64,000 nt of DNA from a virus, in IMG/VR virus record IMGVR_UViG_3300048588_000891, positions 3,563 through 67,562 of that record; one strand, given 5' to 3'. Positions 1 through 64,000 of the stretch are shown in pieces. Positions within the stretch are counted from its first letter, which is position 1. Each line of letters starts with the position of its first letter. The notes below the pieces were generated by a model. That model ran no database searches, was not told the DNA's origin, and saw only the letters and a program-made list of their open reading frames with translations. The position numbers were made by a program, and so were the translations under genes.

Positions 1-4
1 AAAT

Positions 5-3000
5 GTGAAAAGAGCGACTGAAGCGCATATAAGGCATCGCGAGGAACTGGACCGGGAGCGCGCAACCATGGAAGCGTCCAGGCGTCCCACAGAAGAGCAG
101 ATTGCGAGGCTTGAAAGGCTCAGAAATGCCCTGAAGGAGTCAAGGGACGCCAAGGCATCAGCTGACCGAATGCTTCGTGGCGCCGAGGGGACACTTGAAG
201 GCAAACGGCAGTTTCTATCCGTGACGCATTCCAGAATTGGAACCCTGGAGTCGGCCCGCAATGCGGCCATTTCGGGGGGCGCTTCCGAGGCGGAAATCCA
301 GCGGATCACCCAGTCGCTGGAAAAGGAAAGGCTCAAAGCCCGGGAGCTTTCCGATGCCATGTATATCTATGAAGCTGAAGTCCGGAGAGCCGCAGCCGCT
401 TCTCTGGAAGCTGCCGCCCGGCTTGATGAGATGAACCGCCAGCTTTCTGAGCAGAAAAAGCTCATGTCAGGCATGCCTACCCAGGAGGAAACGGCCAGAC
501 TCGAAGCCCTGGAAAAGCAGGTTCATGATTCCGGCAAGGCCATGGCCGCGGCCAAAAAGGAGGAAAAGGAGGCCACCGACGCGCATCGCGCGCATGCAAA
601 GGCAGCCTCCCAGGCCGGGGAAAGTCTGGAGCAGCTTGAAAAGAAGGAGCGTGACCATGCGGCCGCCGTGGCAGGAAGTGAGCATCAAATTGAAAAGGCC
701 AGGGAGGCATCCAATCGCTACTCATCATCCCTTCAAAAGCAGGGGCACAATGTCGAGGATCTGACCGAGGCTCAAAGAAGGCACAATCAGTCGGTAGAGC
801 GTCAGCAGTATCTGGCCCGTCGCCAGGAGGAACTGAATGGCCTCCGCGACCGCGCCCAGGATCTAAGGTCACAGGCCATGAGCCATCTTTATTTCACGCT
901 TGGCAGCGGCTATCTCTTTACGGCTCCCCTCAGACATGCCCTCGAATTTGAAAAGGCCATGGTCAGGGTCAAGGCCATGTCAGGTGCCAATTCCGAGGAA
1001 TACCGGCGTTTGAGGGACGAGGCGAGAAGGCTTGGTTCGGAGACCATATTTTCGGCAAGGGAGGTGGCTGAAGCCTATAATGAGTTGGCCACCGCGGGTT
1101 ATCGCACCAATGATATGATCGCGATCATGCCCAGCATGCTGGCTCTTTCGGAAAGCTCGATGACATCCCTCGCCCGCACGGCCGAGATCACAAGCGAAGT
1201 GCTGCAGGGCTTTCGGATCGATGTCTCGGAGATGGCCAGAGTCGGTGATGCTCTGACGGCCGCCTACTCATCATCGGCATCCAGCCTTGAATCACTCGGG
1301 GAAATGCTGAAATACGCGGCGGCTCCGGCCGTTGATGTCGGCTCGTCCCTTGAGCAGACCCTCGCCGCATCATCCATTCTTCACAACACCGGCATCAAGG
1401 GATCCATGGCGGGAACGAGCATGCGGGCCATATTCCTTCGGATGGCCAAGCCTCCCAAGGAGCTGAAGAAAGTTCTTGATGCCATGGATATCAGTACGGT
1501 GGACAAGGATAAAAATGTTCGGAACTGGATGGATGTGCTATCGGATATCAATCTAAAGCTCAAGGGCGCGGGCAGCGCAAAACGCGCCGCTGTCTCCAAG
1601 GCCATTGGCGGCGAGGATCACGCGCCGGCCGCATCGAATCTTCTGGCTGCCGTCGATAGCGGTGCGCTCCGTTTCATGGAAAAGACCTTGAAACTCGCCG
1701 GCCCATTCAACCTTATGGCCAAAAGGCTTCTTTCCATGCCCGATGCGGAGCTGCAAAAGGTTGCGAACAGCCTTGGAGTGAAGCTCAGGAGGGCCATGAG
1801 TGGAGGCGGTATGGCCCTGGCTTTTGCGGAGTCCCTGAAAGGTCTCAAGGGATCAGATTTTGACCGGCAAATGCAAAGGATATTCACCGAGCTGAAGCTG
1901 ACGCCGAAGCTGGCGGATATCAGGCCCGATGAGTTTATCGGCACCGGCAAAAACGTGGACAACGCTTTAAAAAGCCTTCAAATCAGCCGCACCAAACCTC
2001 TTGGGGGAACGAAGACCAGCGAGGAGCTGACATCCGAGATCAAAACGCGCATTCAGATGCTGCCCGTATCCGAGCAGCTGAAATTCATCGAAATATTCTT
2101 CTCGCGCACGCGGAGCGGGGTGAGAGAGCTTTTCACCGAGTTTCAAAAGGGCGGAAAGAATGCGGACCAGCTACTGAAAGGACTTGATGAAGTTCTCAAC
2201 ATGGAAAAGGCAAAGAAGGGCCTCAGCGAATCGACCATCAATGATCTTAAAAAGCTGGAAAGCGCCTGGGATGACATCAAAATCTCGCTCGGAAACTCCC
2301 TGATCCCCATGCTGAAGGACCTTCTTGTCTCAATTCAGCCCATCGTCGATGGCCTGGGCAAATGGCTGAGGGAGAACCAGACGATGGCCAAAAACATCAT
2401 GCTCGGCGTTGGATCTCTCTTCGCATTCAGCGCGGCCATGGCCGCAGCAAAATTTGCGCTTTCAGGCTTTGTTGACCTTTGGCGTGTGGGGAAATGGGGC
2501 GCTGGACTTTTCGGACCTGGCACCCGTGGTCGTGCAGGTCTGGGCTGGCTTAAGACCGGCCTTGGAATTGGAAGAAATTTTCTTCTGGAAGGGCTCGTCA
2601 AATCAGGCTCCCTTGCCCGCTCCTCGCTCGGCATGATCATGAACGCCGCCCGCGCGGCAGGCGCTGCGCTTCTTGCGATGGGGCCTGCCGGCTGGGCTGT
2701 GGCGGCAGCCGTTGCGGCTGTGGCGGCAGCCGGGATTTATCTCTGGCGGAACTGGGATGAGATAGGACCAAAGCTGAAAAAAACCTGGGCCGGAATAAAA
2801 GCCTGGTTTCAGAATCTCTGGGGATCGATTGCCAATACCGCGGGCGCCGCCTGGGGCTGGATTCTCGAAAGAATCAGCATGGATCCTCTCATCTGGGTGA
2901 GGGAAAAGTGGGAGCGTTTCCTTCTATTTTTCAAAGGGATTTACGCGCGAATCAGGCCCTATATCTCAGGGATTTTCCCATGGATGGAGAATGCCGGATC

Positions 3001-3292
3001 CGATATCAAAGGCTTTCTGTCAGACGCCGCCACTGCCGGGAAAACCGTGCTCGGGAGCATGTTTGATTTTTCAGGATTCAAGTATGTGGCGCCACCATCA
3101 GAGGTGATTGAGAAGGCAGCTGCTGACACAAAAGTCACTCAGCGCAATGTGATCACGGTCAACGCCACGATTCATGTGGAGGCCGCAGCGGCAGCACCGC
3201 TGCAGGTGGCCAGCAGAATCAAAGGCGAGATCCAGTCAGCCTTCCGTAACGTCCCTTCGTTTTCATTTCTTGATCCTGTTGTGGTGAGCTGA
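5..3292 (+). CDS. Phage tail tape measure protein (5' truncated by window edge)
   Basis: Long coiled-coil N-terminus; TP901-type core (FEKAMVRVKAMSGA...ARRLGSETIFSAREVAEA...GIKGSMAGTSMR); Ala/Gly/Trp-rich C-terminus; followed by gpU/gpX/gpD-like genes. Frame is open from the window start. Confidence 0.95.
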   Translation: MKRATEAHIRHREELDRERATMEASRRPTEEQIARLERLRNALKESRDAKASADRMLRGAEGTLEGKRQFLSVTHSRIGTLESARNAAISGGASEAEIQRITQSLEKERLKARELSDAMYIYEAEVRRAAAASLEAAARLDEMNRQLSEQKKLMSGMPTQEETARLEALEKQVHDSGKAMAAAKKEEKEATDAHRAHAKAASQAGESLEQLEKKERDHAAAVAGSEHQIEKAREASNRYSSSLQKQGHNVEDLTEAQRRHNQSVERQQYLARRQEELNGLRDRAQDLRSQAMSHLYFTLGSGYLFTAPLRHALEFEKAMVRVKAMSGANSEEYRRLRDEARRLGSETIFSAREVAEAYNELATAGYRTNDMIAIMPSMLALSESSMTSLARTAEITSEVLQGFRIDVSEMARVGDALTAAYSSSASSLESLGEMLKYAAAPAVDVGSSLEQTLAASSILHNTGIKGSMAGTSMRAIFLRMAKPPKELKKVLDAMDISTVDKDKNVRNWMDVLSDINLKLKGAGSAKRAAVSKAIGGEDHAPAASNLLAAVDSGALRFMEKTLKLAGPFNLMAKRLLSMPDAELQKVANSLGVKLRRAMSGGGMALAFAESLKGLKGSDFDRQMQRIFTELKLTPKLADIRPDEFIGTGKNVDNALKSLQISRTKPLGGTKTSEELTSEIKTRIQMLPVSEQLKFIEIFFSRTRSGVRELFTEFQKGGKNADQLLKGLDEVLNMEKAKKGLSESTINDLKKLESAWDDIKISLGNSLIPMLKDLLVSIQPIVDGLGKWLRENQTMAKNIMLGVGSLFAFSAAMAAAKFALSGFVDLWRVGKWGAGLFGPGTRGRAGLGWLKTGLGIGRNFLLEGLVKSGSLARSSLGMIMNAARAAGAALLAMGPAGWAVAAAVAAVAAAGIYLWRNWDEIGPKLKKTWAGIKAWFQNLWGSIANTAGAAWGWILERISMDPLIWVREKWERFLLFFKGIYARIRPYISGIFPWMENAGSDIKGFLSDAATAGKTVLGSMFDFSGFKYVAPPSEVIEKAAADTKVTQRNVITVNATIHVEAAAAAPLQVASRIKGEIQSAFRNVPSFSFLDPVVVS

Positions 3293-3295
3293 AAG

Positions 3296-3736
3296 ATGGC
3301 GTTTGATCCCATTCCGCTTTTCAAAAAAGAGGTCTTTGCAAGGCTCGGGGACTTCAGTTTCGAGCTTCTGACGCTTTCCCCTGAGAAGGTTGAGCGGGAA
3401 ACGGGCTACAGGTGGGTGAAGCAGGAGCCCATCGGCGCGCCTGCCATTCACCAGTATATCGGGGCCTTGGGAAAAACCACGGGACCATCCGAGGATAAAC
3501 TGACCATTGCCGGTATTCTGCACCCGGAATTTTCCGGACGGATTGATCACTTGAAAAGGCTGCGGGACATGGCCGCCACGGGAAGGCCGCAGCGGCTCAT
3601 CTATGCCGACACCCAGATCGGGCAGAACATGGGCCTATGGATCATTCAGAAGATCAAGGAATCACGCTCGATCTTTTATGGCGACGGCATTCCGCGACGC
3701 ATTGAATTCAGCCTGGAGCTTGAGTTTTATGGCTGA
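3296..3736 (+). CDS. P2 gpU-like tail protein
   Basis: LGDFSF...YRWVKQEPIG...QYIG...LTIAG...G.W.I..I.E..S.FY.DG.PRRIEFSLEL pattern; directly after the tape measure gene. Confidence 0.88.
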   Translation: MAFDPIPLFKKEVFARLGDFSFELLTLSPEKVERETGYRWVKQEPIGAPAIHQYIGALGKTTGPSEDKLTIAGILHPEFSGRIDHLKRLRDMAATGRPQRLIYADTQIGQNMGLWIIQKIKESRSIFYGDGIPRRIEFSLELEFYG

Positions 3737-3956
3737 ATGGCAGCTCAGGGATGGGGATGCCGTCGACCACATCTGCTGGAAGCATTATGGGGATCTTCCC
3801 GGCGCACTCGAAGCTGTACTGAGAGCCAACTGGGAAAGGCTTCATCTTTTCGATGATCTTGGAACGGTGAAGCCCCTTCAAAGCAAGGCTTTCATAAGCC
3901 TTCCCGACTTGAAACGACCAACCAATATTTCAAACAGCATAAGGCTATTCGAATGA
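3729..3956 (+). CDS. P2 gpX-like tail protein (LysM-like)
   Basis: RDGDAVDHICWKHYG...LEAVLRAN motif; ATG at 3729 overlaps the gpU end. Confidence 0.88.
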   Translation: MAEWQLRDGDAVDHICWKHYGDLPGALEAVLRANWERLHLFDDLGTVKPLQSKAFISLPDLKRPTNISNSIRLFE

Positions 3957-4912
3957 TTCCAAACTTTCGTATTGAAACAAGTGGCAAGGATCTGACCGAG
4001 GCGATCCGCTCGCGGCTTTTAAAACTGACGGTCAAGGACGAGGCATCCTGGAAGTCTGATGTGATGACCCTGGAGCTGATCGACGATGGCATCGAATGGC
4101 CAAAGGCCGGCCAGGAGTTTTCCGTGGCGCTCGGTTATGACAACGTCCTGACCAGTGTCGGGCGCTTTGCCACAAAGCATGTCGGTGTAGCCATGGATGG
4201 AAAGCGGATCCTTAAAATTGAGGCCGCGGCCATGGAGCAGAGCTCATCTCTTAAGAGTCAGCGGGAGCAGTCCTGGGACGGGACCACGCTTGGTGCCATC
4301 ACGGAGAAGATCGCACGAAGGAATGGGCTCAAACCGGCGATCTTTGATGAGCTGAAATCCATTGTGATTGAACACGAGGACCAGACCGAGTCCGATCTGG
4401 CTTTCCTTTGCCGGCTTGGGAGGCGGCATGATCTTACGGTCAAAGTCAGCGGCCGCTATCTGATGCTGACTCCCACTGACAAAAGCGGAGCAGACCCGGA
4501 CGGCACCATCCCTGTCATCCGGATCGAAAAGCCAATCCGGTTTGAATACTCAGGCGATCAAACGAGCCGCTACACCGGGGTCCGTGCCTTCTGGTACGAC
4601 AATGACACCGGGGAGAAGCGTCATGTCATGTACGGCAAAGAGGGGGTTGTCCTTGAACTTGAGTACAACAAGATCACGGAAGCTGGCGCAAGCAAGGCGG
4701 CCGAGGCAAAGTTTCGTGAAGTGGTACGAAAAGGGAAGACCCTCACACTTACAGTTCCCGGGAACGTGCAGCTGGCTGCCGAGCGGAGAATCGACGTTCA
4801 AGGCCTCGGGGCCGGCATCGATGGGGAATGGGTGATCAGGAGCGTTGAGCATACGATCGACGGATCAGGCTTCGTCAGTGCCGTAGAATGCTCGGTGGAT
4901 GGTTATAAGTAA
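3953..4912 (+). CDS. P2 gpD-like baseplate hub / late control protein
   Basis: LTVKDE...SD.MTLELID; QTESDLAFLCRL; C-terminal GIDGEWVIRSVEHTI; synteny. Confidence 0.92.
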   Translation: MIPNFRIETSGKDLTEAIRSRLLKLTVKDEASWKSDVMTLELIDDGIEWPKAGQEFSVALGYDNVLTSVGRFATKHVGVAMDGKRILKIEAAAMEQSSSLKSQREQSWDGTTLGAITEKIARRNGLKPAIFDELKSIVIEHEDQTESDLAFLCRLGRRHDLTVKVSGRYLMLTPTDKSGADPDGTIPVIRIEKPIRFEYSGDQTSRYTGVRAFWYDNDTGEKRHVMYGKEGVVLELEYNKITEAGASKAAEAKFREVVRKGKTLTLTVPGNVQLAAERRIDVQGLGAGIDGEWVIRSVEHTIDGSGFVSAVECSVDGYK

Positions 4913-4949
4913 ACCCAAGGCGATCCCGCGACCGAAGAGGACAGGAGGC

Positions 4950-4979
4950 ATCTTAAAGTCTCAGGTGCGACTTTAAGAT
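4950..4979. promoter_or_regulatory. Palindromic site, copy 1 of TTAAAGTCGCA-N2-TGCGACTTTAA
   Basis: ATCTTAAAGTCTCAGGTGCGACTTTAAGAT between convergent genes; related copies at 32404 and 38020. Confidence 0.7.
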
Positions 4980-4995
4980 CGAAAAGTCGCCACCA

Positions 4996-5457
4996 TCAGA
5001 CCCCCAGTTCGCCGCGAATCTCAGCCCAGTATTTCTCGATGACAATGTACTGCTTCGGGAGCGGTCGACGCTCCAGCTCCTCATGCCCCCGATAGCCCGC
5101 CGATCGCGCGGCACTGAGAAAGCTCGCGAAGGCAGAAGGCAGTGCGTTTTCCCTCCCATCCTGCGCCCACCTCATCTGAACCTTCAACTGGTATTGAGCC
5201 CGCAAAACCTTGTGGAGAAGACGAAGCCGCTTAGGGTTGACCTTGGCTTTTAGAAGGTATTGTTCATCGCTTGGGTCATGCTTTACGCGCAAAAATTCGG
5301 CGTATCTCTCGCAGAGCTTGCGGACCCCAGTATTCGGCGTCTTCGCCCGTTTTGAAACATCACGAAACGTGAGAGGTTCGGTGCCCAGCTTCTCGCTGAG
5401 CAGCCACAGGGCAGGCGGACGCCCGTAACCGCCTCGGTGGTGCTGGATTGTTTTCAC
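4996..5457 (-). CDS. Small basic putative HTH DNA-binding protein, third gene of the par operon
   Basis: LTFRDVSKRAKTPNTGVRKLCERY resembles an HTH; starts 13 bp after the upstream gene, same strand. Confidence 0.5.
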   Translation of the reverse strand: MKTIQHHRGGYGRPPALWLLSEKLGTEPLTFRDVSKRAKTPNTGVRKLCERYAEFLRVKHDPSDEQYLLKAKVNPKRLRLLHKVLRAQYQLKVQMRWAQDGRENALPSAFASFLSAARSAGYRGHEELERRPLPKQYIVIEKYWAEIRGELGV

Positions 5458-5470
5458 TTAATCGCTCCGC

Positions 5471-6766
5471 CTATGGGATCAAATATGTGTTTCTTCGAGC
5501 AGTCCTCCCTTTCTGCTTTTGAAATAACCCTTTAGCTAGCAAATTGTTGACTAGACGAACTGTGTTGGATGCGTCACTTCCAATAGACTTGGCAATCTCA
5601 GCTAGACTCAATTTAGATCCCGCCTCCCAATCCTTATGGAGGTCTATGAGCACTGTCAGTAGAACCTTCATTTCATTCGCAGACAAGTCGGCCTGGACTG
5701 CTTTTTGTAGGATTTCAACGGCCTTCTGATGAAGGATTCGGACTTTCCGAATGTTCTTTCTATCAATTGGGCTACTTAATGCTGTGCTGTCTTCGCTGAT
5801 ATTATCGTCGTCGACAGCATCATCTATGACAGCATTTGATCGAACACTGTGCTCTAAAACAGTCTCTTTGCTGACAGTGTTCTGGTTAACACTGTCTTGA
5901 GTAAGAGTGTTTAGGAAAACAGTGTTTGATTTGAAAGTATCATCACGAACAGTGTCGTCTTTGATGCTATTTTCACTGATGGTGTTCTGCCCAACACTGT
6001 TATCGACGATGGCGTTTGCCAGCATAGCATCATGTGGGATGTTATTCGTCAGAACAGTATTATCAGGAACACTGTTCTGGACAATATTATCCTTATCAAT
6101 AGTATCCTGAGTAATGCTGTAGGCAGCAACATTATTCGCATTAATGCTATTTGCTGAAACAGTGTTGTCCAGAACAGTATTGTAGGAGATAGGTTTGTTT
6201 TGAATGTTGTCATCAATAATACTGTCGTCAAGAACACTGTTATGCAAAACAGTGTTCTGATCAATAATATTACCATCGCCCGGATGGTAGGCACTCAGAA
6301 CATTATTGCCAGGAACAGTATTATGCCGAACAGTATCATCCGTGACGATATCGGCTCCGGCATTGAACCTGTTTATCGCAATGCTGTTCTCTTCAACAGT
6401 GTTCTGTACGATAGTGTTGGAGTCTACACTGCTGTCCCCCTCTTGAGGTTGTGAATCGACCTCTTTGGAATGGAAGACAGAAACAGTGTTCGCTTGAATG
6501 TTGTCGACCGGTACAGTGTTCTGGGCGATACTGTTTGATAGGATAGGGTCGCTATCCTCTAAATTATTGGAATATTTTACATTTGTGTGATCCGCTGAGG
6601 CTCCAATGCGCTCTTCCATAACAGCATGGCCAGCGGATTTTCCACTTTTGCTTTTCGCCTTTTTCTCAGCGAGTTCTCTTCGTTTGGCCTCTCGCTCGGC
6701 CTTTTGAGCTGCCAGCTGTTCCATTTTTTCTTTGTGACTAATCCCAGCTTTTTCTCGACTAGACAT
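5471..6766 (-). CDS. Putative partition adaptor: basic N-terminus, pentapeptide [ND][TSN][VI]xx repeat region, C-terminal winged HTH
   Basis: Start overlaps parA stop; C-terminal LSANEMKVLL...LSLAEIAKSIGSDASNTVRLVNNLLAKGLF...RNTYLI is wHTH-like; no ParB CTPase GxRR motif. Confidence 0.65.
   Translation of the reverse strand: MSSREKAGISHKEKMEQLAAQKAEREAKRRELAEKKAKSKSGKSAGHAVMEERIGASADHTNVKYSNNLEDSDPILSNSIAQNTVPVDNIQANTVSVFHSKEVDSQPQEGDSSVDSNTIVQNTVEENSIAINRFNAGADIVTDDTVRHNTVPGNNVLSAYHPGDGNIIDQNTVLHNSVLDDSIIDDNIQNKPISYNTVLDNTVSANSINANNVAAYSITQDTIDKDNIVQNSVPDNTVLTNNIPHDAMLANAIVDNSVGQNTISENSIKDDTVRDDTFKSNTVFLNTLTQDSVNQNTVSKETVLEHSVRSNAVIDDAVDDDNISEDSTALSSPIDRKNIRKVRILHQKAVEILQKAVQADLSANEMKVLLTVLIDLHKDWEAGSKLSLAEIAKSIGSDASNTVRLVNNLLAKGLFQKQKGRTARRNTYLIP
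5790..6545. repeat. Degenerate 15-bp-periodic repeat with palindromic core AAYA-N-TRTT inside the adaptor gene
   Basis: Many AACAGTGTT / AACACTGTT / AACAGTATT / AATGCTATT 9-mers in 15-bp register; the antisense frame (ORF 6200..6454) also reads NTV/NSV/NSI. Confidence 0.85.
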
Positions 6767-7844
6767 GAGCCTCAACCTCCTGGGTTGACCGCTTTGCTTG
6801 TCTAAAGGATTTAATTTGTTCAGCCCAGGAACCTAGATCAGCCATCGACCAGACCAAGTCTTCAATTCCCCCAACCGCAGGGCGAGCCTTTGCAGATTTC
6901 CAGACATTACTCTCACTATCAAAGGCATTCTCGAATGGCTTACAACTTGGGATGATCACGTCGGAAACATCTTCACCATATTGCTCTTTCAGTTTTGCAA
7001 TTCGCTCATAGCTAGATGTGCTGCGCCCATCAACCTTGTTGGATACCAAAAGGATCTTAGGCTTGACCTTATATTGGCTATCGACAAACTTGATGTGGTC
7101 GGTCGTCAGCTTTAACCCTTTGAAACTGAACTTGTGAATGTTGACGGGGATGATGCACTGATCTATATAGCAATGAACGGCCATACTCACGCTGTTAAAG
7201 TCACATGGTAAGTCGAATAGAATAAAGTCGTAGTCTGCCTCTATCTTTTCGAGAAGATTTTTGAAGAGATATCCTATGTTGACTTTGCTTTCGTTGACCC
7301 TGAAATCCAAATTCGCCAAACCAATGTCAGCCGGGATCAGGTGCAGGTAGTCGGTCAACTCACAAATGGCGACACTCGGATCATAACGCTTGGGGCGCGC
7401 GAGATACTCCTCGAACAAGTCCTTAAGAGTGATAACCCCTTCCTGCTCATCATCGATCCCAAAAGAGTTTGTAAGGTTGGCCTGTTTATCAACATCAATA
7501 AGAAGAACCTTAAACCCATACGCAGAAAGCTTTGCAGCCACAGTATGAATGATCGACGTCTTGCCAACGCCTCCTTTCACCGAATGTGAGGCTTTTTTGC
7601 CCTTTTTCCTTTTTACTGGCCAGTTGCGAAATCTCAGGATCTCGTTGAGAGCCTTGGGATAGATAATAACCGTATCCTTACCTTTTGTAGCAACTTCGAT
7701 GTCTCCCTCTTTTATGATGCTATGTACCGCTTGAACTGAGATGCCCAGCAGGTCAGAAACCTCTTTAATCGTAAGGAATAGGTCAACAACCTCGGAATTG
7801 TATGCAATCTGAGGTGGAGTCCACCAAGACTCTTTTGTGCTCAT
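6759..7844 (-). CDS. parA: ParA/Soj-family partition ATPase with N-terminal HTH
   Basis: Deviant Walker A KGGVGKTS, VLLIDVDKQANLT, YDFILFDLP; N-terminal LTIKEVSDLLGISVQAV; likely start MSTKESWW at 7844. Confidence 0.93.
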   Translation of the reverse strand: MSTKESWWTPPQIAYNSEVVDLFLTIKEVSDLLGISVQAVHSIIKEGDIEVATKGKDTVIIYPKALNEILRFRNWPVKRKKGKKASHSVKGGVGKTSIIHTVAAKLSAYGFKVLLIDVDKQANLTNSFGIDDEQEGVITLKDLFEEYLARPKRYDPSVAICELTDYLHLIPADIGLANLDFRVNESKVNIGYLFKNLLEKIEADYDFILFDLPCDFNSVSMAVHCYIDQCIIPVNIHKFSFKGLKLTTDHIKFVDSQYKVKPKILLVSNKVDGRSTSSYERIAKLKEQYGEDVSDVIIPSCKPFENAFDSESNVWKSAKARPAVGGIEDLVWSMADLGSWAEQIKSFRQAKRSTQEVEAHV

Positions 7845-8009
7845 TTTACACCCAGCTTTAAAAGTTTTGATATTTTCTATGAATTTTATCAAGTAGCCGT
7901 CGCGATAATAAAGCATGAAGCAATTATAGCAAGTTGATTTCAAAAAGTAGCCGCAAAAAGTCAACATGATGAAGTTTATACGTCGGTTACTATGGCCGTA
8001 GTCAAATGT

Positions 8010-8153
8010 GTTAGTGTTCTCTACGACAGTATTAGCAGCACCAGTGTTACCCGCACCAGTGTCGCCCGCACCAGTGTCGCCCGCACCAGTGTTACCCGCA
8101 CCAGTGTTACCCGCACCAGTGTTACCCGCACCAGTGTTACCCGCACCAGTATT
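8010..8153. repeat. Tandem 15-bp array (ACCAGTGTTACCCGC), 8 near-perfect plus 2 degenerate units; candidate centromere or iterons
   Basis: Units start at 8040, 8055 ... 8145; degenerate cores at 8010 and 8025 in register; lies between divergent parA and rep. Confidence 0.9.
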
Positions 8154-8333
8154 GAAAATGACAACTACCGGATCTGAAGTAAATTCTTAAACTGAGATAC
8201 GTTGCATCTCTCTAACGGGAGACTTCACACAACTAAATTTTAGCCTGTTACGAAACTCACCATTCACGCGCCCTTGCTGAATCTGCCAAGGCTGACGTGA
8301 ACGGATCAGGACCCATTTTGCCTGGAGCCAGGG

Positions 8334-10019
8334 ATGGCCGCTTTTGCTGAAGTGCTTGAATGGAAACCTGGCCGCCGAAATCGCGAACGTCCTGAAACAC
8401 CGGGCGGGAACATTGCTCGCGGGCATCATATCTATGGATACTGGACATATAATGACGACGGCTCCAAGGATCAGGCATTCCCGCTGGGAATGAACCATAA
8501 GGTTTTCCCGAGCCAAGAGAAGCTGATTAGCACGGCTGTATGGAATCCAGGAAAGAAGACTTGGACCCTGCTTTTCATGCAGTTCGATCTCGACTTCAAG
8601 AATGCGAATCCAAAATGGATTCTTGACGGAAAAATTTCCTGGCCATTGGTACAGGAGCATTTGCGGGTACACGAGCCGAAATTTTTTGAAGCGATTGTGT
8701 ATGCTGTCATGTCCACGGGAGGCTGCGGGCTGTCAATCGTCCTTTCGATTGCACCGTTTGTGCTTTGTGACGAGAATAGAACGATCGAATCCCGCGCGTC
8801 GCATCTGCAAACCATGCTCATAAAAATGCTCAATCATCATGGCTTGGGGGCTGACTACAGCGCGGCGGGCCTTAAGCGGTTCATGCCAAATTTTAAGAAC
8901 CCAAGGCGGCTGATTTATGAGAACGCCATCCGACGCAAATGGGTCGAGAATACCCGGCATTTTGTTGTCCGCGAGCTGTACCTGGCTTATCGGGATCACA
9001 TTGCCTGCATCTATATCCGCAAAACGGAGCGATTGGAATCCTTTCTGCACCCTGACTTTCGGGTCGAAAAGAAGCTGGCTAAGCTCTACTTCCAGCTGGA
9101 CTGTGTCATAGCTCCCGGAGGCATCCGGAATTGCTCTTTGAAAGAGATTTGCGAGCTTACAGGCATGTCGCCATCCTCATTCTATCGTTCCGTGCTTGCG
9201 CGGGCCGACGTTCTCAAATGGCTTGAAATCAAACCGCTCGGGGGCCGCAAGGGATATGATCTGAAGTTCCTGGGCAACCCGCATTATGATGCCCGGGTCC
9301 AGGAAATCCTATTTGGGTCCGCGAAGCCGGACCATCGCGAGACAGTTTCCAGGCCGCAGGTCGACTCCGAACCCGCCGACGTCGTAGACGGCGAGCGCAA
9401 CACTTTCCTCTGGCAGTCAGCAGTAAAAATGAAACACGCCCTCATCCCCGAGGAGACGGCGCTGGCTGCGCTTCGGATCATCGCCAGCGGCGTGCCAGGG
9501 TACGGAGGAAGAGACAGCTGGTCTCTGCGTAATCCCGAGCGAATCTGCCGCTCTATCTATAAGTGCCGCCCGCGTGAGGGCAACAGCCCTGTTCTCCGGC
9601 AGCTGCCAGGGTATCTATATATTGCCGTGAAACAGGCAGAAAAGCGGGCAAACCAAGCCAAAAAAGCTTATGCGAAAAATTTAGATGTTGGAACCCTATT
9701 GGGTTCCACATTGTTCGCAGCAGTACCAAGCAGCCCGGAGCGGGAGGTCTCTCGGTTTTCCTCCCAGGCTTTCCCTTCCCACACCCCGGCGGGTGTCAGG
9801 CCGGGGGGTACGGGGGCGGGCCAGGCCCCCGGTCAGGTGGTTGATACCCAACTGCATTCCACCCAGGTGGTTGATACAGAACAGCCTGAAATTTACCCAG
9901 CAGCGGACCGCGCGATTTTTGAACCGGCGCCACAGATTGCTAGGCTGGTAACCGGTGGAATGCCGACGACCGGCTCCGTGCAGTCCCCAGTCGGTCATGC
10001 AGCGGAGGACAAAAACTAA
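8334..10019 (+). CDS. Putative plasmid replication protein (primase-type, PriCT-like domain)
   Basis: FDLD motif, STGGCGL, central HTH (SLKEICELTGMSPSSFYR), PriCT-like DGERNTFLWQSA; divergent from parA next to the repeat array; GGAG RBS. Confidence 0.65.
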   Translation: MAAFAEVLEWKPGRRNRERPETPGGNIARGHHIYGYWTYNDDGSKDQAFPLGMNHKVFPSQEKLISTAVWNPGKKTWTLLFMQFDLDFKNANPKWILDGKISWPLVQEHLRVHEPKFFEAIVYAVMSTGGCGLSIVLSIAPFVLCDENRTIESRASHLQTMLIKMLNHHGLGADYSAAGLKRFMPNFKNPRRLIYENAIRRKWVENTRHFVVRELYLAYRDHIACIYIRKTERLESFLHPDFRVEKKLAKLYFQLDCVIAPGGIRNCSLKEICELTGMSPSSFYRSVLARADVLKWLEIKPLGGRKGYDLKFLGNPHYDARVQEILFGSAKPDHRETVSRPQVDSEPADVVDGERNTFLWQSAVKMKHALIPEETALAALRIIASGVPGYGGRDSWSLRNPERICRSIYKCRPREGNSPVLRQLPGYLYIAVKQAEKRANQAKKAYAKNLDVGTLLGSTLFAAVPSSPEREVSRFSSQAFPSHTPAGVRPGGTGAGQAPGQVVDTQLHSTQVVDTEQPEIYPAADRAIFEPAPQIARLVTGGMPTTGSVQSPVGHAAEDKN

Positions 10020-10271
10020 GCCTCTGGCTCCGAGCCTGATACGGACGATACGTTTGCCTATCCTTCCGGATTGGCGCTCAGCAACTTGTGAAGCGGATCC
10101 AGCAGTGAAAGATCCGATGCGAAGTGAGTGGCTGGAGAGACTGCTAACATTCGGCTGATTAACAGTGGATGGTCGACTGTTGCAAAGCTGAGTACGTTGG
10201 CGGCTGCTATATGGGCTGTTACACCCGATTTTCTTGAATATATTTTAGTATTTTTATATAGTTAACTTTAG

Positions 10272-11651
10272 TTGCAACCGATCTATGGTGAGATATTGAC
10301 TTTCATTCGCCCGAGGCTGACGGACCATTTTGGCATTTCAATTAGTCAGGAAATTGCCGATTTCGCGATTCCTTTTCTCGACGAAGATTTACCGCTGTTC
10401 GTAGATCCGTTTCTTCTCTGGAAGTCCCCATCGCAGCAGGACCAAGCTCTTCATCAGAGCATGATCCACGCATTTCGCGCTCTAATTTCGAAGGGAACCG
10501 AGGACCAGAGAGTAAAAAAGTTGCAGGCAATTTCAGAATGTGATGAAGTCGGACTTGGATCATCAGCAACCCGCCGCGGCGTACGAATCGGAGCACCGAT
10601 TGCAAGATCACTCATTGCTCATTTCGAAGCTAATAAGGGAAGCGAGATTGATCACCTTGAAGAAGTACAGCTTCTTGTAGATCAAGTCTCGAAGGACAGG
10701 ATTAGTGATTTTGCTTGCACTCTACTAAAGTCATTTATTATTGACTTCACTATTGATCAGTGTCTCAAGTACTGCATTCCAATGCAGAGAGCAAGTATCG
10801 GCTATATCTACGACCCTAGGAAGGACTCGTTTGGTTCTGTAGACGTCAATGTCCCTTGTAACCCACGCGACGGAAAGCCTTTACTTCTTGTTCCCAAAAG
10901 GTGGCTGAGATTCAGCCCTTGGATCAGCTATGAAGATTATTTCAAAAACCACTACCTAAAGAAGTATGTCGAAGAAGGAAGTGAGTACCCTGGCCGGATC
11001 GAGACTCTGAGCTTTAATCGCGATAATTACGGAGTGGTTAAGCAGTATATCGAGGTTCGAGAGAGAACGTCCACCGACTGTCAGAATGATCCTCTATTTA
11101 CAGCTCTTCCTGTCGTCTCAGCAAAGCGAACCTTTAATGCAATCCAGAAAATTGTGTCTGGGAATGCGGAAGGTGCCGATAAACAATATGAAGAGCATAT
11201 CTGTAAACTTCTGCCATCACTTTTCTATCCACACTTGGACTTTGCTAGTGCGCAGTCTCGGACAGAGTCAGGCGTACATATACGCGATCTCATTTTCTAC
11301 AATAATAAGGGCACCGACTTCCTCAGCGAAATCTGGGACAAATATTCGTGTCGTCAGATCGTCTGCGAACTAAAAAACGTGAAGGAATTGGAACGCGATC
11401 ACATAAATCAGCTCAACAGATACCTCAAAGAGTCTTTTGGATTTTTTGGCGTCTTTGTCACACGGAATAAACCAAAAAAGAATATTTACAGGAATTTAGT
11501 GGATCTTTGGTCGGGGCAAAGAAAGTGCATCCTGGTCTTGACCGACGAAGATATCGAACTGATGGTGAATGTCTTTGAGTCGAAACAACGAGCGCCAATA
11601 GAGATACTCAAGAAGAAATACGTGGAATTTATGCGGGACTGCCCTGGTTGA
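10272..11651 (+). CDS. Putative PD-(D/E)xK nuclease-domain protein, candidate defence gene
   Basis: C-terminal YEEHI...RDLIFYN...IVCELKN...INQLNRYL fits a restriction-like nuclease motif; first gene of the AT-richer island. Confidence 0.55.
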   Translation: MQPIYGEILTFIRPRLTDHFGISISQEIADFAIPFLDEDLPLFVDPFLLWKSPSQQDQALHQSMIHAFRALISKGTEDQRVKKLQAISECDEVGLGSSATRRGVRIGAPIARSLIAHFEANKGSEIDHLEEVQLLVDQVSKDRISDFACTLLKSFIIDFTIDQCLKYCIPMQRASIGYIYDPRKDSFGSVDVNVPCNPRDGKPLLLVPKRWLRFSPWISYEDYFKNHYLKKYVEEGSEYPGRIETLSFNRDNYGVVKQYIEVRERTSTDCQNDPLFTALPVVSAKRTFNAIQKIVSGNAEGADKQYEEHICKLLPSLFYPHLDFASAQSRTESGVHIRDLIFYNNKGTDFLSEIWDKYSCRQIVCELKNVKELERDHINQLNRYLKESFGFFGVFVTRNKPKKNIYRNLVDLWSGQRKCILVLTDEDIELMVNVFESKQRAPIEILKKKYVEFMRDCPG

Positions 11652-11665
11652 GGATGGGGGATTAG

Positions 11666-12043
11666 ATGAACCAGGAAGAAGTGGAAAGCTTTGAGAAGAT
11701 TGAAAGCCAAATGCGATCAGTGTATGGCGAGATCAGTAACCTTTCGAAGAAAAATCCCAACGATGGGCTGAACAAGTTCAAGCTAAATATCATTAACAAA
11801 CTTCTGATTGGTGCCAATTCTATTCTAGGGGATGAGTACAAGCCTACAGATGATTTCTCAGCTTTTGATATTGATGAGGTTCCAACAAATAGTGATGTGG
11901 TATTCGTCTGCGCACAATACCTTTCTTGTTTGGAAAAACTTCGGTCAGATAATATCTACCATTCTCTGGGTGAATGGTATTGGGTCATAGACCATGAACG
12001 TAGCCATAGGGAAACCAGACCCCCCGAACGAATCGGAAGGTAA
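11666..12043 (+). CDS. Hypothetical protein, paralog A
   Basis: Shares LSKKxPxxxLNKxKxxxINK...PxNSDxV...Q[YF] with the next gene. Confidence 0.7.
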   Translation: MNQEEVESFEKIESQMRSVYGEISNLSKKNPNDGLNKFKLNIINKLLIGANSILGDEYKPTDDFSAFDIDEVPTNSDVVFVCAQYLSCLEKLRSDNIYHSLGEWYWVIDHERSHRETRPPERIGR

Positions 12044-12050
12044 AATATCA

Positions 12051-12440
12051 ATGGCTGATAAAAATAACGATGGTGCCCCGTCCAGAGCAGATATACAAAA
12101 TTTTCTGCTGATCGAGCCTTTGATTGGTTCGCTCATGGATGAGATGAAAGAGCTTTCAAAGAAAAAGCCAGACGGTTTGCTCAACAAGCTTAAGGTGTCC
12201 ATGATTAATAAGAGGCTAAAGCCTATGAAGGATCTTGTCAGGTCCCTTCCGATTGCCCAATTCTTGGACGAACTCGACGAGGAATCTCTCCCAAGTAACA
12301 GCGACACGGTTTTAATAGTAGGCCAGTTCACTGCAGCCCTAAAAGCATATAGAACGGCATTCCGGGGGCATCAGGGAGGACGTTCCGGATGGTTTACAGA
12401 TGAAGGTTTTATTGAAGACGGCGAGATTAGAGATAGGTGA
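12051..12440 (+). CDS. Hypothetical protein, paralog B
   Basis: LSKKKPDGLLNKLKVSMINKRL...LPSNSDTVLIVGQF; ATG 7 bp after paralog A. Confidence 0.7.
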   Translation: MADKNNDGAPSRADIQNFLLIEPLIGSLMDEMKELSKKKPDGLLNKLKVSMINKRLKPMKDLVRSLPIAQFLDELDEESLPSNSDTVLIVGQFTAALKAYRTAFRGHQGGRSGWFTDEGFIEDGEIRDR

Positions 12441-12609
12441 TGAATCCATTCGAGCAGCAGTAAAGATTAATAACAACAACCGTCATCTTTCATTAAACGC
12501 CTGTCGTTACAGCCTTTCAGGTATCTAACAGCTCGACACCAGGGCTAGGAGACTTCGATTATGCTATAATGATAGCCTTTCCAGGTATGCAGGAGACTTC
12601 AAAAGTTTC

Positions 12610-13299
12610 ATGATAAAAAGAGAACCGAATCCGCCCCTCAAGAAAGTTTTAAGTGTAGACAAATTCGAAGAAATCTTTTGGTATGCTAAAATAGGTCTTT
12701 TTCCGAGGCTCCTCCGAGAAGGAGATCATATCCCCACGCTGCAAGGAGCGGCAGCTGCATTTGCAATCTTATATTGGGTTTTTCCCCATTTTTTGGTCAG
12801 TTCCAGAATCCTCGAGCCGTTTGATTACGAGCCGGTGTTCCTTACGCAGGCGAATTACTTTTGGGCCTTCATCGTCAATTTTGTCATTATGTCTCCACCG
12901 GCTGCAGCAACCGCTCTTGTTCTGAAGCTATTGACTAAAGATATTAACTGGGATTGGTGGTCCGTATACTATGTGCAGTTCTTGATTACACTGGGATTTT
13001 TGGATGTCTCGGTCCAATTGTTTGGCCCCCAAATTTGTGGAATCATGTTTGAAGATAGTCCCCTAAAATGGCAGATCGCACTTTGTATTTTTGCAGTTGT
13101 CTTTGTATTGATGATATTGAGGCCTGCTAGAAGGGCAAAATCTGGGGGATTCTCAAAAAAAATTAGGTATGGTGCTTTTGTATTAATAGCAATCGGAATA
13201 TCCTACTATAACGCCTCCATCGACTATCCATCGCGCTATGTTAACCCAAACGCATCTGAGGCCTGTTACAATGAAGCAATCAAAAAACTATCGAAATAG
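12610..13299 (+). CDS. Multi-pass membrane protein, unknown function
   Basis: About five hydrophobic segments. Confidence 0.6.
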   Translation: MIKREPNPPLKKVLSVDKFEEIFWYAKIGLFPRLLREGDHIPTLQGAAAAFAILYWVFPHFLVSSRILEPFDYEPVFLTQANYFWAFIVNFVIMSPPAAATALVLKLLTKDINWDWWSVYYVQFLITLGFLDVSVQLFGPQICGIMFEDSPLKWQIALCIFAVVFVLMILRPARRAKSGGFSKKIRYGAFVLIAIGISYYNASIDYPSRYVNPNASEACYNEAIKKLSK

Positions 13300-13734
13300 A
13301 GCGGCTGCATAAACCGCTCTCAGAGCCGTGCATAACTTGCGAGTGCAGACAAGGTTTTCTGATCGTTTGAAGCGGAGAGTCATATAGCTGATTTATGCGA
13401 CAGTTACACAAACCATTCAGTGACAGGTGATTCAAGTCAAATGGTGGGTTTTTTAAGGAATCCTGACCATCCCCCTATGACAGCCGCCGAAGCGCCGGCA
13501 AGGAAGCGGGACCTTGAAGCGTTTTTCAAGCTCAAGACTGGACAGCAGTGAAGCAGATCCTGGTTGCCTTCGCCCCCTTAGCTGGTTATAGTGAGTAAAA
13601 TCGACCATTTCGCCCCTGCGATAAGGATTTTGGATTTTTCCGCCACTAGGCTCCAGAGGCATTCGTAGGAGTGTTTTTAACGGGAAATTTAAGCGGTTTC
13701 GTGCAGGTCTGAAGGACGATCTCGAATCGTCTGT

Positions 13735-13971
13735 CTAATCTTCTTTTTCATTTCTGGTCGGTTGCCAGTCTTCAGCCAGCGCGTCTTCCAGTGTCAGCTC
13801 CATAGAATCAGATGCCTTGACATAGTCGTTCAATTTTTCGTCGAATCGATATTCAGCACCATCTCTGCACAGGACCAATGAACCTGACCAATTAGATCGC
13901 TTCATCAGCCTGTATTTTTTAACCGCATCTTTAAGGTTCATCTGGGCTTGATATCCTTGATCGTGAAGCAA
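13735..13971 (-). CDS. Small hypothetical phage protein
   Basis: C-terminal LTLEDALAEDW resembles small phage DUF2829-like proteins. Confidence 0.45.
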   Translation of the reverse strand: MLHDQGYQAQMNLKDAVKKYRLMKRSNWSGSLVLCRDGAEYRFDEKLNDYVKASDSMELTLEDALAEDWQPTRNEKED

Positions 13972-14374
13972 CAGTCTTTGCCAAAACCCTTTTGGAGCAA
14001 ATTTTATAACGCCAAATGGCAGAAAAATCCAGAATCATTACCGCCCCCCAAGCCCTGAAGGATGTCGAACCAACCACAATCACAAGATGTCACTTCCTCT
14101 TCTCTCATAGTCAATGTTATCCCGTCCTGCAAAGGAGGGCATCGTATGGGAGAATTAATCGATATCAACGGGATTCTGGCAGTCGGTCGGGAAGTGGCCC
14201 AATATGAACGCGAAGAGCGGGAACGATTTCTGGCAGCTTTCGAGCGGATTCGCCCGATTCTGCTGGACCTCAAAACCGTCCTTGATGCGGTATCCGCCTC
14301 GTCGGACTGATCAGCATGGTAGAGTTTCTGGAAGAATGATCCTTTCTTCCAAGAAGTTCCGCAATATTTGTGGT

Positions 14375-15673
14375 TCAGAGATGTGGGGCAGGTTTTTCTT
14401 TTTCAAGATTAATGGCTCTTATGACAAACCATCCAGATTCAGTCATATTGATAAATCGCTTCGTGTTATTGTCTTCATCTTGTACTACATCCACTAATCC
14501 AGCTTGAGTGAGCTGTCTAAGTGGCTCAATAAGAGCCTGTGTGGTAGGATAGCCGAGATCTTCGTATCGGCTCCTCGCGACGTTTCCGCCAGCATCGGCA
14601 ATCTTAGCTAAAAGATTTTTCCCAGCATTTGTGATTGTTCGTTCCGCCGCAATCAGTTTTTTCGAACATTCTTCGTCAAGCCAGGACGAGAAAGCCTTGT
14701 CCCGGTCAGACCGAGCCTTTTCGTCAAATTCAAGAAATTGATCGCAAAAGGTATCAGAGTAAGACAATGTTCGTCTTACATTTGACGAGAAAGTATTATA
14801 AAGATCAACGAATGACCTTGAGGATATTGGAATTTTTTCGTCACAATTTTTATCAACTGCAAAAGTTGTGATGCGCGATTCATATAGCTCTCTAGGGTCG
14901 ATGTTAGCATCCTTTTCACCAATTTCTATTGGAAGAGCAAGGAAGTCAGCCAATGATCCTGCACTCGCCATTCCTCGAACAACTCCAAGAGATCCACATA
15001 GCACCCATTTTACTCCATTCATTACCAGCAGCTCATCACGAAGTGCATTGAAAACTTTCTTCGCATTCGACGATGTTTCGAGAATTTCAAGATTATCAAT
15101 CACACAGACCACTTTTCCTTTTCTCTCGTGGAAGGACGAAAGCCACGACGTAACGAGATTTGGAAATCCAACTGTCTCGAACTGCCCTCCGGTTGGTGCT
15201 CTTCCCCCACCTGCGTTCATACCAAAAGCAGGTACATTGAATCCAACACTGACCTGCTTCAAATAAGGTTCGTTGAGCCATGTGTCTATATCTTGCTGCT
15301 TAAACAGTTCACCATCCAATACCCCCCTATATTTTAGGAGCGAGTTTGCAATCTGGAGATAGACGGCCATTTTGAACGAATCAACAGTGGCATCGTTGTT
15401 AAGCTCAAATCTTTTAACACAGGGAATAATCGGGGCAGACTTGTTGGCTAGGAAATTTGTATAAGCTCTAAACGTGGCAACATTCACAAGACTCGTTTTG
15501 CCGGTCCCTTTAGGACCCTCGACAGTTATGACTTTTTCCTCGTTCAGGCGGCGAAGAAACGTCGCCAGTTCTTTTCCTCTACCGACGAAAAGTTGCGATC
15601 CAATTTCATTGCCCTCCAGTGCGAACACGCTGAATGGATTGCCTTTAAATCCCCACTGCTCGTACTTAGTCAT
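14375..15673 (-). CDS. P-loop AAA/STAND-like ATPase with C-terminal wHTH
   Basis: N-terminal NPF, FVGR, Walker A GPKGTGKTS, Walker B VCVIDNLE, C-terminal LRQLTQAGLV. Confidence 0.85.
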   Translation of the reverse strand: MTKYEQWGFKGNPFSVFALEGNEIGSQLFVGRGKELATFLRRLNEEKVITVEGPKGTGKTSLVNVATFRAYTNFLANKSAPIIPCVKRFELNNDATVDSFKMAVYLQIANSLLKYRGVLDGELFKQQDIDTWLNEPYLKQVSVGFNVPAFGMNAGGGRAPTGGQFETVGFPNLVTSWLSSFHERKGKVVCVIDNLEILETSSNAKKVFNALRDELLVMNGVKWVLCGSLGVVRGMASAGSLADFLALPIEIGEKDANIDPRELYESRITTFAVDKNCDEKIPISSRSFVDLYNTFSSNVRRTLSYSDTFCDQFLEFDEKARSDRDKAFSSWLDEECSKKLIAAERTITNAGKNLLAKIADAGGNVARSRYEDLGYPTTQALIEPLRQLTQAGLVDVVQDEDNNTKRFINMTESGWFVIRAINLEKEKPAPHL

Positions 15674-15820
15674 TCGTTCGCTCCCACAATTATGAGACGA
15701 TTACTGAGCCTTAGATTCTATCAGAACAAGTTGATGTATATGCTAAGTGCATCAGCAGTACCTAAAAAAATTAACTGCATACCCGCAAAGGCAGCAAAGT
15801 AAGCCGCGGTTAGGCACGAT

Positions 15821-15892
15821 TTCCACCTAATAATATCCCTGCCCCCCCAGCGCCCCTCAGCTGGTGATCTGAAAACACAGGGGTTTATTGGA
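15821..15892 (+). repeat. Copy A of ~65-bp degenerate intergenic direct repeat
   Basis: ATATCCCTGC...CAGCTGGTGATCTGAAAACA...TTTATTGGA matches the copies at 17284 and 17450. Confidence 0.8.
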
Positions 15893-15906
15893 AGTCCGAT
15901 TAACGC

Positions 15907-17118
15907 TTAACCAGTGCAGGTGTTAGGGAGATTAGGAAATCCATCGAGTTCGGCATCAATTTTATTTAAATAATCTTTAACATTTCCTGAATTCAATGAA
16001 CTCAAGAAGGCATCAAGCGCATTTTGCAAGTCAACTAAACGGGATATATCAATATCCACCTGCTTCGATCGTTCAAAAATGCCAGACAGTTCGATTTCGG
16101 AAAAAAATGTTTCGCGTTCCCAGAATTCAATCTTCAGACGACTGCAGGCATCCTTTGCTTTCTTAGTCAAGTATGATGTTGTTATAAGCATGCAATTGGT
16201 TGCCGAATACATAGACGCGCCACCTTTGAGTTTCATAACGTCTTCACTGCCAACAGTATAATTTTCGTTGTATCGTTTACACTGAATGGCAATCGCTGAG
16301 ACACCCAATTGACTTGCGATAAGATCCACTCCAAAATCGCCCGTCTGCGGTGTTTTTTTTACTGAGAATCCTTTGCGCTTGAAAATTTCGGCTACCAAAT
16401 CCTCGAATTGAATCCCTGTCATCGAATCAATTTTGTCTTTAGACGAAATTAAGCTCTTCTGAATGGTTTGGCACTCATAGATTTTTATTTGCATCTTTTC
16501 TTTTACTTTACGGATGTGATCAAGATGTGGATACAATTTTTTCACAGCATTACAAAAATCGTCGCTGGTATTTATAGATTCCAAGAAATCGCGCGGATAT
16601 TTCTTCCCTTCCAAAAAATTATCAACTATAGCTGATATAGGTTCAACCCTGTCAACCCAGTTTTCAAGGCGCGAGATAGTGCCCTCGCCCTCGAGATTTT
16701 TCATCATTGATTCGTGAACTGCAGAATAGACTCGTTCTTCTTTTTTATTTTTTCCCCTCATACCCAGCGCGCCCGATCCGAGTTTAGTCTCTTCTGCGGC
16801 TTGATAAGGTGAAGAGAACTCTTTTCTCATAGCCTCAGCAAAGATGCGTTCAAAATCTTTTGGCGAAATTTTTGATTTTGCCAAATCAAGAAGTTTCTCT
16901 CTTTCTAAGAGTGATTTTTTTCTGCTAAATTCAATATAAAGAATCGAGGCCAAAACCCCAAATACACAGGCCAAGAATGGATTTATCTCGATAGAAAATA
17001 CCGCGGACAATAACCAGCTAATGAGCAAAGCTACTGGCACTGTGACCACGCTATAAAAAAGCACTAGAAAAATATATAATAATATTACAACCAAAGTCTC
17101 TTCAGTTGGATTTGACAA
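15907..17118 (-). CDS. Membrane-anchored Mrr-family restriction endonuclease
   Basis: N-terminal TM helices; Mrr_cat motifs GIQFEDLVAEIF...TPQTGDFGVDLIA...AIQCKRY...LITTSYLT. Confidence 0.88.
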   Translation of the reverse strand: MSNPTEETLVVILLYIFLVLFYSVVTVPVALLISWLLSAVFSIEINPFLACVFGVLASILYIEFSRKKSLLEREKLLDLAKSKISPKDFERIFAEAMRKEFSSPYQAAEETKLGSGALGMRGKNKKEERVYSAVHESMMKNLEGEGTISRLENWVDRVEPISAIVDNFLEGKKYPRDFLESINTSDDFCNAVKKLYPHLDHIRKVKEKMQIKIYECQTIQKSLISSKDKIDSMTGIQFEDLVAEIFKRKGFSVKKTPQTGDFGVDLIASQLGVSAIAIQCKRYNENYTVGSEDVMKLKGGASMYSATNCMLITTSYLTKKAKDACSRLKIEFWERETFFSEIELSGIFERSKQVDIDISRLVDLQNALDAFLSSLNSGNVKDYLNKIDAELDGFPNLPNTCTG

Positions 17119-17283
17119 GTATTAAACCTCCAGACTGTTTCGTCCCTTGCGACGAGGCGATCTAATCCAAACTTTTCATTGCGCAGGTACGGTAAGTACA
17201 TGACATGCGCGTTTTACAAATATGCATTGAAAGCTCATTTCAATTGTAAGCGTATTAGCGGACCACGGGTAGCATCTATCCAT

Positions 17284-17340
17284 CCCCGTCTGATAATATC
17301 CTGCTCTCATCACCCGTAGCTGGATGATCGAAAAACGTTT
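17284..17340 (+). repeat. Copy B of intergenic direct repeat
   Basis: CCCGTCTGATAATATCCTGCTCTCATCACCCGTAGCTGGATGATCGAAAAAC. Confidence 0.75.
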
Positions 17341-17449
17341 TTAGCTGAATAGACAAATATTCGGATCCCATGAAAGCCATGGGTATGCTCTGCTCACCTG
17401 AAATGAAGCCAAGAAGGTAAGCGGCTCATGAACACACGGATGGAAACCA

Positions 17450-17516
17450 ATCCCGCCTGATCGTATCCTGCCTCATCAACCCGCAGCTGGTGATCTGAAA
17501 ACAGCAGTTTATCGGA
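17450..17516 (+). repeat. Copy C of intergenic direct repeat
   Basis: CCCGCCTGATCGTATCCTGCCTCATCAACCCGCAGCTGGTGATCTGAAAACAGCAGTTTATCGGA. Confidence 0.8.
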
Positions 17517-17730
17517 CGAATTTTTCAGATGAATGTACGCTGAAGCAAGTCTCGGAAATTGCTGGAACTTTTTTTCGTGATCGAAAAACCCCCTCATTCG
17601 CTGAAATTTGGCCCTCTTAGGCTGGTAAAAGACCTATGTTATAAAAAGACCTTAATAAAAAAAGATCTAAATAAAAATTGACCTTTTCCGATAAGATCCT
17701 TAATATCGACGTGTTTACAGGGGGCGTCTA

Positions 17731-17997
17731 ATGAGTGATGTAATCAAAAAACCGCTGTCAGAAGCGAAGACCGAATTCAATGAGCTGGTGAGGCTTGTTG
17801 AATATGAAGGAATCGAAATCGTAATCATGCGGCATGGGAAAGCGTGTGCCCGACTTGTCCCAATGGAAAAGAAGGAAGCTCCGAAGCTGGCTGGCTTCAT
17901 GCGCGACCTGGTTTCCTATCCTGCTGGAGCTGATTTTGAGCTGAATGATGATGCCTGGGGAGAAATTGAAGCCGATGGCGAAAAAATCAGGAAGTAA
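17731..17997 (+). CDS. Phd/YefM-family antitoxin
   Basis: LSEAKTEFNELVRLVE...IVIMRHGKACARLVP; overlaps the PIN gene. Confidence 0.9.
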   Translation: MSDVIKKPLSEAKTEFNELVRLVEYEGIEIVIMRHGKACARLVPMEKKEAPKLAGFMRDLVSYPAGADFELNDDAWGEIEADGEKIRK

Positions 17998-18412
17998 CGC
18001 TCTTCTGCTGGATACTCATATTCTCCTCTGGCTTTCACATGGCGATCCGCGGCTTCCAGAGTCGGCGCAGATCGAGATAGAGAAGGCCAGCCGACGCAAG
18101 GAACTGTGCCTTAGCGTCATCACTCTTTGGGAAATTGGATATCTCGTCAGTAAGGAACGGATCAAGCTTGCGGTTGATCTTCCAACCTTTTGGGAACAGG
18201 TACTGACACGGCTGAAGGCCAATGAGCTGCAGATTAATTCTGGAGATGTTGTCGCCTATCATTCTTTGCCTGAAGGGTTCCACGGGGATCCTGGAGATCG
18301 ATTCCTCGTGGCTCAGGCCAGAAGCAGAGGTCTTCGGATCATGACGGCGGATGGGAAGATCCTTGCAATCCGGGAACAGCTGGAGCCCGCAATCGTGGTT
18401 CCTGTTCCATGA
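17975..18412 (+). CDS. vapC: VapC/PIN-domain toxin
   Basis: LLLDTHILLW...SVITLWEI...HGDPGDRFLVAQA...MTADGKI. Confidence 0.92.
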   Translation: MAKKSGSNALLLDTHILLWLSHGDPRLPESAQIEIEKASRRKELCLSVITLWEIGYLVSKERIKLAVDLPTFWEQVLTRLKANELQINSGDVVAYHSLPEGFHGDPGDRFLVAQARSRGLRIMTADGKILAIREQLEPAIVVPVP

Positions 18413-18508
18413 AGTGCGGATCTTGCAATTACAGCTCAAAGCCAAGCGCAGCCTCGAACGATCTTTCAGATTTCTATCTGACGCCGTCCAATATGATCAG
18501 GATCTTCC

Positions 18509-19018
18509 ATGAATGAACTTCTTTTCACACAAAAAGACTTGGAAACGCAGTTTAATGAGGTATTCCAGAAACGTTGCCCTCCGATATTATGGATCCATGA
18601 TCTAGGACCTACGGAGTGCGGCGAAGGAAACCAATTCTACTGGGCATTTGCACGAAAGAGTCTTGTCCCAAATCCAGTCGCCTTCTATCTTCGTGCTGGC
18701 GCGTTGTTCTTCGCAGATTCTTACGTTTTTGACGATGGCTCACCCTTTCCAGGATACAGTCGATTGACGGTTGAAGAAGTGGAAAGTTTGAGCAAGACAG
18801 AAATCCGGGAACACCTATTGGATAGAACCATCAAACATCTTACATACGAGGGATTGAAAGATTTGGAGAGATGGATGGGCGCTCCCCCGACATCGCTAAC
18901 ATTAGAGCTACGTGGAAAATTCCTACGCGGTATTGAACTCCATCACAAAGACCAAAGGGGGTTTTTCTGGGAGACGGAAAAATACTGGGGATTTATCGAT
19001 TGGTGGAGCTTTTGGTAA
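18509..19018 (+). CDS. Hypothetical protein
   Basis: Clean 169-aa ORF, no recognised motif. Confidence 0.55.
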   Translation: MNELLFTQKDLETQFNEVFQKRCPPILWIHDLGPTECGEGNQFYWAFARKSLVPNPVAFYLRAGALFFADSYVFDDGSPFPGYSRLTVEEVESLSKTEIREHLLDRTIKHLTYEGLKDLERWMGAPPTSLTLELRGKFLRGIELHHKDQRGFFWETEKYWGFIDWWSFW

Positions 19019-19102
19019 ACTCCCGGCCATCCCTTCTCGCCGAACCAAAGAATCATGGCGATATCAGCCAGACGATGGTTCTAATGACATCAATCAATAG
19101 AA

Positions 19103-19139
19103 AATGAAAACCCGCTGGCAGAAACAGCGGGTTTTCATT
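19103..19139. terminator. Bidirectional intrinsic terminator
   Basis: AATGAAAACCCGCTG-N7-CAGCGGGTTTTCATT between convergent genes. Confidence 0.8.
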
Positions 19140-19585
19140 CACTCTTCGATTTCCAAGGTGGCCTCCAGCCTCTCAAGTTCTGAAGCCGGCACGATCTCGA
19201 CCTTTGGTTTGAGCTGGGGAGCCAGATCGCTTTCAAAAAGCGGAAGCGTACCAGGGAGAGCCATCGAACGTACAACTGAACGACTGAATTCAGTTTGCAA
19301 ATTTTCAGCATCGGAAGGTGCATAGAACCGGATGCTGGTCCTGGAACTCAAAGAAGACGCTCTCATGCTTCGCGGTTGGATGGTTTCCCTTTGTGGGACC
19401 ATATAGACCGGATCAGCACCAAACTCGGTATAGCGAATCACGCCGCCATTCATTGCGCCTTCTCTCAGCGACATTAGCTCGGCACTTTCGAGGCGCACGG
19501 CAGGAGGAGTTCCGCCACCAACGGAGCCAGCATTTCCAATTGTAGTCCATCCGATTATTAAAGCGGCTACTATTTTAAGCTTCAT
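19139..19585 (-). CDS. Secreted protein 1 with Gly-rich mature N-terminus (GSVGGGTPPAV)
   Basis: Signal peptide MKLKIVAALIIGWTTIGNA; AGAGGA RBS; 15 bp downstream of HTH regulator 1. Confidence 0.8.
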   Translation of the reverse strand: MKLKIVAALIIGWTTIGNAGSVGGGTPPAVRLESAELMSLREGAMNGGVIRYTEFGADPVYMVPQRETIQPRSMRASSLSSRTSIRFYAPSDAENLQTEFSRSVVRSMALPGTLPLFESDLAPQLKPKVEIVPASELERLEATLEIEE

Positions 19586-19600
19586 GAGTTGATCCTCTGG

Positions 19601-20317
19601 TTAAACGATCGCGCAGGCTAAGAGGAATGCAAAATCAGAAAATTCCTCGCATTTTGATGGCTTTTCAGTTTCTTCCTTGAAGAGGTCAGAGAGGTCCTTG
19701 TTTGCATTCATCATAATCATTCTGCCTCTTTGTGCTTTCTCTGCAGTTGTCCTGAAGACCCTGCAAGCCATCATGTCCGATTCTTTTGTTGTATAGGCTG
19801 AATCGAGAACGAATCGACCTAAATTTCTGACGCTTCCCTCGTCCAGTAGCTCGTTGTGCGTATTTGAAGCATGGATCATCCCGTTGTCAATCGAGACGTA
19901 ACCACTGTTGATAAATTTCTCCATGACGACGTTGTAATTGGCGCCAAGGAAGGTGGATGCGAAATCGACCGACATCGTTTCTGCAGTCGAAATTTTTATC
20001 ACAAACCACGCATCATCACTGCTGTCGATCCGAAGTCCGCTTGGCTTGGTTGCCGCCAAGTTGCGAGTTCGAGCATCGGTAAATAGCTCATCAAGCAGGG
20101 AATAGACGAATTCTTTGGGACAAATTGCCGTGAGCAGGCGATAACATGTGGTAAATGAAGGGTTCGCTTCACCTCGTAAAATCTTTCTTAGGTTTGAAGT
20201 GGCGAGGCCGGTCTCAGCATAGATTTTCTGCAGCGTGTTGCCATTCTTGGGATTGTGCCACTTGTGAAGCTCCTGCCGAACATGTTCCCTGAGTTCTGTT
20301 ATCCCAATTTCATTCAT
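19601..20317 (-). CDS. XRE-like HTH regulator 1 with C-terminal domain (resembles TIGR02147/DUF4423-type proteins); occupies the repressor position
   Basis: TLQKIYAETGLATSNLRKILRGEANPSFTT HTH; same architecture as 39273..40004; divergent from the replication gene. Confidence 0.75.
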   Translation of the reverse strand: MNEIGITELREHVRQELHKWHNPKNGNTLQKIYAETGLATSNLRKILRGEANPSFTTCYRLLTAICPKEFVYSLLDELFTDARTRNLAATKPSGLRIDSSDDAWFVIKISTAETMSVDFASTFLGANYNVVMEKFINSGYVSIDNGMIHASNTHNELLDEGSVRNLGRFVLDSAYTTKESDMMACRVFRTTAEKAQRGRMIMMNANKDLSDLFKEETEKPSKCEEFSDFAFLLACAIV

Positions 20318-20384
20318 TCCTAATGGCTCCCAATCTCTAATTCACAGCGAGTATGTCTTGAGATGGAGACATCAGCAACTGGTA

Positions 20385-20446
20385 ACCGCCTCTGAGAGGC
20401 GGTCGTAACACGTTTTTTGGGGAGCAACCGCCTCTGAGAGGCGGTT
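20385..20446. promoter_or_regulatory. Two identical palindromic operators ACCGCCTCT-G-AGAGGCGGT
   Basis: Copies at 20385-20403 and 20427-20445, centres 42 bp apart, upstream of regulator 1. Confidence 0.85.
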
Positions 20447-20873
20447 GAAATTTGCCGTAACCATTGGGGAATTGGGTGTTGTTGGGCTTGCCTTTTTTCT
20501 GACACTGAAGCATATAGAAGACAGAGACTCCCCTATGACCTAAGTGTTTGGCGACGCTGGTCAGCAGGGGAGTCGATGAACCGAGCAAAGTGTTGCCCTG
20601 TTCAAGGTTCAATGTTTATGTGCGAAGAGTACGTAACATTTCCTTTCGGGTCAACACTAAGAAGCCGGAACGCTTGAAATTATTCGAGACGGACTATACG
20701 TGTTGACCATCAAAGGAATGATTATGAACACACCAGCCACTGCCTTTCTGAAATATTCTTCCATGATAGTTACCACATGCGATCTTCACAGTCAGACTTC
20801 ATAACTTCCACCGGCAGTAAACTGTTGGCGTGTGTCAAATCCTGCCATTAATCTTCACGGTTAATGATGTTCT

Positions 20874-23168
20874 GTGATCCGTGACACGCATCACTGCTCT
20901 ACTGACAGATTTCTACTGTTTTTCAAGGCTGAAGTGGATTGGTCTGCTTCGCATCGGGCGGAGCTTTGTCTGGAGTGTTCTGTGAGTGCAGCAACGGAGT
21001 TATTCGCAACGAGCACAGTTCGTCGACTGCGGGAGCAATCCTATTCTCTGCAGCGCGATGGTCATTTCTGGGTGACGTCCTGGAAGATGGTGGCTGCGTT
21101 GGGTCAACGTGAGCTTCTTGTACTTGGCTATCTTGGTTCGGCTGACCCAGCCGACCATCCTTCCCGTGCGGAATTGGGAACGAACCTGGGGATCCAGGGA
21201 AAACGAACTCAGAAGATTCTGGATGATCTACATGCGCGGCGAATCCTGTTCCGCGACTTTGTCGCCTATGGACGCCGGGACAAATCGCTTTGGCATCTTT
21301 CTCATCCAGGCTGGTGGCAGGGATGCAGCGGCTTTACCCCGGATGCCTCGACCACCGACCCCGCTTCCTATCAATCGCTGCAGTTCATGCGCGATCGGGA
21401 TAGAAAGCGTATCAATCAACTTCGATCCTTCATTCTCGCGCAGGACGATACCGTGCGCGTGCCAAATCTCCTTTTCAGAATGCCGGTCAGCTGGCGGGCA
21501 AAGTACCTCTATATTCGTCTGCTCTTTCTTGGGGAGAACATACAGCCTACCGTTGATGAGCTGGCGGCTCTGGTGGGCTGGGACTGGCGGACGGTGCGCT
21601 CGGCGATGAATGAACTGTCCGACCACCAAATGATCGCAATTCAGACGGCTGACACCCGGGTCTTCACAGGCTGGAAACGTCACTATTTGCACCTAACGGA
21701 CTGCTACGACTGGAGGCATGATCAGGCAAAGATGCAGTTCTCCGCGCCCAAAGTTTCCCGGGTTCGATCCCTTGATCTTTCTCCATCCGAGCCGCGGTGG
21801 CGAGCGATCAAAAAGCAGATGTTTACGCCGCACCGCGCCGACGCGGGCAGCTACACCGTGTCATTCCAATTTGATGGACAGCACTATAGTGCGCCTTTTT
21901 TTTGTGACAACGGGAACTACGAAACTGCATTCGGGAACTGCGAGGCTGCAAAAGGGAACTGCGAAGCTGCAGAACTTTCCCTGATGAACCCGGTGCAGGC
22001 CCCGGCCCGCAAGGGCTCGGGGACCTATAAGAAAGCATATCAAGATAGCCCGCAAGAATGCATTCGCGTGCGCGCGTGCGTGGATGACAGTAATGCCGGT
22101 ATTTCAAAAGCCCGGGCCATTTCGATCGCGGAAGGAGCGAGGGACGTCTGGGTCTGGGAAAGCTTTAAATGCGACCGTGCTCTCTGGACCGACGAGGTGC
22201 AGACGTTTGCGAACACATACGGCGAGGCTGATGCCAGGCGGCTGGTGGCTTATGCCAACGAAGTTCTTCTGGCAAGAGGCCGCCGCCGACTTGCGTACAA
22301 TGTCACGTCGATTGGAATGTTGATTGCCGGATTTCTCGATCAAATCCCGGCATCCGAATTCGGCAAAGACAGGGCCGCTTACGCGGCAAATCCGGCTCTT
22401 GAATGCGAAGTTTTGGCGCATACCTCCCATTCAAGCGCAACTGCCTTCATAACCGCCGCTGACGGAACACTGCCTCTGCCATCAACCGGGATGGAATCAG
22501 CGGAACCTGGGCCGGTTTCTGCGGCGATGGAGGCTCAACCTGAATCGGTCGACCTCCCTGTGGCGCCCGATCGGGATCCGCTCGCAAACCTGCCGGCGGA
22601 TGAAGATCGCCTGCGCTGGGTCGTGGGCCGCATGCTGCCAAAACTCGGCAAAAGCCAGAAGGCTGACCTGCGGGATCTCTGGCAGAAGCACGGACCACGC
22701 GGTGCTGTCCTAAGGTTCGCCGGCAAGTCGGACGAAAATTGCCTGGCTGTCATGGGGGCATCGAACGAGCTCTCGAAAGTAGGGATCTTGAGAAGCGCGG
22801 ACATCCCGCGGCTGCCCTGGGAAAATCCAAAACCTGCCGAGGGCGATTCTCAAACCATGGCCACAGACTGCGCGCCCGCACAGGAAAACTCCGCGGCCTC
22901 GAGTACGGACAGCCATTCGACTCTTCTGAGCGATTTCCGCGCATGCCAGGAGCGGAGGCTTGCCGGCGAAAAAGCCTCCGAGGGCACGCCCATCACCCGG
23001 GCTCGTCTCAATAATGCGTTCGCTGTACTCGCCCGCGACATGAAATTCAGCGCTCGCACCAGGATGCTGATGGAACTTGGGAAGCTGAACGACGCCGATC
23101 TGTGGTCACGCCTTGCGGAAACTTTCACCGAACCGATGCTTTTGGAGGTGCTCCGTGACATCCCCTGA
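20874..23168 (+). CDS. Large phage replication-initiator-like protein with wHTH domains (start uncertain)
   Basis: VPNLLFRMPVSWRAKYLYIRLL...PTVDELAALVGWDWRTVRSAMNELSDHQMI is typical of phage initiator N-terminal HTHs; internal 21-bp repeats. Confidence 0.65.
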   Translation: MIRDTHHCSTDRFLLFFKAEVDWSASHRAELCLECSVSAATELFATSTVRRLREQSYSLQRDGHFWVTSWKMVAALGQRELLVLGYLGSADPADHPSRAELGTNLGIQGKRTQKILDDLHARRILFRDFVAYGRRDKSLWHLSHPGWWQGCSGFTPDASTTDPASYQSLQFMRDRDRKRINQLRSFILAQDDTVRVPNLLFRMPVSWRAKYLYIRLLFLGENIQPTVDELAALVGWDWRTVRSAMNELSDHQMIAIQTADTRVFTGWKRHYLHLTDCYDWRHDQAKMQFSAPKVSRVRSLDLSPSEPRWRAIKKQMFTPHRADAGSYTVSFQFDGQHYSAPFFCDNGNYETAFGNCEAAKGNCEAAELSLMNPVQAPARKGSGTYKKAYQDSPQECIRVRACVDDSNAGISKARAISIAEGARDVWVWESFKCDRALWTDEVQTFANTYGEADARRLVAYANEVLLARGRRRLAYNVTSIGMLIAGFLDQIPASEFGKDRAAYAANPALECEVLAHTSHSSATAFITAADGTLPLPSTGMESAEPGPVSAAMEAQPESVDLPVAPDRDPLANLPADEDRLRWVVGRMLPKLGKSQKADLRDLWQKHGPRGAVLRFAGKSDENCLAVMGASNELSKVGILRSADIPRLPWENPKPAEGDSQTMATDCAPAQENSAASSTDSHSTLLSDFRACQERRLAGEKASEGTPITRARLNNAFAVLARDMKFSARTRMLMELGKLNDADLWSRLAETFTEPMLLEVLRDIP
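21912..21974 (+). repeat. Three 21-bp direct repeats GGGAACTRCGARRCTGCA; candidate lytic-origin iterons
   Basis: Start at 21912, 21933 and 21954 inside the initiator gene. Confidence 0.75.
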
Positions 23169-23412
23169 TGACGTCATCTGCACCGCCTGCAGGCACATCA
23201 CACGGCTGATCCAAATGTACCGGATCGAGCCCTACGAATGGCCGCTGATGCAGCGCGAAAGCCCTGAACTCTGGCAAAGGATTGATCAGCTCGAGTGGCT
23301 TGGACCACTCCCGCTCGAGGAGACCCAAAAATTCCATCGAATCCTGATCATGAACTACGAACGCATGTTCATGCGTCGTGCATCGAGACGGGAGACAAGG
23401 CATGCAGCCTGA
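23155..23412 (+). CDS. Hypothetical protein
   Basis: GGAGG RBS and GTG start overlapping the initiator gene end. Confidence 0.5.
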   Translation: MTSPDDVICTACRHITRLIQMYRIEPYEWPLMQRESPELWQRIDQLEWLGPLPLEETQKFHRILIMNYERMFMRRASRRETRHAA

Positions 23413-23548
23413 AATGATTCCGCTCAAGGGAAGATCGCAGCTCAGAATACTTCATGATGCAGTTTCGATCATTGGAATGGGACGACAAGACCGAAGCAAA
23501 AATTCATGAATTTTCGCAAAGGATTGTGGCTCAAGGTGGAAACGCGGA

Positions 23549-25684
23549 TTGGGTGCATCGTACACTCGACGAGTTTCGAGGAAAACTTCACAACAGAAAA
23601 AAATCCGACTGGAGCCGCTGATGAACGGAATGATTGATTTGGGCGCTGGAAACCGGCTTTACACAGTGCGGGATTGGATCCGCGATTTGGGTGGGAAATT
23701 CGACTCTGCCCGTCGTGTCTGGATGGTGCCTGCTGCGAAGGAAGTTGAGGCGAGAAGAATCATCGCTGACACCTCGATTGGCCCAAAGCCTCTGCAGCGT
23801 ACCGCGGTGTCTATTCGCGAACCACAGCTCCAGCTTATTCCTCTCGATATGGACGAAGACGAGCTGACCCTTACGACGGAGATGCCTGTTTACCCGGCCC
23901 GCTCCGCAGCCACGCAGCCAAAAGTCCTGGTGCCCCAAATCGCAAATCTTTCCCTCGATCCGACTCCGGAGCAGGTGGCTTTGATTCAGGCGTTCGGTTC
24001 GAACAGCGGCGATTTGATTGCGCCGGCATTCGCTGGATCCGGTAAAACCACGACGCTGATCCTGCTGGCACGCGCCTATCCGAACGTGCGTTTTCTCTAT
24101 CTATGCTTCAATCGCAAAAATGCGGACGAAGCGAAAGGGAAATTCCCGCCGAACGTCCAGGTGATGACCGCCCATTCGCTGGCCTACCGATATCTGGGCC
24201 TTGGTCAGCATCAGCATAAGCTGAACATGGGGAAGTATGATTTTGAGTGCCTCTTCATGCAGATCTTCGATGACTCGGGCGATCCGATCCGGATGCCAGG
24301 GATCAACGAAAAGCAATATATCGATCTCCTTCGTGAGGCCGTGAAGTCCTTTGAGTCCTCGATGGAAGAACAAATCTCAGTAAAACCTGACGATCGCATC
24401 GCAAGGCTGGTATCTGCCGCCTTCATCCTTTCCCAGAAAGGTGTGGACGGATTAAAAACCGATATTGAAAAAGTCATCAATCAGTTCATCGAACGATATC
24501 CTTCGATCAAGGACCGTTATCCAGAGCTTATCGCTTCACTGGAGACGATCGACCGGGACCGTCGCCGCAACGTACTGTCGACGATTCGCTCGGTGAACCC
24601 CGGCGCGCTTGCGGTCATGGTCGCCTATTACCAGTCCGAGCTGCTCGCAGAGAAACTTGGTCAGTTCATCAGACAGCTCCAGGATCATGCAGAGAAGTTT
24701 TTTCGCCTTCAGACTGACCTCGAGAGTTCGGTGCCTTTCGAGCACTCCACTTATCTGAAAATGTATCAGCTGTCCCGCCCGGAGATCCGCGGATTCGATG
24801 CGATCCTGTTCGATGAATCTCAGGATGCCAATCCTGTGATCCTTGATATCGTCAGGCGGCAGACAATGCGGAAGGTCTGGGTGGGTGATCAGCATCAGTC
24901 CATCTATGAATTCACTGGTGCGATCAATACCATCGAAGGACTCATTGAGCAGGGGATCCTGGCCCTGCCGCTGACTCAGAGTTTCCGGTTTGGCCCTGGT
25001 GTGGCGGCGCTCGCCAACCGGGTGCTTGCGCTGAAATACCGCTACTGCCGAGCGAAGTTCAGGGCCGGGTCGATCCCGAAGATTATCGGTGCAGGATCCG
25101 AAGAGGCCCAGGGGAGCACAGCGATTCTTTGCCGGTCCAACGTCGGCGTTCTCCAGGAGGCCCTTGCAAATCTCCGCGGCGATATCTACTTTGCCGACTG
25201 CCTTCCCCACGCTTACCTCCTGTCGATGCTTGATATCTACCGGCTGAAGATGAAGCTTCCGATCCTGAACCACGAGTCGCAATATTATGGCTTCACCAAT
25301 GTCGAGGAGCTTAAGCACGAGGCTGACCTTCGGGGCGATGTTGACACCATGCGAGCCCTCACGCTTCTCGAGAAGATGGGAGCTGAGGACTTCAAGGACG
25401 CTGTGGAATCGCTGATCGAGATCGCCAAAAATGCAAAGAAAACAGCGGCCACCCATATCCTGACAGCTCACAAGGCAAAAGGTTTGGAATGGGCCAACGT
25501 CCGTTTGTCCAATGACTTCGTTTCCCGGTTCGTTGAAAAGGATGGCCGGATGCGGAAGGAAGTTGCTGAGCAGGAAATCAATCTGCTCTATGTTGCGGTC
25601 ACCAGGGCAAGGAACCATGTGTCCTTGCCATTTGAACTTGATGAAATATTGTCGATCGGAGTAAGTGAAGTTGGATTTTTTTAA
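23549..25684 (+). CDS. UvrD/Rep-family SF1 helicase
   Basis: AFAGSGKTTT, FDESQD, VGDQHQSIY, LTQSFRFG, HKAKGLEW, LYVAVTRA. Confidence 0.95.
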   Translation: MGASYTRRVSRKTSQQKKIRLEPLMNGMIDLGAGNRLYTVRDWIRDLGGKFDSARRVWMVPAAKEVEARRIIADTSIGPKPLQRTAVSIREPQLQLIPLDMDEDELTLTTEMPVYPARSAATQPKVLVPQIANLSLDPTPEQVALIQAFGSNSGDLIAPAFAGSGKTTTLILLARAYPNVRFLYLCFNRKNADEAKGKFPPNVQVMTAHSLAYRYLGLGQHQHKLNMGKYDFECLFMQIFDDSGDPIRMPGINEKQYIDLLREAVKSFESSMEEQISVKPDDRIARLVSAAFILSQKGVDGLKTDIEKVINQFIERYPSIKDRYPELIASLETIDRDRRRNVLSTIRSVNPGALAVMVAYYQSELLAEKLGQFIRQLQDHAEKFFRLQTDLESSVPFEHSTYLKMYQLSRPEIRGFDAILFDESQDANPVILDIVRRQTMRKVWVGDQHQSIYEFTGAINTIEGLIEQGILALPLTQSFRFGPGVAALANRVLALKYRYCRAKFRAGSIPKIIGAGSEEAQGSTAILCRSNVGVLQEALANLRGDIYFADCLPHAYLLSMLDIYRLKMKLPILNHESQYYGFTNVEELKHEADLRGDVDTMRALTLLEKMGAEDFKDAVESLIEIAKNAKKTAATHILTAHKAKGLEWANVRLSNDFVSRFVEKDGRMRKEVAEQEINLLYVAVTRARNHVSLPFELDEILSIGVSEVGFF

Positions 25685-26540
25685 AAAATACGGGTTTGAC
25701 CCGCACTGTGCCATCTGCATGTATCAAGGCATCCAGATGTCCTGGACGATGTCCGCCACGGCATTTGCCAGGACGGGGATGATATCAAATCTCTTTGTGG
25801 ATGACTTTTTTGAAGAAGTTAATCGTTTGGCCAACATCGACAAGGTAGCGGCAGTCATGGTGAAGCTTCTCGATATGAAGATGTTCGATACGCTTGACGG
25901 CAGAAGAATCTTTCCATCCTTCATGTCGGACTATGAGAAATTTTATTCCCTTGGCCGGTACGTTGGCATGGTGTTTTTCAATTCCGTAATCGGCGCAATT
26001 TATAAAGTTATAAAAGACGAGAAACGCGAAATCTTCAGCAAAGAGAAGTTTGCCACTTTTTTAAAGGATTTCCCGCCTGAAGAAATGAGGCGCGAGTATG
26101 CCGCATGTGGTGATGAGCCCCTTCCAACAACCTACCACTTCTCCAAGCGCCAGGATACCAATGTAGTTAAATTGAAGCACAGCAAGGGAGGTAATGAGAC
26201 GGGAGAAAAGAAAACCTCGTCCGAAGCCAATTTCTGTCTGCTGATTTCAGCGGCAAGAGATAGAGTCATAATCCATGACGGATATAAGCTTCCGGTAAAA
26301 GGGTATGAGGTTTTAGCTTCAAATATAAACCTTGCTCTTGGGGAGGATGAAGAGGCTTCGACCCATGATCCCGAAACGGAAAACACCGTCCTGGGCATGA
26401 TACTTTATGCGATGGAAAGTACCGGATTTATAGTCAGGCGTCTGAAGCGGAATGGCTTCATTAGCGGCGGTGGATGTCCTCCCGGTGGTCCTTTCGAGAT
26501 TGAAGAGCCGGATTCGGGGACCGAGGACGTCGACGATTGA
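25665..26540 (+). CDS. Hypothetical protein
   Basis: 291-aa ORF overlapping the helicase end. Confidence 0.6.
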   Translation: MKLDFFKKYGFDPHCAICMYQGIQMSWTMSATAFARTGMISNLFVDDFFEEVNRLANIDKVAAVMVKLLDMKMFDTLDGRRIFPSFMSDYEKFYSLGRYVGMVFFNSVIGAIYKVIKDEKREIFSKEKFATFLKDFPPEEMRREYAACGDEPLPTTYHFSKRQDTNVVKLKHSKGGNETGEKKTSSEANFCLLISAARDRVIIHDGYKLPVKGYEVLASNINLALGEDEEASTHDPETENTVLGMILYAMESTGFIVRRLKRNGFISGGGCPPGGPFEIEEPDSGTEDVDD

Positions 26541-26571
26541 GCAGGCGGCATGGATAACTCCGGGGCATAAA

Positions 26572-26820
26572 ATGGCAGAAAAACGATCTTCCTTGAGCTT
26601 CGACAAAATCCGAAAGCCGGAAAGAGGCGCCTACAGCGAGGCGCCGGGTCGTGTGGCTCCCTATGCCCGCTCGGGCACCCGCGTTTTGATAGATGGCCGC
26701 TACCACGGCATGATCCTGAGAGCCAGGAAAACCAGAGTGTATGTCTACATAGAAGAGACTCGCGAGGAACGGTCATTTCTCATTCCAAATGATAGGGTGG
26801 TTTATGAGAAGCAGGTTTGA
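26572..26820 (+). CDS. Small KOW/SH3-like protein
   Basis: GTRVLIDGRYHGMILRARKTRVYVYIE beta-rich pattern. Confidence 0.4.
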   Translation: MAEKRSSLSFDKIRKPERGAYSEAPGRVAPYARSGTRVLIDGRYHGMILRARKTRVYVYIEETREERSFLIPNDRVVYEKQV

Positions 26821-27090
26821 AGTCGAAGATGGGGGTAGCAGCAGTGGTGGTCCTCCAGCGATAGCATGAGAACGAAATGAGTTGATTCGATTCGCTGCGC
26901 TTTCTCTAAATGCTTTGTATGATAAGCGTTTCGTGTGCCATCGCAGAGAACATTCTTTTTGAGATTGCATGCTGATTTTTGATGAATTCAGATTGCTGTT
27001 AGGGCAGATTCTTCTCCATCGAACAAACGGTGTTTGTTGTTCGATCCCCTTTGGTCACTCTAGAGCCGGCTTTCTCCCTAAGGAAAACGT

Positions 27091-27804
27091 ATGAACTCAA
27101 AATCCATCCTCTTTTGTGCATTTGCTGTGTCCAGTCCTGCCCTTGGTGTCTTTGTTGAGGCGAAAGTTGGACATCAGAACCTAAAGTTTGGAGCCAAATC
27201 TGTAAGGTCGGATCTGGAAATGGAATATGTCGGCACCGATGGCCAGCGTGTCGCTGAGAAAAAAACAGAGCGTGAACCGAACAGGGATGCATTTGAAAAT
27301 GCGGCAGTGGGTGGAGTCAGAGTGGGTGAGGATTTCGAAGATTTCACTCTTGCTGCCGATTTGGATTTCGCTCGTTATAACTCGCAGCCCAAGACGTGGA
27401 TTGATTTATATTCCTTAACCACGCTTGTCCACTATCCCTGGATCAAACGTGATCAATATTCAATCTACTCAGGAGTTGGTGGCAGCTTCAAGATGTTTGA
27501 TACCCATGTCGAAGTGATTGAAGAGAATGAAGAGGATTTTGCTTACAACATCGACTTTGAGGCCATGGAATCTTTCAATGGTGATTTGGTCGTCGGAGCC
27601 AAGTATCGCCCAATCGAATCGCTGGTGCTGAACGTCGAGTATAAATACTCGGACACACTTGCATCCAATGGAAACTGGGCCAGATCTTCTTCAAGAGGCC
27701 GAGATGAAAACGGAGGGACCATCCGCGCGAGTAACAGAATTGCGTTTGAAGATTTCCGCGCCACAGTTCAGGAACTGGCTCTTTTTGCCACATGGACGCT
27801 CTGA
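27091..27804 (+). CDS. Outer-membrane beta-barrel protein 1
   Basis: Signal peptide; alternating strands (YSGVGGSF, VVGAKYR, LNVEYKY); terminal FATWTL. Confidence 0.8.
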   Translation: MNSKSILFCAFAVSSPALGVFVEAKVGHQNLKFGAKSVRSDLEMEYVGTDGQRVAEKKTEREPNRDAFENAAVGGVRVGEDFEDFTLAADLDFARYNSQPKTWIDLYSLTTLVHYPWIKRDQYSIYSGVGGSFKMFDTHVEVIEENEEDFAYNIDFEAMESFNGDLVVGAKYRPIESLVLNVEYKYSDTLASNGNWARSSSRGRDENGGTIRASNRIAFEDFRATVQELALFATWTL

Positions 27805-27836
27805 GGCGAGGACTGACAGATGAAAGGGAGCAGCTC

Positions 27837-28466
27837 ATGAGCAAAACCGATTTTACAGCTGATGCCTCAGCGCTTGGCTATTTCCCGTTCATTCGATTTT
27901 CACCACTTGAGTACCTCTCGCTTCGAGAGATACATGGCGATTGGGTTTTCAAGGATCTGTTGCTGCGGCTCGACGATCCCGCCAGGATATATCCCCGGTG
28001 GGCGATCAGCTTCTGCGCAGTGGCCGCGACGATTTCTCGGGAAGCGCTGATTGCCTCAAGCAACATTTATTCCCTCGTGACTGAAGCACCCGCCTTTAAA
28101 TCAAGACGTGAGCATCTGCGCTCCTTTCAGCGGACGTTCTTCGGATCCGTCTGGCAGAAGGTGAAGGCCGGTACCCTGGACCTGCCAGTCGCAGGCCAGA
28201 GCATCGTCAGAGAAGATTACGAACGCTGGCGCGCTCTCCTTGCCGCAGGGCAGAATGAGGTTCACGAGAAACGAGCAAAGTCTTCACGAAATTCGGTGAA
28301 GCCGAAACCGGCTGTCCAAAAAAAGAAAAACAGGCCGGCTCAGGATCGGACACTCGTCGTGATCAGAAGCCAGGGGGGATCACAGTCCCCGCCCAAACCG
28401 GCATCCCGGAATGTCTGGCGGAACCCCAGGCCCGGCGAGCCACTTGACGTGAGGCGGCGCATTTAA
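27837..28466 (+). CDS. Hypothetical protein with basic C-terminus
   Basis: GGGAG RBS; co-oriented ORF. Confidence 0.55.
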   Translation: MSKTDFTADASALGYFPFIRFSPLEYLSLREIHGDWVFKDLLLRLDDPARIYPRWAISFCAVAATISREALIASSNIYSLVTEAPAFKSRREHLRSFQRTFFGSVWQKVKAGTLDLPVAGQSIVREDYERWRALLAAGQNEVHEKRAKSSRNSVKPKPAVQKKKNRPAQDRTLVVIRSQGGSQSPPKPASRNVWRNPRPGEPLDVRRRI

Positions 28467-28476
28467 GGGGAATGGT

Positions 28477-28752
28477 ATGAGCTTGGCGGATTTGATTTTG
28501 GAATGGTTCAAAACTGGCCCGAATCGAACTGCAGCCGCGCTGTCACGGGCGACTGGCGTTCCTAAGAACACGATATCGGCCATCCTTTCCGGCAGCCGCG
28601 AGCCGGACCTCAAGACCATCCTGAGGCTGGCCAAGGTGCTGCCGAGGGAAGAAGTGATGTTAATCGCGCTCAGAGCAGTGCCGGAAATTCAGATACTCTT
28701 TGACTGCCATCCTCGCTCGAGCACAGCTTCCACGATGCAGATGTGTTCCTGA
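28477..28752 (+). CDS. Cro/XRE-type HTH protein
   Basis: TAAALSRATGVPKNTISAILSGSREPDLKTILRLA. Confidence 0.85.
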   Translation: MSLADLILEWFKTGPNRTAAALSRATGVPKNTISAILSGSREPDLKTILRLAKVLPREEVMLIALRAVPEIQILFDCHPRSSTASTMQMCS

Positions 28753-28819
28753 GAACACTGCACCACGGCAACAATCCATAAAATTAACTCTGAATCATGC
28801 AGGAATGAGCCTATTCCAA

Positions 28820-28835
28820 TGGCCCACCTCTTGCT
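28820..28835 (+). promoter_or_regulatory. Sigma54 (-24/-12) promoter
   Basis: TGGCCCACCTCTTGCT matches GG-N10-GC with TGGC and TTGC, 45 bp upstream of the barrel 2 ATG. Confidence 0.75.
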
Positions 28836-28880
28836 TGTTTGCAAATCGCGACAGCTGTCGCACACATTAAGGAGACTGAG

Positions 28881-29468
28881 ATGGTTCGTAACATGATTGC
28901 TCTCGCATCTGTCCTGGCGGCTTCCGGCGCGTTCGCGCAGGATCTTGCGATCAAGCCCAGAGTGATCCAAAGCCAGATGACACTCGACGCAAAGAGCACG
29001 GTTGACGACGAAGGCATCGAGGAAGATGCTGACGGCGGCAAGCGATGGGTGCCTGGCAAAGGCGTTGGCGTGGATCTGGATTATTCCCTGAATGAGCGCG
29101 CTCGCGTTGGCCTGGGCCTGTCCTACACCGAGTTCGACCGCTACAACATGAAGCACTTCGATACTGCTCTAGGCGGCTACGCGGCATTCGATGTTTTGAA
29201 AACGGACGCGTTCAGCCTCTATGGGAAAGCCGGTCTCAGTCTTCACCAGTTCGGCAGCGAGACCTTCAAACCTGCTTCGCTGGTCAATGCCGACCTGGGC
29301 GCTGGTGCAGCTTTTGCAGTTGCCGAAAACGTGAGCCTGGGAGCTGAATATCAGTACAGCACCACCCTGGTTAAGGATGACATGAAGGCGAAGGACTGGG
29401 ACTTCCGCGTCAAGGACCTGAGCCAGACTCGAAACGATTATTCCTTGTTTGTTGCATATAAGTTCTAA
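28881..29468 (+). CDS. Outer-membrane beta-barrel protein 2 (Ail/Lom/OmpA-TM-like)
   Basis: AAGGAG RBS; signal peptide ending AFA; LYGKAGLS, LGAGAAF, LGAEYQY; terminal VAYKF. Confidence 0.88.
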   Translation: MVRNMIALASVLAASGAFAQDLAIKPRVIQSQMTLDAKSTVDDEGIEEDADGGKRWVPGKGVGVDLDYSLNERARVGLGLSYTEFDRYNMKHFDTALGGYAAFDVLKTDAFSLYGKAGLSLHQFGSETFKPASLVNADLGAGAAFAVAENVSLGAEYQYSTTLVKDDMKAKDWDFRVKDLSQTRNDYSLFVAYKF

Positions 29469-29587
29469 TCTTCCAGCTTTCTTCAGACTCTCTGCATTCT
29501 CTCTGCATTTGTCCTTCCTATAGGGGCGGCGACTAACCCTCGCCGTCTTTCCTTTTACAATGACTATCTGAAATCCCAGTAACACGA

Positions 29588-30001
29588 TTACGGCTTTTTG
29601 CCTTCGTTTGCCCGATGCACGCAGTAGCGAAATAAACCCAGGATGTTGTCTGTTAGGCCATTTTCGATGTGCTTATGCACTTTCGTAATGGGAAAGCCGA
29701 TTCCGCCAACATCGAGTTGGATGGCTGGTTCCTGCTCATGGAGCACCCATTTTCCTGCAACGCTGGCCAGAATCGCTTCACCTAGAAAATATCCGCAGGG
29801 ATTGATGATATGCTCAAACTGCTCTGGTCTGCCTTTCGCTCTCAAGTCTTCTATAAATGAGGAAAGTTTTTCGACACCTTGAACGTCATAGGTCAAGCGA
29901 AATCCCATAGTTTCTTCAATAAGTTTTAAAAGCTGCTCTGACTTCGCACGTATATATGCAACTTCGGACTCTTCCAATGGTTCAACTTCAGCCACTTTCA
30001 T
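29588..30001 (-). CDS. Hypothetical protein (moron-like, opposite strand)
   Basis: AAGGAG RBS; GYFLGEAI...GKW...FPITKV pattern. Confidence 0.6.
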   Translation of the reverse strand: MKVAEVEPLEESEVAYIRAKSEQLLKLIEETMGFRLTYDVQGVEKLSSFIEDLRAKGRPEQFEHIINPCGYFLGEAILASVAGKWVLHEQEPAIQLDVGGIGFPITKVHKHIENGLTDNILGLFRYCVHRANEGKKP

Positions 30002-30317
30002 CTCCTTTTTGCGTCCAGTGGGGGCTCTGGATCCATGATTATCACAAATTGCGAGCGATTCAACCTTGCCAAAATCGTCAAGGTAATTATTTGATGGGCA
30101 TTCCCTTTCTTTTCAGGAGTTAAAAAATACTATCAAGCAGTTCACAGGCGGAACTAAAAATGTCTCGATTCAGAGAATTTCTTTGCCCGGATTGCAGTTC
30201 CAAATGTATATTGGCCACGTAGCAAACAGCTCCTCCAAACCGCTGTTTGCAGAAGGGCTTCCGGCTTTGGATTGTTGCCGCCGGAGGCCCTCATAAAGCT
30301 ACAAAAGGAGAAAGATC

Positions 30318-30704
30318 ATGCACACGTTTGAAAAAGAAAATCTGCCTCTCAGGCGAGATGTTTTTGTAGCATTCGCACCGCGGGCCGCTGGCCCGTGGAT
30401 GCTTTTTTTCTGAGGAAAAAATGGAGCACGGATTCCCCATCCTTTGCTGCACTCCTGTCCTCAGATCGAGGACCACTGGATGCAGGCTTTTGAAGTAATA
30501 ATCCCCGAAATTGATGACATCTCCACTATCGAAGCCTCCACAGCGCGGCGCGCCATATTCATTCGACTCGGTGAGCTGGACAAAAGCACGTTCGAAGACT
30601 TCGATGAAATCGAAGTGGTTGTCCGTAACGAACTCGGCATGAAGTCCATTTTCCGTGTCCGGCCAGAGCGCATCTATCGCTACCGCTGCCAGAAGGTGGG
30701 ATAG
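30318..30704 (+). pseudogene. ORF split by in-frame TGA at 30411, or a leader peptide plus downstream gene
   Basis: Strong AAGGAG RBS with ATG 30318; same frame as ORF 30444..30704. Confidence 0.4.
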
Positions 30705-30706
30705 GC

Positions 30707-31570
30707 ATGCAGCCAGGCATTTACCCGGGCCTTTCCATTGAGCGCTATCACGGTTCCGATGGGGTATCGAAGACGGGCCTTGGCCTGCTCGAAGAGGCGC
30801 CAGCGGTCTATCGCTGGGCTCGTGACCATGGCGGCGCGAGCGAAACGAAATCTCTGCGCCTTGGCACTGCGCTTCATGCAGCGATGGAAGGAATTTTCGA
30901 TGAGGTCTATGCGATCGGTCCCGACGCCGCGCGTAACACCAAAATCTGGAAAGACTTTGAGGTTGCCCACCCAGGCAGGATCTGTCTGAAGCCTGATGAG
31001 GCGCGGCCCGTGCTCGAAATGAAGTCGGCCATTCATCGCTACGCGCCCGCAGCTGAGCTGCTCTCAAAGCCAGGCCGTTTCGAGGTCTCTTATTATTGGG
31101 TGGATTCGGAAACCGGGCTTCTTTGCAAATGCAGACCCGATTGGATCAGCGCCGATCAGCGCATCATCGTCGACTTCAAGACAGCGAGGTTCGTGAGCCA
31201 TGCGAAGTTCCAGGACGCGGCCTATAAGCTCCACTATTTTGTTTCAGCTGCGCTCACGATCGAAGGCGTTTATCGGACAACCGGGATACTGCCAGAGCAA
31301 TATATCTTCGTTTGCGTCCAGCCAACTGCTCCCCACCTCGTCGCTGCCTATGAGGCGACGGCTGATGAAATCGCGCTCGGTCGGGACTTTGTCAGTCGAA
31401 ACCTCGCCCTCCTCAAAAAGTGCCTGGAATCTGGCGAGTGGCCGGGGCTTCCAGAGGAAATACGGCCGCTGGGGCTTCCGCGTTATGCACCAAAGCCTGG
31501 CACCGGAGCAGCCATGGACCCTGATCTTATCCACCAGCTCGAACGGGAGTTTTCGGATGTTGCCTGTTAA
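30707..31570 (+). CDS. RecE/exonuclease VIII-like PD-(D/E)xK nuclease (DUF3799-like)
   Basis: YH...GVSKTGL, LGTALHAAME, EVSYYW...CKCRPDWI...IVDFKT. Confidence 0.9.
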   Translation: MQPGIYPGLSIERYHGSDGVSKTGLGLLEEAPAVYRWARDHGGASETKSLRLGTALHAAMEGIFDEVYAIGPDAARNTKIWKDFEVAHPGRICLKPDEARPVLEMKSAIHRYAPAAELLSKPGRFEVSYYWVDSETGLLCKCRPDWISADQRIIVDFKTARFVSHAKFQDAAYKLHYFVSAALTIEGVYRTTGILPEQYIFVCVQPTAPHLVAAYEATADEIALGRDFVSRNLALLKKCLESGEWPGLPEEIRPLGLPRYAPKPGTGAAMDPDLIHQLEREFSDVAC

Positions 31571-32432
31571 GAAGGACCAGAATCTGGATTATTTCACGCC
31601 GGAGAAGATCGACTTCCTGCGCCGGCACTACGCGAAGGATGCGACCCAGGAGGAGTTCGAGCACTTTGTCGAAGTCTGCCGCTCGCGCTCGCTCAGGCCC
31701 GACGCCCGCCAGATCTATTTCATGAAGGCCGGGGGCCGGGCGACCATCGTGCTCTCGATCGACGCCTACAGGCTGATCGCGGAGCGGACTGGCTCCTACG
31801 CCGGGATCAACCCGGTCCAGTACACGCTCGACGCCGAGGGGAAGCCATTCAGCGCCACCATCACAGTCAAAAAAATCGTTCAGGGCCAGATCTGCGATTT
31901 CAGCGCCATGGCCCTGTTCAGCGAGTACACGAAGCCTGGCCGCGACGGCAGGAAGTCGATGTGGGATTCGATGCCACTGAGCATGCTGGAAAAATGTGCG
32001 GAGGCGAAGGCCCTGCGCAAGGCATTCCCCGAGGAGCTGTCCGGCTACTACACAAGGGACGAGATGGAGGGCGCCGATGATGACTTTCAGAAGCCCACCC
32101 GGGCTGAGCCGATCGTGCAGACGACTGATCCCCGGATCAAGGACTGGATTCAGAGAAAGCTCAAGGAGGCTCGCGTACCCGACGCCGAGTGGCCGTCGAT
32201 CATTGATTCACTCAATGGCTTTCCGAAGAATGAGCTTTTGATGGAACTCAAGCACATCATTGACGACCGGAGTGCCGGCGGCGGGGGGATGCCGCGTGAG
32301 CGCTGCCTTCTTTTTCCTGCTGTTTTTACCATTCATGATATTCGCGGCGGGATTTGCTATTGGATCCCATTTTGGAAATCGGAAGTCCTGAGCGTTATGA
32401 AGTTTAAAGTCGCACATACGACTTTAAGGTGA
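31557..32432 (+). CDS. bet: Bet/RecT-family single-strand annealing recombinase
   Basis: QIYFMK...SIDAYRLIAERTG.YAG...WDSMPLSMLEKCAEAKALRKAFP...YTRDEM. Confidence 0.92.
   Translation: MLPVKKDQNLDYFTPEKIDFLRRHYAKDATQEEFEHFVEVCRSRSLRPDARQIYFMKAGGRATIVLSIDAYRLIAERTGSYAGINPVQYTLDAEGKPFSATITVKKIVQGQICDFSAMALFSEYTKPGRDGRKSMWDSMPLSMLEKCAEAKALRKAFPEELSGYYTRDEMEGADDDFQKPTRAEPIVQTTDPRIKDWIQRKLKEARVPDAEWPSIIDSLNGFPKNELLMELKHIIDDRSAGGGGMPRERCLLFPAVFTIHDIRGGICYWIPFWKSEVLSVMKFKVAHTTLR
32404..32427. promoter_or_regulatory. Palindromic site, copy 2
   Basis: TTAAAGTCGCACATACGACTTTAA. Confidence 0.7.
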
Positions 32433-32450
32433 AAAATTGGAGACCCCTGA

Positions 32451-32762
32451 ATGCCACCAAGAAACGATCGAAATCCCACCGATGCTCCGACGCCCACGCC
32501 CAACCCTGAAGGCGATAGAGATCCCGCTCCCCGGGATGAACCCGCGCCGGCATCGCGCTTTATCAGCCTGACCACCGAGCATGGGACACAGATCTGGATC
32601 CAGAGATCCGCGGTCGTGTCTGTGCGGGCGATTGATATGGCTGAGTACAAGCGGATTTTCGGCAAGGATCGAACGGGCCCGCTCTCGATCGTGGAGACGG
32701 CCGCGGAATCCTGGACAGTTGTCCACGAAGCCCAGGTCCTGATCGAGGCGCTTGAAGCATGA
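32451..32762 (+). CDS. Hypothetical protein
   Basis: GGAG RBS; coupled to ssb. Confidence 0.6.
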   Translation: MPPRNDRNPTDAPTPTPNPEGDRDPAPRDEPAPASRFISLTTEHGTQIWIQRSAVVSVRAIDMAEYKRIFGKDRTGPLSIVETAAESWTVVHEAQVLIEALEA

Positions 32763-33190
32763 GCAGCGTAAACAAGGTGATCCTTGTCGGAAATTTAGGA
32801 AAGCCTCCCGAGCTGAAGCATGGGAATTCCGGTGTTGCGACCTGCCGCTTCTCGCTGGCCACTGCCGATCAATGGGTCGATCAGGATGGCCAGAAGCACG
32901 AGAAGACCGAATGGCATCAGATCGTGGCCTTTCGCAAACAGGCTGAGAACGTCGCAAAATACTGCGGCAAGGGCACGAAGGTGTACGTCGAGGGTCGGCT
33001 GTCCACCCGTTCATGGGAGGACCAGAAGGGCCAGAAACGTTACTCGACGGACGTGATCGCCGACGTGGTTCGATTTCTTAGTGCGCCGCGGGAGGAAAGC
33101 CCACGCACCGAGGCTCGCGCTCGAGCGAGCAGGCAGCCGAATGTCTCGGAGCAAATGGGCGATCAGGATCTTGGAGACTTGCCGTTCTAA
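32759..33190 (+). CDS. ssb: Single-stranded DNA-binding protein
   Basis: VNKVILVGNLG...TEWH...VYVEGRL; acidic tail GDLPF. Confidence 0.97.
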   Translation: MSSVNKVILVGNLGKPPELKHGNSGVATCRFSLATADQWVDQDGQKHEKTEWHQIVAFRKQAENVAKYCGKGTKVYVEGRLSTRSWEDQKGQKRYSTDVIADVVRFLSAPREESPRTEARARASRQPNVSEQMGDQDLGDLPF

Positions 33191-33241
33191 AAATTCCCCC
33201 GCCCGTGCGAGTAGGCGGGGGTCACACAATCTTCGCGACAG

Positions 33242-33649
33242 GTGTATAGAGTGCTGCTTCATTTTACCATTCCACTGGAACCAAAGGGCAAAAAAGTTCC
33301 GAGGATCACCCGAAACGGCAGCTTCAAGGATCCCGAAACCCGGGCCGCGATGCAGGCCGTTGCCGATTCCATTCGCGGCCAGTACCGCGGCGAGCCCATG
33401 GACTGCCCACTGCGGGTGTTGATCACAGCCTGGCGAACGAGGCCCAGGAGCAAAAAGCACGAGGTCTGGGCCGACACCAAGCCGGATTACGACAATATCG
33501 AAAAACTGCTCGGCGATGCGCTCGAGGGAATTCTCTGGGTCAACGACAGCCGGATCGTGGATGGCAGGTGCCTGAAGAAATATGCGCCCGAGGATGTCCC
33601 GGGCTGGATCGAGATCGAAGTCGAGCAGCTGGACGCCCGCGCAGGATAG
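33242..33649 (+). CDS. rusA: RusA-family Holliday junction resolvase
   Basis: KPDYDNIEKLLGDALEGILWVNDSRIVD. Confidence 0.92.
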   Translation: MYRVLLHFTIPLEPKGKKVPRITRNGSFKDPETRAAMQAVADSIRGQYRGEPMDCPLRVLITAWRTRPRSKKHEVWADTKPDYDNIEKLLGDALEGILWVNDSRIVDGRCLKKYAPEDVPGWIEIEVEQLDARAG

Positions 33650-33701
33650 GACCAATCGGCCAGGGTTGGCCGCACTTCAATACACGGCGAAGGAACTGGA
33701 A

Positions 33702-33974
33702 ATGGATTTGAATCTGGACACCGTCCAAAGCTTGGCGATCGGGGCCTCCGGTGGGCTGCCCCTGACTCTATTCCTGCTGCATTCGATGAAGGGACTTCGC
33801 GACAGCTACGACAAGCTGCGCGATAGCTTCGACACCTTCAAGGATCGACTCGAAAACCTTTCTGAACGTCTTCAGAAGGTGGAGGTTGTCCTGGAAGTTA
33901 CTCATCAAAAGGAAATCAAGCTGCTCCAGGAAAGGCTTGATCGAATCGAACGAACAATATTTGAAAAAAGGTGA
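33702..33974 (+). CDS. Small TM plus coiled-coil protein (holin-like, lysis region)
   Basis: One hydrophobic helix then a coiled coil; upstream of the endolysin. Confidence 0.5.
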   Translation: MDLNLDTVQSLAIGASGGLPLTLFLLHSMKGLRDSYDKLRDSFDTFKDRLENLSERLQKVEVVLEVTHQKEIKLLQERLDRIERTIFEKR

Positions 33975-33980
33975 TAAAGC

Positions 33981-34286
33981 GTGAGCACATTGGAACAGAT
34001 CGAAAATGAATCGCGGGCGTACTCGAACATCACGACCGAGGAACTTCAGGACATGAGCACCGAGGATCTGCAGGCCCGCATCTCGCGGCTTCTGATCCAG
34101 TTCGAGCAGGCCGAGGACAGCAAGAAAGCGATCAGCGGTGCTTACGGCAGCCTGATCAAGAAAATCCGCACGGACATTCGCGCAATCAATCGTGAGGTCA
34201 GAGAGCGCCCCGAGCGCGATGGCCTGGATCATGTGATCACAGTTGAAAATGTCCAGTCCCTGCATGGCATCGGTTTGCCGGCGTAG
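33981..34286 (+). CDS. Hypothetical coiled-coil protein
   Basis: Co-oriented, tightly packed ORF. Confidence 0.55.
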   Translation: MSTLEQIENESRAYSNITTEELQDMSTEDLQARISRLLIQFEQAEDSKKAISGAYGSLIKKIRTDIRAINREVRERPERDGLDHVITVENVQSLHGIGLPA

Positions 34287-34313
34287 GGCTGGTGTTTTAT
34301 AAGGTTCCGAAAG

Positions 34314-34601
34314 ATGGTTGAAAAGCAAAGTACGAAGGAGACGCTGGAAGTGATTGAACTGGTAGCGACACTTGCAGGTCTGATTTTCAAGGAAATCCGC
34401 GGCGACGGCCTCCAACTGAGCGATGCTGCGAAGATCGTGCTGTCGGCTGACTTCCAGGCAAAGCTCGCTGAAGCGCTCGCTGGCATCACGCTGGTAGGCG
34501 CGGAAATCGAAGACCTTTCCGCTGCAGAAGGTTTTGTGATTGCGAAGCGTCTTCTCACCGCAGCCGAGGACATCGCCCTTGGCTCGAGAAGGGCTGCGTG
34601 A
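34314..34601 (+). CDS. Hypothetical protein
   Basis: Overlaps the endolysin start. Confidence 0.6.
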   Translation: MVEKQSTKETLEVIELVATLAGLIFKEIRGDGLQLSDAAKIVLSADFQAKLAEALAGITLVGAEIEDLSAAEGFVIAKRLLTAAEDIALGSRRAA

Positions 34602-35098
34602 TGGGTTTCCAGGAGGCCGTAGAGCTTGTCCTGGAACTTGAGGGTGGGGGACATATTGTCTCCCATCCCAAAGACCCCGGCGGGCTGACAAAGTATGGAA
34701 TTTCTCTTCGAGCTCACCCGGAACTGGGCGAGGAAGGGATCCGCAACCTGACCGTGGACCAGGCAAAGGAAATCTACCTGCGCGATTACTGGAAGCCGCT
34801 CCGGCTCCATCGCTTCTCACCGCGGCTGGCCCTGCCGCTGTTCGATGCGGGTGTTAACCATGGACTCCACGCAGCGGGCGAACTTCTGCAGCAGGCCCTG
34901 AACCGTCTGGGCGCCGACCTGGTGGTCGATGGGATCCTGGGTGATAAGACCGTCAAGGCGGCAAAGAGTTATGCGCCAAAACGCGTTCTCTCAGCCTTTC
35001 TCGTGGAGCGTCTCCGCTTCTATCGAAGCCTCAAAACCTATGATGTCTTCGGCCCCGGTTGGGAAAAGCGTATAATGGATATCGCGATTTCTGCATGA
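34598..35098 (+). CDS. GH108-family endolysin
   Basis: LEGGG..VSHPKDPGGLTKYGIS; FDAGVNHG; LQQAL...VDGILGDKT; FGPGWEKR. Confidence 0.95.
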   Translation: MMGFQEAVELVLELEGGGHIVSHPKDPGGLTKYGISLRAHPELGEEGIRNLTVDQAKEIYLRDYWKPLRLHRFSPRLALPLFDAGVNHGLHAAGELLQQALNRLGADLVVDGILGDKTVKAAKSYAPKRVLSAFLVERLRFYRSLKTYDVFGPGWEKRIMDIAISA

Positions 35099-35106
35099 GG
35101 TGGACC

Positions 35107-35292
35107 ATGAACAGCGATTTGAAGACGAAACTGTTTGCCAATGTCATTCTGAGTAACAACCAGCCGGCAGCTTTCAAGCTTCCCGCGCGGCCCCGGGTAT
35201 CACTCGGTGGAGCGGCTGCCACCGTGCTCGCGATCCTTTCAGCTGCCGGTCTTGCATTTCTTGTGTGGTCGAAAATTAAACCTCTCTTTTGA
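35107..35292 (+). CDS. Small membrane protein
   Basis: C-terminal TM helix; follows the endolysin. Confidence 0.45.
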   Translation: MNSDLKTKLFANVILSNNQPAAFKLPARPRVSLGGAAATVLAILSAAGLAFLVWSKIKPLF

Positions 35293-35299
35293 GGTGCGA

Positions 35300-35557
35300 A
35301 TGGACTTAGGACAATGTCTCAAGGCTATCCGCATGGACCGCGGCTACTCGCTGCGCGATCTCGCCAGGAAATCGGGTTACTCGCCTGGGTACATCGCGGA
35401 TATTGAATCCGGTCGGCGCCTGCCGAAGTCGTTCGTCCTTGATTGCATTCTGGGTGCCCTCAGCGCTCCCGAGAAAAAGCAGGAATTCTTCTCCATCTAT
35501 CTGGATGCGAGAGTCAGAAGATTTTGCTGGCAATATGCTCTTCGGCGCGGACAATGA
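35300..35557 (+). CDS. XRE-family HTH protein
   Basis: LKAIRMDRGYSLRDLARKSGYSPGYIADIESGRRLP. Confidence 0.9.
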   Translation: MDLGQCLKAIRMDRGYSLRDLARKSGYSPGYIADIESGRRLPKSFVLDCILGALSAPEKKQEFFSIYLDARVRRFCWQYALRRGQ

Positions 35558-35598
35558 TCCAAAACCTGTTTCATGTCAACCAACGATCGTAGCGCAGC

Positions 35599-35621
35599 GT
35601 GTTCGCAGTTTTTGCGAACAG
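35599..35621. promoter_or_regulatory. Palindrome TGTTCGCAG-TTT-YTGCGAACA, copy 1
   Basis: Just upstream of TTCGTC-N17-TATCCT; second copy at 57664. Confidence 0.65.
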
Positions 35622-35697
35622 CAGATTTCTTCGTCTTCACGGCGCGCAGAGGTATCCTTCCAGAAGCCTGATTCAAGGCTTTGGACAAGGAATCGTG

Positions 35698-36447
35698 ATG
35701 ACCGTGAGAAAAAATTTAGGCTGGCTCCCAGATAATGCTGATGAACGCGACTTCATCTATAAAGCGAAAAGATCATCTCAGAAATTCCCCGCGGTGGTCG
35801 ATCATCGAAGGCGCTATTTCCGCGTGTGGGATCAGGGCGATCTAGGCTCATGCACGGCCCAAGCTGCATGCGCGGCCTGCATGTTCCTGGATGTCTATGA
35901 TCAGGACATGCCGGTGGTTCTGCCTTCGCGGCTATTCGTTTACTATGCGACCCGAACTCTCGAAGGTACGAAGAACACCGATTCAGGCGCAACGCTGCGG
36001 AATACCATCAAAGCTATCGCCACCTGGGGATATCCGCCCGAGGATCAATGGCCCTATGACATCAAAAAATTCTCGATTCGTCCTCCAGACCAGGCCATTG
36101 CCGTGGCTGCGAAGGAAAGGATCAAATCCTACGAGCGTCTCGGTCGCGATCTTGATCAGTTCCGTGAGGTGATTGGCGAGGGCCATCCGATCATTCTGGG
36201 CTTCTCGGTCTACCCTTCCATCGACGGTCGCAATGTGCGAAAGACCGGATACATCCCCGTACCGAAGCCAGGCGAGAAGCGCGATGGCGGCCATGCGGTC
36301 CTGGTCTGCGGGTATGATGATACGAAAGAGGCCCTCATCATCAGAAACAGCTGGGGTGACGGCTGGGGCGAGGAAGGTTATGGCTATCTTCCCTACCGCT
36401 TTATCGAGGATCCAAAGCTGTCCGGTGATTTCTGGACCATCCGTTAA
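35698..36447 (+). CDS. Papain-like C1A cysteine peptidase (no signal peptide)
   Basis: DQGDLGSCTA, SRLFVYY, GGHAVLVCGYDD, IRNSWG..WGEEGYGYLPY. Confidence 0.95.
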   Translation: MTVRKNLGWLPDNADERDFIYKAKRSSQKFPAVVDHRRRYFRVWDQGDLGSCTAQAACAACMFLDVYDQDMPVVLPSRLFVYYATRTLEGTKNTDSGATLRNTIKAIATWGYPPEDQWPYDIKKFSIRPPDQAIAVAAKERIKSYERLGRDLDQFREVIGEGHPIILGFSVYPSIDGRNVRKTGYIPVPKPGEKRDGGHAVLVCGYDDTKEALIIRNSWGDGWGEEGYGYLPYRFIEDPKLSGDFWTIR

Positions 36448-36463
36448 ACCTGTCGAGGGCTCG

Positions 36464-37093
36464 ATGCTGATCATTGATGTGATGGACGACAACCGCGCTG
36501 AAAACTGGTCAGCATCTGAGATGATCGAAGAGACGAAACGTCTCATGGCTGCCCTGAACCTGACGGCCGCGCAGGCTACAAAATCCCTGAAGGCTGATAT
36601 GCCTTCCCGTTTCACCCTACGCAAAAACTGGGCGCAAAAAGGGATTCGGTTTGAACGGGCAGATCGCGAGTCTCTTCAGGCTCGCGTTTTTTCGGTGGAT
36701 CCCTGGCTTTTGAAACAGGAAGAGGGTGAGACGTGGAAGCCCAAAGGTCATGTGGCGATCCCGAAAGCGGCCCGTCCATCGGAAAAGTCTCTCATCCCGA
36801 GGTCAATGTTTCCAAATGCCTTGCGCGATCGCAAGGATGTTTTCGCGTTCGACTTTTCCAAAAATGCAGCCTGGAAACCCTATCCGCACCACGGGATTTT
36901 TCAGCGTGTGAGGGGCGGCCAGCACCTCAGGATTCTTTATCTTCTCAAGGATAAAAAGACGACGCCCGCGCGATGGAAATTCAGTGAGCAGGTGGAGGAC
37001 GTGGTCGATGAATACTTTGATCGCTACTACGATGAAGATGAACTCGACAGCTTTTATTGGAAGCAGCAGAGTTATGCGACCGATTTCAGATAG
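36464..37093 (+). CDS. Phage protein, possibly lambda gpZ-like tail completion protein
   Basis: AALNLTA...RFT.R..W...G.R..RA....LQARV pattern; basic. Confidence 0.5.
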   Translation: MLIIDVMDDNRAENWSASEMIEETKRLMAALNLTAAQATKSLKADMPSRFTLRKNWAQKGIRFERADRESLQARVFSVDPWLLKQEEGETWKPKGHVAIPKAARPSEKSLIPRSMFPNALRDRKDVFAFDFSKNAAWKPYPHHGIFQRVRGGQHLRILYLLKDKKTTPARWKFSEQVEDVVDEYFDRYYDEDELDSFYWKQQSYATDFR

Positions 37094-37242
37094 CAGGCCA
37101 TAAAAAAGGGACCGCGTTTCCGCGATCCCTTCCTTCAGCTCTCCCAAGCTGTCCCGGTAATTCTCCTGCGAATTCAGCCTGATGTCAATGGCATTAACCG
37201 GATTCGATAGGGTTTGACGGATACTTTTTTTGGGAGATCAGT

Positions 37243-38016
37243 ATGGAAAAAGTCAGGTTTGGCGATCTTATCAAAATCGGAAGACACACCCTTCTTTGCG
37301 GCGATGCCTCCGAGCCTGCGATGCTCGCGCCGCTCTTCGGCGGCCAGCTGCCGGTTCTGATGGTCACTGACCCGCCCTACGGGGTCAATTTCAAGGTTCG
37401 GGACCGACACGAGCCTGCGACAGTGCTTGCCAAGGCCACGAACCTCGAGGATCTTCGGATCCGCAACGATCATAGAGCGTCGTGGTCCCGTGCATTCCAT
37501 CTGTCCCAGGCGCGGATCGCCTATATATGGCACGCATCGACAGCCACGGACGTCGCAATCCAGGCCGTGCGCGACGGCGACTATGAGCCGCGGCAGATGA
37601 TTATCTGGGCGAAGAACCGGGCAAGCCTGAGTCGTTCAGCGTATCATTGGAAGCACGAAAGCTGCGTCTATGCCGTGCGCTTTGGCGAGACCGCAAACTG
37701 GAAAGGCGACCGGAAACAAACGACCCTTTGGACAGCCGAGGTGCCGCCAGCGAAGGACCGGGTCCACCCCACCCAAAAACCCATCGAACTCTATACCCGC
37801 CCGATCCTCAATCACACTGATGAAGGGGACGTGGTTTACGATCCGTTCGCAGGATCCGGAGTCATCTTCGCAGGCGCGCAGGACACGGGGCGTGTGGCGC
37901 TTGGCGTTGAGATTGAGCCGCTTTTCTGTGAAAAGATCATCGCCCGCCTCGAGAATCATTACCGGCTCAAAGCGAAAACTGTCGGCAATGTGTTTGCGAT
38001 AGGGGAGGGGAAATGA
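37243..38016 (+). CDS. N4/N6 DNA methyltransferase
   Basis: LLCGDA, TDPPYGV, HPTQKPIEL, VYDPFAGSG. Confidence 0.95.
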   Translation: MEKVRFGDLIKIGRHTLLCGDASEPAMLAPLFGGQLPVLMVTDPPYGVNFKVRDRHEPATVLAKATNLEDLRIRNDHRASWSRAFHLSQARIAYIWHASTATDVAIQAVRDGDYEPRQMIIWAKNRASLSRSAYHWKHESCVYAVRFGETANWKGDRKQTTLWTAEVPPAKDRVHPTQKPIELYTRPILNHTDEGDVVYDPFAGSGVIFAGAQDTGRVALGVEIEPLFCEKIIARLENHYRLKAKTVGNVFAIGEGK

Positions 38017-38019
38017 TGA

Positions 38020-38055
38020 ATTATCTTAAAGTCGCATGTGCGATTTTAAGATAAT
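38020..38055. promoter_or_regulatory. Palindromic site, copy 3 (36 bp, one mismatch)
   Basis: ATTATCTTAAAGTCGCA-TG-TGCGATTTTAAGATAAT. Confidence 0.75.
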
Positions 38056-38177
38056 AGATTGCGATTGTGCAACCTAAAGCCGTTTTGCACCCTTTATCCC
38101 AGGCAGGTCGTCCAATCGTTTTCTAACGTGCGAATGGTATGATTCGCATGTCTGACTTCCATCAGCAGGAGTCTTCC

Positions 38178-38372
38178 GTGACAAAAAATCAATTCGTCAA
38201 ATATCTGAAAGACCATGGCTTCCGACTCGTCAGGAACGGCACGCATGCCTATTATTCTGATGGAGCCAGCAAAGTAACTGTCAGCCACGGCTCCAAGGTT
38301 AATCCCGAGTGCATTCACCACGCACGCCTGGCAATAAAAAAGCAGGGCCGGCGCCGGCAGATTGCCAGCTAA
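38178..38372 (+). CDS. HicA-like toxin
   Basis: VKYLKDHGFRLVRNGTHAYY...VTVSHGSKV; AGGAG RBS. Confidence 0.7.
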   Translation: MTKNQFVKYLKDHGFRLVRNGTHAYYSDGASKVTVSHGSKVNPECIHHARLAIKKQGRRRQIAS

Positions 38373-38465
38373 AGGTCGCAATAATCGGAATCAAGTAGTG
38401 TCATGAGTTGTAGGGGCTGCTCAGGCGGCCTCACCATTTCCATCATCCTTGGAGATTCCCGCCCT

Positions 38466-38825
38466 ATGAGCAGTGCTGTTGATCGTATTCGAGCCGAAGC
38501 CCTTGCAGAAATTCAGGACGCTTTGATCATGATGGACGCCAAAATGGCAAATCTAACTCAGGACGATCCTGAGCTCCATGGTTTGGAGCCGCCAGAAACC
38601 AAGGCACGCCTGGAGCGAACAGCAATAGCGCTGGATGAGATACGGGAGCATGTGCGGCAGGCATACGGTGAGCGAGCAAAGGTGCCCGGACGCCTGGTCC
38701 ATCTCTGGCTTGAAATCCGGACCAAGGCCATCAGGGCCAAGAAAACCGCGGCGCAGCCGAAGCCGATGAACATTCGAGTGCTCAGGCGGCAGGAGAGTGA
38801 GCAGCGATCCCTGTGGAGAGTCTGA
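38466..38825 (+). CDS. Hypothetical helical protein
   Basis: GGAG RBS; not HicB-like. Confidence 0.5.
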   Translation: MSSAVDRIRAEALAEIQDALIMMDAKMANLTQDDPELHGLEPPETKARLERTAIALDEIREHVRQAYGERAKVPGRLVHLWLEIRTKAIRAKKTAAQPKPMNIRVLRRQESEQRSLWRV

Positions 38826-38850
38826 GGCCCCGGCGGAGGCCCCGCGACCT

Positions 38851-39276
38851 TTATTTGCTCTCAGCGTCTTTGACCACGACAGTCACTGATGGATCGTCGA
38901 CCAGCGTCATGGTCACGATCTTGGATTCGGGATCAATACCTGTCGCGCGGACATTCATATCGCGATAGACGAAATCCTTGCCTTCGGCAGCAGCGACAGA
39001 GACCAAATCAAAGTCAGTGGGCTGCACTTCAAGCAAGATACCCGCTGGGGCCTCGCTGCTCAACTCCATCAACCTGGTCGTCCGTATATTTTGGGGCAGA
39101 GCGGCGATATCGAGTTTCAGATTATCGCCAAGGAGTTCTTCCATCCTGGCGGTCGATAGCATTGTTTCTGACAAGGCTACTTCCTGAAGCTGCTTGCCCA
39201 GGCCACCGCCGCCAGCTGACCCACCAGAAAACGCTGTGCCCGATATTAAAAGCAACGCAAGCAAGTATATTTTCAT
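38851..39276 (-). CDS. Secreted protein 2 with Gly-rich mature N-terminus (GGSAGGGGLGKQLQ)
   Basis: Signal peptide MKIYLLALLLISGTAFS; ATGA overlap with regulator 2. Confidence 0.85.
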   Translation of the reverse strand: MKIYLLALLLISGTAFSGGSAGGGGLGKQLQEVALSETMLSTARMEELLGDNLKLDIAALPQNIRTTRLMELSSEAPAGILLEVQPTDFDLVSVAAAEGKDFVYRDMNVRATGIDPESKIVTMTLVDDPSVTVVVKDAESK

Positions 39277-40004
39277 TCTCCACCTCTCAGGAACGATCCC
39301 ACGATCGAGAGCAGCAGTGCGTTCTGATCTCCAGGATGCTCTTTTGCTAGTTTAAGACTGTCATCAAGGTATCGTCTCGTCAGGTCTCTGTGCTTTTCTT
39401 TTCCGATTTCGCTTAAAGCCATTGTAATATGATAGAGGAAACCGCCTTGGGCAATTTCGTCAGTAGTCCATGAGTTCAGGTGCATTAAAGCTTTCGCTTT
39501 AGAGTCCGAAATCTTGGGATAGTATAGATACTCTTCAGATTGCTTAAGTTTGCCATTCACCAATCTAACAAGGCCAGCATCAAGAAGAAGCTCGACACGT
39601 CGAGGTACAATGTAATCTCCGAAAGTCGCTTGAAGCTTTTCAGGTGTAACTCCAGATGGAAGAGCAGCCATCGCAAGTATGAAATGATCTGGTGATTCCC
39701 ATTCAAATTCATCGCTGGTTATCACCGTTTTGGTTTCGTCTTTGCTCCAGTTGTTCTTTACCACAAGCCAGAATTTTTCCTCAGTGTGCTTATCCACCAA
39801 AGACATGACGTCTTTGAATGGCATAAACACAAGAAGTAGTGACGTAATTTTTTCCAGTGAAGTTTTCTGCACTTCACCTTGAATTATAGATCTAGCTGTT
39901 GAAAAAGGCATTCCAGCAGACCTTGCAAGAGCAGCGGTTGACAGATGCGGATTCTCTGTCAAATACCGCTTGATAAGCTCGCGTGCTTCCTCTAGGAGAG
40001 TCAT
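39273..40004 (-). CDS. XRE-like HTH regulator 2 (paralog of regulator 1)
   Basis: LSTAALARSAGMPFSTARSIIQGEVQKTS HTH; central wHTH-like LLDAGLVRLVNGKL; likely start MTLLEE at 40004. Confidence 0.78.
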   Translation of the reverse strand: MTLLEEARELIKRYLTENPHLSTAALARSAGMPFSTARSIIQGEVQKTSLEKITSLLLVFMPFKDVMSLVDKHTEEKFWLVVKNNWSKDETKTVITSDEFEWESPDHFILAMAALPSGVTPEKLQATFGDYIVPRRVELLLDAGLVRLVNGKLKQSEEYLYYPKISDSKAKALMHLNSWTTDEIAQGGFLYHITMALSEIGKEKHRDLTRRYLDDSLKLAKEHPGDQNALLLSIVGSFLRGGE

Positions 40005-40383
40005 GTTGAGTAATCCCTGCCGATTATTTGTTAACAATCGTTGTTACTCTATTACCAATCACTGTTTTTCTCAATGAAAGACACACTCAGATCTTGCGGC
40101 TATTCACAGTCAGTTTATAACTGCCAACACAAAGCTTGAAAGTCTTGTGGGATAAGGAAAGGAGGACTTATCGCATTCGATTAAAGAGAGGCAAGGACGA
40201 CACAAACCCATGATCAGCTCTTGTTTGGCGACTCCAGCTGATAAGTGTTTTTCAGCAGCGTCCTTGATGTGAAAGTTATCTCTATTAACCTTCAACGTCA
40301 AGTGCGTGTCACCCGATATACGTCTTTCCCTCTCACCCTAGTTCAATAGAAAAACCGCCATGAGCGAATGAATCCATGTCGCC

Positions 40384-41508
40384 GTGGGTGCCGAACCCTA
40401 TTGTCAAAAGGAGATGAGCAGGATGGGACGAGCGAGCAGGAAAGACTGCGCAACGAGCCTAGAGATAGTGAGACTCGTCGACGATTCCATATGGAGTCGC
40501 TTTCAGACAGAATACCCGCATGGTTTGGTGATTGGCCGGGACGAACTCACTCTCCTTAAGGGATTGGCCGCCAATGGGCAGGCCGCCACAGTCATCACTG
40601 GGGAAACCGGCACTGGAAAGGAGGAGATAGCTAAACTTCTCCACCGCTTTCGATGCGATCGAGAGGGAAGCATCCCATTCGTCGTCGTGAACTGCGCGAC
40701 CATTGCTGAAAGCCTTTGCGAATCTCTTCTTTTTGGCCATAGACGCGGAGCGTTCACAGGCGCGGACTCTTCGACAAACGGATACATTCAAGATGCCAAT
40801 GGCGGCATCTTGTTCCTGGATGAGATCCACACCCTCTCCATATCTATCCAGCAGAAGCTTCTGCGGGTTATGAACGACGGAACATTCAACCGACTTGGGG
40901 AAACCTCCCAGCTCCAGAGCCGATTTCAGCTGGTTGCTGCTTCTACAAGGGACCTGGATGATGAAGTCGATGCGGGGCGATTCCTTCTCGATCTCAGAAG
41001 CAGACTGACTGGCATTGATATACACCTATTGCCTCTTCGGGATCGCAAGGCAGACCTACCTGCGCTGGTCGCGCGCCGCTTGTCGGATAATGGTGTTTCG
41101 ATCAGCGGAGATCTGCTTGCGCGGCTGGTTGAATACCTTGCGCAATTTCATTGGCGTGGAAACATACGCCAGCTTTTCAAAGCTATCGACACCTGGATCC
41201 TTGCTTCGACGATGAAAGGGATTCCCCTGTGTATCTCCAGATTCCCTGTTTTCAAAGGAATGCTGGAACCTACCGCAAAAAAACAAATCGGAAATGGCGA
41301 GGCGTTTGAGCCAAACATAGAGCTTTTTGCTTCGATCTTGGCAGGACGGAACCTTGTCGAAACTCTTGAAGCTGTAGAAAGTTTGATGATCAGCGAAGCC
41401 ATTAAAAACCATAGAACCATCGGCGACGCGGCGAGAGCGCTTGGTGTACCTCGGTCTACGATTGATACCAAGAGACGGAAGTATGGGCTGGCTGGTTCAG
41501 TTGTGTGA
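40384..41508 (+). CDS. Sigma54-dependent enhancer-binding activator lacking a receiver domain
   Basis: GETGTGKE, ESLLFGHRRGAFTGA, LFLDEI, WRGNIRQL, C-terminal Fis HTH AARALGVPRSTI. Confidence 0.95.
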   Translation: MGAEPYCQKEMSRMGRASRKDCATSLEIVRLVDDSIWSRFQTEYPHGLVIGRDELTLLKGLAANGQAATVITGETGTGKEEIAKLLHRFRCDREGSIPFVVVNCATIAESLCESLLFGHRRGAFTGADSSTNGYIQDANGGILFLDEIHTLSISIQQKLLRVMNDGTFNRLGETSQLQSRFQLVAASTRDLDDEVDAGRFLLDLRSRLTGIDIHLLPLRDRKADLPALVARRLSDNGVSISGDLLARLVEYLAQFHWRGNIRQLFKAIDTWILASTMKGIPLCISRFPVFKGMLEPTAKKQIGNGEAFEPNIELFASILAGRNLVETLEAVESLMISEAIKNHRTIGDAARALGVPRSTIDTKRRKYGLAGSVV

Positions 41509-41536
41509 ACTTTTGAAATCCATAAAAGGAGTGCTC

Positions 41537-42211
41537 ATGGAAAGAAAACTGTCAGTTGTATTTGTGGGTCTGATTCTCTCTTCTGTTTCGCTTGCGGGGC
41601 AGGGAAGTGGCAGCGGTTTGGGCTTGCAAGGTACTGGTCTGGGTGGTGGTGGAACACTAACAATGGGTGGCTCCATTGGTGGTGATTTCCCTAGCGTCAG
41701 CGGAACTGTAGTTGGTGGCAGCGGTGCCCGTAGTATGACGGATGGCAGTCTAGGAGGAAGCGGCGGTACACCGGCTGTAATGGATGGATCCATTGGTGGT
41801 GGCGGCGGCACACCAGCCCTGACAGGCAGCGGCATCGGCGGCGGTGGCCTTGGTTTGCAGGGCAGAACCACTGGCGGCGGTTCACCCCCTGCTCTAACGG
41901 GTGGCAACATCCACGGTCGTAGTGCTCGATTGCAAGGTTGGGGCACGAGTGGCGGCACCCCACCTGCAGTAGCGGACGGTATTAGCGGCGGCGATACACC
42001 AGAGGTCGAAGAATTCAGCGGGCAAACGGGTGGCGGCGGTGGTGCTGGACTTTGCAGCAGCGATGCCGAGCAGCTAGCAAATTCCACTCTGACCCCGAAT
42101 CTCGCGATCGTGGTCGGTGGTCTTCCTGCTCAAGTTTCGCCCACGTATATTGCGGCAATTTCCATGCAATATCGCTCACACGCTGATGTCTGTGAAGCGA
42201 CTGAAGACTAA
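41537..42211 (+). CDS. Secreted protein made of about 12 tandem variant Gly-rich peptides
   Basis: AAGGAG RBS; signal peptide ending SLA; units such as GSIGGGGGTPALT, GSGIGGGGLGLQ, GRTTGGGSPPALT, GWGTSGGTPPAVAD. Confidence 0.85.
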   Translation: MERKLSVVFVGLILSSVSLAGQGSGSGLGLQGTGLGGGGTLTMGGSIGGDFPSVSGTVVGGSGARSMTDGSLGGSGGTPAVMDGSIGGGGGTPALTGSGIGGGGLGLQGRTTGGGSPPALTGGNIHGRSARLQGWGTSGGTPPAVADGISGGDTPEVEEFSGQTGGGGGAGLCSSDAEQLANSTLTPNLAIVVGGLPAQVSPTYIAAISMQYRSHADVCEATED

Positions 42212-42417
42212 TGCAAGTACAGGATTTTATCTATCTAGGGTTACAGCGATCAGCAGATTTATCGGCAGCTGCTGCACGAGCACGACTCAAATGCAAGCAG
42301 CAGCGAGTAGCCGATTTAGATAAGAATTTTTTGCAGAACTCAAATTCGGGGTTGGATGCCTTTTCAAGCAATCAACAACGAGGTTTTATTAAACCCAGTC
42401 ATTTAAAGGACTTTCTC

Positions 42418-43104
42418 ATGAAGATTGCGAACAGACAGATTCTGGCTTTCATCGTTTCGGCCATTGCTGTAACCACTGCTTACGGCAAGGATCAGGCAAG
42501 GGATGGAGCGCGGCTAATCAACGATGAGTACCAAATTTTTGTCAACAATCTACCTGTCGCTGACAACGATTATGATGCAATGCTTGCAAAAGAACTCTGC
42601 GGCTTTCAGATATTCACGGAATGGGGTGGACAATATATGTCCATAATCAAAAGCACGCCGAACCTTGAAATATCTGACATCCAGCCCGTGACCGACCTTG
42701 TTGTCCGCCTGGAAAAAATTCAGGATGGCTTTAATGAAGCCAAATCAATTTTTCCTGAGCACTACAGACAATTCAGAACGGGGCTTCTTACTATGAGGTC
42801 TCAGGGAGCCCTCGCGGCTGAAGCCTCCGCACAAGGTCTCACTCTCGCTGATCCCAAGAAAGATCAACTTAAAGCAGCTTTCAGTCAATGCCACGAAGAC
42901 AACTTCGTAAACAATGCAGTCTTTCGAGTGCAAGCGAGCTTCTGGAGTGAAACTATCAGTTACTCGTCTGCAAGGCCGGGAACGATCGGGGTAACATGGG
43001 GCGTGAGCGGCAGCGGGACCCCAAGCTATGTGGTCACACCTGGAGAGATCGTCGTTTCATCGTCGAAGAGAAGTAGTTTCCTCAGAAAAGCTTTGATGTG
43101 GTGA
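42418..43104 (+). CDS. Secreted hypothetical protein
   Basis: AAGGA RBS; signal peptide ending AYG. Confidence 0.7.
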   Translation: MKIANRQILAFIVSAIAVTTAYGKDQARDGARLINDEYQIFVNNLPVADNDYDAMLAKELCGFQIFTEWGGQYMSIIKSTPNLEISDIQPVTDLVVRLEKIQDGFNEAKSIFPEHYRQFRTGLLTMRSQGALAAEASAQGLTLADPKKDQLKAAFSQCHEDNFVNNAVFRVQASFWSETISYSSARPGTIGVTWGVSGSGTPSYVVTPGEIVVSSSKRSSFLRKALMW

Positions 43105-43146
43105 TCGAAGTCCCGTAAGCGATTAACCAACAAGGATCATGGATTT

Positions 43147-44370
43147 ATGCGAAAGACAGAAATTTTACTTATCCTTTCCCTGGCAGTTCCGGCTTGCCAT
43201 TCCAAAGACCAAAATCGAGTCGTCGTCAATGATGGTGAAGAGATTCTTGGACTGCGTCCACAGCGAGTCGATGTAGATAGCCTAGTTGCGCAGCTTGATA
43301 CAGTTAACGGAGGCCGGGATGGGATCGACGAACGACCGGATTTTGCAAAGCCGATTCCGTTCCTTGAAGCGCTTCATCCAGCTCTGCCAAAACTCCTAGA
43401 ATCTCCAAGCTACATAGGGAAGTACAAGTTCATAGCTTTCAAGAAAATCCCTGATCCTGTTAGAAATGACATCATCGCTGTAACAAGTGAACGGTCCAAT
43501 GGCTATGCTCTCCTGATGAAAGCTCAGTGGCAACGGCTTTTCGATAGTCAGGATCGAGGCATTACCATTGGAATGCTCGAAACGAAGCCAGATGCACGCA
43601 TATCAGGAGTCTACTCCGATAAGGGGAGACTGTTAGGTGTCGATGTGCTGGCAGCCGAGGGCACGATTACGCATGAGCTTAGACATGCCGATCAGTTTGA
43701 TGCGTATAGGCCGTACCGGAAAGGGAAGCTTCCCGGTGTTGACGATGAGTGTTACTCGAGACTGCATAGTATGTTCGCGGAAGTTGATGCGACCAATGTT
43801 GAACTGCCGACGTGGCTTGGAACCATGAATCGGGTGACTTTTGACGCAGAGTGGTATAGCGATAGAGACAAGGTTCTGTCCATGGAGCGGGATCCGGTCA
43901 ATTATCCATTCGCGCAAGATTTCTCCACAGTTCTTAGTTATCCAGCGTCAGTGTCGTATGCAGTGACGCTAGTCAACTCATGCCCACAGCCAATCAAGGA
44001 TTTCGCAAAGAAAGTTTACGTAAGAATGCAGCAAGCCCAGGAGGAATTGCGGCCAGTCTCTGCACTTGTGGGTGGTAATAGGGGCAGCGTCTTTATTGGA
44101 TGGAAAAGTTTTTACGGTCGCTGTTACTTCGATGGAACGGCTGCTGACGACAAGACCACCGACCAAAGCTGCATGCGCGACAAGCTTACGAATGAGCGGA
44201 TCGCGCGGCAGAACTACGAAATGTTGAAAGAATTCGATCCGATATTGAAGCAGGAAATAGACACCCGAACGGCGGATCTGACTGCGATCTATAAGGAAGC
44301 TCCCATGTTCGAGGATTTCTGCAGGGAGATGCCAGGATTCCGGTTTTACGTGAACTGTCAAAACCAGTAG
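43147..44370 (+). CDS. Lipoprotein with HExxH zinc-metalloprotease motif
   Basis: Lipobox VPAC; THELRHADQ with a downstream EVDA glutamate. Confidence 0.7.
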   Translation: MRKTEILLILSLAVPACHSKDQNRVVVNDGEEILGLRPQRVDVDSLVAQLDTVNGGRDGIDERPDFAKPIPFLEALHPALPKLLESPSYIGKYKFIAFKKIPDPVRNDIIAVTSERSNGYALLMKAQWQRLFDSQDRGITIGMLETKPDARISGVYSDKGRLLGVDVLAAEGTITHELRHADQFDAYRPYRKGKLPGVDDECYSRLHSMFAEVDATNVELPTWLGTMNRVTFDAEWYSDRDKVLSMERDPVNYPFAQDFSTVLSYPASVSYAVTLVNSCPQPIKDFAKKVYVRMQQAQEELRPVSALVGGNRGSVFIGWKSFYGRCYFDGTAADDKTTDQSCMRDKLTNERIARQNYEMLKEFDPILKQEIDTRTADLTAIYKEAPMFEDFCREMPGFRFYVNCQNQ

Positions 44371-44403
44371 TCAATCCAAAATCTTTCAAAGGACGTTTTA
44401 AAA

Positions 44404-45933
44404 ATGATGAAAAAAATATCTGTGATGCTTGCTCTGGCAAGCACGCCATGGAACCTTGTTGCCGAAACACTGTATCCAAAATCGCTGCCGCCGCGTTATT
44501 ACGGTCTCGATCAAGTTCGCTCTCCTTCCTGTCAGTCCGAGGCAGAAGCCCATGCGCTGGAGCAGGCATTTGCCAATAAAGGCGCGAAGGTCATGATCTC
44601 ATCGTGGCACCGGAACTATAAGAATTGGTATGGCAAGGACCTATCAATCCCGAGAATTAGACCCCTCACTCCCGAGGACGACGCAATCGTTAAGGCCACC
44701 CCCTCCCTCATTCCTGACTTCATGTATCCAGCTCCGGATTTCAGAACCGGAAACGCTGGTGGTTGGCGACCAAATATGTCTCTCATATCCAGCATCGACG
44801 TGAGCTTCGCAAGCGATACCGCCACTGGTTTTGAAAAGCAAATAAAATCATTCGAGACGCAGGATTCGGGCCAACCTTATAGCCCTAAGTTTGATGGCAG
44901 AAACACAGCCGATCTCATCAATGCAATAAGAGCTGGTAAGGCCCTAACGCTCTCTATCCACTCGCAAGTCCTCTCACTTTTTGACCATGACACTGGACTT
45001 CTGACAAAAAGATATGACCACGATTCCTTCCTGGCTTCGCTCTCACACAGAAACGAATCGTCTGAAGACACTCTCATCGACCGATATATCGAGGACGCCC
45101 GCAGGGTCAGTCAGGGCTGGCAGAATGAGCAGGATCTCCCCCTCTATGCCTCCGAAAAAAACCATGCACTTGCTGTGGTCGGTTACGACTCTGAATTCTA
45201 TCGGAGCGAATATCCGGCAAACCCTGGAGCGCTGATTGTCCGTAACTCATGGAACGAGCAGAGTTTCATTGCCTCAAGTGAGTCCCAATATACCGCCAGC
45301 CAGAAGGCAGGAGATCTGGAGCGATTCAGATATCCCCTTTATAGAGCCATGACAGGTGGTGTCGGCGCCGTGCGTAACATGCCAGGATACTATGCACTCC
45401 CTATGCAGTACGTGCAGGATATGATCAATTTCCAATGGCCGAACTCAGCAAAGCGGGGCGTAGGGGAATACTATATCCTCGAAGTAGCCCACCCTGATGT
45501 CTTTATTCAGGCATACAATGCAGCTTCCGCGCAGTACACCGTTATGCGGATCCCTTTCACCTGCGATAAAACTGCGGGAAGAAACAAAGTGAGTAACTAT
45601 GCTTTCTTTCTTGAGGAAGAACCGCAAACAGCATCTTCGATACTCGCTGCGGAGGCGCGGGGCCTCGGCGCAACCTTCAGGCTTGCCTACCTTCCAGTAC
45701 GGAATGGCGATAAGAGCATCGTAAGTCGTTTTCTAAGCGGTGGGTTCGATGACTACTTCTGCAAGTATGACCCAGACCAAACCAGCTTCGACCAGACATG
45801 GCCGGGCCGCTATACGAACGACGTTCCCGAGGTGTGGTCCGCCGTAGAAGGCATTTCTTCTCTTCCAAACAGCCTTCTTTCCTGGAGCAGATACCTGCGA
45901 ACAATGAACGAGAAAGGAGCCGCGAAATGGTAA
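44404..45933 (+). CDS. Secreted papain-like cysteine peptidase
   Basis: Signal peptide; DQVRSPSCQ, NHALAVVGYD, LIVRNSW. Confidence 0.82.
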   Translation: MMKKISVMLALASTPWNLVAETLYPKSLPPRYYGLDQVRSPSCQSEAEAHALEQAFANKGAKVMISSWHRNYKNWYGKDLSIPRIRPLTPEDDAIVKATPSLIPDFMYPAPDFRTGNAGGWRPNMSLISSIDVSFASDTATGFEKQIKSFETQDSGQPYSPKFDGRNTADLINAIRAGKALTLSIHSQVLSLFDHDTGLLTKRYDHDSFLASLSHRNESSEDTLIDRYIEDARRVSQGWQNEQDLPLYASEKNHALAVVGYDSEFYRSEYPANPGALIVRNSWNEQSFIASSESQYTASQKAGDLERFRYPLYRAMTGGVGAVRNMPGYYALPMQYVQDMINFQWPNSAKRGVGEYYILEVAHPDVFIQAYNAASAQYTVMRIPFTCDKTAGRNKVSNYAFFLEEEPQTASSILAAEARGLGATFRLAYLPVRNGDKSIVSRFLSGGFDDYFCKYDPDQTSFDQTWPGRYTNDVPEVWSAVEGISSLPNSLLSWSRYLRTMNEKGAAKW

Positions 45934-47255
45934 ATCACCCATGGCATTCACGAATCGTATTGGTCTGCATGTCGGCCGCAGTTTTTACCGTAGGGTGTGG
46001 AAAGGATGAGCCCCAGGCTCAGTCGAAGCTGGCTGCAACCATTGAAATGAATGAAAAGAGTGAAGTGCGAGGCGGCCTTGGGATCAATGTCGATACTGGA
46101 GATACGTTTGAGGAATGTATCGACATGGCGACTGCCGCATACAAGGCTGAAGACGGTCAACAGGATGCTATTGACGGCGATTCCTCGTCAGCATCACTTA
46201 AGGTCAGTGTGCAGTCACTCAACTCGTACCAGGACATCGACAAATTTACTGACGTAAATGTGTCGGCAAACATCAAGTCTGCAACTTATGGCGGTGGATT
46301 TAATTATAGCCAGACGGAAAAATATGCGATGACATCCGATCTTGCATCGGTTGGTATTCATGCCGCCGCTGACTATGGCCGCTGGTATCTTGTCAACCCC
46401 ACGCTCAAGCCAGAGTATCAGGAGCTGTACAAAAAGTCGCCTGAGAACTTTTTCAAGCGATGCGGTACGGAATTTGTGAGCGGCTATCGGCGCGGTCAGG
46501 GGATTTATGTTCTTCTGTCTACGACCAAAAAGAGCCTTGAAACCTATGAGAAGATCTCAGCCAGTGTCCAGGCGTCCGTTAATACCGGCGCGACGTCAGC
46601 GAATGCCTCTGCCTCCTTTCTCAACGTGGCCTCAGAGCTGCTCAAGATCGGAAGCTTGAATGTTGAAGTGAGGGCCTACGGGGCCGGTTCGATCAGCACG
46701 CTTCAGCAGCTGATCACAGCAAAGGCGGATGTTGAAAGTCTTGCTCAGCAAATCTCCAATTTAGTCGGGAACATGAAGCCGCAGCAGTCGTCCAGGTACG
46801 TGATGCTCACCAGTCCATACCCCGGAGTCGATTATTCCGGGTCAAAAGCCTCACCAATCATGCGGGAATATCGACGGTTCATCCTAAAGGGGCTTTTCTC
46901 TGACTATCGAAGACTTGAGCAGGACCTGGGTCGCGCAACAGGGATTGTTCGAGACGCTGACGTGCTCAAAAAGCAGCTGGGCGGCCTGTGTACCTTTCCT
47001 ATCAAAGAGAACAAGACCTGCGATCAGTTCCTTAATGAGCTTGACGATCTTAAGACGAAGATTGAAAAGGCTATCAAAAAGATCGAGGATCTATCCAAGG
47101 ATTGCGCTGCAGCAACCGAGATAGACAAATGCAAGTCTGCCAGCTCAGGCGACGTGCGAATTTCTGATCTCACTATCCGCACATGGGAGCAGCAATACCG
47201 ACGCCAGCTTGAAATAGAGTATATCAAGTATCTCAGAGATCCAAACAACTGGTAA
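45927..47255 (+). CDS. Lipoprotein, MACPF/CDC-like pore-forming candidate
   Basis: Lipobox TVGC; FFKRCGTEFVSGYRRG resembles the MACPF F..YGTH signature; alternating beta segments SASVQASVNTG. Confidence 0.6.
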   Translation: MVNHPWHSRIVLVCMSAAVFTVGCGKDEPQAQSKLAATIEMNEKSEVRGGLGINVDTGDTFEECIDMATAAYKAEDGQQDAIDGDSSSASLKVSVQSLNSYQDIDKFTDVNVSANIKSATYGGGFNYSQTEKYAMTSDLASVGIHAAADYGRWYLVNPTLKPEYQELYKKSPENFFKRCGTEFVSGYRRGQGIYVLLSTTKKSLETYEKISASVQASVNTGATSANASASFLNVASELLKIGSLNVEVRAYGAGSISTLQQLITAKADVESLAQQISNLVGNMKPQQSSRYVMLTSPYPGVDYSGSKASPIMREYRRFILKGLFSDYRRLEQDLGRATGIVRDADVLKKQLGGLCTFPIKENKTCDQFLNELDDLKTKIEKAIKKIEDLSKDCAAATEIDKCKSASSGDVRISDLTIRTWEQQYRRQLEIEYIKYLRDPNNW

Positions 47256-47322
47256 ACAACCCACTCTCTAATTGTCCTGCGGCCTAGGAATATGGCTGCA
47301 GGACTTTTTCGATCCAAATGTA

Positions 47323-47991
47323 ATGAGGGGAAATGCCTTGCGACTTTATCCGTTGCTATTGCCAATAGTGGGCTTGGTTGCAGCCTGCGGACGGTATGAG
47401 AGCGAAAGCCAGACATCCGTCGTAATTGGCTCTAATGATCTGTATGAAGCCTCGAGTGATTTGAGGCTTACCGATGCTCTCGGTCGAGTTCAGAAGGGGT
47501 GTACAGCATCCCACCTTGGGAACGGACTTGTCCTTACTGCCGGGCATTGCATCACAGCGAATGAATGTGCAGAAGCCTTTGACGTTACCTGGGGAAGGAC
47601 AGGCCAGAATCCGTCTGGAACACTTTCTTCTAAATGCGCCGGCATCGTTTACATTGAGGAATCAAACGAGAGAGACTTCGCGCTCTATAGAGTCGAACCT
47701 TATCCTGATATCAGCCTCGCGCTGTCAGATGTTGATATCGAATCAATTGGAGAAGTTTCGGCCTTTTCGTATCCAGGAAGCAGGAATCTTCTTAATTCGG
47801 GACCCTGCCAACTGCTGGGGCCAGACTTTGGTGATCGGTGGTTCCATAACTGTGACACTGAGAAGGGCAGCAGTGGAGCGCCTATACTAGATTCGGCTGG
47901 GCAAATAGTGGCAATTCATAATCGTGGATCAAATATTCTGTCCAAAAACTCGGGCACTAAGGCAGCCGCGATCCGAGCACAACTAGATTGA
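47323..47991 (+). CDS. Trypsin-like serine protease lipoprotein
   Basis: Lipobox VAAC; LTAGHC, RDFALY, DTEKGSSGAP. Confidence 0.92.
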   Translation: MRGNALRLYPLLLPIVGLVAACGRYESESQTSVVIGSNDLYEASSDLRLTDALGRVQKGCTASHLGNGLVLTAGHCITANECAEAFDVTWGRTGQNPSGTLSSKCAGIVYIEESNERDFALYRVEPYPDISLALSDVDIESIGEVSAFSYPGSRNLLNSGPCQLLGPDFGDRWFHNCDTEKGSSGAPILDSAGQIVAIHNRGSNILSKNSGTKAAAIRAQLD

Positions 47992-48028
47992 ATTCTTGAA
48001 CCATTCCAAATTTACTTTCGGAGCAAAT

Positions 48029-48637
48029 ATGAAAAATCGCTTTCTGAAACAGCTTGCGGCTATCTCGCTTGTTATGTTCATTCCTGCCTGCGGCCAGGCA
48101 CCATCAACCGACTCTTCCTTGAAGTGGGAACTATACGACGTCTCGGCAAAGGGGTATCCCTACTCGCTGATCAACAAGGTCGATAACCGGGAAATAAAGG
48201 TCTACATCGAAGGTGAGGAGAGCCTTCTGCGCACCCATATCACCGAATCGATTCAAATGTGGACCGACCCCCTTCCGGTATCGGTCAAGGTGAGCTTTGT
48301 GGAGAGTCGGTTCGAGGCTGACTTGGCCGTCCTGATCATCCCGAAAATTACAGGAAAGCGCGAATGGACGACAATTGGCCTATATGATATCCCCGAGATC
48401 ACGCTGTACCAGGGGCACAAGCGCACCGTACTGCTGCATGAGATGGGGCATGCCTTTGGACTCAAGGACACCTATGTCGTTTACAAGGACCCCGTGACCG
48501 GGGCAGAAACTGCGGTGTGTGATCTCGAAGGTCCCCAACCCCAAAGCATCATGTGCCTGGGTGGAAATGGTCAATATCAGCTATACCCCGATGACAAGGC
48601 TGGTATCCAGCAGCTCTACGCGAATCGAAAGAGGTGA
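48029..48637 (+). CDS. Matrixin/metzincin-like metalloprotease lipoprotein
   Basis: Lipobox IPAC; HEMGHAFGLKD; Met-turn SIM; DDKAGIQQLY. Confidence 0.9.
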   Translation: MKNRFLKQLAAISLVMFIPACGQAPSTDSSLKWELYDVSAKGYPYSLINKVDNREIKVYIEGEESLLRTHITESIQMWTDPLPVSVKVSFVESRFEADLAVLIIPKITGKREWTTIGLYDIPEITLYQGHKRTVLLHEMGHAFGLKDTYVVYKDPVTGAETAVCDLEGPQPQSIMCLGGNGQYQLYPDDKAGIQQLYANRKR

Positions 48638-49137
48638 AATTCATGAGAACCATTGCTCTGTGCTGCTTTCCGCTGGGATTCCTACTGAACGCCTGCGTCA
48701 CCTCGCCACAATCAGGTCAATCTGAACCTGATGAATTCAAAGTCACGGTGGGAGCTCCATTCGCGGAATCAAAGTCCCTGCAGTGGGAGCAGGGAGCCCT
48801 GGTTCTTAGGACCTTTCCTGCCAGCGACGATCCAGATGGCAGGAAGACGGAAACAGCCCTGGTCCCACGCAAGGATCAATGGGCAAAGTTCTGGGCTGAC
48901 ATGGATACGCAGGATTTATGGCGATGGGAGGAGAATTACCAACGACGCGAGGGCGAGACCCACCAGACAGATGCACCAGTTTGGTTTGTAACAATCCGCC
49001 GTGGAACCCGGGCGACTCAGGCCAGAGGCCAGGAAATATTCATCGATCGGAAGCACCTTGGCGAAAGTGCATCTTATAGGTCATTTTGCGATTCAGTTGC
49101 GAATCTGATTGGCACAGATTTCTGCTTTCGTTATTGA
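48634..49137 (+). CDS. Lipoprotein, unknown function
   Basis: Lipobox LNAC. Confidence 0.7.
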   Translation: MKFMRTIALCCFPLGFLLNACVTSPQSGQSEPDEFKVTVGAPFAESKSLQWEQGALVLRTFPASDDPDGRKTETALVPRKDQWAKFWADMDTQDLWRWEENYQRREGETHQTDAPVWFVTIRRGTRATQARGQEIFIDRKHLGESASYRSFCDSVANLIGTDFCFRY

Positions 49138-49157
49138 GATCATCGAAGGGAAGACCC

Positions 49158-49649
49158 ATGCGTAAGGAAATTCTGATTCTATCGTTGATTTTTGTCGCAG
49201 GCCAGTCCTGCTCGGACAAAAGTTCCCCAACCCAGCAGGAGCTTCAAAAAGAAACAAGGTTTACTGCCTCAAGAGAATATGTTCATTTCATGTTTATGGC
49301 AGTTCCACCCAGCGGTAGATTCCCCATGTACTCACCTACGCTTTGTTTGAAAGCAGCTGGTCAGATCAAAGAATCGGATATCGAAATATTGAAATTTGAA
49401 TGCATTGACTCGGAGAATCCCAGCTTGAGTGCTGACATTACTTGGCGAGGAGACAAGTTTATGGAGCAGGGCCAGGATAGCGAGATATGCTTTTCAACCG
49501 ATTTTAATCATGTGGACCATTTTAAAGGGGTTCCAGAGAAATTTAAGATATTTATCGAATTTGTTGACAAGTCAGTCGGCGAGAAGTTTCATTTTGTAAG
49601 CGAGTCGACATATTCCAAGAGTGATTTTGACCTCAACAAGAAACCCTAG
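49158..49649 (+). CDS. Lipoprotein, unknown function
   Basis: Signal peptide with GQSC. Confidence 0.65.
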   Translation: MRKEILILSLIFVAGQSCSDKSSPTQQELQKETRFTASREYVHFMFMAVPPSGRFPMYSPTLCLKAAGQIKESDIEILKFECIDSENPSLSADITWRGDKFMEQGQDSEICFSTDFNHVDHFKGVPEKFKIFIEFVDKSVGEKFHFVSESTYSKSDFDLNKKP

Positions 49650-49777
49650 TTTATGAGTGAGGAGCGTTCAGCGGTGACGCTCTATTATACGAAGATCCGA
49701 CCACGGGGGAGCAGCTTGCTTGTACCCCGGACGGCAAACTGTACCTTGGTTTTCAATCAACACACTAAGGATCTGTT

Positions 49778-50386
49778 ATGAACTTCAAGAAATTTTGCTT
49801 CGCTACTCTATGTGTAGTTCCGCTGTCGTGTGGAAAGAAGGATGACAATTCAAAGTCTGACGAAGGTCCAAAGAATCCGGCTCCCATAGCTGCGATGCCT
49901 GTAGGCTTGAGATCTCAGCTGGAGGACCAAAGCCTCTTCGGTATTTGGACAGGAAAATGTGAAGTAACGGATGGCAAATCACATCGGATAAGCCTCGAAT
50001 TTGGGGCGGATTTCCTGATTTACACCAATGCGTGGTATCAGGATCTTTTGTGCCGGACAGAAACGTCGAGTTTCCGATTTATCAGCGAATACCGGACTGA
50101 GAATGGAAAGCTATACGCCCAGCTTGCCGAAGCACATATCAAGATTGAGAGTGAATCAATTAGAGTCGCTGCCGAGAAATCAGCGTCATGTGGCTTTGAT
50201 CAGTGGTCTGCGAGCACTTGGCATAATGTCACAGGCCAATCTTGTCCAAAGACCGAAAAAACTGGTGGAGTATGGACCAGCTGGACCAAGCCTGGGAAAG
50301 TGATACTTAATCAATCATACGAAATTTTGAATGACAGGCTGACATTCGTCTCTGCGGACTCCGGGATGGAATTCAGCAAAAAATGA
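49778..50386 (+). CDS. Lipoprotein, beta-rich (lipocalin-like)
   Basis: Lipobox PLSC; LFGIWTGKC. Confidence 0.7.
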   Translation: MNFKKFCFATLCVVPLSCGKKDDNSKSDEGPKNPAPIAAMPVGLRSQLEDQSLFGIWTGKCEVTDGKSHRISLEFGADFLIYTNAWYQDLLCRTETSSFRFISEYRTENGKLYAQLAEAHIKIESESIRVAAEKSASCGFDQWSASTWHNVTGQSCPKTEKTGGVWTSWTKPGKVILNQSYEILNDRLTFVSADSGMEFSKK

Positions 50387-50445
50387 AGCACTCGATTGGG
50401 GTTGAAAGCTCATGTTCCTTTCTGTAACAATTTAAGGAGTCTACT

Positions 50446-51324
50446 TTGAATCAGATGATTACGGCTTTCATGACGTTATCGTTTTTATCAGCATGTGGAA
50501 AGGGAGATGGCGATGGTGACCCGCTGCCAGGCCCTGGGAATGCTGTCCTTGGCCTGCGGTCAAGCGATTGCGGAGAACACGTCTGGGAAAAAGACTTCAG
50601 GTTCAGTGTGGCCCGACCTGTTAAATATAGCGAATATGAAGAACATATATGGGACAAGAGGATTGCCAGCATTTCCTCGATAAACGGCAATGGCAGAAGC
50701 ACCAATACATCGAATTATTCAGAGGATCCTCGCTGTAGAAGCCTCGAGCGAATGCTTTCAGCAGGTGTGGGCAAGTGGGAATCCGATATCCCTTTCGTGA
50801 TTTATGCTGGTTCAGCTACTCGTCCTCGTATTGCGATAGAAAAAGACGGGCTTTTTCTGTATTCATTCGACCTTAAAATAGAGTCCAATGAAAAGCTTCC
50901 GACCAAGCTTGAAGGCTTTGACCCGGATGTTCTGTCGGGCCTCAAAAGCCAGGAGGTCAAGGAACTTGTTGCAACTCTCGGAGTCAGCCTTGCTCCAACA
51001 GGCAGCGACTTTTCCCGAGGACCGGAGTCCAAACCGGTCCAAATAAACTGCAAAAAGCCGTTTTCCTATAGGATCTACTTTTCTGAAAGCCGCAGCGTAA
51101 ACGACACCTGCCGTAAACGTGAAGGATCGGACCAATATGAATGCGTCCAGGCCGAAATCGCACCTACGGGGGATCAGTGCGTATTCAAAGCAAATGATTT
51201 TGAACTGCTGAACGAGAAGGGGCAGACCATAAAAGTTGATCTGGGAGGCTACCTTGGGCTTACTACCAGGAAGGACGGCAGTCCTGGGTATAGTCTCTCG
51301 ATATCAAGCGTGAGTTTGAAATAG
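50446..51324 (+). CDS. Lipoprotein, unknown function
   Basis: AAGGAG RBS with TTG start; lipobox LSAC. Confidence 0.72.
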   Translation: MNQMITAFMTLSFLSACGKGDGDGDPLPGPGNAVLGLRSSDCGEHVWEKDFRFSVARPVKYSEYEEHIWDKRIASISSINGNGRSTNTSNYSEDPRCRSLERMLSAGVGKWESDIPFVIYAGSATRPRIAIEKDGLFLYSFDLKIESNEKLPTKLEGFDPDVLSGLKSQEVKELVATLGVSLAPTGSDFSRGPESKPVQINCKKPFSYRIYFSESRSVNDTCRKREGSDQYECVQAEIAPTGDQCVFKANDFELLNEKGQTIKVDLGGYLGLTTRKDGSPGYSLSISSVSLK

Positions 51325-51337
51325 GAACGATACCGAT

Positions 51338-51742
51338 ATGCGCTTGGTGACACCCCAACCCTTGCAGGGAGCCCTGGATATGGAACTACATATTAATCGA
51401 GATAGTGTGGCGGCAGGCGATGATGCAGACCCGCACAACAAAATCCTGGAGTTTATTGGTGATCCTTCGCTCAAGGAAGCAGTAAAAAGAATCGTTTCAT
51501 CAGATTATCTTCCACGAGTGCATGACCGAAAAGTCTGCTGGGTCGTATCGTCAGACAGGCCAATCGCTATTATTGCAGAGCACTGGCACGAGCCGAAATT
51601 TCTTCGTGGCTTTAATAGCAACGATAAATTAAGTCGCCTCGCGAGGAATGAGATTATGAAATGGCACTTCAGCTACGTGATCCAGAATGATCCGGATGTT
51701 GTTTACGAAATACTTAACCGCATCAGATACCCTGGCCACTGA
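51338..51742 (+). CDS. Hypothetical protein
   Basis: RDSVAAGDDADPH...YLP pattern; last cargo gene. Confidence 0.6.
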   Translation: MRLVTPQPLQGALDMELHINRDSVAAGDDADPHNKILEFIGDPSLKEAVKRIVSSDYLPRVHDRKVCWVVSSDRPIAIIAEHWHEPKFLRGFNSNDKLSRLARNEIMKWHFSYVIQNDPDVVYEILNRIRYPGH

Positions 51743-51981
51743 TTTTCGCTCGTCTTAAAACAAGCCGCCACTATCATGTCCGATTTTGGTGTTGTCGTTA
51801 TCGTTTAATCCATGTTTTAATGCCAACGCAGGATCCTGCGTGTTTACGTGCCGGGGTCTCTGGTCAGAACTCAAGCTCCAAGCGTGTTTATGGCTTTTGA
51901 CTTCCTTAACCGCTTGCTGGTCAGTTGTTTTGGAGTGGTGGTCGCTTAAATCTCTTTACAGTCATGTATTACATGGCTTTT

Positions 51982-52024
51982 GGGTCCTTCCGGCACCCCT
52001 ACCTCCCATGGTTGACGATCAACC
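51982..52024 (+). other. Candidate lambda-type cos region
   Basis: GGGTCCT (identical to lambda cosQ) followed by dyad GGTTGA-CGA-TCAACC, about 140-180 bp upstream of the small terminase. Confidence 0.6.
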
Positions 52025-52162
52025 GCCCCCGTTTTAGCGATACTATGACATGGCACTGCATGCACTGCAGGGCCGGCTGAAAATAGAGCTGCAGTTTTTT
52101 GGCAGAGAATACGATTAACCCCGCAAAATAATCGTAAAATTCTCCGGAAAACGAGGCTCCGA

Positions 52163-52771
52163 TTGAAGAAAGAAAGAAAAGCGGTCGGCATCACCGAGCT
52201 GATTGAAATTCTCGGGGTGAAACACCAGACCATCTACGAAGCGATCAAGAACGGTCGCCTTTCCCGCTGCATTATCGGCAAGGATCGCCAGCGAAAATTT
52301 GAAATTTACACCGCCTGCATCGAGTGGGATCTCGGCCGCGAGCACAGCCAGATGCGCAGTGCCGAGGAACTTGAGCAGGCGCTTGACTCCTCGAATCCTG
52401 CGAATTCCTATCCGCCACTCTCCGAAAGCCGCCAGGTCAAGGAATACTATGAGGCGCTGAACGAGCGCGTCCTCCTCTTAAAGCAAACGGAAAGCCTCGT
52501 GGACCTTGTCACCGTTGAAACAGAAGTATTTAACCTGGCCCGGCAAACCCGGGATCGCCTTCTCGAAATCCCCGAAAAAATGCGCTTCAAGCTCCTATCC
52601 GTTGGGCTCAGCGATCAGTCGTCTGATGAAATCGTGAAAAAGACAGGGCAGATGATCCAGGATGTTCTCCTGGAGATCTCAGAGTTCGATTTCTCATCCT
52701 TAAAAAAGCAAAAGAAGCGTGCATTCGGCGAGGATGAAGGAGGCGATCATGAAGATTCTGCCCCGGCTTGA
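52163..52771 (+). CDS. Terminase small subunit (Nu1-like)
   Basis: N-terminal HTH ELIEILGVKHQTIYEAIKNGRL; LVDL...ARQTRDRLLEIP. Confidence 0.85.
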   Translation: MKKERKAVGITELIEILGVKHQTIYEAIKNGRLSRCIIGKDRQRKFEIYTACIEWDLGREHSQMRSAEELEQALDSSNPANSYPPLSESRQVKEYYEALNERVLLLKQTESLVDLVTVETEVFNLARQTRDRLLEIPEKMRFKLLSVGLSDQSSDEIVKKTGQMIQDVLLEISEFDFSSLKKQKKRAFGEDEGGDHEDSAPA

Positions 52772-54608
52772 GATAGAGGATTGTCTCGGCTCGTCCATAC
52801 CTTCTTTCAAGGCCGGGATTCGTCCCGTGCTGAAGGTCGGGATCAAGGAGTATTGCGAAAAAAACTTCATCCTTCCCGAGGGCACTCCGCGGCCGGGACC
52901 GATCAGCTTTGAAGATACCTGGTACATGATCGACATTCTGCGTGACCTTGAGGACGACAGCGGGGTCGAGGAGGTCAGGATTCGAAAAGGAAGGCAGCTT
53001 GGTCTTACCATCCTATCAACCGCATGGATGCTCTGGGGTGCAGCGGTGTCACCCGCAGCCGCAATGGTGGTATTTCCAACCCGGGATTCAAAGCAGAAGT
53101 TTTCGAAGCAAAAGCTGGCGCCCATTCTGCGCCGCTGCAAGGATCTCATTGGAAAGATCGGCGAAGCCAAACAGAAGGAAAAGGACACGCTCGACATCAA
53201 GACTTTCCCCGGCGGTTTTATTAATATCGCATCAGCCAAGTCGTCATCGGAACTGAGGTCGCAGTCCGTGCGCCGCCTTGTGCTTGATGAGCAGTCAGCC
53301 TACGATGCCGACTGTCAGGGAGAGGGTGATCCGTCCGCCATCGCTCTTGGCTGTACTTCGACTTTCCAGAAAACCCGCAAGATACTTCGGCTCAGTACGC
53401 CCACCATCAAAGGCGTCTGTCCCATTACCCGGGATGTCGAGGACACGCAGAAATTCAGGTACCACGTTCCCTGCAGAGGCTGTGGCGAATTCGTAACGAT
53501 CGAATGGGAGCGGATGCGCGGGCCGCATGAGACGGCCAGCGGTGAATGCGAATGGCAGGCCCCATGCTGCGGCCATGCCCACAGAAACATCGAAAAAGTC
53601 TGGCTGATCAGAAATGGAAAGTGGATTGCCACGGCCGAGGACAGGACCAGAGGCCGGGTGAAGGGGTACATTCTGAGCGCCCTTTACGCTGCCCCTCAGT
53701 TCTTTTCCTGGGATGATGCATGGAACCTCTGGGTGGAGGCACAGAAGGATCTTCAGAAAATGAAGGCGTTTCATAACAACGTCCTCGCCGAGGCCTGGGA
53801 GGATCCTGCTGACTCAATCGACATTGGTGGAGTTGAAAAACTGCTGGACGACTCGCCAGAAGAGCCGCTCAATCCTGGCATCTATCTGATCACGGCCGGC
53901 ATCGATGTTCACCCCTCACATCTTGATTATGTGGTCCGAGGGTGGGGCAGAGGCCAGGAAAGCTGGGTCATCGACTATGGCGTTATCAGCGGCGATGCGG
54001 ATCAGAAGGAAACCTGGGATCGACTGATGCGCCGGCTGGAGCGGCGATGGAAACACCCGCTTGGGTTCGACCTTGATGTGGCGGCCGCATGTTTTGATAC
54101 TGGTGGCCATAATACTCAAAGCGTCCACGATAACGTAGGTCCTCTCTTCCATAGGAACTTCATTTGCATTAAGGGCATGCCAGGAGACGCAACGCCGGTT
54201 ATCGGCCGTCAGACCTTAAATAATGAGTTTGGTGTGCGCGTCTATCCGGTCGGCAGCAACACCACGAAGGCCAGGGTATTCGCAGGTCTTTCCCAATCCA
54301 TCAGCCGCATGAGGCAATTTGAAGAGGGAAAAATCGCGTCTCCGTTTGGACCTGGTTTCTGCCATTTCCCGAAGAGGCTATGGGAGGACAAGGAAACAAG
54401 GCATTTTTTCACTCAGCTCATCGCTCCCAGGGCTCGCCACAAGGCCGTCAATGGCGAGTGGCGTACTGTTTACGAAACGACTCCAGGTACGCCGGACCAT
54501 GCGTTCGATTGCTACCGCTACGCACTCGCTGCTTTTTATTGGCTCGGAACCGATATCGATCAATTTGCAGATATGGTCGAGAAGGAGGCGATTCGTGCAA
54601 ACTCTTAA
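52749..54608 (+). CDS. Terminase large subunit (lambda gpA family)
   Basis: KGRQLGLT, LVLDE, EGDP, STPT, VPCRGCG, TAGIDV, DTGG, DHAFDCYRYA. Confidence 0.95.
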   Translation: MKILPRLEIEDCLGSSIPSFKAGIRPVLKVGIKEYCEKNFILPEGTPRPGPISFEDTWYMIDILRDLEDDSGVEEVRIRKGRQLGLTILSTAWMLWGAAVSPAAAMVVFPTRDSKQKFSKQKLAPILRRCKDLIGKIGEAKQKEKDTLDIKTFPGGFINIASAKSSSELRSQSVRRLVLDEQSAYDADCQGEGDPSAIALGCTSTFQKTRKILRLSTPTIKGVCPITRDVEDTQKFRYHVPCRGCGEFVTIEWERMRGPHETASGECEWQAPCCGHAHRNIEKVWLIRNGKWIATAEDRTRGRVKGYILSALYAAPQFFSWDDAWNLWVEAQKDLQKMKAFHNNVLAEAWEDPADSIDIGGVEKLLDDSPEEPLNPGIYLITAGIDVHPSHLDYVVRGWGRGQESWVIDYGVISGDADQKETWDRLMRRLERRWKHPLGFDLDVAAACFDTGGHNTQSVHDNVGPLFHRNFICIKGMPGDATPVIGRQTLNNEFGVRVYPVGSNTTKARVFAGLSQSISRMRQFEEGKIASPFGPGFCHFPKRLWEDKETRHFFTQLIAPRARHKAVNGEWRTVYETTPGTPDHAFDCYRYALAAFYWLGTDIDQFADMVEKEAIRANS

Positions 54609-54804
54609 GCAGCAGTTGGATTCCGTTCAGAGGGCAATCGCCGCGATTGAAGGTGGCGGGCAGGAGGTGGATATCGAAGTGAACCAGAACCGGCGGCGCG
54701 TGACCCGCGCAGACCTGCGTGAGCTGTACCGCCGCGAAGCGCAGCTAAAAACCGCCATTGCAAGGCAGAATGGGGAAGGAGTCTTTTATGTCATCCCTCG
54801 TTAA
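54595..54804 (+). CDS. gpW-like head-tail joining protein
   Basis: AIAAIEGGGQEV...RRVTRADLREL; between terminase and portal. Confidence 0.85.
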   Translation: MQTLKQQLDSVQRAIAAIEGGGQEVDIEVNQNRRRVTRADLRELYRREAQLKTAIARQNGEGVFYVIPR

Positions 54805-56305
54805 CAGAAGGCGCGTGGCACGATCATATCGCGGAATTCAAGCCGGAACCGAGTCTTCCCAGGTGGATACCCCTTACAGGTCGACGTCCAGCCGCAGCCC
54901 CGTTTCCCAGGAGTGGTTTGCATCCTCCGCAGACGCCGATGAAGCCCTGCTGCCCGCCCTTGCCACCCTTCGGAACCAGGCGCGAGACCTGGATCGCAAT
55001 GAGTCCCTGGCGCGCGGCGCGGTCGAGGCTCATACCAGAAATGTGGTCGCCGCCGGGCTCAGGCCGCAGGCGCGAGTCGACCACGAGCTGATCGGAATCT
55101 CCGAGGCAAAGGCGCGGGAATTTGAAAGGCGCGCCGAGAAGCTCTTCGAGCTTCACATGCAGAAAAACACCGCCGACTTTCACGGCATCGTCAGCTTTCA
55201 TGAGATCCAGTCTCAGGTCTTTCGCGCGGCGCTTCTGGACGGGGACTGCCTCATCGTACGCAGATATCGTGATCGACCTCTGGCCATCTTGCCTACATGC
55301 CTTCAGGTGATCGACGGGTCCAGGCTTCAGAATCCTGCGATTCTCAAGAGTCCGGCGCAGGACATTCGCGAGGGGGTGGAGCTCGATTCAAGCGGAATGC
55401 CTGTCGCATACCACATAGCGAAGGCTGACCAGCGCTTCCGGCTGGGATCCGATACGGTCCGCGCCCCCCGCTTTGATGCCGAAGGCATGCCGGCTGTCCT
55501 CCACGTCTATGTCCAACGCCTGCCCGGGCAGAGTCGCGGCGAGCCGCTGCTCGCTCCCGTCATCGAGAAATTCAAGCAGATCAGCCGTTACACCGAGGCT
55601 GAGATTATGGCTGCCGTGATCAGCGCTTTTTACGCCACATTCATCACAAGCGAGATGGGTGGGATCATCGGACGTCAGAACCAGGCCCTGCCGGAGTCGA
55701 TGCGCCCTGAACCCGATCGCAAGGCTGTCAAATTCGGGCCTGGAATGCTCGTACCTCTACTGCCAGGGGAAAAGATATCCTCGCCGGCTCCCGGACGCCC
55801 AAACTCGAATTTTGAGGCTTTCTTCGATGCCATCGCGAGCCAGATCGGAATCGGGGTCGGTCTGCCGCCGGAAGTCCTGGCCCAAAAATTCCAGTCCTCG
55901 TACTCCGCAGCACGCGCAGCGCTTCTCGAGGCATGGAAGGTGTTCAAGATTGAGCGCAGCTGGTTCGTCAGTGCTTTCTGTCAGCCTGTCTGGGAATGGA
56001 TCCTGGTTGATGCCATCCGCGAAGGTCTCCTCGAGGCGCCAGGCTTCCAGGATCCACTGAAGCGCCAGGCATACCTGCAGGCCGAGTGGACTGGAACCGA
56101 AATGGAATCCATTGATCCCCTCAAAGAGGCGAAGGCGAGCGAAGTGGAGGTGCTGGCTGGCCTGCGCACACGCCGGTCAATTGTCGAAAGCCAGGGCAGG
56201 GATTTCGACAAGCATGTCCGCGAGTATGAGGCTGAAAAAAGGATTTTCAATGAGCCAGCGGAGGAGTCCTTTTCAAATCAAGAAGACGGGAGCATGGATA
56301 CTTGA
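54788..56305 (+). CDS. Lambda-family portal protein
   Basis: ARDLDRNE, GVELD..G.PVAYHI, RLPGQSRGEP, SSYSAARAALLE, IDPLKE. Confidence 0.96.
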   Translation: MSSLVNRRRVARSYRGIQAGTESSQVDTPYRSTSSRSPVSQEWFASSADADEALLPALATLRNQARDLDRNESLARGAVEAHTRNVVAAGLRPQARVDHELIGISEAKAREFERRAEKLFELHMQKNTADFHGIVSFHEIQSQVFRAALLDGDCLIVRRYRDRPLAILPTCLQVIDGSRLQNPAILKSPAQDIREGVELDSSGMPVAYHIAKADQRFRLGSDTVRAPRFDAEGMPAVLHVYVQRLPGQSRGEPLLAPVIEKFKQISRYTEAEIMAAVISAFYATFITSEMGGIIGRQNQALPESMRPEPDRKAVKFGPGMLVPLLPGEKISSPAPGRPNSNFEAFFDAIASQIGIGVGLPPEVLAQKFQSSYSAARAALLEAWKVFKIERSWFVSAFCQPVWEWILVDAIREGLLEAPGFQDPLKRQAYLQAEWTGTEMESIDPLKEAKASEVEVLAGLRTRRSIVESQGRDFDKHVREYEAEKRIFNEPAEESFSNQEDGSMDT

Positions 56306-56428
56306 AATGTCATATCTACATATCAGGCATAAAGAATTTTCGTTGCGGCTTTCACTAAGCTTTTGTTCAGACGCCGAGCCTGAGCTATATCGGTGACCAG
56401 AACTTTTGTGAACAAGGCAGGTGAAGGG

Positions 56429-56914
56429 ATGAAGAAAAGATATTGGGTTGTTGTGATCGTGTCAGGTGTTTTTGGAATCGCTCTGGCCATGGATAAAATT
56501 CGGTATGAAGAAAAGAACAAAACCAACGACCCATTGAGGCTCGTGCATCTGGTATTGAACGAAGAAGACGCCAGAGAAGATGCAGCGATCCTGATGGGTA
56601 CTCTGGATGTTCGATTCCGCCTCGATCCCTGGCATTTGACAAACAGCAGCGCGAGAGACCAGTTTTACTTTAAATCCAATGAAATCTTTGAACGATCGTT
56701 TAAGCAGGTTCCAGGCATTGAACGTGTTCGAATCATTGGCACTCTTGAATCAACTGACGTAATGGGGAACAAGAATCGAGGCGACGTAATTCGACTCGAG
56801 ATGACCAAAGCAACAGCGGAAGAGATAAACTGGAAAAACTTTAAGTCCAAAAATCTCCCGATAGTTGCAGATCGAAGTTGGAATCATCCTGCTTTGGGTC
56901 AGGACCAAGGCTAG
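56429..56914 (+). CDS. Exported hypothetical protein (moron)
   Basis: N-terminal TM/signal; inserted between portal and protease. Confidence 0.6.
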   Translation: MKKRYWVVVIVSGVFGIALAMDKIRYEEKNKTNDPLRLVHLVLNEEDAREDAAILMGTLDVRFRLDPWHLTNSSARDQFYFKSNEIFERSFKQVPGIERVRIIGTLESTDVMGNKNRGDVIRLEMTKATAEEINWKNFKSKNLPIVADRSWNHPALGQDQG

Positions 56915-56955
56915 AAAGTATATTTTCCAGCCGAAAGGGCCTGATCCTGGAGCCA

Positions 56956-57495
56956 TTATGGGTTTTGACTCTTTCTATACTCGCAGACTGTCCGAAACGA
57001 TGGTCCAGAGCCGTTGGTCGAGTGGAGATCGGACTCAAAGTGCAGCACGTCGTCTTTGAGAGCGATTGACAGGACTTCCTCGCCTGCTGTGGTGACCAGC
57101 TTATCCGAAGGCATGTACTGGCTGCTGAAAAAGAGTCGCGAAGTGAAAGTGCTTTTGTCTTCAGACCACTCCGAGTACCGTGTGATGTTTGAGAAGGTAC
57201 TCATGAAGTCAATGCTTCGAGTGGTATTTTCGCGCCCCAAACGAAATATCTGTGGGATAGGATAATCGAAATCATAGAGAGCAAGGTCAGTGCATCCATC
57301 CTGGAATATCTGAAGACGGGCGTTGTATGTTCGCGAGAGTGTCTCTTCGCATTGGCCTTCCCAAAGACCCTCCATGCGCGCGCAAACCCAAGGTGGAGCT
57401 GGATAAGACGTGCGGAGTAACTTTCCAGCTGGGGTCACTGCAAACGAATTGGATGAAGCGGACGCGAGCGCGAAAAGAATGAACGGTGTTTTCAT
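56956..57495 (-). CDS. Secreted hypothetical protein (moron, opposite strand)
   Basis: Signal peptide MKTPFILFALASASSNSFA. Confidence 0.65.
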   Translation of the reverse strand: MKTPFILFALASASSNSFAVTPAGKLLRTSYPAPPWVCARMEGLWEGQCEETLSRTYNARLQIFQDGCTDLALYDFDYPIPQIFRLGRENTTRSIDFMSTFSNITRYSEWSEDKSTFTSRLFFSSQYMPSDKLVTTAGEEVLSIALKDDVLHFESDLHSTNGSGPSFRTVCEYRKSQNP

Positions 57496-57663
57496 CAGAA
57501 GATTCCTTCAAGACGTGGTGGATTGTTCAATCTTATCCGATTTCCAATATTACTGTTACTGCTGACTGGGGCGCTGCAGGAACCTCTTGGAAGGAATGCA
57601 AAGTGGTTCTGTGGAGCGAATTCTAGCCAACCAGAAGAAGACGTCAACTAATTTCAAAGCCAG

Positions 57664-57688
57664 GGTGTTCGCAGTTTCTGCGAACACC
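57664..57688. promoter_or_regulatory. Palindrome copy 2, upstream of the head protease promoter
   Basis: GGTGTTCGCAGTTTCTGCGAACACC followed by TTCACT-N18-TATGAT. Confidence 0.65.
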
Positions 57689-57752
57689 TGAATCCTTCAC
57701 TCTGCAAGCGTTTGAACGCTATGATTGGGTCCAGTTAACTGCGGGGTTAATT

Positions 57753-58958
57753 GTGTCCTTTGCTCTCAATCAAATTCTAAATTCACAGTGGGCCATGACA
57801 GAAGAGGCTTTGCGCCTGATGCTGTCGGTCGTGGAAAAACACAGCGAGACCCAGGCCCTCGAAAAAATTCGAGGGGACCGTCTCAGAAACACTGAAAAAG
57901 CCAGCATCCGGGGCGGGGTGGGTATCATCCCGGTCCGTGGTCCACTCTTCAAGCGCGCAAACCTGATGACCGATCACTGCGGCGCGACAAGCTACGATAC
58001 AGTGCTTCGTGACCTCCATCAGATGCTGGCATCGGATCAGGTCCGAAGCATCGTCCTTGACATCGATAGCCCCGGCGGCGAGGCCAATGGCTGCTCAGAG
58101 CTGGCCGACCATATCTTTGAGGCCCGTGGCCAAAAGCCGATTGCAGCATATATCGGCGGCACTGGAGCGTCCGCAGCCTACTGGATCGCCAGCGCCTGTG
58201 GCCGCGTCTTCGGCTCCGACTCCTCAATCATCGGAAGCATCGGCGTTCAATCCGCGCTCAGGTCAGAAAAAAACGAAGGGGAGATCCGCTTCGTTTCCAG
58301 TCAAAGCCCCAATAAAAATCGTGATCCTGCAACCGAGGATGGCGCCCGGGAGGTGCAGGCCGTCATTGATGGCCTCGCTGAAGTCTTCATCTCAAAAGTC
58401 GCCCGCAACCGCGGTGTCGGCCGCGAAACGGTCCTCGAAAAATTCGGCCAGGGGTCGGTCTTTGTGGGAGCGGAAGCAGAGAGGCGGGGTCTTATCGATG
58501 AAATTACGACACTTGAAAGCGTCATTGCCAATTATGGAGCCCAAGGAATGACAACGGAAAGCATCACGGCGGAATATATCGCCGCAAATCACCCGGCGAT
58601 TGCCGAGCATTTCATTAACATCGGAGCGTCGAGGACGCTTGCAAGATTCGAGGCGGAACAAAAGCGCGTTGCCGGCATCCGGTCGCTTGCCGAAGGACAG
58701 GTTTCAGAGGACTTTGTAGAGGCCCTTATCGAGCGGAACCTCAGCTGTCAGGAGGCGGCTGTGGAGATCCTCCAGGCAATCAAACGAAACCCGCCAAAGC
58801 CCAAAGCTGATCCAAAAAAGGAGTTTGACGCTCACTTTAAGGGACTCGACGTGCCGCCCATTCCGTCCGCTGATTCCACTTCTGAGCTAGCCGCGCAGCA
58901 GGATGCAGCCATTCTCCTGGCAAGAAAAATGGGAATCACAGGAGGCATGGTCCCATGA
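57753..58958 (+). CDS. S49-family head maturation protease/scaffold (lambda gpC-like)
   Basis: DIDSPGGE, ASAAYWIAS, GSIGV, VARNRG. Confidence 0.95.
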   Translation: MSFALNQILNSQWAMTEEALRLMLSVVEKHSETQALEKIRGDRLRNTEKASIRGGVGIIPVRGPLFKRANLMTDHCGATSYDTVLRDLHQMLASDQVRSIVLDIDSPGGEANGCSELADHIFEARGQKPIAAYIGGTGASAAYWIASACGRVFGSDSSIIGSIGVQSALRSEKNEGEIRFVSSQSPNKNRDPATEDGAREVQAVIDGLAEVFISKVARNRGVGRETVLEKFGQGSVFVGAEAERRGLIDEITTLESVIANYGAQGMTTESITAEYIAANHPAIAEHFINIGASRTLARFEAEQKRVAGIRSLAEGQVSEDFVEALIERNLSCQEAAVEILQAIKRNPPKPKADPKKEFDAHFKGLDVPPIPSADSTSELAAQQDAAILLARKMGITGGMVP

Positions 58959-59350
58959 ACTACGATCCACATTTTCGCGAAGTATCAAGATACGAGCCAA
59001 GGTTTCTTAATCGGGGCAATTTTCCCGCCTACCGGGGATCGGTAACGATCGAGAAGGGACAGGTTTTAAAAAAGGGATCAGTCCTCGGCAGAAAGACTGC
59101 CAGCGGCAAGCATGTCCTTTGCTCAAAAACGGCTGAGGATGGAACCACGGCTATTTCCGATGGCAGTGAAAAGGCCCGCTGCATTCTTCAGATCGACATC
59201 GATGCCACGGCCGGCGATCGCTTCGCTCCTGTTTTCCGAACAGGAGCCTTCCTGCGCCTTGACCTCACAGTAGGCAAGGGTCACACGCTGGAATCGGTGG
59301 AGGATGATCTTGAAACGCACAACATTTATCTCGAAAACGGCGAGGACTAA
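58955..59350 (+). CDS. Head decoration protein (gpD-like)
   Basis: GQVLKKGSVLG...DGSEKARCIL..D.DAT; synteny. Confidence 0.88.
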   Translation: MNYDPHFREVSRYEPRFLNRGNFPAYRGSVTIEKGQVLKKGSVLGRKTASGKHVLCSKTAEDGTTAISDGSEKARCILQIDIDATAGDRFAPVFRTGAFLRLDLTVGKGHTLESVEDDLETHNIYLENGED

Positions 59351-59353
59351 GCC

Positions 59354-60382
59354 ATGACGCTGCCGATTTACAGCACTTATTATTTGAACCGGCTTATAAC
59401 ACGGCTGGTTCCAAGGACGAGATACTTCCGCGACCGTTTCTTCCCTGTGGAGATTCAGTCGGACAAGGAGGAGATCTACTTCGATGAAAACCAGGACAAC
59501 CGGATCGGTGCGGCTCCCTTTGTGCATCCTTTGCTCGAAGCGCCAATGTTCAGGGACGAAGGCTATTCGACCAAATCCTACAAGCCGGCCTACATCAAGG
59601 AAAAGACCGGCATCACGTCCGAGGATGGAAACGACCGTCTTCCCGGTGAGGATTTTGGCGGCGAGTATACCCCGATGCAGCGCGCAGAGTTGAGGCTCAT
59701 TCAAAAGACAACGCGGCTTTATGAACGCCTCCGCGTGCGCGAGGAGCTGATGGCTCTTGAGGTCGTAAAAACCGGAAAGCTTACGATCAAAGGTGAAGGC
59801 TTTGATACGGTGATCGACTTTAAAAGGGATCCAGGTCTCACCAAAAAGCTCACCGCTGACAAGGGCTGGTCCAATCCTGATTTTGCCATGACCACGTTCT
59901 TTGAAAGTCTCCAGCGCGAGATGGCATCGAAAAACCTGAACCAGTCGCGGCCGCGCAAGGTGATCATGGGCATTGAAGCTTTCGATATGTTCCGCGCGAA
60001 CAAGGAGGTTCAAAAACTCCTGCCCGATTACATGCGGCTCGCTTCGGACATTGGTCTTAAGCTGACGCCTCAGGACTCATCCTTTGAAAACCTTCTTTAT
60101 CGCGGAAACTTCGGCAATACCGAGATCTGGGTGCATGAAGGCAAAACCGATCAGAAAAACTACGACATCGCTCCGAAGGAGGTGCTCTTCACCTGCGAGA
60201 ATATCCAGGGCGTTCGGCACTACGGGGCCATCCGGGATCTCAAGGCGAGACTTGTCGCCCAGCGGGTATTTGTGAAGAGCTGGGAAATTGAGGACCCAAG
60301 CCAGCGGATTGTGCTCCTTCAGGCAGCGCCGCTCTTCGTTACCTATGATCCCAACACAGCCGCGCTTGTGACTGTTGCCTGA
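59354..60382 (+). CDS. Major capsid protein (lambda gpE family)
   Basis: FRDRFF...APFVHP...YKPAYIKEK...RE.LM...G...IDF; KSWEIEDPS...LQAAPL. Confidence 0.95.
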   Translation: MTLPIYSTYYLNRLITRLVPRTRYFRDRFFPVEIQSDKEEIYFDENQDNRIGAAPFVHPLLEAPMFRDEGYSTKSYKPAYIKEKTGITSEDGNDRLPGEDFGGEYTPMQRAELRLIQKTTRLYERLRVREELMALEVVKTGKLTIKGEGFDTVIDFKRDPGLTKKLTADKGWSNPDFAMTTFFESLQREMASKNLNQSRPRKVIMGIEAFDMFRANKEVQKLLPDYMRLASDIGLKLTPQDSSFENLLYRGNFGNTEIWVHEGKTDQKNYDIAPKEVLFTCENIQGVRHYGAIRDLKARLVAQRVFVKSWEIEDPSQRIVLLQAAPLFVTYDPNTAALVTVA

Positions 60383-60420
60383 AAGCGGACACTGGGGCAG
60401 CGTCAACCATTGAAAATCAT

Positions 60421-60448
60421 TAACTGAGCGTAATTTTGCGCTCAGTTA
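60421..60448. terminator. Hairpin after the major capsid gene
   Basis: TAACTGAGCG-TAATTTTG-CGCTCAGTTA; no long U tract. Confidence 0.45.
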
Positions 60449-60468
60449 GTACTGTGACAGAGTGCAGC

Positions 60469-60759
60469 ATGCCGATTCCTGAACTGTCTGAACCTTTCGA
60501 ACACGAGGGCCGTGAGTTTCATGCGGTATTTACTGAATTTGATGAAAAGACCGTGGGCTTTGAACCCGGACGCCTTACGCGGGTGATCCGGATCCTGGTT
60601 TTTGATGAGGATGCGGGGCTGATGAAAAGCGGCGATGTCATCAGGCGTCTCAGGACCGGCCAGACCTATTCGCTCAAGCCTAAAAAAATGTCCGGTGCAG
60701 GCCTTGTGGAGATTGATCTTCACCCGGTCGATGGACGAAGCGTGGAAAGAACATTCTGA
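60469..60759 (+). CDS. Head-tail joining protein (FII-like)
   Basis: Position after capsid; beta-rich with KSGDVI...GQTY. Confidence 0.6.
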   Translation: MPIPELSEPFEHEGREFHAVFTEFDEKTVGFEPGRLTRVIRILVFDEDAGLMKSGDVIRRLRTGQTYSLKPKKMSGAGLVEIDLHPVDGRSVERTF

Positions 60760-61230
60760 ATGCTGATGGAGATCCGAACCGAAATTGAACGTGCTCTGGG
60801 AAAAGCGCTTCCTGAATGGAAACGATTTTCCGCCCGCGTGCAAAGGATATCCGAAGCGGACCTTCCGTGTGTAAATATGTTCCTTCACAGGGATAGGCTG
60901 ATCGAGGAAGGCAATGGTCTTGAGCGGCGGCAGGTCATGATCGAAATCGAAGCCGGCTTTATCGTCAAGGCCGATGCCGAAGAGGAATTATCCGATCTGC
61001 GCGCCCGGATTGAGCATGGGGTGGAGTCGAGTGAGGCGCTCGCGCGGAAAGCCCTGAAGCTTCTTTTTATGAATGTGGAATATGCTCATGACATGGCGGG
61101 AAGCCAGCGCGTGGCAGTGCTCACGATGTCGGCGCGGATTGATTATGAGCGGCCGTATCCATGTCCGGCAGCCCAAAGCATAAATCCGGTCCTGAGTCCC
61201 ACCATCAACGGGGAGAAGGCCGATGGATAA
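60760..61230 (+). CDS. Tail terminator/completion protein
   Basis: DLPCVNM motif; synteny. Confidence 0.65.
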   Translation: MLMEIRTEIERALGKALPEWKRFSARVQRISEADLPCVNMFLHRDRLIEEGNGLERRQVMIEIEAGFIVKADAEEELSDLRARIEHGVESSEALARKALKLLFMNVEYAHDMAGSQRVAVLTMSARIDYERPYPCPAAQSINPVLSPTINGEKADG

Positions 61231-61819
61231 TGAGCTGGCGGTCCAGGATCTCTCTCGACGCATGGATAACCTTCTAAGGCCAGGGAAAATCCTGGCTGTG
61301 GATCATGATCGGGCCAGAGCCAGGGCAAGCCTTGGTGAGAATCTTTTCACAGCGTGGCTTCCTTATTTTGCCCGTCGCGCGGGAAATACGAGCGACTGGG
61401 ATCCGCCTGAACCCGGCGAACAATGCCTTGTTCTGTCTCCAGGTGGAGAGCTGGCCGGAGGCTTTGTCCTGACAGGGCTTTATTCATCGGCCCATCCGCC
61501 TCCAGCGAAAGCACCCAATCTCACGCTCAGAAAATATCCGGACGGCCTTGAGCTTTCCTATGACCATTCCGCCCATACCCTCACTATCGCACGGCCGGAT
61601 GATCTCATCGTGATTGTGAAAGGTTCGCGGATGGAGTTTTGGACGGACAAATTCGAGGTTTTCAGCAGGGCCAGGCTCGGGCTTATGAAGACGATCTCCG
61701 ACGCATTGAAGTCGATCAGTAAATCCAGGACTTCAACCATGATGGGACCTCAGCCCCTTTTGCCTTCCGCCACGGAATTGCCAGGGCTGATTGAAAAAAT
61801 TGATTTCTTTGGAGGATGA
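61223..61819 (+). CDS. Baseplate spike (P2 gpV-like)
   Basis: TAWLPY...RAG...WDPPEPGEQCLVLSPGGEL..GFVLTGLYS; YPDG..LSYD. Confidence 0.95.
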   Translation: MDNELAVQDLSRRMDNLLRPGKILAVDHDRARARASLGENLFTAWLPYFARRAGNTSDWDPPEPGEQCLVLSPGGELAGGFVLTGLYSSAHPPPAKAPNLTLRKYPDGLELSYDHSAHTLTIARPDDLIVIVKGSRMEFWTDKFEVFSRARLGLMKTISDALKSISKSRTSTMMGPQPLLPSATELPGLIEKIDFFGG

Positions 61820-61820
61820 T

Positions 61821-62009
61821 GTGCCGCTTCAGGGTTCTGAACAAAGGCTCGCAGACGCGCTCAAATCGGCAGCGAAATCCACGGATGGTGATGCGGACAG
61901 GGCCTGGGAAAAGGTCGCCGATGCGATTATCCGTCATATCACGGAGAACGCTATGGTCACAGGCACGACGCCGAGTGGCGGCCCGATCATGGAGGGAAAA
62001 ATCACATGA
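61821..62009 (+). CDS. Small hypothetical baseplate-region protein
   Basis: GGAGG RBS with GTG; VADAIIRHITENAMV. Confidence 0.55.
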   Translation: MPLQGSEQRLADALKSAAKSTDGDADRAWEKVADAIIRHITENAMVTGTTPSGGPIMEGKIT

Positions 62010-62317
62010 TGGGAATGGACGAGAGGACGGGAAAACTTATCAGTGGCGAAGCCTGGATCCGGCAGGCGGTGAGGCGGGCGATCAAAACCGGGAAGGGCTC
62101 GCGGCCGATGCTTCGCTGGTATGGGGTCAATCATCTGAAGTATCTCGCCCGCCAGATCACAGCTGGCTCGGTCCTGGATCTCACGGCGGACCTTTCCGAT
62201 AGCATCGAGGCCACGATTCCCGGGGCAAGGCTCCGAACGGTCATCGGCCAGGAAAACGGCGAGCGGATCAAGGTCTCGCTTGAACTTGAAACAAACAACA
62301 TCGAAGTGGAAGCATAG
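62006..62317 (+). CDS. Baseplate wedge (P2 gpW / gp25-like)
   Basis: GMDERTGK...IRQAV...T.KGSR.M.R.YG. Confidence 0.9.
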   Translation: MMGMDERTGKLISGEAWIRQAVRRAIKTGKGSRPMLRWYGVNHLKYLARQITAGSVLDLTADLSDSIEATIPGARLRTVIGQENGERIKVSLELETNNIEVEA

Positions 62318-62318
62318 G

Positions 62319-63158
62319 ATGCAGCTGCCCAAAATCATCGAAACGCCCGACTTTCAAAAAAGCCTTGAGGAAAACCTCGATCGCTTTACGGCTCTCGCCC
62401 GGGAGAAAATCCCCGGTTTTACAAGGCCGACCCCTGCGGATCCCGCCTACCATCTTCTGGTCGAGATCACGCTGCTTCGGGTCATCATAACGGAGAAAAC
62501 CAACGCAGCGGCTTATGCGCAGCTTATAAAGCTGTCAAACGACCTTGAGTTCATCTTCAAGGGCAAGCTCCGTCCGGGTGAGGATTACGAAGCTTTCCGG
62601 GCGAGAATGCGCGGCACAAGGTATCTCGCTTCGCCCGCAGGAACGGTGGCCATGTATAAGGCGCTCGCATTTCTTTATGGTGAGGCCACCCTTGGCACAG
62701 GAAGGGATACACGATCAGCTTCGGTCAAGGATGCCCATGTTCAGGTCTCCGGCGGGGCCATTCTTGTTCATGTGCTCGTGAGCAGCGAAGCGGCTGATCT
62801 CAAGACTGCTGTGGTTTCAGCCCTGACGGAAGCCTTCAAACAGGAAGGGGTCAAACCTGCACTGGATTCGGTGACATTCCGTGCGGCTCTCACAACGCCT
62901 TTTCCGATCGCCGCGACGATTTCCCTTATGCCTGGATTTGGCCAGGATCATAAGGCCACGATTGAGAAAAATTTCCGGGAAAGGTTTGAAGCCGAAAAGC
63001 GCCTCGGCTGGGTTCCGACCGTAAGCTGGATCATCAAGGAGCTGCACCAGACGGGCGTCCGGTCGGTGGTTCTGCGCTCGCCTGTCAGCAATATTCCCGT
63101 TCAGCCTGAGCGCTATGCTGTGATCTCCACACTCGATCTTTCAGTGGAGACGGCATGA
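62319..63158 (+). CDS. Baseplate J-like protein
   Basis: PKIIETPDF...ADP...EDYEAFRAR...AG....Y...VKPALDSV. Confidence 0.92.
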   Translation: MQLPKIIETPDFQKSLEENLDRFTALAREKIPGFTRPTPADPAYHLLVEITLLRVIITEKTNAAAYAQLIKLSNDLEFIFKGKLRPGEDYEAFRARMRGTRYLASPAGTVAMYKALAFLYGEATLGTGRDTRSASVKDAHVQVSGGAILVHVLVSSEAADLKTAVVSALTEAFKQEGVKPALDSVTFRAALTTPFPIAATISLMPGFGQDHKATIEKNFRERFEAEKRLGWVPTVSWIIKELHQTGVRSVVLRSPVSNIPVQPERYAVISTLDLSVETA

Positions 63159-63559
63159 TTGAGCCCATTTTCCGAAAGCTTTATCCATCATTCGATCCGC
63201 AGCCGATAGAGAACATTCGGCTTTATGCGGACCCTGAAATCAGGGAGGCCATCCTCTGGGAATATAGCCTTGAGCCGCTTCTCCCTTACGCTGTCGATCC
63301 CAAAAGGCTCGATGAGGATATCCAGGATTTCATGCGGCTTCATGGAACACTCTTTGCGATCCGGACGGCCATGCGTTGGGTCGGATTTTCAAATATCAGA
63401 TTCATTCCGCTTTCCCACTTTGAATATGAAGTCGATCCCGGCCGTATTCCATCCGAGCGGGAAATGGATGCCATTCGCGCCGCGCTTTTCGTATCAGTTC
63501 AGGCCCGCGGCAAGCTTAAAAGAATTTTTCATGGATCATTCGAGGTCAAATATGAGTGA
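63155..63559 (+). CDS. P2 gpI-like tail/baseplate protein (short)
   Basis: ILWEYSL...RLHGTLFAIRTAMRWVGF. Confidence 0.8.
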   Translation: MIEPIFRKLYPSFDPQPIENIRLYADPEIREAILWEYSLEPLLPYAVDPKRLDEDIQDFMRLHGTLFAIRTAMRWVGFSNIRFIPLSHFEYEVDPGRIPSEREMDAIRAALFVSVQARGKLKRIFHGSFEVKYE

Positions 63560-64000
63560 CGCACTTTATGTGCATGGAATCATCATCAGTCAGGCAACAG
63601 GCGAAGCCCAGGAAATCCGCTCGCCATCGACGAGTGTCGTTGGAATTGTCGGAACGGCACCGAGCAGCAAAGAGCTCGTGGTTAATTTTCCTGCAGCCTT
63701 CCTTGGAAAAAAGGCCGCTCTTGAAGCCATTTATCCTGAAGGGTCAACGGGCGACAGGGGAACGCTTTATGAGGCCGTGATTGGGGTTCAGGAGCAGGGC
63801 CTCGCGCGCATGGTGCTTGTGAAGTCAGCGTCAGGTTCCCAGGCCGACATTTTAAAGGCCATTGATGCCTTGCCAATGGCCAAATCGGTGACGGGCCATA
63901 AGCCCAAGATTCTGATTGTGCCCGGCTTTGGCAGTGAGATCACGCAGGACATGGTGAATCCTGCACCGGCACCAAACCCGACGCCTTCGCCCAATCCGAC
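63552..64000 (+). CDS. Contractile tail sheath protein (P2 FI-like), 3' truncated; not in the ORF track
   Basis: Manual translation MSDALYVHGIII...IRSPSTSVVGIVGTAP...GTLYEAV...VTGHKPKILIVPGF; open to the window end. Confidence 0.9.
   Translation, partial: MSDALYVHGIIISQATGEAQEIRSPSTSVVGIVGTAPSSKELVVNFPAAFLGKKAALEAIYPEGSTGDRGTLYEAVIGVQEQGLARMVLVKSASGSQADILKAIDALPMAKSVTGHKPKILIVPGFGSEITQDMVNPAPAPNPTPSPNP

Follow-up and report, generated by a model that had tools for sequence, protein, structure and literature searches.

Classifications of partition systems rest on the type of ParA and the fold of the adaptor, with the centromere regarded as non-coding DNA next to the genes. In type Ia systems, such as ParA-ParB-parS of P1 and SopA-SopB-sopC of F, a large ParA with an N-terminal helix-turn-helix (HTH) is followed by the adaptor gene, and the cis sites are repeated. 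In type Ib systems with upstream iteron arrays (ParF-ParG-parH/OF of TP228 and delta-omega of pSM19035), short direct repeats precede the operon and double as its operator and the centromere, the adaptors are small ribbon-helix-helix dimers with a flexible N-terminal tail acting on ParA, and ParA has no HTH. RepA_N plasmids carry binding sites for the initiator as tandem repeats within a variable central region of its gene. In repABC plasmids, oriV is reported to lie inside repC, which puts binding sites for a maintenance protein in its own coding sequence (PMC3155836). The Streptomyces system SCP2 ParA-ParT-parS has a CTP-independent adaptor with parS inside its own coding sequence, established by ChIP-seq and binding assays; ParT has a ParB-like DNA-binding domain and one 18-bp inverted repeat, and the internal parT site was recoded synonymously in one experiment (PMC12260392). 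Our literature search on intragenic centromeres or iterons in partition genes returned only single parS sites inside parB or parT, and no paper describing tandem arrays of the kind presented here.

We analysed a partition cassette in a 64-kb stretch of viral DNA, called the window below (Table 1). The cassette is carried by a tailed phage, which probably is maintained as a plasmid. As in type Ia systems, ParA is large and carries an N-terminal HTH, the adaptor gene comes next, and there are repeated candidate cis sites. The cassette differs in that the adaptor has a predicted MarR-like winged helix instead of a ParB/CTPase domain, and in the candidate sites themselves: these are short 15-bp units that stand in tandem, ahead of the operon and within the adaptor gene instead of after it. 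It resembles type Ib in the short direct repeats ahead of the operon and in the proposed ParA-contacting N-terminal tail of the adaptor, whereas the adaptor is 431 aa long with a winged helix and the second array is translated. With SCP2 it shares a presumably CTP-independent adaptor and candidate sites inside the adaptor's own gene; here, however, tens of tandem candidate sites create the repeat region of the protein, and the DNA-binding fold is another one. The sites of repABC and RepA_N plasmids serve replication initiation, not partition, and belong to other protein families than this adaptor.

Table 1. Features of the partition cassette (positions in the window)
Feature	Position	Strand	Description
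Adaptor gene	5471-6775	minus	ORF from TTG 6775; 431/434 aa
C-terminal winged helix-turn-helix	5480-5761	minus	aa 339-432; predicted, AF2 pLDDT 75-92
Coding repeat	5792-6535	minus	39 in-register 15-bp units, core RAYAVYRTY (AACASTGTT)
Basic N-terminal helix	6650-6736	minus	aa 14-42; predicted, AF2 pLDDT 83-96; proposed ParA-contacting tail
parA	6759-7844	minus	Walker-type partition ATPase, 361 aa from ATG 7844
Promoter-like site for parA	7905-7932	minus	TTGCTA-16-TATTAT, 9/12 (consensus scan; pattern match alone)
Intergenic array	8010-8159		10 phased 15-bp units, gene-sense unit GGTAACACTGGTGCG; proposed operator/centromere
Divergent 561-aa gene	8334-10019	plus	context gene, possible replication protein

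The ParA translation contains the deviant Walker A motif KGGVGKT (within HSVKGGVGKTS) and matched Pfam AAA_31 (5.6e-31) and CbiA (2.1e-14), both exceeding their cut-offs, as well as the ParA-like PHROG 164 (3e-36). By motif and profiles, it is a member of the ParA/Soj/MinD-type partition ATPases. The start of parA was set by relatives of 361 aa with 88-67% identity. HTH_17, an excisionase/MerR-type HTH, matched the N-terminus (aa 64-111 of the long ORF; 4.4e-6) with 27.3 bits against a cut-off of 27.0, and the NCBIfam equivalogs RepA (5.5e-12) and SopA (7.3e-6) matched far below their cut-offs. The protein has a type Ia-like architecture, with an N-terminal HTH before the ATPase, outside the SopA and RepA equivalogs. 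The promoter-like site lies between the upstream array and the parA start, in a stretch conserved in the closest relative (L009).

The adaptor gene follows parA and overlaps its stop by 8 bases. The probable start is ATG 6766, 9 nt after GGAGG, in agreement with the ESM Atlas entry, whose protein begins at residue 4; the homologue in L009 begins MSSRQK. The first-pass annotation had described a product with a basic N-terminus, a C-terminal winged HTH and no ParB CTPase motif, which would be an undescribed type of ParA adaptor, and this description held. No ParBc or related ParB/CTPase domain was found at E<=0.1 in Pfam, and none in PHROGs or NCBIfam; no family in the three collections matched at curated cut-offs, and Pfam gave sub-threshold winged-helix matches alone (aa 363-428). 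The protein fits none of the known adaptor families. A ParB-type partner with GHRR is present at another locus of the same ParA clade (L012).

The predicted topology of the winged helix is a long helix, three helices and a beta hairpin. Foldseek placed MarR-family chains (MepR and SlyA) on top at E 2e-3 to 1e-2, with no match at E<=1e-3. A profile of the adaptor family searched against PDB sequences matched the CodY winged helix (9e-5) and AdcR (1.3e-4), and the MarR, IclR and TrmB profiles matched the C-terminus below gathering scores. On these models, the C-terminus is a generic winged helix, MarR-like only by resemblance. At the other end, a complex prediction of ParA with adaptor aa 1-70 scored 0.51, against 0.01 for the best of three controls; runs agreed in at least 48% of contacts, and the partner pLDDT was at least 59. 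Among 80 solved complexes, 58 attain the mark that counts as support in this prediction, as do 2 of 110 mismatched pairs; with scores of 0.60 or less, only 7 of the 80 and both of the passing mismatches attain it. The prediction lends weak support to a contact between the N-terminal helix and ParA.

Between the two domains, aa 81-328 hold about 50 pentapeptide slots, in which 39 in-register units read [ND][TSNA][VI]xx; 31 consecutive slots (aa 174-328) share one phase. The repeat had been reported before with 40-50 units, a count slightly generous beside the 39 that fit in register. It had also been called a 15-bp-periodic odd palindrome. The period was confirmed and the palindrome is weaker: perfect 9-bp odd palindromes occur in 9 of 39 units, and arm pairing within units was no higher than in column shuffles, with no palindrome covariation from arm to arm. 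In the coding repeat, the palindrome exists at the level of the column consensus alone. The exact word AACASTGTT is present in 8 of the 39 units, nine have one mismatch and 14 have three or more. All 8 occurrences of this word in the 64 kb fall in the adaptor gene (shuffles: mean 0.34, largest 2). The looser pattern RACASTGKY, derived post hoc when the arrays had already been seen, gave 33 strand-matches in the 64 kb against 4.0 expected, made up of 22 in the gene (11 sites), 7 in the upstream array and 4 elsewhere. As had been noticed, the antisense frame reads the same pentapeptide: comparison of the adaptor protein with the complementary strand of its gene gave matches interrupted by stops (E 4.5e-10 and 3.8e-7), and an antisense ORF lies at 6200-6454.

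Codon usage in the repeat indicated constraint at the DNA level. Core Thr codons were ACT in 17 of 18 cases, against 17% in 28 phage ORFs, 3/14 in parA and 3/10 in the rest of the gene. Core Val codons were GTT in 18 of 22 cases, against 24% in the phage ORFs and 15/31 in parA. Ser at unit position 2 was encoded by AGY in 10 of 10 cases (AGT 7, AGC 3), against 30%, in line with the AGY codons already remarked. The third bases of the xx codons were evenly spread (A21 G20 T20 C17). Binomial p values ranged from 1e-12 to 2e-8 for ACT and from 2e-8 to 1e-3 for GTT, although such array-wide counts overstate significance because tandem copies are non-independent. Synonymous sites in the repeat core are constrained, and the neighbouring xx codons are randomised.

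The intergenic array had been described with a 15-bp period and a CAGTGTT core, and both were recovered: TRF reported 8027-8150 with period 15, 8.3 copies and 93% matches, ten units are in phase, and CAGTGTT occurs five times. A cis repeat array adjoins the operon, 166 bp upstream of the parA start, as in a type I partition locus. When a position weight matrix (PWM) was built from the 39 coding cores alone, it ranked this array as the densest cluster outside the gene in the 64 kb, with 10 matches of at least 5 bits spaced exactly 15 bp; the next best 150-bp window outside the gene had 4 matches, with 0.56 expected. The chance of at least one match of 7 bits or more in a 15-bp unit is about 2%. 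Together with the codon constraint, this result agrees with the proposal that the repeat is selected as DNA. The two arrays share only a core of 7-8 bases. Upstream units carry C where 39 of 39 coding units carry A, which the Asn/Asp codons force, and because of this replacement they score about 7 of 13.6 bits. Longer words are not shared beyond background in the window (9-mers, 9 vs 8.2; 12-mers, 10 vs 9.6), sharing of repeated 8-mers failed, and the cyclic identity of the single consensuses (8/15) is inside the random range.

Relatives of the cassette were collected through ParA. A locus search with the single protein in viral contigs gave no locus, and the loci were found with an alignment search instead. 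Matches that were partial or below about 30% identity were left out (55/63, 40/43 and 54/70 in the ParA locus sets), and two duplicates were dropped: L074, which has the adaptor of L073, and L116, which has that of L015. Searches with the adaptor itself mostly led to other repeats. A word-indexed search with the whole adaptor had no match at E<=1e-3 among 6354 candidates, while exhaustive phmmer gave 322 matches at E<=1e-3. Nearly all of the best 150 fall in the repeat region (aa 69-344), and seven such sequences that we examined were unrelated low-complexity pentapeptide proteins with ENTLG or YNTIQ repeats. P0056 (76 aa, 48% identity) was the only winged-helix match among the matches listed. 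No match was obtained by tblastn against phage records. Six plasmid tblastn matches were repeat-on-repeat, to a lactococcal/carnobacterial HTH protein with (DDTVK)n, and this look-alike was dropped as a relative: the iterons of its plasmid origin are an unrelated 22-bp unit.

Arrays analogous to the upstream array of the window are present in relatives. At eight loci, adaptors of the same family carry other pentapeptides, some of them unrelated (ATAET and ASKTE, for example), and the non-coding 15-bp array resembles its own coding unit in each. In L009 (ParA 88%), whose adaptor could be read over the first 174 codons before a break, the upstream units are GACACTGTT plus a spacer, equal to the coding core; between its upstream array and that of the window, the core RACACTG is conserved and the spacers differ. 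Coding and non-coding units were identical at 11/15 positions in L010, 12/15 in L013 and 12/15 in L115, against mostly 6-8 for random units. Sharing of 12-mers (at least 11/12) within a locus exceeded the cross-locus mean in L013 (74 vs 3.4), L011 (31 vs 7.8), L072 (80 vs 12.6) and L073 (61 vs 13.3), and 9-mer and 12-mer sharing was weak for L009 and L010. There was no 12-mer excess in 18 of 26 loci; six of these 18 (L007, L117, L118, L120, L122 and L126) have repeat-bearing adaptors with no outside array in the flanks covered. The winged helices of L072 and L073 are identical and their motif is the same; within their units, Ala codons depend on position, with GCA for the first Ala and GCT or GCC for the third (Fisher p 8e-5 and 2e-3). 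In L014, the adaptor lacks a coding repeat, and its gene is followed directly by two 17-bp arrays. Strict odd palindromes were found in the window, L009 and L072 only, and not in L010, L011, L013, L073 or L115. Judged by sequence comparison, the coding repeat and the non-coding array change together across relatives, in keeping with the earlier suggestion that the repeat is tied to DNA sites. Of all the evidence, these ParA relatives weigh most.

A similar arrangement was seen in a second adaptor family, which has a central winged helix and coding arrays with an 11-12-bp period. Its motif is read in 2-3 frames in 9 of the 10 genes tabulated, and its word recurs upstream of parA in L008, L015, L123 and L130. 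The adaptor partners on Bdellovibrio and Piscirickettsia plasmids are related to each other (5e-9); we treated them as this second family and not as homologues, because the winged helix of the window did not align with theirs in BLASTP. The P. salmonis plasmid paper states that no iterons were identified.

We consider it fairly probable that the coding repeat serves the adaptor as a second set of binding sites, one that is translated. The strongest competing explanation, which we regard as unlikely, is that selection maintains the pentapeptide region solely for its role as a protein linker; the two arrays would then share an origin by duplication or gene conversion of the 15-bp unit, and the adaptor would bind only the non-coding array. 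Substitutions within units (N/D, V/I, T/S/N/A) count as conservative in a protein as well, and unit position 5 favours polar residues, a feature absent from the upstream array, so selection acts on the protein too. Most coding units are degenerate, and the background level of exact-word sharing in the window also suits this explanation. It leaves unexplained, however, the fixed ACT and GTT codons beside randomised xx codons, the position-specific Ala codons in L072 and L073, and the motifs read in several frames at 11-12-bp spacing in the sister family. Moreover, an adaptor recognising the shared core upstream is expected to meet that core in the gene too.

The intergenic array could instead be the iteron set of a replication origin for the divergent 561-aa protein, and neither a centromere nor a par operator. 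The array is 175 bp from the start of the 561-aa gene, and in the flanks of relatives, homologues of this gene lie divergently upstream of parA in L009, L010 and L115 only; in L115 the matching array adjoins the homologue, 2.3 kb from parA. In L009 and L010, however, about 150 bp separate the array from parA, whereas its distance to the homologue exceeds 1 kb, and adaptor-matching arrays lie upstream of parA in L008, L011, L013, L015, L072, L073, L123 and L130, with no 561-aa homologue found in the flanks. The 561-aa protein matched no family in Pfam, PHROG or NCBIfam, replication families included. An origin is, on this distribution, improbable.

It is very improbable that the repeat folds as a pentapeptide-type beta-solenoid, a DNA mimic like Qnr or MfpA, with the DNA periodicity as a by-product. 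The repeat shares the five-residue period with pentapeptide-repeat proteins of the Pfam PF00805 type and has a hydrophobic third residue; one source calls the L072 protein a pentapeptide-repeat protein, and RefSeq gives this name to an antisense ORF of the lactococcal look-alike. Against such a fold, the Pfam pentapeptide-repeat profile did not match the adaptor at E<=0.1, and the repeat is not conserved in relatives, where pentapeptides as unrelated as those above would be intolerable to a conserved solenoid. AlphaFold had been proposed as the check for a solenoid, and neither model gave a beta-helix: AF2 predicted the repeat at pLDDT of about 30 with no secondary structure, and without strands in aa 47-336, and the ESM Atlas model had a pTM of 0.24. 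Low AF2 confidence is not proof of disorder here, because the alignment had 8 rows. Finally, it is scarcely credible that the two arrays in the window are alike by chance. The likeness amounts to 7-8 bases and the same period, and it was spotted post hoc, but it recurs with different words in independent loci, and nothing except the core is conserved between the upstream arrays of the window and L009.

On the reading of the coding repeat as translated binding sites, ParA would be the motor and the 431-aa protein the centromere-binding adaptor, whose basic N-terminal helix may contact ParA and whose MarR-like winged helix may recognise the word RACASTG(K)Y. The ten 15-bp-spaced copies between the divergent promoters would act as operator and centromere, and about 40 further copies with the same spacing would be embedded in the gene that encodes the adaptor. 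Since five codons make up 15 bp, translation would turn the coding array into an unstructured pentapeptide linker, and slippage would leave the reading frame intact. The gene body would thereby enlarge the partition complex, and the coding array could let the adaptor damp its own expression.

Whether this extends to a whole clade of ParA cassettes seems to us an even question. In that case the centromere would be dual-coded across the clade: the low-complexity linker would exist because tandem sites for the protein's own winged helix run through the gene; in one adaptor family they would be spaced 15 bp apart and stay in frame, and in the other they would follow at about one helical turn, whatever the frame. 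The array and the DNA-binding specificity would co-evolve, the peptide would be largely a by-product of the DNA word, and the adaptor gene would be the partition site itself. The members of the clade are phage-plasmids and plasmids of Oligoflexia/Bdellovibrionota and Piscirickettsia, and uncultured relatives.

To the known systems, the cassette adds an adaptor family without a curated profile, in which a repeat linker joins a tail predicted to contact ParA to a predicted MarR-like winged helix. It also adds a candidate layout of the centromere with tens of translated sites. Should binding be confirmed, odd repeat proteins next to ParA genes that are annotated as 'pentapeptide repeat' or 'hypothetical' would be explained, and the locus would be a case of natural long-range dual coding, in which DNA-binding specificity dictates peptide sequence. 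The centromeres of uncultured plasmids and phage-plasmids would then be sought inside the gene after parA.

The window (bases 3563-67562 of a 67.6 kb virus record rated about 94% complete) was scanned against PHROGs, and many of its 52 larger ORFs matched tailed-phage families. Structural matches included tape measure, tail, baseplate, small and large terminase, portal, protease, decoration and major head proteins; a RecT-type annealing protein, a helicase and a methyltransferase were also matched. No integrase was matched at E ≤ 1e-5 among these ORFs. Since a partition cassette was present and no integrase was found in bases 3563-67562, the source phage is most simply viewed as a phage-plasmid. 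The start of parA was set from its relatives, which measure exactly 361 aa, and the gene after it, encoding the proposed adaptor, shares 8 bases with the 3' end of parA, stop codon included. Homologues of the divergent 561-aa protein (30-35% identity) were found divergent from and upstream of parA in three relative loci (L009, L010 and L115), which makes it a possible replication protein for these phage-plasmids. The 459-aa and 403-aa proteins encoded beside the maintenance region may be defence or anti-defence cargo.

Coordinates of features in the window and in loci of other records (L numbers)
Feature	Record	Position	Strand	Remarks
parA	window	6759-7844	minus	AAA_31 5.6e-31; Walker A KGGVGKT; N-terminal HTH_17 just over cut-off
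Adaptor gene	window	6775 (TTG) or, likelier, 6766 (ATG) to 5471	minus	ATG 9 nt past GGAGG
153-aa ORF	window	4996-5457		next after adaptor gene; no family
561-aa gene	window	8334-10019	plus	divergent from parA; no family in Pfam, PHROGs or NCBIfam
Upstream array (TRF)	window	8027-8150		8.3 copies of 15-bp unit
parA promoter-like site	window	7905-7932		flanks upstream array; pattern match only
Divergent-gene promoter-like site	window	8158-8185		other flank of array; pattern match only
Two mechanical ORFs, ~60 aa	window	7992-8190	plus	across upstream array; repeats TSVTR and PAPVL
459-aa protein	window	10272-11651	plus	weak PD-(D/E)XK-type match; unknown-function PHROG
403-aa protein	window	15907-17118	minus	restriction-endonuclease PHROG, 3e-14
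ParB-type partner	L012	2753-3712		GHRR
First array after adaptor gene	L014	5722-5848		7.5 copies, 95-100% matches
Second array after adaptor gene	L014	5949-6127		10.5 copies, 95-100% matches
11-bp run inside ORF	L120	2098-2299		16-18 copies
11-bp run inside ORF	L122	1570-1763		16-18 copies
11-bp run inside ORF	L126	1751-1939		16-18 copies
HTH protein after repB	L001	3869-4576		
HTH protein after repB	L002	1331-2068		
HTH protein after repB	L003	29-775		

In the adaptor gene, 39 units fit [ND][TSNA][VI]xx in register, and aa 174-328 hold 31 consecutive repeat slots sharing one phase. Base columns 1-9 of the unit read R-A-Y-A-V-Y-R-T-Y, and columns 10-12 and 15 were near-uniform. Threonine of the core was written as ACT in 17 of 18 cases (17% in 28 phage ORFs, 3/14 in parA, 3/10 in the rest of the adaptor gene) and valine as GTT in 18 of 22 (24% in phage ORFs, 15/31 in parA). 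The third base of the core Thr and Ala codons was a pyrimidine in 22/22, while the third bases of the xx codons were flat (A21 G20 T20 C17). Because these adjoining, unconstrained codons are randomised, recent duplication is ruled out as the source of the retained synonymous bases, and we concluded that they are held by something other than the amino-acid sequence. The word AACASTGTT occurs 8 times in 64 kb (shuffle mean 0.34), each time within the adaptor gene.

The first-pass annotation had described the repeat as an odd palindrome with AGY serine codons, readable alike in the antisense frame. Core serine was AGY in 10/10 cases, against 30% for comparison, and the adaptor protein matched a translation of the strand complementary to its coding sequence (E 4.5e-10), so both of these points were borne out. 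The palindrome held as a property of the consensus but not within units: 9 of the 39 were perfect, and pairing of positions 1-9, 3-7 and 4-6 was no better than in column shuffles. The observation as a whole, namely the cassette, the repeat and an upstream array of equal period, proved real.

This array, between parA and the 561-aa gene, was also picked out by a log-odds matrix made from the 39 coding cores alone (matches counted at ≥5 bits), with ten matches at 8010, 8025 and onwards to 8145 at exact 15-bp spacing. Elsewhere outside the gene, no 150-bp stretch had more than 4 matches, and 0.56 were expected. Because array copies are not independent, the fair measure is the equal period plus the 8/9 match of one upstream unit (ACCAGTGTT) to the coding core, for which chance is a few percent. 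The 561-aa protein could alternatively use the array as its origin iterons, a role that could coexist with partition; this reading is weakened by eight loci in which a matching array precedes parA and the flanks hold no homologue of the 561-aa gene. The two ORFs spanning the array were rejected as genes, as they are open merely through its lack of stops.

The first-pass annotation had seen no ParB CTPase motif in the adaptor and had proposed an undescribed adaptor type. In the database searches, the adaptor has no ParB domain and fits no curated family in Pfam, PHROGs or NCBIfam, where matches to its C-terminal winged helix were sub-threshold only. AlphaFold2 predicted a confident helix at aa 14-42 (pLDDT 83-96), no secondary structure at aa 47-336 (pLDDT about 30) and a confident helix-helix-helix-helix-hairpin domain at aa 339-432 (pLDDT 75-92); the family alignment had 8 rows, too shallow for low confidence to prove disorder. 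The ESM Atlas model was likewise poor (pTM 0.24), with matches confined to aa 334-434. Neither model thus supported a beta-solenoid, the fold that the first-pass annotation had listed among the refuters of its proposal. Foldseek with the C-terminal domain gave MarR-family repressors as best matches (MepR, SlyA and MexR, E 2e-3 to 1e-2), with nothing reaching E 1e-3, and a profile of the family C-termini matched solved structures of the CodY winged helix (9e-5), AdcR and Lrs14. When adaptor aa 1-70 were modelled in complex with ParA, contact was weakly supported, at a score of 0.51 (best of 3 controls 0.01), with at least 48% of contacts agreeing between runs and partner pLDDT of at least 59. 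Among solved complexes 58 of 80 attain the mark, as do 2 of 110 mismatched pairs; scores of ≤0.60 include only 7 of the 80 and both passing mismatches. An adaptor role is modestly favoured by this prediction, taken with the basic tail and the overlap of the two genes. We classed the cassette as a ParA partition locus, with a putative adaptor of an undescribed family.

No homologue of the whole adaptor was detectable by sequence search, and ParA had 44 homologues at E ≤ 1e-20, with identity up to 88%. Relative loci were taken from genome, viral and metagenome contigs with a ParA alignment; 27 with a near-full-length match and two plasmid records were compared, leaving out 149 weaker or partial matches. 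Partners downstream of parA sorted into five groups. Group a has a basic N-terminus, pentapeptide repeats and a C-terminal winged helix alignable with that of the window (window, L009, L010, L011, L013, L072, L073 and L115; L009 and L010 are cut by contig ends, their C-terminus not being covered), and L014 is a variant with this winged helix and no repeats. Searching with a profile of the group-a winged helix returned 8 proteins (323-433 aa), each built on this three-part plan. Group b has a central winged helix and a C-terminal domain (L007, L008, L015, L016, L117-L120, L122, L123, L126 and L130), group c consists of small proteins of 82-149 aa (L121, L125 and L127-L129), and L131, whose partner was ambiguous, makes up group e. 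Group d is L012, where a ParB-type partner lies beside a same-clade ParA (38% identity), indicating an exchange of adaptor types in this ParA clade.

The group-a pentapeptide varies by locus (DSV/NTI-type, ATAET, K[ST]V-type, ASKTE/G, NADTS with A[NI]A, and SDASK-type), and each repeat-bearing locus has a non-coding array of 15-bp period resembling its own coding unit. Upstream units of L009 are GACACTGTT plus a spacer, identical to the coding core. Coding and non-coding units agreed at 11/15 positions in L010 and 12/15 in L013 and L115 (random units mostly 6-8), and by eye L013 reached 14/15 against half of its 30-bp consensus. Sharing of 12-mers within a locus exceeded cross-locus controls in L011 (31 vs 7.8), L013 (74 vs 3.4), L072 (80 vs 12.6) and L073 (61 vs 13.3). 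The last two have identical winged helices, and their cross-matches (88 and 93) were as strong as self-matches, as expected if the motif goes with the binding domain. In the L115 locus the array lies about 2.4 kb upstream, adjoining the homologue of the 561-aa gene. The window and L009 align well over the promoter stretch beside the arrays; within the arrays only the RACACTG core is kept (spacers GTGCGGG vs TAGGCCG). L014 carries two arrays directly after its adaptor gene; with the sites outside the gene, the period (17 bp) is not divisible by three. Third-base A was unevenly split by position between the unit's two Ala codons (13/18 vs 1/18 in L072, 12/20 vs 2/20 in L073, counts whose independence is incomplete owing to recent duplicates), a pattern that constraint on the protein alone does not predict.

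Coding arrays of group b have periods of 11-12 bp. Of the 10 genes tabulated, 9 each use two or three frames for the core word, at spacings of 11, 12, 22 and 23; such a repeat can only be DNA-level. The coding word recurred in arrays upstream of parA in a Piscirickettsia plasmid (L008; also seen by direct reading of the sequence; 12-mer sharing 178 vs 16.6), L015 (81 vs 11.9), L123 (97 vs 10.3) and L130 (36 vs 8.2); L119 showed a weak cluster. No outside array was found in the flanks of L007, L117, L118, L120, L122 and L126, some just 490-650 bp long. The 11-bp runs in L120, L122 and L126 give a peptide periodicity of 11 residues, and in L120 and L122 they lie on both sides of the winged-helix coding part. 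Overall, the 12-mer excess was clear in 8/26 loci and absent in 18/26, the latter including the window, L009, L010 and L115, where matches are shorter or farther, and loci without coding repeats.

In Lactococcus and Carnobacterium plasmids (L001-L003), an HTH protein straight after repB has 15-30 copies of DDTVK/GNTVK (15-bp unit) and a coiled-coil tail; two RefSeq records of this set annotate the antisense ORF instead, as 'pentapeptide repeat-containing protein'. The origin iterons of these plasmids, which precede repB, are 22 bp long and bear no relation to the coding unit.

RepA_N plasmids have cis sites inside initiator genes. Cis sites also lie inside the initiator gene repC (PMC3155836), and the CTP-independent adaptor ParT of SCP2 has a single parS within its own coding sequence (PMC12260392); single parS sites inside parB genes are mentioned in several papers. 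The P. salmonis plasmid paper reports having identified no iterons. The literature covered, in which subscription journals were thinly represented, contained no account of partition genes with tandem, translated arrays of centromere sites or iterons.

Synonymous-site constraint and co-variation across independent relatives support the proposal that the repeat is selected as DNA, the coding repeat doubling as a candidate binding-site array. The adaptor winged helix would bind the short word, and its basic N-terminal tail may engage ParA. The upstream tandem sites would act as operator and centromere, and the candidate sites recurring along the stretch of the adaptor gene that encodes the linker would enlarge the partition complex to several hundred bp. 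Solubility and flexibility would be the sole demands on the repeat-encoded peptide. With sites 15 bp apart, a distance of five codons, expansion or contraction of the array by slippage would leave the frame intact in the window family, and the occupied gene body could feed back on adaptor synthesis.

What the first reader, a model, noticed from the sequence alone, without database searches (positions are those of the whole stretch)
19139..42211. Candidate peptide-signalling system: two HTH regulator/secreted Gly-peptide pairs plus a multi-peptide precursor
Seen: two paralogous ~240-aa HTH proteins (19601-20317; 39273-40004) are each tightly followed by a ~145-aa secreted protein. The two secreted bodies show no obvious similarity, but both predicted mature N-termini are Gly-rich peptides: GSVGGGTPPAV and GGSAGGGGLGKQLQ. 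A third secreted ORF (41537-42211) is a string of variants of this peptide and contains near-copies of both (GWGTSGGTPPAV; GSGIGGGGLGLQ). Each pair is divergent from a major operon (lytic replication; sigma54 activator plus cargo). Established: regulator plus adjacent exported pro-peptide is the layout of AimR/AimP, Rap/Phr and PlcR/PapR, which are TPR proteins of Firmicutes; these proteins do not look like RRNPP members and the host appears Gram-negative. Inference: a distinct cognate peptide-receptor communication system controlling lysis/lysogeny and cargo expression.
Basis: partly seen in the sequence, partly recalled or inferred. Interest (0 to 1): 0.93.

Follow-up and report, generated by a model that had tools for sequence, protein, structure and literature searches.

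The report
Regulator plus exported-protein gene pairs
A phage of a Gram-negative Oligoflexus-type bacterium carries two copies of a widespread but undescribed two-gene unit, a DNA-binding regulator joined to a small exported protein, which is laid out like a peptide-signalling pair although signalling is not shown.

Summary
Reg1 (19601-20317) and Reg2 (39273-40004) are distant members of one uncurated regulator family: 1166 cluster representatives at E<=1e-3, found in 52 of 131 genomes of the Oligoflexus phylum. In unbiased samples the regulator gene is followed by a tightly coupled small signal-peptide ORF in 29 of 29 best-per-genome loci and in 8 of 10 matches in one genome. GGGTPPA lies in frame at a mature N-terminus in 11 of 12 pattern hits, 10 of them with a regulator directly upstream. 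All 5 N-terminal GGGGLGK occurrences are also regulator partners. The poly-Gly protein (41537-42211) has 11 units. One is an exact 10-mer of a related prophage's partner N-terminus (2 of 5000 shuffles).

The system is not RRNPP: no TPR, an HTH plus winged-helix fold, and partners of 141-148 aa. Several results argue against a simple propeptide. Sec2 is conserved over its whole length and more than its regulator. The poly-Gly N-terminus is a subfamily trait. The poly-Gly units do not track the related prophage's own Sec1 N-terminus. Feedback signalling remains an inference (confidence about 0.35). This scan has not noted the family on other DNA.

The parts
19601..20317 (-). Reg1: 238-aa regulator of the family (N-terminal Xre-type HTH). 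It sits in the immunity-repressor position, divergent from the replication-type operon.
   Evidence: 45.9 bits against an HMM of 73 representatives that excludes its own subfamily.
19139..19585 (-). Sec1: 148-aa exported partner of Reg1, starting 15 nt after the Reg1 stop.
   Evidence: Has 5 relatives in the Oligoflexus genome G001, two of them in intact regulator pairs.
19496..19528 (-). Codons for the Sec1 mature N-terminal word GSVGGGTPPAV (residues 20-30).
   Evidence: GGGTPPA was found at mature N-termini of regulator partners only.
20385..20445 (.). Twin exact 19-bp palindromes ACCGCCTCT-G-AGAGGCGGT (20385-20403 and 20427-20445), 42 bp apart. Candidate Reg1 operators.
   Evidence: 2 matches, 0.01 expected by chance, and no other copy in the window at up to 3 mismatches.
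20874..25684 (+). Start of the divergent operon facing Reg1: a 764-aa protein with no Pfam hit, then a UvrD-type helicase.
39273..40004 (-). Reg2: 243-aa regulator of the same family. The model shows an Xre-type HTH (1-77), a winged helix (about 96-166) and C-terminal helices.
   Evidence: (pLDDT 83.9).
38851..39276 (-). Sec2: 141-aa exported partner of Reg2, with a 4-nt overlap. The N-terminal half is low-confidence and includes a helix at residues 26-49. The C-terminal alpha/beta domain (residues 78-138) is confidently folded.
39193..39225 (-). Codons for the Sec2 mature N-terminal word GGSAGGGGLGK (residues 18-28).
   Evidence: All 5 N-terminal GGGGLGK occurrences in 131 genomes are regulator partners.
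40384..41508 (+). Sigma-54 activator (AAA+ domain plus Fis-type HTH), divergent from Reg2 and directly upstream of the Gly-repeat gene.
   Evidence: Sigma54_activat, E 2.2e-49.
41537..42211 (+). Gly-repeat exported protein (224 aa): a signal peptide, 11 word-like units and a short C-terminal part containing two Cys.
   Evidence: The homolog in prophage G066:C238 has 5 units and an unrelated C-terminal part.
41597..42052 (+). The array of word-like units itself (residues 21-172).
   Evidence: LGLQ occurs twice, [TS]P(P)A[VL] four times and TPEV once; the 10-mer GSGIGGGGLG.

Best explanation
What is there. The two pairs are phage-borne copies of a large, uncurated two-gene module of Bdellovibrionota (Oligoflexus-type hosts). 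The first gene encodes a cytoplasmic regulator of about 240 aa, with an Xre-type HTH, a winged helix and C-terminal helices. It is a remote relative of DUF4423/TIGR02147. The second gene is translationally coupled to it and encodes a small Sec-exported protein. In the chromosomal clades, the best-conserved part of that protein is its mature N-terminus.

Roles on the phage. Reg1 is most likely the immunity repressor acting on the twin palindromes. Reg2 most likely controls the divergent sigma-54-activator and cargo operon.

The mechanism I commit to. The exported partner is the regulator's cognate extracytoplasmic arm and feeds back on the regulator. The partner is made together with its regulator and exported. 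It, or an N-terminal fragment carrying the 'word' (GGGTPPA type for Sec1, GGGGLGK type for Sec2), then returns information to the regulator. On a phage this could happen after release by lysis, followed by uptake. The Gly-repeat protein supplies many word-like units when the sigma-54 operon is on.

Shown: the module, its universality, the exclusivity of the motif to regulator partners, the fold class of the regulator, and the operators.
Inferred: every step of export, processing, return and binding.
For: Pairing. A small signal-peptide ORF starts between 31 nt before and 16 nt after the regulator's stop in 29 of 29 best-per-genome loci, in 8 of 10 matches in genome G001, and in 56 of 59 regulators over all fetched DNA, although that last set includes loci selected through the motif. 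Stop/start overlaps of 4 nt are common. From general knowledge, that layout is typical of interacting pairs such as rap-phr, toxin-antitoxin and sigma/anti-sigma genes.

Family size and copy number. 1166 representatives at E<=1e-3. Up to 20 or more copies per genome, in 52 of 131 genomes.

Each regulator clade has its own partner N-terminal word. The quick tree needs 11 label changes against a shuffled mean of 34.8, and 0 of 200 shuffles were as low.

Conservation. In the chromosomal clades the regulators are 68-84% identical, the partner N-terminal 18 columns 48-68%, and the partner body only 28-39%.

Motif exclusivity. 11 of 12 GGGTPPA hits lie at residues 22-35 of a small signal-peptide ORF. 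Ten of those have a regulator upstream and the eleventh is cut by a contig end. For GGGGLGK, 5 of 5 N-terminal occurrences are regulator partners. Synonymous sites vary among the hits, so the conservation acts at the protein level.

Mosaic. Regulator, signal peptide and word co-segregate (68/60/100% identity) while the body differs (46%); in the reverse case the regulator is 42% and the body 82% identical.

Gly-repeat protein. It shares an exact 10-mer with a partner word (2 of 5000 shuffles).

Repressor features. Neither Reg1 nor Reg2 has an S24 peptidase hit, so Reg1, if it is the repressor, must be released by some route other than self-cleavage.
Against: No step of the signalling loop has been observed.

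Partner size. Partners are 97-223 aa, and 141 and 148 aa here, which is larger than known propeptides.

Whole-protein conservation. Sec2 is conserved over its whole length (67-90%) and has a confident C-terminal domain (pLDDT about 86), while Reg2 relatives are 38-49% identical.

No ligand-binding domain. The regulator model shows two DNA-binding-type domains and a few helices, with no recognisable peptide-binding repeat domain.

Words without dialects. The same words occur with regulators that are only about 30-37% identical.

Structural explanation for conserved N-termini. In most clades the conserved N-terminus reads like the first beta-strand of a fold (SGSNTVFLPV, NGETGILIV, NGGVVILH). 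Its conservation may therefore be structural.

Alternative explanations for the positive evidence. The tree clustering and the mosaic can both arise from co-inheritance and from one recombination breakpoint between adjacent genes. The groups were defined by the motif itself, which is partly circular.

Gly-repeat units do not track local words. In prophage G066 they do not follow that prophage's own Sec1-type word, and the array is fused to an unrelated domain.

Missing components. No importer or processing protease is part of the module. A Gram-negative envelope adds an outer-membrane barrier.
Confidence: 0.35

Rival explanations
1. Locally regulated exported effector, with no feedback. The regulator simply autoregulates a small operon. 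Its product is a periplasmic or envelope protein with a job of its own; on the phage that could be a lysogenic-conversion or superinfection-exclusion protein made together with the repressor. The Gly-rich words are a modular N-terminal tether, linker or sorting handle that can be attached to different bodies.
For: Sec2 is conserved over its whole length and has a folded C-terminal domain. The Gly words occur on several unrelated bodies: Sec1, Sec2, the L012-type partners, a 75-aa Pro-rich partner, and the two different C-terminal parts of the Gly-repeat proteins. The sister family TIGR02147 is also followed by exported proteins, but by large lipoproteins of 294-394 aa, in 7 of 10 loci examined. 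The chromosomal clades sit in stable housekeeping neighbourhoods. From general knowledge, phage repressor operons often carry an envelope gene downstream, as in lambda cI-rexAB.
Against: This does not explain why the unit is always one regulator plus one small exported protein across at least 8 deep clades. It does not explain why the two genes are translationally coupled, since local regulators are usually expressed apart from their targets. It does not explain why the Gly words were found on no exported protein that lacks a regulator, apart from the Gly-repeat proteins. A sorting handle would be expected on many unlinked proteins.
Confidence: 0.3
2. Export-gated antagonist. The unexported precursor binds its regulator in the cytoplasm, and normal Sec export removes it. 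When export or the envelope fails, precursor accumulates and switches the regulator. For the phage, this would mean induction when the host envelope is failing. The logic resembles FlgM/sigma-28 and ExsE-type partner switching (recalled from general knowledge), but uses the Sec pathway.
For: Translational coupling implies co-production. The conserved element lies right after the signal peptide, where it would be exposed in a precursor. The regulator lacks a self-cleavage domain.
Against: There is no direct evidence. No Sec-dependent example of this logic is known to me. The poly-unit Gly-repeat protein has no obvious role in this model.
Confidence: 0.12
3. Toxin-antitoxin-like or addiction module. 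The regulator is an Xre-type antitoxin and the small hydrophobic-headed protein is a membrane-directed toxin.
For: The N-terminal domain resembles HipB, HigA and C-protein HTH domains (Z about 7). Weak HipB and antidote-protein model hits occur in a few members. The family is multicopy, overlapping gene starts are common, and some copies lie next to mobile-element genes.
Against: The partners have canonical cleavable signal peptides, by my reading. Core chromosomal copies are syntenic across many genomes. There were no PADLOC or toxin family hits. At 240 aa with a second winged-helix domain, the regulator is unlike typical antitoxins.
Confidence: 0.05

Closest known systems
RRNPP receptor-propeptide systems (AimR-AimP, Rap-Phr, PlcR-PapR)
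   Same: A cytoplasmic regulator gene lies directly next to, and often overlaps, a gene for a Sec-exported small protein. There are many diversified paralogs per genome. Copies occur on temperate phages beside the lysis-lysogeny region.
   Different: There is no TPR domain. The fold is Xre-HTH plus winged helix plus helices. The regulators are 238-243 aa and the partners 141-148 aa, outside the 250-500 aa and 10-100 aa ranges used to define RRNPP (PMC10075063, passages read). The conserved piece is the N-terminus of the mature protein; my recollection is that in Phr, AimP and PapR the active peptide comes from the C-terminus. The host is a Gram-negative Bdellovibrionota. No peptide or binding has been shown.
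DUF4423 / TIGR02147 family regulators of Bdellovibrionota and Fibrobacter
   Same: They have a similar size and order of parts (N-terminal HTH, then a winged-helix-like region) and occur in the same phylum. Language-model neighbours score 0.92-0.93. There is a colinear but weak profile match. In genome G001, 7 of 10 TIGR02147 genes are also followed by an exported protein.
   Different: The curated models do not match: 0 of 73 representatives, and neither window protein. The hhalign probability is only 13%. TIGR02147 partners are lipoproteins of 294-394 aa starting C-G-x-E-x-GNP, not small proteins of 100-150 aa. No function is on record for TIGR02147: the only paper found lists a DUF4423 protein as upregulated during growth in prey (PMC12546842, one passage read).
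Lambda-type immunity repressor with a downstream accessory gene (cI-rexAB type; recalled from general knowledge)
   Same: Reg1 is divergent from the early or replication operon, with two identical palindromic sites between them. A non-structural gene is co-oriented directly behind it.
   Different: There is no S24 self-cleavage domain. The same module also occurs as core chromosomal genes far from any prophage.
N-terminal Gly-rich targeting segment of curli subunit CsgA (N22; recalled from memory, not tested here)
   Same: A Gly-rich stretch lies directly after the signal-peptide cleavage site of an exported protein and acts as a handle rather than as part of the fold.
   Different: No CsgG-type channel or curli genes were seen in the window. 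The words here are tied to a regulator gene, which curli subunits are not.

Membership tests
RRNPP quorum-sensing systems | The receptor carries TPR repeats that bind the peptide (criterion 4 in PMC10075063). | tested here: not met
   No TPR model hit for Reg1 or Reg2 at E<=1, nor in 73 family representatives at E<=0.01. The AF2 model (pLDDT 83.9) shows an HTH, a winged helix with beta-strands, and only three helices after residue 165.
RRNPP quorum-sensing systems | The propeptide is small (10-100 aa in RRNPP_detector). | tested here: not met
   Sec1 is 148 aa and Sec2 is 141 aa. The 29 best-per-genome partners are 105-223 aa.
RRNPP quorum-sensing systems | The receptor is 250-500 aa. | tested here: not met
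   238 and 243 aa, a marginal miss.
RRNPP quorum-sensing systems | The propeptide is exported by the Sec pathway. | tested here: inconclusive
   A basic N-terminus, a hydrophobic core and an AXA-like site are seen by my own heuristic in 56 of 59 partners. SignalP was not available.
RRNPP quorum-sensing systems | The receptor and propeptide genes are direct neighbours. | tested here: met
   The gaps are 15 nt and -4 nt in the window. The same holds in 29 of 29 and 8 of 10 homologous loci.
RRNPP quorum-sensing systems | The mature peptide binds the receptor and changes its activity. | not testable with these tools
   This needs binding or reporter assays.
TIGR02147 / DUF4423 | A score over the curated cut-off of TIGR02147 (50 bits) or of PF14394. 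| tested here: not met
   No hit for Reg1 or Reg2 at E<=1. 0 of 73 representatives hit at E<=0.01. The 12 true TIGR02147 genes of G001 lie at other places than the 10 family matches.
TIGR02147 / DUF4423 | Remote homology (same superfamily). | tested here: inconclusive
   hhalign gives probability 13%, E 0.0021, colinear over 214 columns. Atlas feature neighbours score 0.92-0.93 with 190-205 shared features.
Xre-type (HTH_3) DNA-binding proteins | An N-terminal Cro/C1-type helix-turn-helix. | tested here: met
   Residues 1-77 of the model align to C.Esp1396I, HipB and XRE structures at Z 6.7-7.5 with rmsd 2.8-4.0 over 66-73 residues. HTH_3 hits 22 of 73 representatives, best E 2.2e-7. Reg1 itself hits only below the cut-off (18.4 bits against 23).
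LexA/CI-type self-cleaving repressors | A C-terminal S24 peptidase domain. | tested here: not met
   No Peptidase_S24 hit at E<=1 for either regulator.
Known anti-phage defence systems (PADLOC) | A match of any component to a defence family model. | tested here: not met
   0 of 7 proteins hit at E<=0.01.

The most novel reading that the evidence does not exclude
This would be a genetically encoded peptide or protein communication system in Gram-negative bacteria and their phages, built on a receptor fold unrelated to RRNPP. Each regulator clade would recognise the mature N-terminal 'word' of its own exported partner. The phage would use one pair at its immunity switch and one at its cargo switch. 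Its poly-word protein would broadcast, or jam, several dialects at once, including the exact word (GSGIGGGGLG) of a competing prophage. Release by lysis would make it a functional analogue of arbitrium.
Probability: 0.2. Interest if true: 0.92.

Novelty: new variant of a known kind. Interest (0 to 1): 0.7.

Why it matters
In the passages I read, genetically encoded peptide signalling with a cytoplasmic receptor is treated as a trait of Firmicutes and their mobile elements (PMC10075063). This module has the same genetic layout. It is present in up to 20 or more copies per genome in a Gram-negative, largely predatory phylum, and it sits at the two main switches of a temperate phage. No curated model or paper describing it was found: for models, and for papers.

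Even if it proves not to signal, it defines a family with at least 1166 cluster representatives. That family has a simple and testable rule (regulator, then a coupled exported partner, with a conserved mature N-terminus). It also gives a first functional handle on the DUF4423/TIGR02147-like regulators. If it does signal, it opens phage and bacterial communication in a new phylum with a new receptor fold.

Tried and rejected
Complex prediction. The job used Reg2 (alignment A8) with mature Sec2 (alignment A7, residues 18-141). It gave no verdict: scores 0.29, 0.43 and 0.00 against a mark of 0.32, and the controls were not run. It counts neither for nor against binding.

Curated families. Pfam and NCBIfam gave nothing over threshold for the five window proteins. 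Pfam gave nothing for 10 partner proteins of other clades apart from one sub-threshold NYN hit. PADLOC gave nothing.

Fold searches. For Reg2, Foldseek against PDB found no match at E<=1e-3. VIA-wide found only per-domain matches, the best being an uncharacterised Kribbella protein, 4g6q, at Z 9.2. For Sec2, the VIA-wide best was Z 6.4 to half of a glyoxalase-like fold, too weak to name. BFVD found nothing at E<=1e-3. The atlas search for Sec1 gave nothing usable: scores were 0.78 or less and the atlas's own model has pLDDT 0.47.

Searches for more related phages. Phage records by tblastn with Reg1 and Reg2: no match. Viral contigs with Reg1 and with Sec2: none. Metagenome contigs with Sec2 and with its relative P0164: none confirmed. 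L002 from the genome-contig scan was a false positive inside a GGDEF/EAL-type protein.

Badly designed pattern. GGNGGNGGNGGNYTNGGNHTN allowed Phe and excluded the Lys of the real motif. It hit 50 of 131 genomes at about the level of the reversed control and is uninformative. It was replaced.

AimR link rejected. 4 of 73 representatives touch the AimR model with a best E of 0.0069. That is far below significance and probably reflects the HTH only.

DNA or RNA element rejected. The idea that the conserved word reflects a DNA or RNA element rather than a peptide is rejected, because third-codon positions vary freely among the 12 hits.

Gly-type modules always on prophages: not established. Of 10 neighbours scanned, one gave a strong PHROG hit (baseplate hub) and a few gave weak ones.

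Other limits. The tree is the quick version; the careful search did not finish in 288 s and I did not rerun it. Supplementary tables of PMC10075063, which might list candidate systems outside Firmicutes, were not opened. No SignalP or TM predictor was available.

Full report
1. What is in the window. The window is 64 kb of a 67.6-kb virus record. It has RecT, a UvrD-type helicase, a DNA methylase, a sigma-54 activator and a block of exported proteins. The five ORFs of the finding are present as described. Reg1 (19601-20317, minus strand, 238 aa) is followed after 15 nt by Sec1 (19139-19585, 148 aa). Reg2 (39273-40004, minus strand, 243 aa; start confirmed by homologs) overlaps by 4 nt with Sec2 (38851-39276, 141 aa). 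By the -3/-1 rule, the mature proteins begin GSVGGGTPPAV and GGSAGGGGLGKQLQ. Among all signal-peptide-like ORFs of the contig, only Sec1, Sec2 and the Gly-repeat protein (41537-42211) are Gly-rich just after the signal peptide. The Sec1 and Sec2 bodies are unrelated. Two exact 19-bp palindromes lie between Reg1 and the divergent operon and occur nowhere else in the window.

2. The two regulators belong to one large, uncurated family. Pairwise they are barely alike: 22% identity, E 0.028, and profile-profile probability 41.5%. An HMM built from 73 representatives that excludes the Reg1 subfamily nevertheless scores Reg1 at 45.9 bits (E 2.4e-16) and Reg2 at 175 bits. A profile of 18 members finds 1166 cluster representatives at E<=1e-3, 679 at E<=1e-10 and 85 at E<=1e-30, almost all about 240 aa long. 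Only generic HTH models hit them: HTH_3 in 22 of 73 and HTH_26 in 16 of 73. None of the 73 hits DUF4423 or TIGR02147. The AF2 model of Reg2 (pLDDT 83.9) has three parts. The first is an Xre/HipB/C-protein-type HTH at residues 1-77, with Z about 7. The second is a winged helix at about residues 96-166. The third is a set of C-terminal helices. The best match to the C-terminal two thirds is an uncharacterised protein, 4g6q, at Z 9.2 over 143 residues. There is no TPR and no S24 peptidase.

3. Host. Homologs carry the labels Oligoflexus sp. and Pseudobdellovibrionaceae. The tree output gives Oligoflexaceae, Bdellovibrionota. Contig C238 of genome G066 is a prophage closely related to the window, with terminase 94%, portal 82% and sigma-54 activator 78% identical, and it has the same gene order around both pairs.

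4. The pairing is a rule of the family. In one 8.2-Mb Oligoflexus genome, 8 of 10 regulator matches are followed by a coupled signal-peptide ORF of 97-148 aa. The other two are a match cut by a contig end and a 622-aa fusion protein. Searching 131 genomes of the phylum found the family in 52, with up to 20 or more matches per genome. In the best locus of each of 29 further genomes, 29 of 29 have a downstream ORF of 105-223 aa with a signal-peptide-like N-terminus, starting between 31 nt before and 16 nt after the regulator's stop. Over all fetched DNA, 56 of 59 regulators have such a partner. The exceptions are the fusion protein and two 'second' regulators convergent on an already complete pair; that set includes loci picked through the motif, so the two earlier counts are the unbiased ones. 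The commonest clades lie in conserved housekeeping neighbourhoods, so they are core chromosomal genes and not prophage remnants (the neighbour names are my reading of the sequences). True TIGR02147 genes in the same genome are followed by exported proteins in 7 of 10 loci, but those are large lipoproteins of 294-394 aa.

5. The Gly motif is specific to regulator partners. The back-translated GGGTPPA pattern gives 12 hits in 6 of 131 genomes, against 6 for the reversed control. Eleven encode the motif in frame at residues 22-35 of a signal-peptide ORF of 68-157 aa. Ten of these have a family regulator directly upstream (HMM E<=1e-19), the eleventh is cut by a contig end, and the twelfth is in no ORF carrying the motif. 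GGGG[LF]GK gives 18 hits, against 8 for the control. Five lie at residues 21-34 of a small signal-peptide ORF, and all five have a regulator upstream. Six are internal to ORFs that are not regulator partners: five in large proteins and one near the C-terminus of a 126-aa ORF. Seven lie in no ORF of 50 aa or more. With these queries, then, the words were not found on other exported proteins. Poly-Gly is nonetheless a subfamily trait. Among the 29 best-per-genome partners only one has it; the others begin SGSNTVFLPV, RNGETGILIV, KNGGVVILH, GNDSVCSIT and so on.

6. Where conservation lies. On a quick tree of 56 regulators, each clade has its own partner N-terminal word: 11 label changes against a shuffled mean of 34.8, and 0 of 200 shuffles as low. 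Co-inheritance alone can produce this. In the three chromosomal clades the regulators are 68-84% identical, the partner N-terminal 18 columns 48-68% and the partner body 28-39% (the groups were named by the motif but nearly coincide with regulator clades). The phage Sec2 family shows the opposite. Its relatives are 67-90% identical over the whole length, with variation concentrated in the first four or so mature residues (GGSA, GTGL, GSGI, GGTA...), while Reg2 relatives are only 38-49% identical. Sec2 has a low-confidence N-terminal half, consisting of the Gly stretch and a helix at residues 26-49, and a confident small alpha/beta C-terminal domain with no reliable fold match. One mosaic is notable. 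The G066 prophage and locus L004 share regulator (68%), signal peptide (60%) and word (100%) but not the body (46%). The window and the G066 prophage share the body (82%) but not the regulator (42%). That fits a functional unit made of regulator plus word, but a single recombination breakpoint between adjacent genes would look the same.

7. The Gly-repeat protein. My parse gives 11 units of 11-14 aa in the window protein, with LGLQ endings twice, [TS]P(P)A[VL] four times and TPEV once. The G066 homolog has 5 units. The C-terminal parts of the two proteins are unrelated: the only BLAST hit is a 5-residue match at E 5.5. The units resemble whole partner words. GSGIGGGGLG is an exact 10-mer of the mature N-terminus of the Sec2-type partners of L004 and of the G066 prophage, reached in 2 of 5000 composition-preserving shuffles. 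The 7-mer shared with the window's own Sec1 is not significant by itself, since 513 of 5000 shuffles reach 7 or more. The G066 array keeps the GGGGLGLQ and GTP(P)AL unit types even though that prophage's Sec1-type word is GSTTGGGIGTV. The array therefore does not simply mirror the local partners. A homolog was found in only 1 of 131 genomes.

8. Reading. What is shown is a new, very consistent two-gene module, its regulator fold class, the exclusivity of the Gly words to its exported partners and to the Gly-repeat proteins, and the operator-like palindromes beside Reg1. Translational coupling and one-to-one pairing across deep clades are, from general knowledge, the signature of gene pairs whose products work on each other. 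Because the partner is exported, that means either feedback from outside the cytoplasm (signalling) or contact before export. I rank feedback signalling first at about 0.35. A plain regulated exported effector whose Gly words act as a modular handle comes second at about 0.30, an export-gated antagonist third at about 0.12, and a toxin-antitoxin-like module last at about 0.05. The main arguments against signalling are as follows:
- the size of the partners and the whole-length conservation of Sec2;
- the absence of a recognisable ligand-binding domain in the regulator;
- the sharing of words among regulators that are only about 30-37% identical;
- the possibility that, in most clades, the conserved N-terminus is simply the first beta-strand of a fold.

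9. Comparison with known systems. By layout the closest is RRNPP, but it fails three of the five published criteria: TPR, propeptide size and receptor size (PMC10075063, passages read). By descent the closest is DUF4423/TIGR02147, whose models it does not match and whose function is unknown. The only paper found that mentions either name lists a DUF4423 protein in a proteomics table (PMC12546842, one passage read). Searches for Oligoflexus prophages, for peptide communication in Gram-negative phages, and for RRNPP together with Bdellovibrio returned nothing describing such a module; I saw listings and abstracts only. This scan has not noted the family on other DNA.

Noticed in passing
Loci L013-L022 (genome G001): True TIGR02147 regulators are followed on the same strand by exported proteins in 7 of 10 loci. 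These are mostly lipoproteins of 294-394 aa, four of which begin C-G-x-x-x-G-N after the lipobox cysteine. This may be a larger-partner version of the same architecture.
   Followed up: partly
L023 714-1436(+) and L064 15367-16089(-): Sec1-type pairs in G001 and in the G066 prophage have a second family regulator convergent on the exported gene (Reg, then Sec, then a facing Reg'). This second regulator has no partner of its own. In G066 it is the one weakly similar to the window's Reg1 (26% over 76 aa).
   Followed up: no
L011 1471-3339(+) (genome G001): A 622-aa protein whose N-terminal part matches the regulator family. It is a fusion form with no downstream partner; its C-terminal half was not examined.
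   Followed up: no
G066:C238 (L063, L064): A prophage closely related to the window (terminase 94%, portal 82%, RecT 79% identical) but with a different cargo set, including a 942-aa lipoprotein. It is useful as a comparison genome for every finding on this window.
   Followed up: partly
L024, L025, L027 (genome G001): Sec1-like fragments lie next to tyrosine-recombinase and transposase remnants; two of them have in-frame stops. These are decayed copies of the module on mobile DNA.
   Followed up: no
L032, L037, L039, L042: Tandem duplications of the whole regulator-partner module (SGSNTVF and SGATVVF types side by side) in several genomes.
   Followed up: no
L066 1429-1902(+) and L068 1435-1641(+): Some GGGTPPA-type partners carry a second, internal word-like copy (GGGTPPL, GGNGGPPAL). 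These are small-scale versions of the array seen in the Gly-repeat protein.
   Followed up: no
window 17945-19018: Two co-oriented plus-strand ORFs (155 and 169 aa) lie directly beside Sec1 and were not annotated here. Together with the neighbouring AT-richer DNA they may mark the edge of the immunity region.
   Followed up: no

What the first reader, a model, noticed from the sequence alone, without database searches (positions are those of the whole stretch)
41537..42211. Polyvalent precursor: a library of about 12 different Gly-peptide variants in one secreted protein
Seen, after the signal peptide: GQGSGSGLGLQ / GTGLGGGGTLTM / GGSIGGDFPSVS / GTVVGGSGARSMTD / GSLGGSGGTPAVMD / GSIGGGGGTPALT / GSGIGGGGLGLQ / GRTTGGGSPPALT / GGNIHGRSARLQ / GWGTSGGTPPAVAD / GISGGDTPEVEEFS / GQTGGGGGAGL, then a short domain bracketed by two Cys. 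Units of 11-14 aa are diversified and fall into classes by ending (GLGLQ, TP(P)A, SAR/GAR). Unit boundaries are my reading. Inference: a signal library that addresses many regulator paralogs (host or competing elements) at once, acting as amplifier, mimic or jammer. It is the first gene downstream of the sigma54 activator.
Basis: partly seen in the sequence, partly recalled or inferred. Interest (0 to 1): 0.85.

Follow-up and report, generated by a model that had tools for sequence, protein, structure and literature searches.

The report
Secreted array of partner-protein head motifs
A phage gene encodes an exported protein made mostly of twelve varied copies of the short glycine-rich tip that small secreted proteins paired with a family of regulators carry, which hints at mimicry or signalling, but its function is untested.

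Summary
ORF 41537-42211 (+) is a real 224-aa gene with an RBS and a Sec-type signal peptide. It has about 12 Gly-rich units of 11-14 aa and a 52-aa two-Cys tail, and it starts 28 bp after a sigma54 activator on a temperate phage of an Oligoflexus-like host.

The units are not generic Gly-rich filler. They copy, in register, the "head": the motif at the mature N-terminus of small secreted proteins encoded directly behind a large, uncurated family of Xre/DUF4423-like HTH regulators. That family was found in 36 of 131 Oligoflexia genomes, and this phage carries two such pairs. With Gly positions fixed and the other residues permuted, similarity to these heads was never reached in 400 permutations, and the same held for the two other known arrays.

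Only the two head classes carried by this phage are represented; at least six other classes are absent. I found no regular cleavage sites and no peptide-binding fold in the regulators. The array is fused to two unrelated C-terminal domains, and the cargo-swap junction lies inside it.

Best reading (0.4): an intact, disordered, multivalent mimic of partner heads. All earlier scan notes concern this same window; nothing was found on other DNA.

The parts
41526..41531 (+). Ribosome-binding site AAGGAG, 5 nt before the ATG
   Evidence: sequence read directly
41537..41596 (+). Signal peptide (res 1-20), predicted SPase I site before Gly21
   Evidence: basic n-region, hydrophobic core, small residues at -3/-1. 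It is conserved in P0003. No dedicated predictor was available.
41597..42052 (+). Array of 12 Gly-rich 'head' units (res 21-172; 38% Gly)
   Evidence: periodicity and motif recurrence; similarity to partner N-termini
41806..41906 (+). 101-bp island (units 6-8) that still matches the related prophage L001 at 84% DNA identity. It is the last homology before the 9.9-kb variable cargo region.
   Evidence: blastn of the window against L001
42053..42211 (+). C-terminal 52-aa domain with Cys173 and Cys219, plus the stop codon
   Evidence: 76% identical in P0008, with both Cys kept
40384..41508 (+). Sensor-less sigma54 activator directly upstream, probably co-transcribed
   Evidence: Sigma54_activat 2.2e-49, HTH_8. 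The gap is 28 bp and no terminator-like site lies in it.
39273..40037 (-). HTH regulator 2 (P0006), divergent from the activator
38851..39276 (-). Partner 2 (P0007): small secreted protein with a GGGGLGK-type head, overlapping regulator 2 by 4 bp
19601..20317 (-). HTH regulator 1 (P0004), a distant paralogue of regulator 2
   Evidence: regulator HMM E 2.7e-49
19139..19585 (-). Partner 1 (P0005): small secreted protein with a GGGTPPA-type head

Best explanation
P0001 is an exported, fast-evolving accessory protein of a temperate Oligoflexus-type phage. After the signal peptide comes a disordered array of 12 diverged copies of the 'partner head'. The head is the 11-14-residue Gly-rich module at the mature N-terminus of the small secreted proteins encoded directly behind Xre/DUF4423-like HTH regulators, of which this phage has two pairs. 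The array is followed by a small exchangeable C-terminal domain.

I propose that it acts intact, outside the cytoplasm, as a multivalent mimic of those heads. It would occupy, with high avidity, whatever envelope or extracellular factor normally recognises partner heads, and so compete with or jam the partner proteins of the host and of rival elements. The Gly-codon array also serves as the recombination joint where cargo is swapped.

Shown: the gene is real; the units are real; the units match partner heads in register; the head motif is nearly confined to partner N-termini; the array is fused to two unrelated C-domains; the mosaic junction lies inside the array.

Inferred: export, disorder, that a head receptor exists, and that the array acts intact and competitively.
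For: 1. The gene is real and has relatives. P0003, in a syntenic Oligoflexus prophage, shares the signal peptide and the units. P0008 shares units and the two-Cys domain.

2. The regulator-partner module is widespread. 36 of 131 Oligoflexia genomes match, with up to 17 matches per genome. Of 80 regulator ORFs in the fetched loci, 64 are followed by a small ORF with a hydrophobic N-terminus, mostly overlapping by 4 bp.

3. The head is the best-conserved block of the partners within each of the four clades aligned.

4. The units match heads.
- Against 300 residue shuffles, the L005, L006 and L001 partners were reached 0, 0 and 1 times.
- With Gly positions fixed and non-Gly residues permuted, the sum of the 10 best scores was 491 against 413.7 +/- 16.7 (0 of 400), and the sum over all 61 segments was reached 1 time in 400.
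- With 66 segments the figures were 525 against 416.3 +/- 16.9 (0 of 400).
- P0003 and P0008 gave the same result on that measure (0 of 400 each).

5. The head motifs are specific. Back-translated GGGGLGK and GGGTPPA gave 12 hits in 39.5 Mb of five genomes, against 1 hit for the reversed controls. 10 of the 12 lie at the N-terminus of an ORF directly behind a regulator hit, 1 is on a contig too short to tell, and 1 is elsewhere.

6. The array is modular. The C-domain of P0003 occurs in P0010 and P0011 directly after a signal peptide or lipobox, without any array. DNA homology with L001 ends inside the array at 41906 and resumes at 51785.

7. The aligned units are under purifying selection: omega 0.14 for signal peptide plus unit 1, and 0.52 for three colinear units, against 0.03-0.18 in neighbouring genes.
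Against: - No receptor is known, and nothing here shows binding.
- The similarity could be plain ancestry, meaning copying of the 5' ends of partner genes, without function. Some matches run into the signal-peptide c-region, which fits DNA copying better than selection on a mature peptide.
- In more than 50 partners the head sits at the free N-terminus. In P0001, 11 of the 12 copies are internal. If a free N-terminus is needed, the intact-array model fails and cleavage is required.
- Five of the 66 partner segments (L169-L174, among them the best match L172) were found with a motif pattern, so part of their match is ascertainment. The GWGT start of the L172 match is not part of that pattern.
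- Only three arrays are known.
- The omega values rest on 33 and 41 codons.
- The AF2 model of P0001 has pLDDT 38, so a folded state cannot be told from disorder.
Confidence: 0.4

Rival explanations
1. P0001 is a polyprotein precursor that is cleaved into about 12 different head peptides. These act as signals (amplifier, mimic or jammer) on the HTH regulators of the phage, the host and rival elements.
For: The units match heads, and different units match different natural variants. In all partners seen the head is at the mature N-terminus, so internal copies may need release. The gene order, a regulator followed by a secreted product overlapping by 4 bp, resembles peptide-pheromone cassettes. 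Several exported proteases are encoded downstream.
Against: No common cleavage motif lies between units. The regulators show no TPR or other known peptide-binding fold. Partners are 70-130-aa proteins with a conserved core motif, not mere propeptides. The host is a diderm, so a peptide would have to cross two membranes. The array always carries a conserved C-domain. Only 2 of at least 8 head classes are covered. Regulator 2 differs strongly between the two phages (40% identity) while partner 2 stays at 79%.
Confidence: 0.2
2. The array is an inert flexible linker. A partner-type 5' end (signal peptide plus head) was recruited as an export leader, amplified, and is kept only as a spacer and as Gly-codon microhomology for cargo exchange.
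For: The region has 38% Gly and low complexity. Unit number varies freely: 12, about 5, and at least 4. The cargo-swap junction lies inside the array. Some matches include signal-peptide c-region residues. The C-domain family exists without the array.
Against: The tail motifs and the register of non-Gly residues are kept in three diverged arrays. Omega is below 1 in the aligned units. No recent DNA-level repeat exists. No cargo lipoprotein in the part of the block that I translated (42211-48637) uses such a linker.
Confidence: 0.2
3. It is a structural protein: the Gly runs pack into a polyglycine-II bundle (as in gp38-type adhesins), or into an amyloid or adhesive matrix, with the variable segments as loops.
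For: Gly runs alternate with short variable segments, as in the GRM/HVS layout of gp38 (PMC3157838, passages read). The low-confidence AF2 model shows short strands.
Against: It carries a Sec signal peptide, so it is not a virion part. Unit number is not conserved, whereas the GRMs of gp38 are strictly conserved in sequence and order. It lies in the cargo block, not the tail module. There are no Q/N-rich curli-type repeats. The model confidence is too low to count either way.
Confidence: 0.07
4. It is a bacteriocin-like effector: a Gly-rich disordered translocation region carrying short binding epitopes, fused to an exchangeable killing domain.
For: The architecture is a Gly-rich N-terminal region plus swappable C-domains. 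The neighbourhood holds secreted hydrolases. In L001 it sits next to a 942-aa trypsin-domain protein.
Against: No toxin or immunity family was hit. The 52-aa tail is very small. Export is by the Sec route. The comparison with colicins is recalled knowledge and was not tested here.
Confidence: 0.08

Closest known systems
Peptide-pheromone cassettes of Firmicutes and their phages (RRNPP type: Rap-Phr, PlcR-PapR, AimR-AimP); recalled knowledge
   Same: An HTH regulator gene is followed at once, often overlapping, by a gene for a small Sec-exported product. Many diversified paralogous pairs occur per genome, and one pair sits on a phage.
   Different: The regulators here have no TPR domain. The partners are 70-130 aa when mature and have a conserved core. 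The conserved module is at the N-terminus, not the C-terminus. The host is a diderm. P0001 itself follows a sigma54 activator, not an HTH receptor.
Multi-copy peptide precursors (yeast alpha-factor, cyanobactin PatE, neuropeptide polyproteins); recalled knowledge
   Same: Tandem, slightly different copies of a short unit sit in one exported protein.
   Different: Here there are no conserved flanking recognition or cleavage sequences, Pfam found no maturation enzymes next door, and a conserved folded-looking C-domain is attached.
gp38 adhesins of T-even phages (GRM/HVS design), PMC3157838
   Same: Gly-rich motifs alternate with short variable segments, and the Gly motifs act as recombination points (passages read).
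   Different: gp38 is a virion tip protein without a signal peptide, with five strictly conserved GRMs. Here the unit number varies between 4 and 12, the protein is exported, and it is encoded among cargo genes.
Intrinsically unstructured translocation domains of colicins and pyocins; recalled knowledge
   Same: A Gly-rich disordered N-terminal region carries short linear binding motifs and is fused to exchangeable C-terminal domains.
   Different: Colicins are not Sec substrates and come with immunity genes. Nothing of that kind was found here.
DUF4423 / TIGR02147 proteins of Bdellovibrionota and Myxococcota (for the regulators)
   Same: The Atlas model of regulator 2 aligns to DUF4423 clusters at TM 0.53-0.54 over about res 86-252. 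They occur in the same phyla and are of the same size.
   Different: None of the 27 regulators scanned gave a listed Pfam or NCBIfam hit to DUF4423 or TIGR02147. The function of that family is unknown as well: one paper holds either term, and only in a table.

Membership tests
RRNPP-type pheromone precursor | Small propeptide (about 40-60 aa) encoded next to its receptor gene | tested here: not met
   P0001 has 224 aa and follows a sigma54 activator.
RRNPP-type pheromone precursor | Cognate cytoplasmic receptor with a TPR peptide-binding domain | tested here: not met
   The AF2 model of regulator 2 (pLDDT 84.6) is Xre HTH plus winged helix plus helices. Foldseek found 0 matches at E <= 0.001, and the best rows are XRE, HigA or SinR N-terminal domains.
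RRNPP-type pheromone precursor | Mature peptide released by proteolysis and re-imported | not testable with these tools
   This needs mass spectrometry and transport assays.
Multi-core RiPP precursor | Cores flanked by conserved recognition sequences | tested here: not met
   The residues before each unit's first Gly are Q, M, S, D, D, T, Q, T, Q, D, S.
Multi-core RiPP precursor | Maturation enzymes in the same operon | tested here: not met
   The 10 proteins in and around the block gave no RiPP enzyme family in Pfam or NCBIfam. Four downstream ORFs gave no family hit at all.
gp38-type polyglycine-II adhesin | Fixed set of strictly conserved Gly-rich motifs; virion protein with a tail-fibre attachment domain | tested here: not met
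   Unit number is 12, about 5 and at least 4 in the three homologues. A signal peptide is present. There is no Pfam hit.
gp38-type polyglycine-II adhesin | Polyglycine-II sandwich fold | tested here: inconclusive
   The single-sequence AF2 model has pLDDT 38.1.
Curli-type secretion substrate | CsgG outer-membrane channel in the host | tested here: not met
   PF03783 matched in 31 of 131 Oligoflexia genomes, but not in G001, G066, G069 or G075, which hold the closest modules. These are MAGs, so absence is not proven.
Partner family of the HTH regulators | Signal peptide followed at once by the Gly-rich head | tested here: met
Partner family of the HTH regulators | Conserved core after the head (DD[FY]RR..RLS region and following strands) | tested here: not met
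   A partner HMM of 109 positions aligns only the signal peptide and head stretches of P0001 and P0003; whole-sequence E = 4 with 4 targets.
Partner family of the HTH regulators | Gene lies directly behind a regulator of the family | tested here: not met
   It lies behind the sigma54 activator, both in the window and in L001.

The most novel reading that the evidence does not exclude
The regulator-partner pairs are a peptide or protein-head communication system of diderm bacteria and their phages. One pair sits at this phage's repressor position and one controls the sigma54 cargo switch. P0001 is then a polyvalent precursor that releases a dozen head variants matching those of rival elements, letting the phage amplify its own signal and eavesdrop on or jam competitors. 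That would be an arbitrium-like system outside the Firmicutes with a built-in multi-signal library.
Probability: 0.12. Interest if true: 0.9.

Novelty: new variant of a known kind. Interest (0 to 1): 0.6.

Why it matters
There are three reasons.

1. The gene points to an undescribed two-gene module: an Xre/DUF4423-like regulator plus a small secreted protein with a conserved Gly-rich head. The module is common in Oligoflexia, sits at regulatory positions of prophages and other mobile elements, and has no curated family and no literature that I could find.

2. A phage protein that strings together a dozen variants of exactly that head is a natural experiment. It says the head is an autonomous functional module, and it offers ready-made probes (12 natural variants) for finding what recognises it.

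3. If the heads turn out to be signals, this would be peptide-type communication in diderm bacteria and their phages, with a polyvalent mimic. If not, it is still a clear case of a short linear motif being amplified, and of a Gly-codon array serving as the joint for cargo exchange.

Tried and rejected
- Tandem Repeats Finder found no DNA repeat in 41300-42400.
- Pfam and NCBIfam gave nothing for P0001, P0003, P0008, P0010, P0011 or the partners.
- The Atlas search of P0001 gave no usable hit.
- AF2 of P0001 alone gave pLDDT 38.1, which is uninformative.
- Viral-contig scans with P0001, with the activator and with P0008 gave no relative.
- The single metagenome scan, run with an alignment of three activators, picked generic AAA+ patterns. 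It returned 80 unrelated sigma54 activators at 32-45% identity. It was wasted, and loci L080-L159 were never used.
- A sigma54 -24/-12 search gave 59 matches at up to 2 mismatches against 62.2 expected. None lies before P0001, and reading the three intergenic stretches by eye found none. The best site is the 1-mismatch one at 28820.
- The promoter and terminator scans gave no more than chance.
- Complex prediction of regulator 2 with mature partner 2 gave no verdict. I do not use it either way.
- The look-up of sequencing runs listed no RNA holder; one DNA run held a 0.05 share of words. Read laying placed only two 151-nt contigs, both inside the activator gene and none on P0001.
- A partner profile against PDB sequences gave 0 hits at E <= 1.
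- All-against-all BLAST of the flanks of the fetched regulator loci found no recurrent third gene beyond local synteny.
- The curli-type export idea: CsgG was not found in the genomes holding the closest modules.
- A weak hit of P0001 in G023 (E 1.8e-3, 46 residues over the signal-peptide region, L034) was not examined.
- Literature: 'Oligoflexus' + 'prophage' gave 3 papers, none relevant by title and abstract start in the listing. 'Oligoflexia/secreted/glycine-rich' gave nothing relevant among the 10 papers listed. 'DUF4423'/'TIGR02147' gave 1 paper, with a table mention only. I therefore found no description of the module in these searches, which is not proof that none exists. Supplementary files were not consulted.
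- Co-variation between a phage's own partner 1 and its array was looked for and not found. The L001 prophage's partner 1 has a head without the TPPA tail, while P0003 keeps TPPA-type units.

Full report
**What the window is**

The record is a 67.6-kb virus contig, and the window is bases 3563-67562 of it. It carries a tape-measure protein, a baseplate hub, RecT, a gpA-type large terminase and a lambda-type portal. It also holds defence-like genes, a ParA, a methylase and HicAB.

The finding lies in a block between the methylase/HicAB genes and the terminase. The order is partner 2 and regulator 2 on the minus strand, then on the plus strand a sensor-less sigma54 activator, the Gly-rich gene, and a run of exported proteins. 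These include a trypsin-like and a matrixin-like peptidase. Earlier notes on this same window say the same.

**The observation**

Translation of 41537-42211 gives the quoted 224-aa protein. AAGGAG lies 5 nt before the ATG, and the gene starts 28 bp after the activator's stop. The signal peptide has a basic start, a hydrophobic core and small residues before Gly21.

Two Cys residues (173 and 219) bracket the tail. Gly positions autocorrelate at lags 12-14 (z 2.1-2.3) and again at 25. The recurring tails were reached in 0 of 5000 shuffles, although I chose those motifs after seeing the sequence. No DNA tandem repeat exists. The opposite-strand Pro-rich ORF is the complement of the Gly codons.

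**Relatives of the gene**

Among 5.8 billion clustered proteins, only the protein itself and P0003 were found (2 proteins at E <= 0.01 among 8000 scored). P0003 comes from an Oligoflexus MAG.

P0003 has the same signal peptide and about five units with the same tails. It then continues into an unrelated domain of about 190 aa. Its locus L001 is a syntenic prophage. Amino-acid identities to the window are:

| Gene | Identity |
|---|---|
| C1 peptidase | 82% |
| HicA | 81% |
| HicB | 80% |
| Partner 2 | 79% |
| Regulator 2 | 40% |
| Activator | 78% |
| Large terminase | 94% |

An exhaustive HMMER search with the 55-aa tail found one more relative, P0008 (76% identical, 106 aa, on a 29.7-kb JGI contig). 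It has at least four units before the same two-Cys domain. A profile of the three found P0010 and P0011. These carry the C-domain of P0003 directly after a signal peptide or a lipobox, with no array.

In 131 genomes of the class, P0001 matched only the P0003 locus, plus one weak hit that I did not examine. The array is therefore a rare N-terminal module attached to two unrelated C-domains.

**The regulator-partner module**

Regulators 1 and 2 are distant paralogues. Regulator 2 matched 36 of 131 Oligoflexia genomes, with up to 17 matches in G001, 13 in G058 and 10 in G075.

I fetched 30 + 5 + 40 places. A regulator HMM found 80 ORFs in them. Three places had been fetched twice, and one pair is near-identical. 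By a simple hydropathy rule, 64 of the 80 are followed by a small ORF with a hydrophobic N-terminus, most often overlapping by 4 bp. The other 16 had none by that rule, some of them at contig ends.

The partners are 60-150 aa. After the predicted signal peptide they begin with a short Gly-rich head, and many share an internal DD[FY]RR..RLS motif. In each of the four clades aligned, the head is the best-conserved block.

None of the 27 regulators scanned gave a listed DUF4423 or TIGR02147 hit; the only recurrent hits were weak HTH_3/HTH_26 matches. The AF2 model (pLDDT 84.6) is an Xre HTH, a winged helix and a helical end. Foldseek gave no whole-fold PDB match, with 0 hits at E <= 0.001. The Atlas places the family in 'hypothetical' Bdellovibrionota clusters of up to 926 members. 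Its own model aligns to DUF4423 clusters at TM 0.53-0.54. I found no functional literature.

**Do the units match the heads?**

- Residue shuffles. I used local alignment of residues 13-46 or 15-46 of each partner against the array. Against 300 residue shuffles, the L005, L006 and L001 partners were reached 0, 0 and 1 times. The eight GGGGLG-type partners all scored above the reversed array. The other head classes scored at or below the null.
- Stricter null. I fixed every Gly and permuted only the other residues. The sum of the ten best scores was 491 against 413.7 +/- 16.7 (0 of 400). The sum over all 61 segments was reached once in 400. The maximum was reached 10 times in 400.
- Second head class. 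Homologues of partner 1 in three genomes show a second class, GGG[TNA]PP[AS].
- Motif specificity. Back-translated GGGGLGK and GGGTPPA patterns gave 6 + 6 hits in 39.5 Mb of five genomes, against 1 + 0 for the reversed controls. Ten of the 12 lie at the start of an ORF directly behind a regulator hit. One is on a 1.8-kb contig, and one is elsewhere.
- With five new partners added. The top-ten sum was 525 against 416.3 +/- 16.9, and the maximum 63 against 48.2 +/- 3.6, both 0 of 400. These five were found by motif, so part of their score is ascertainment. The best of them still shares a Trp-containing start that is not in the pattern.
- One unit per variant. Different variants land on different units. 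The L172 partner matches res 134-144 (10 of 11), L162 matches 109-120, L005 matches 160-171, L039 matches 21-29, and L006 and L001 match 97-106/108.
- Replication. P0003 and P0008 behave alike on the summed scores (0 of 400 each). Their single best score is less clear, reached 57 and 5 times in 400.

The units are therefore copies of partner heads, of the two classes that this phage itself carries.

**What argues against a processed signal library**

- The residue before each unit's first Gly varies (Q, M, S, D, T).
- Pfam and NCBIfam found no maturation enzyme among the 10 proteins scanned in and around the block.
- The regulators lack a known peptide-binding fold.
- The partners keep a conserved core beyond the head.
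- The arrays always carry a C-domain.
- At least six head classes are not represented.
- Regulator 2 was largely replaced between the two phages while partner 2 was kept.
- Some matches extend into the last residues of the partner's signal peptide. That looks like DNA copying rather than selection on a mature peptide.

**What argues against a mere linker**

- The register of the non-Gly residues and the two tail types persist in three arrays that differ in unit number and order.
- Aligned parts show omega 0.14 (signal peptide plus unit 1, 33 codons) and 0.52 (three units, 41 codons). Neighbouring genes show 0.03-0.18.
- Within the five genomes searched, the head motif is almost confined to partner N-termini.

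**Mosaic position**

DNA homology with L001 runs through the activator to 41201. It reappears only as a 101-bp island inside the array (41806-41906, 84%), then stops until 51785 before the small terminase. The left edge of the exchangeable cargo region therefore lies inside this gene. The Gly-codon array is the joint, much as the Gly motifs of gp38 serve recombination (PMC3157838, passages read).

**Regulation**

I found no -24/-12 site before the gene and no terminator-like site in the 28-bp gap. Co-transcription with the activator is the simplest reading. Dependence on sigma54 is not shown.

**Verdict**

The gene is real and its repeat is real. Its link to the regulator-associated secreted proteins is statistically supported.

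I rank the readings as follows:

| Reading | Confidence |
|---|---|
| Intact multivalent mimic of partner heads that also serves as a cargo joint | 0.4 |
| Processed signal library | 0.2 |
| Plain linker | 0.2 |
| Bacteriocin-like effector | 0.08 |
| Structural Gly protein | 0.07 |

The larger unknown is the regulator-partner module itself. All earlier scan notes that I saw concern this same window; none concerns other DNA.

Noticed in passing
window 38851-40037 and 19139-20317; loci L004-L079, L160-L174: A two-gene module is widespread in Oligoflexia (36 of 131 genomes, up to 17 matches per genome). It consists of an Xre/DUF4423-like HTH regulator followed, mostly with a 4-bp overlap, by a 60-150-aa secreted protein whose mature N-terminus is a clade-specific Gly-rich head. 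It has no Pfam or NCBIfam family and I found no literature on it.
   Followed up: partly
window 39213-39822 versus L001: DNA homology with the related prophage breaks inside regulator 2 (40% aa identity), while partner 2 (79%) and the activator (78%) stay conserved. The regulator was exchanged without its partner.
   Followed up: partly
window 41906-51785 versus L001 10253-15933: This is a hypervariable cargo region, 9.9 kb here and 5.7 kb in the related prophage. Only one shared gene was seen (49778-50386, 38% identical). In L001 the cargo includes a 942-aa protein with an N-terminal trypsin domain.
   Followed up: partly
L037 (G069:C300), bases 7278-10848: The same trio of regulator, partner and divergent sigma54 activator (61% identical) sits on another mobile element that carries relaxase-like and excisionase-like genes. 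There the activator is followed by small Cys-containing secreted proteins, not by a Gly array.
   Followed up: partly
loci L017, L018, L019, L022, L027, L009: One partner clade would begin, after the predicted signal-peptide cut, with Gly-(Gln/Asn)-His. That resembles an amino-terminal Cu/Ni-binding (ATCUN) motif. This is recalled knowledge and was not tested.
   Followed up: no
L036 (G001:C65), bases 2032-9379: Two regulator-partner pairs lie next to tail-like genes, including a 653-aa tape-measure-like ORF. L035 (G066:C140) has three recombinase-like ORFs in a row near its pair. The GGGGLGK-type modules therefore seem to ride on mobile elements.
   Followed up: no
window 28820-28834: This is the best sigma54-type -24/-12 match in the window (1 mismatch), upstream of ORF 28839-29468. 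The total count of matches equals chance (59 against 62 expected).
   Followed up: partly
window 41497-42087 (-): A 196-aa Pro-rich ORF on the opposite strand of the Gly array is a mirror artefact of GGN codons.
   Followed up: yes
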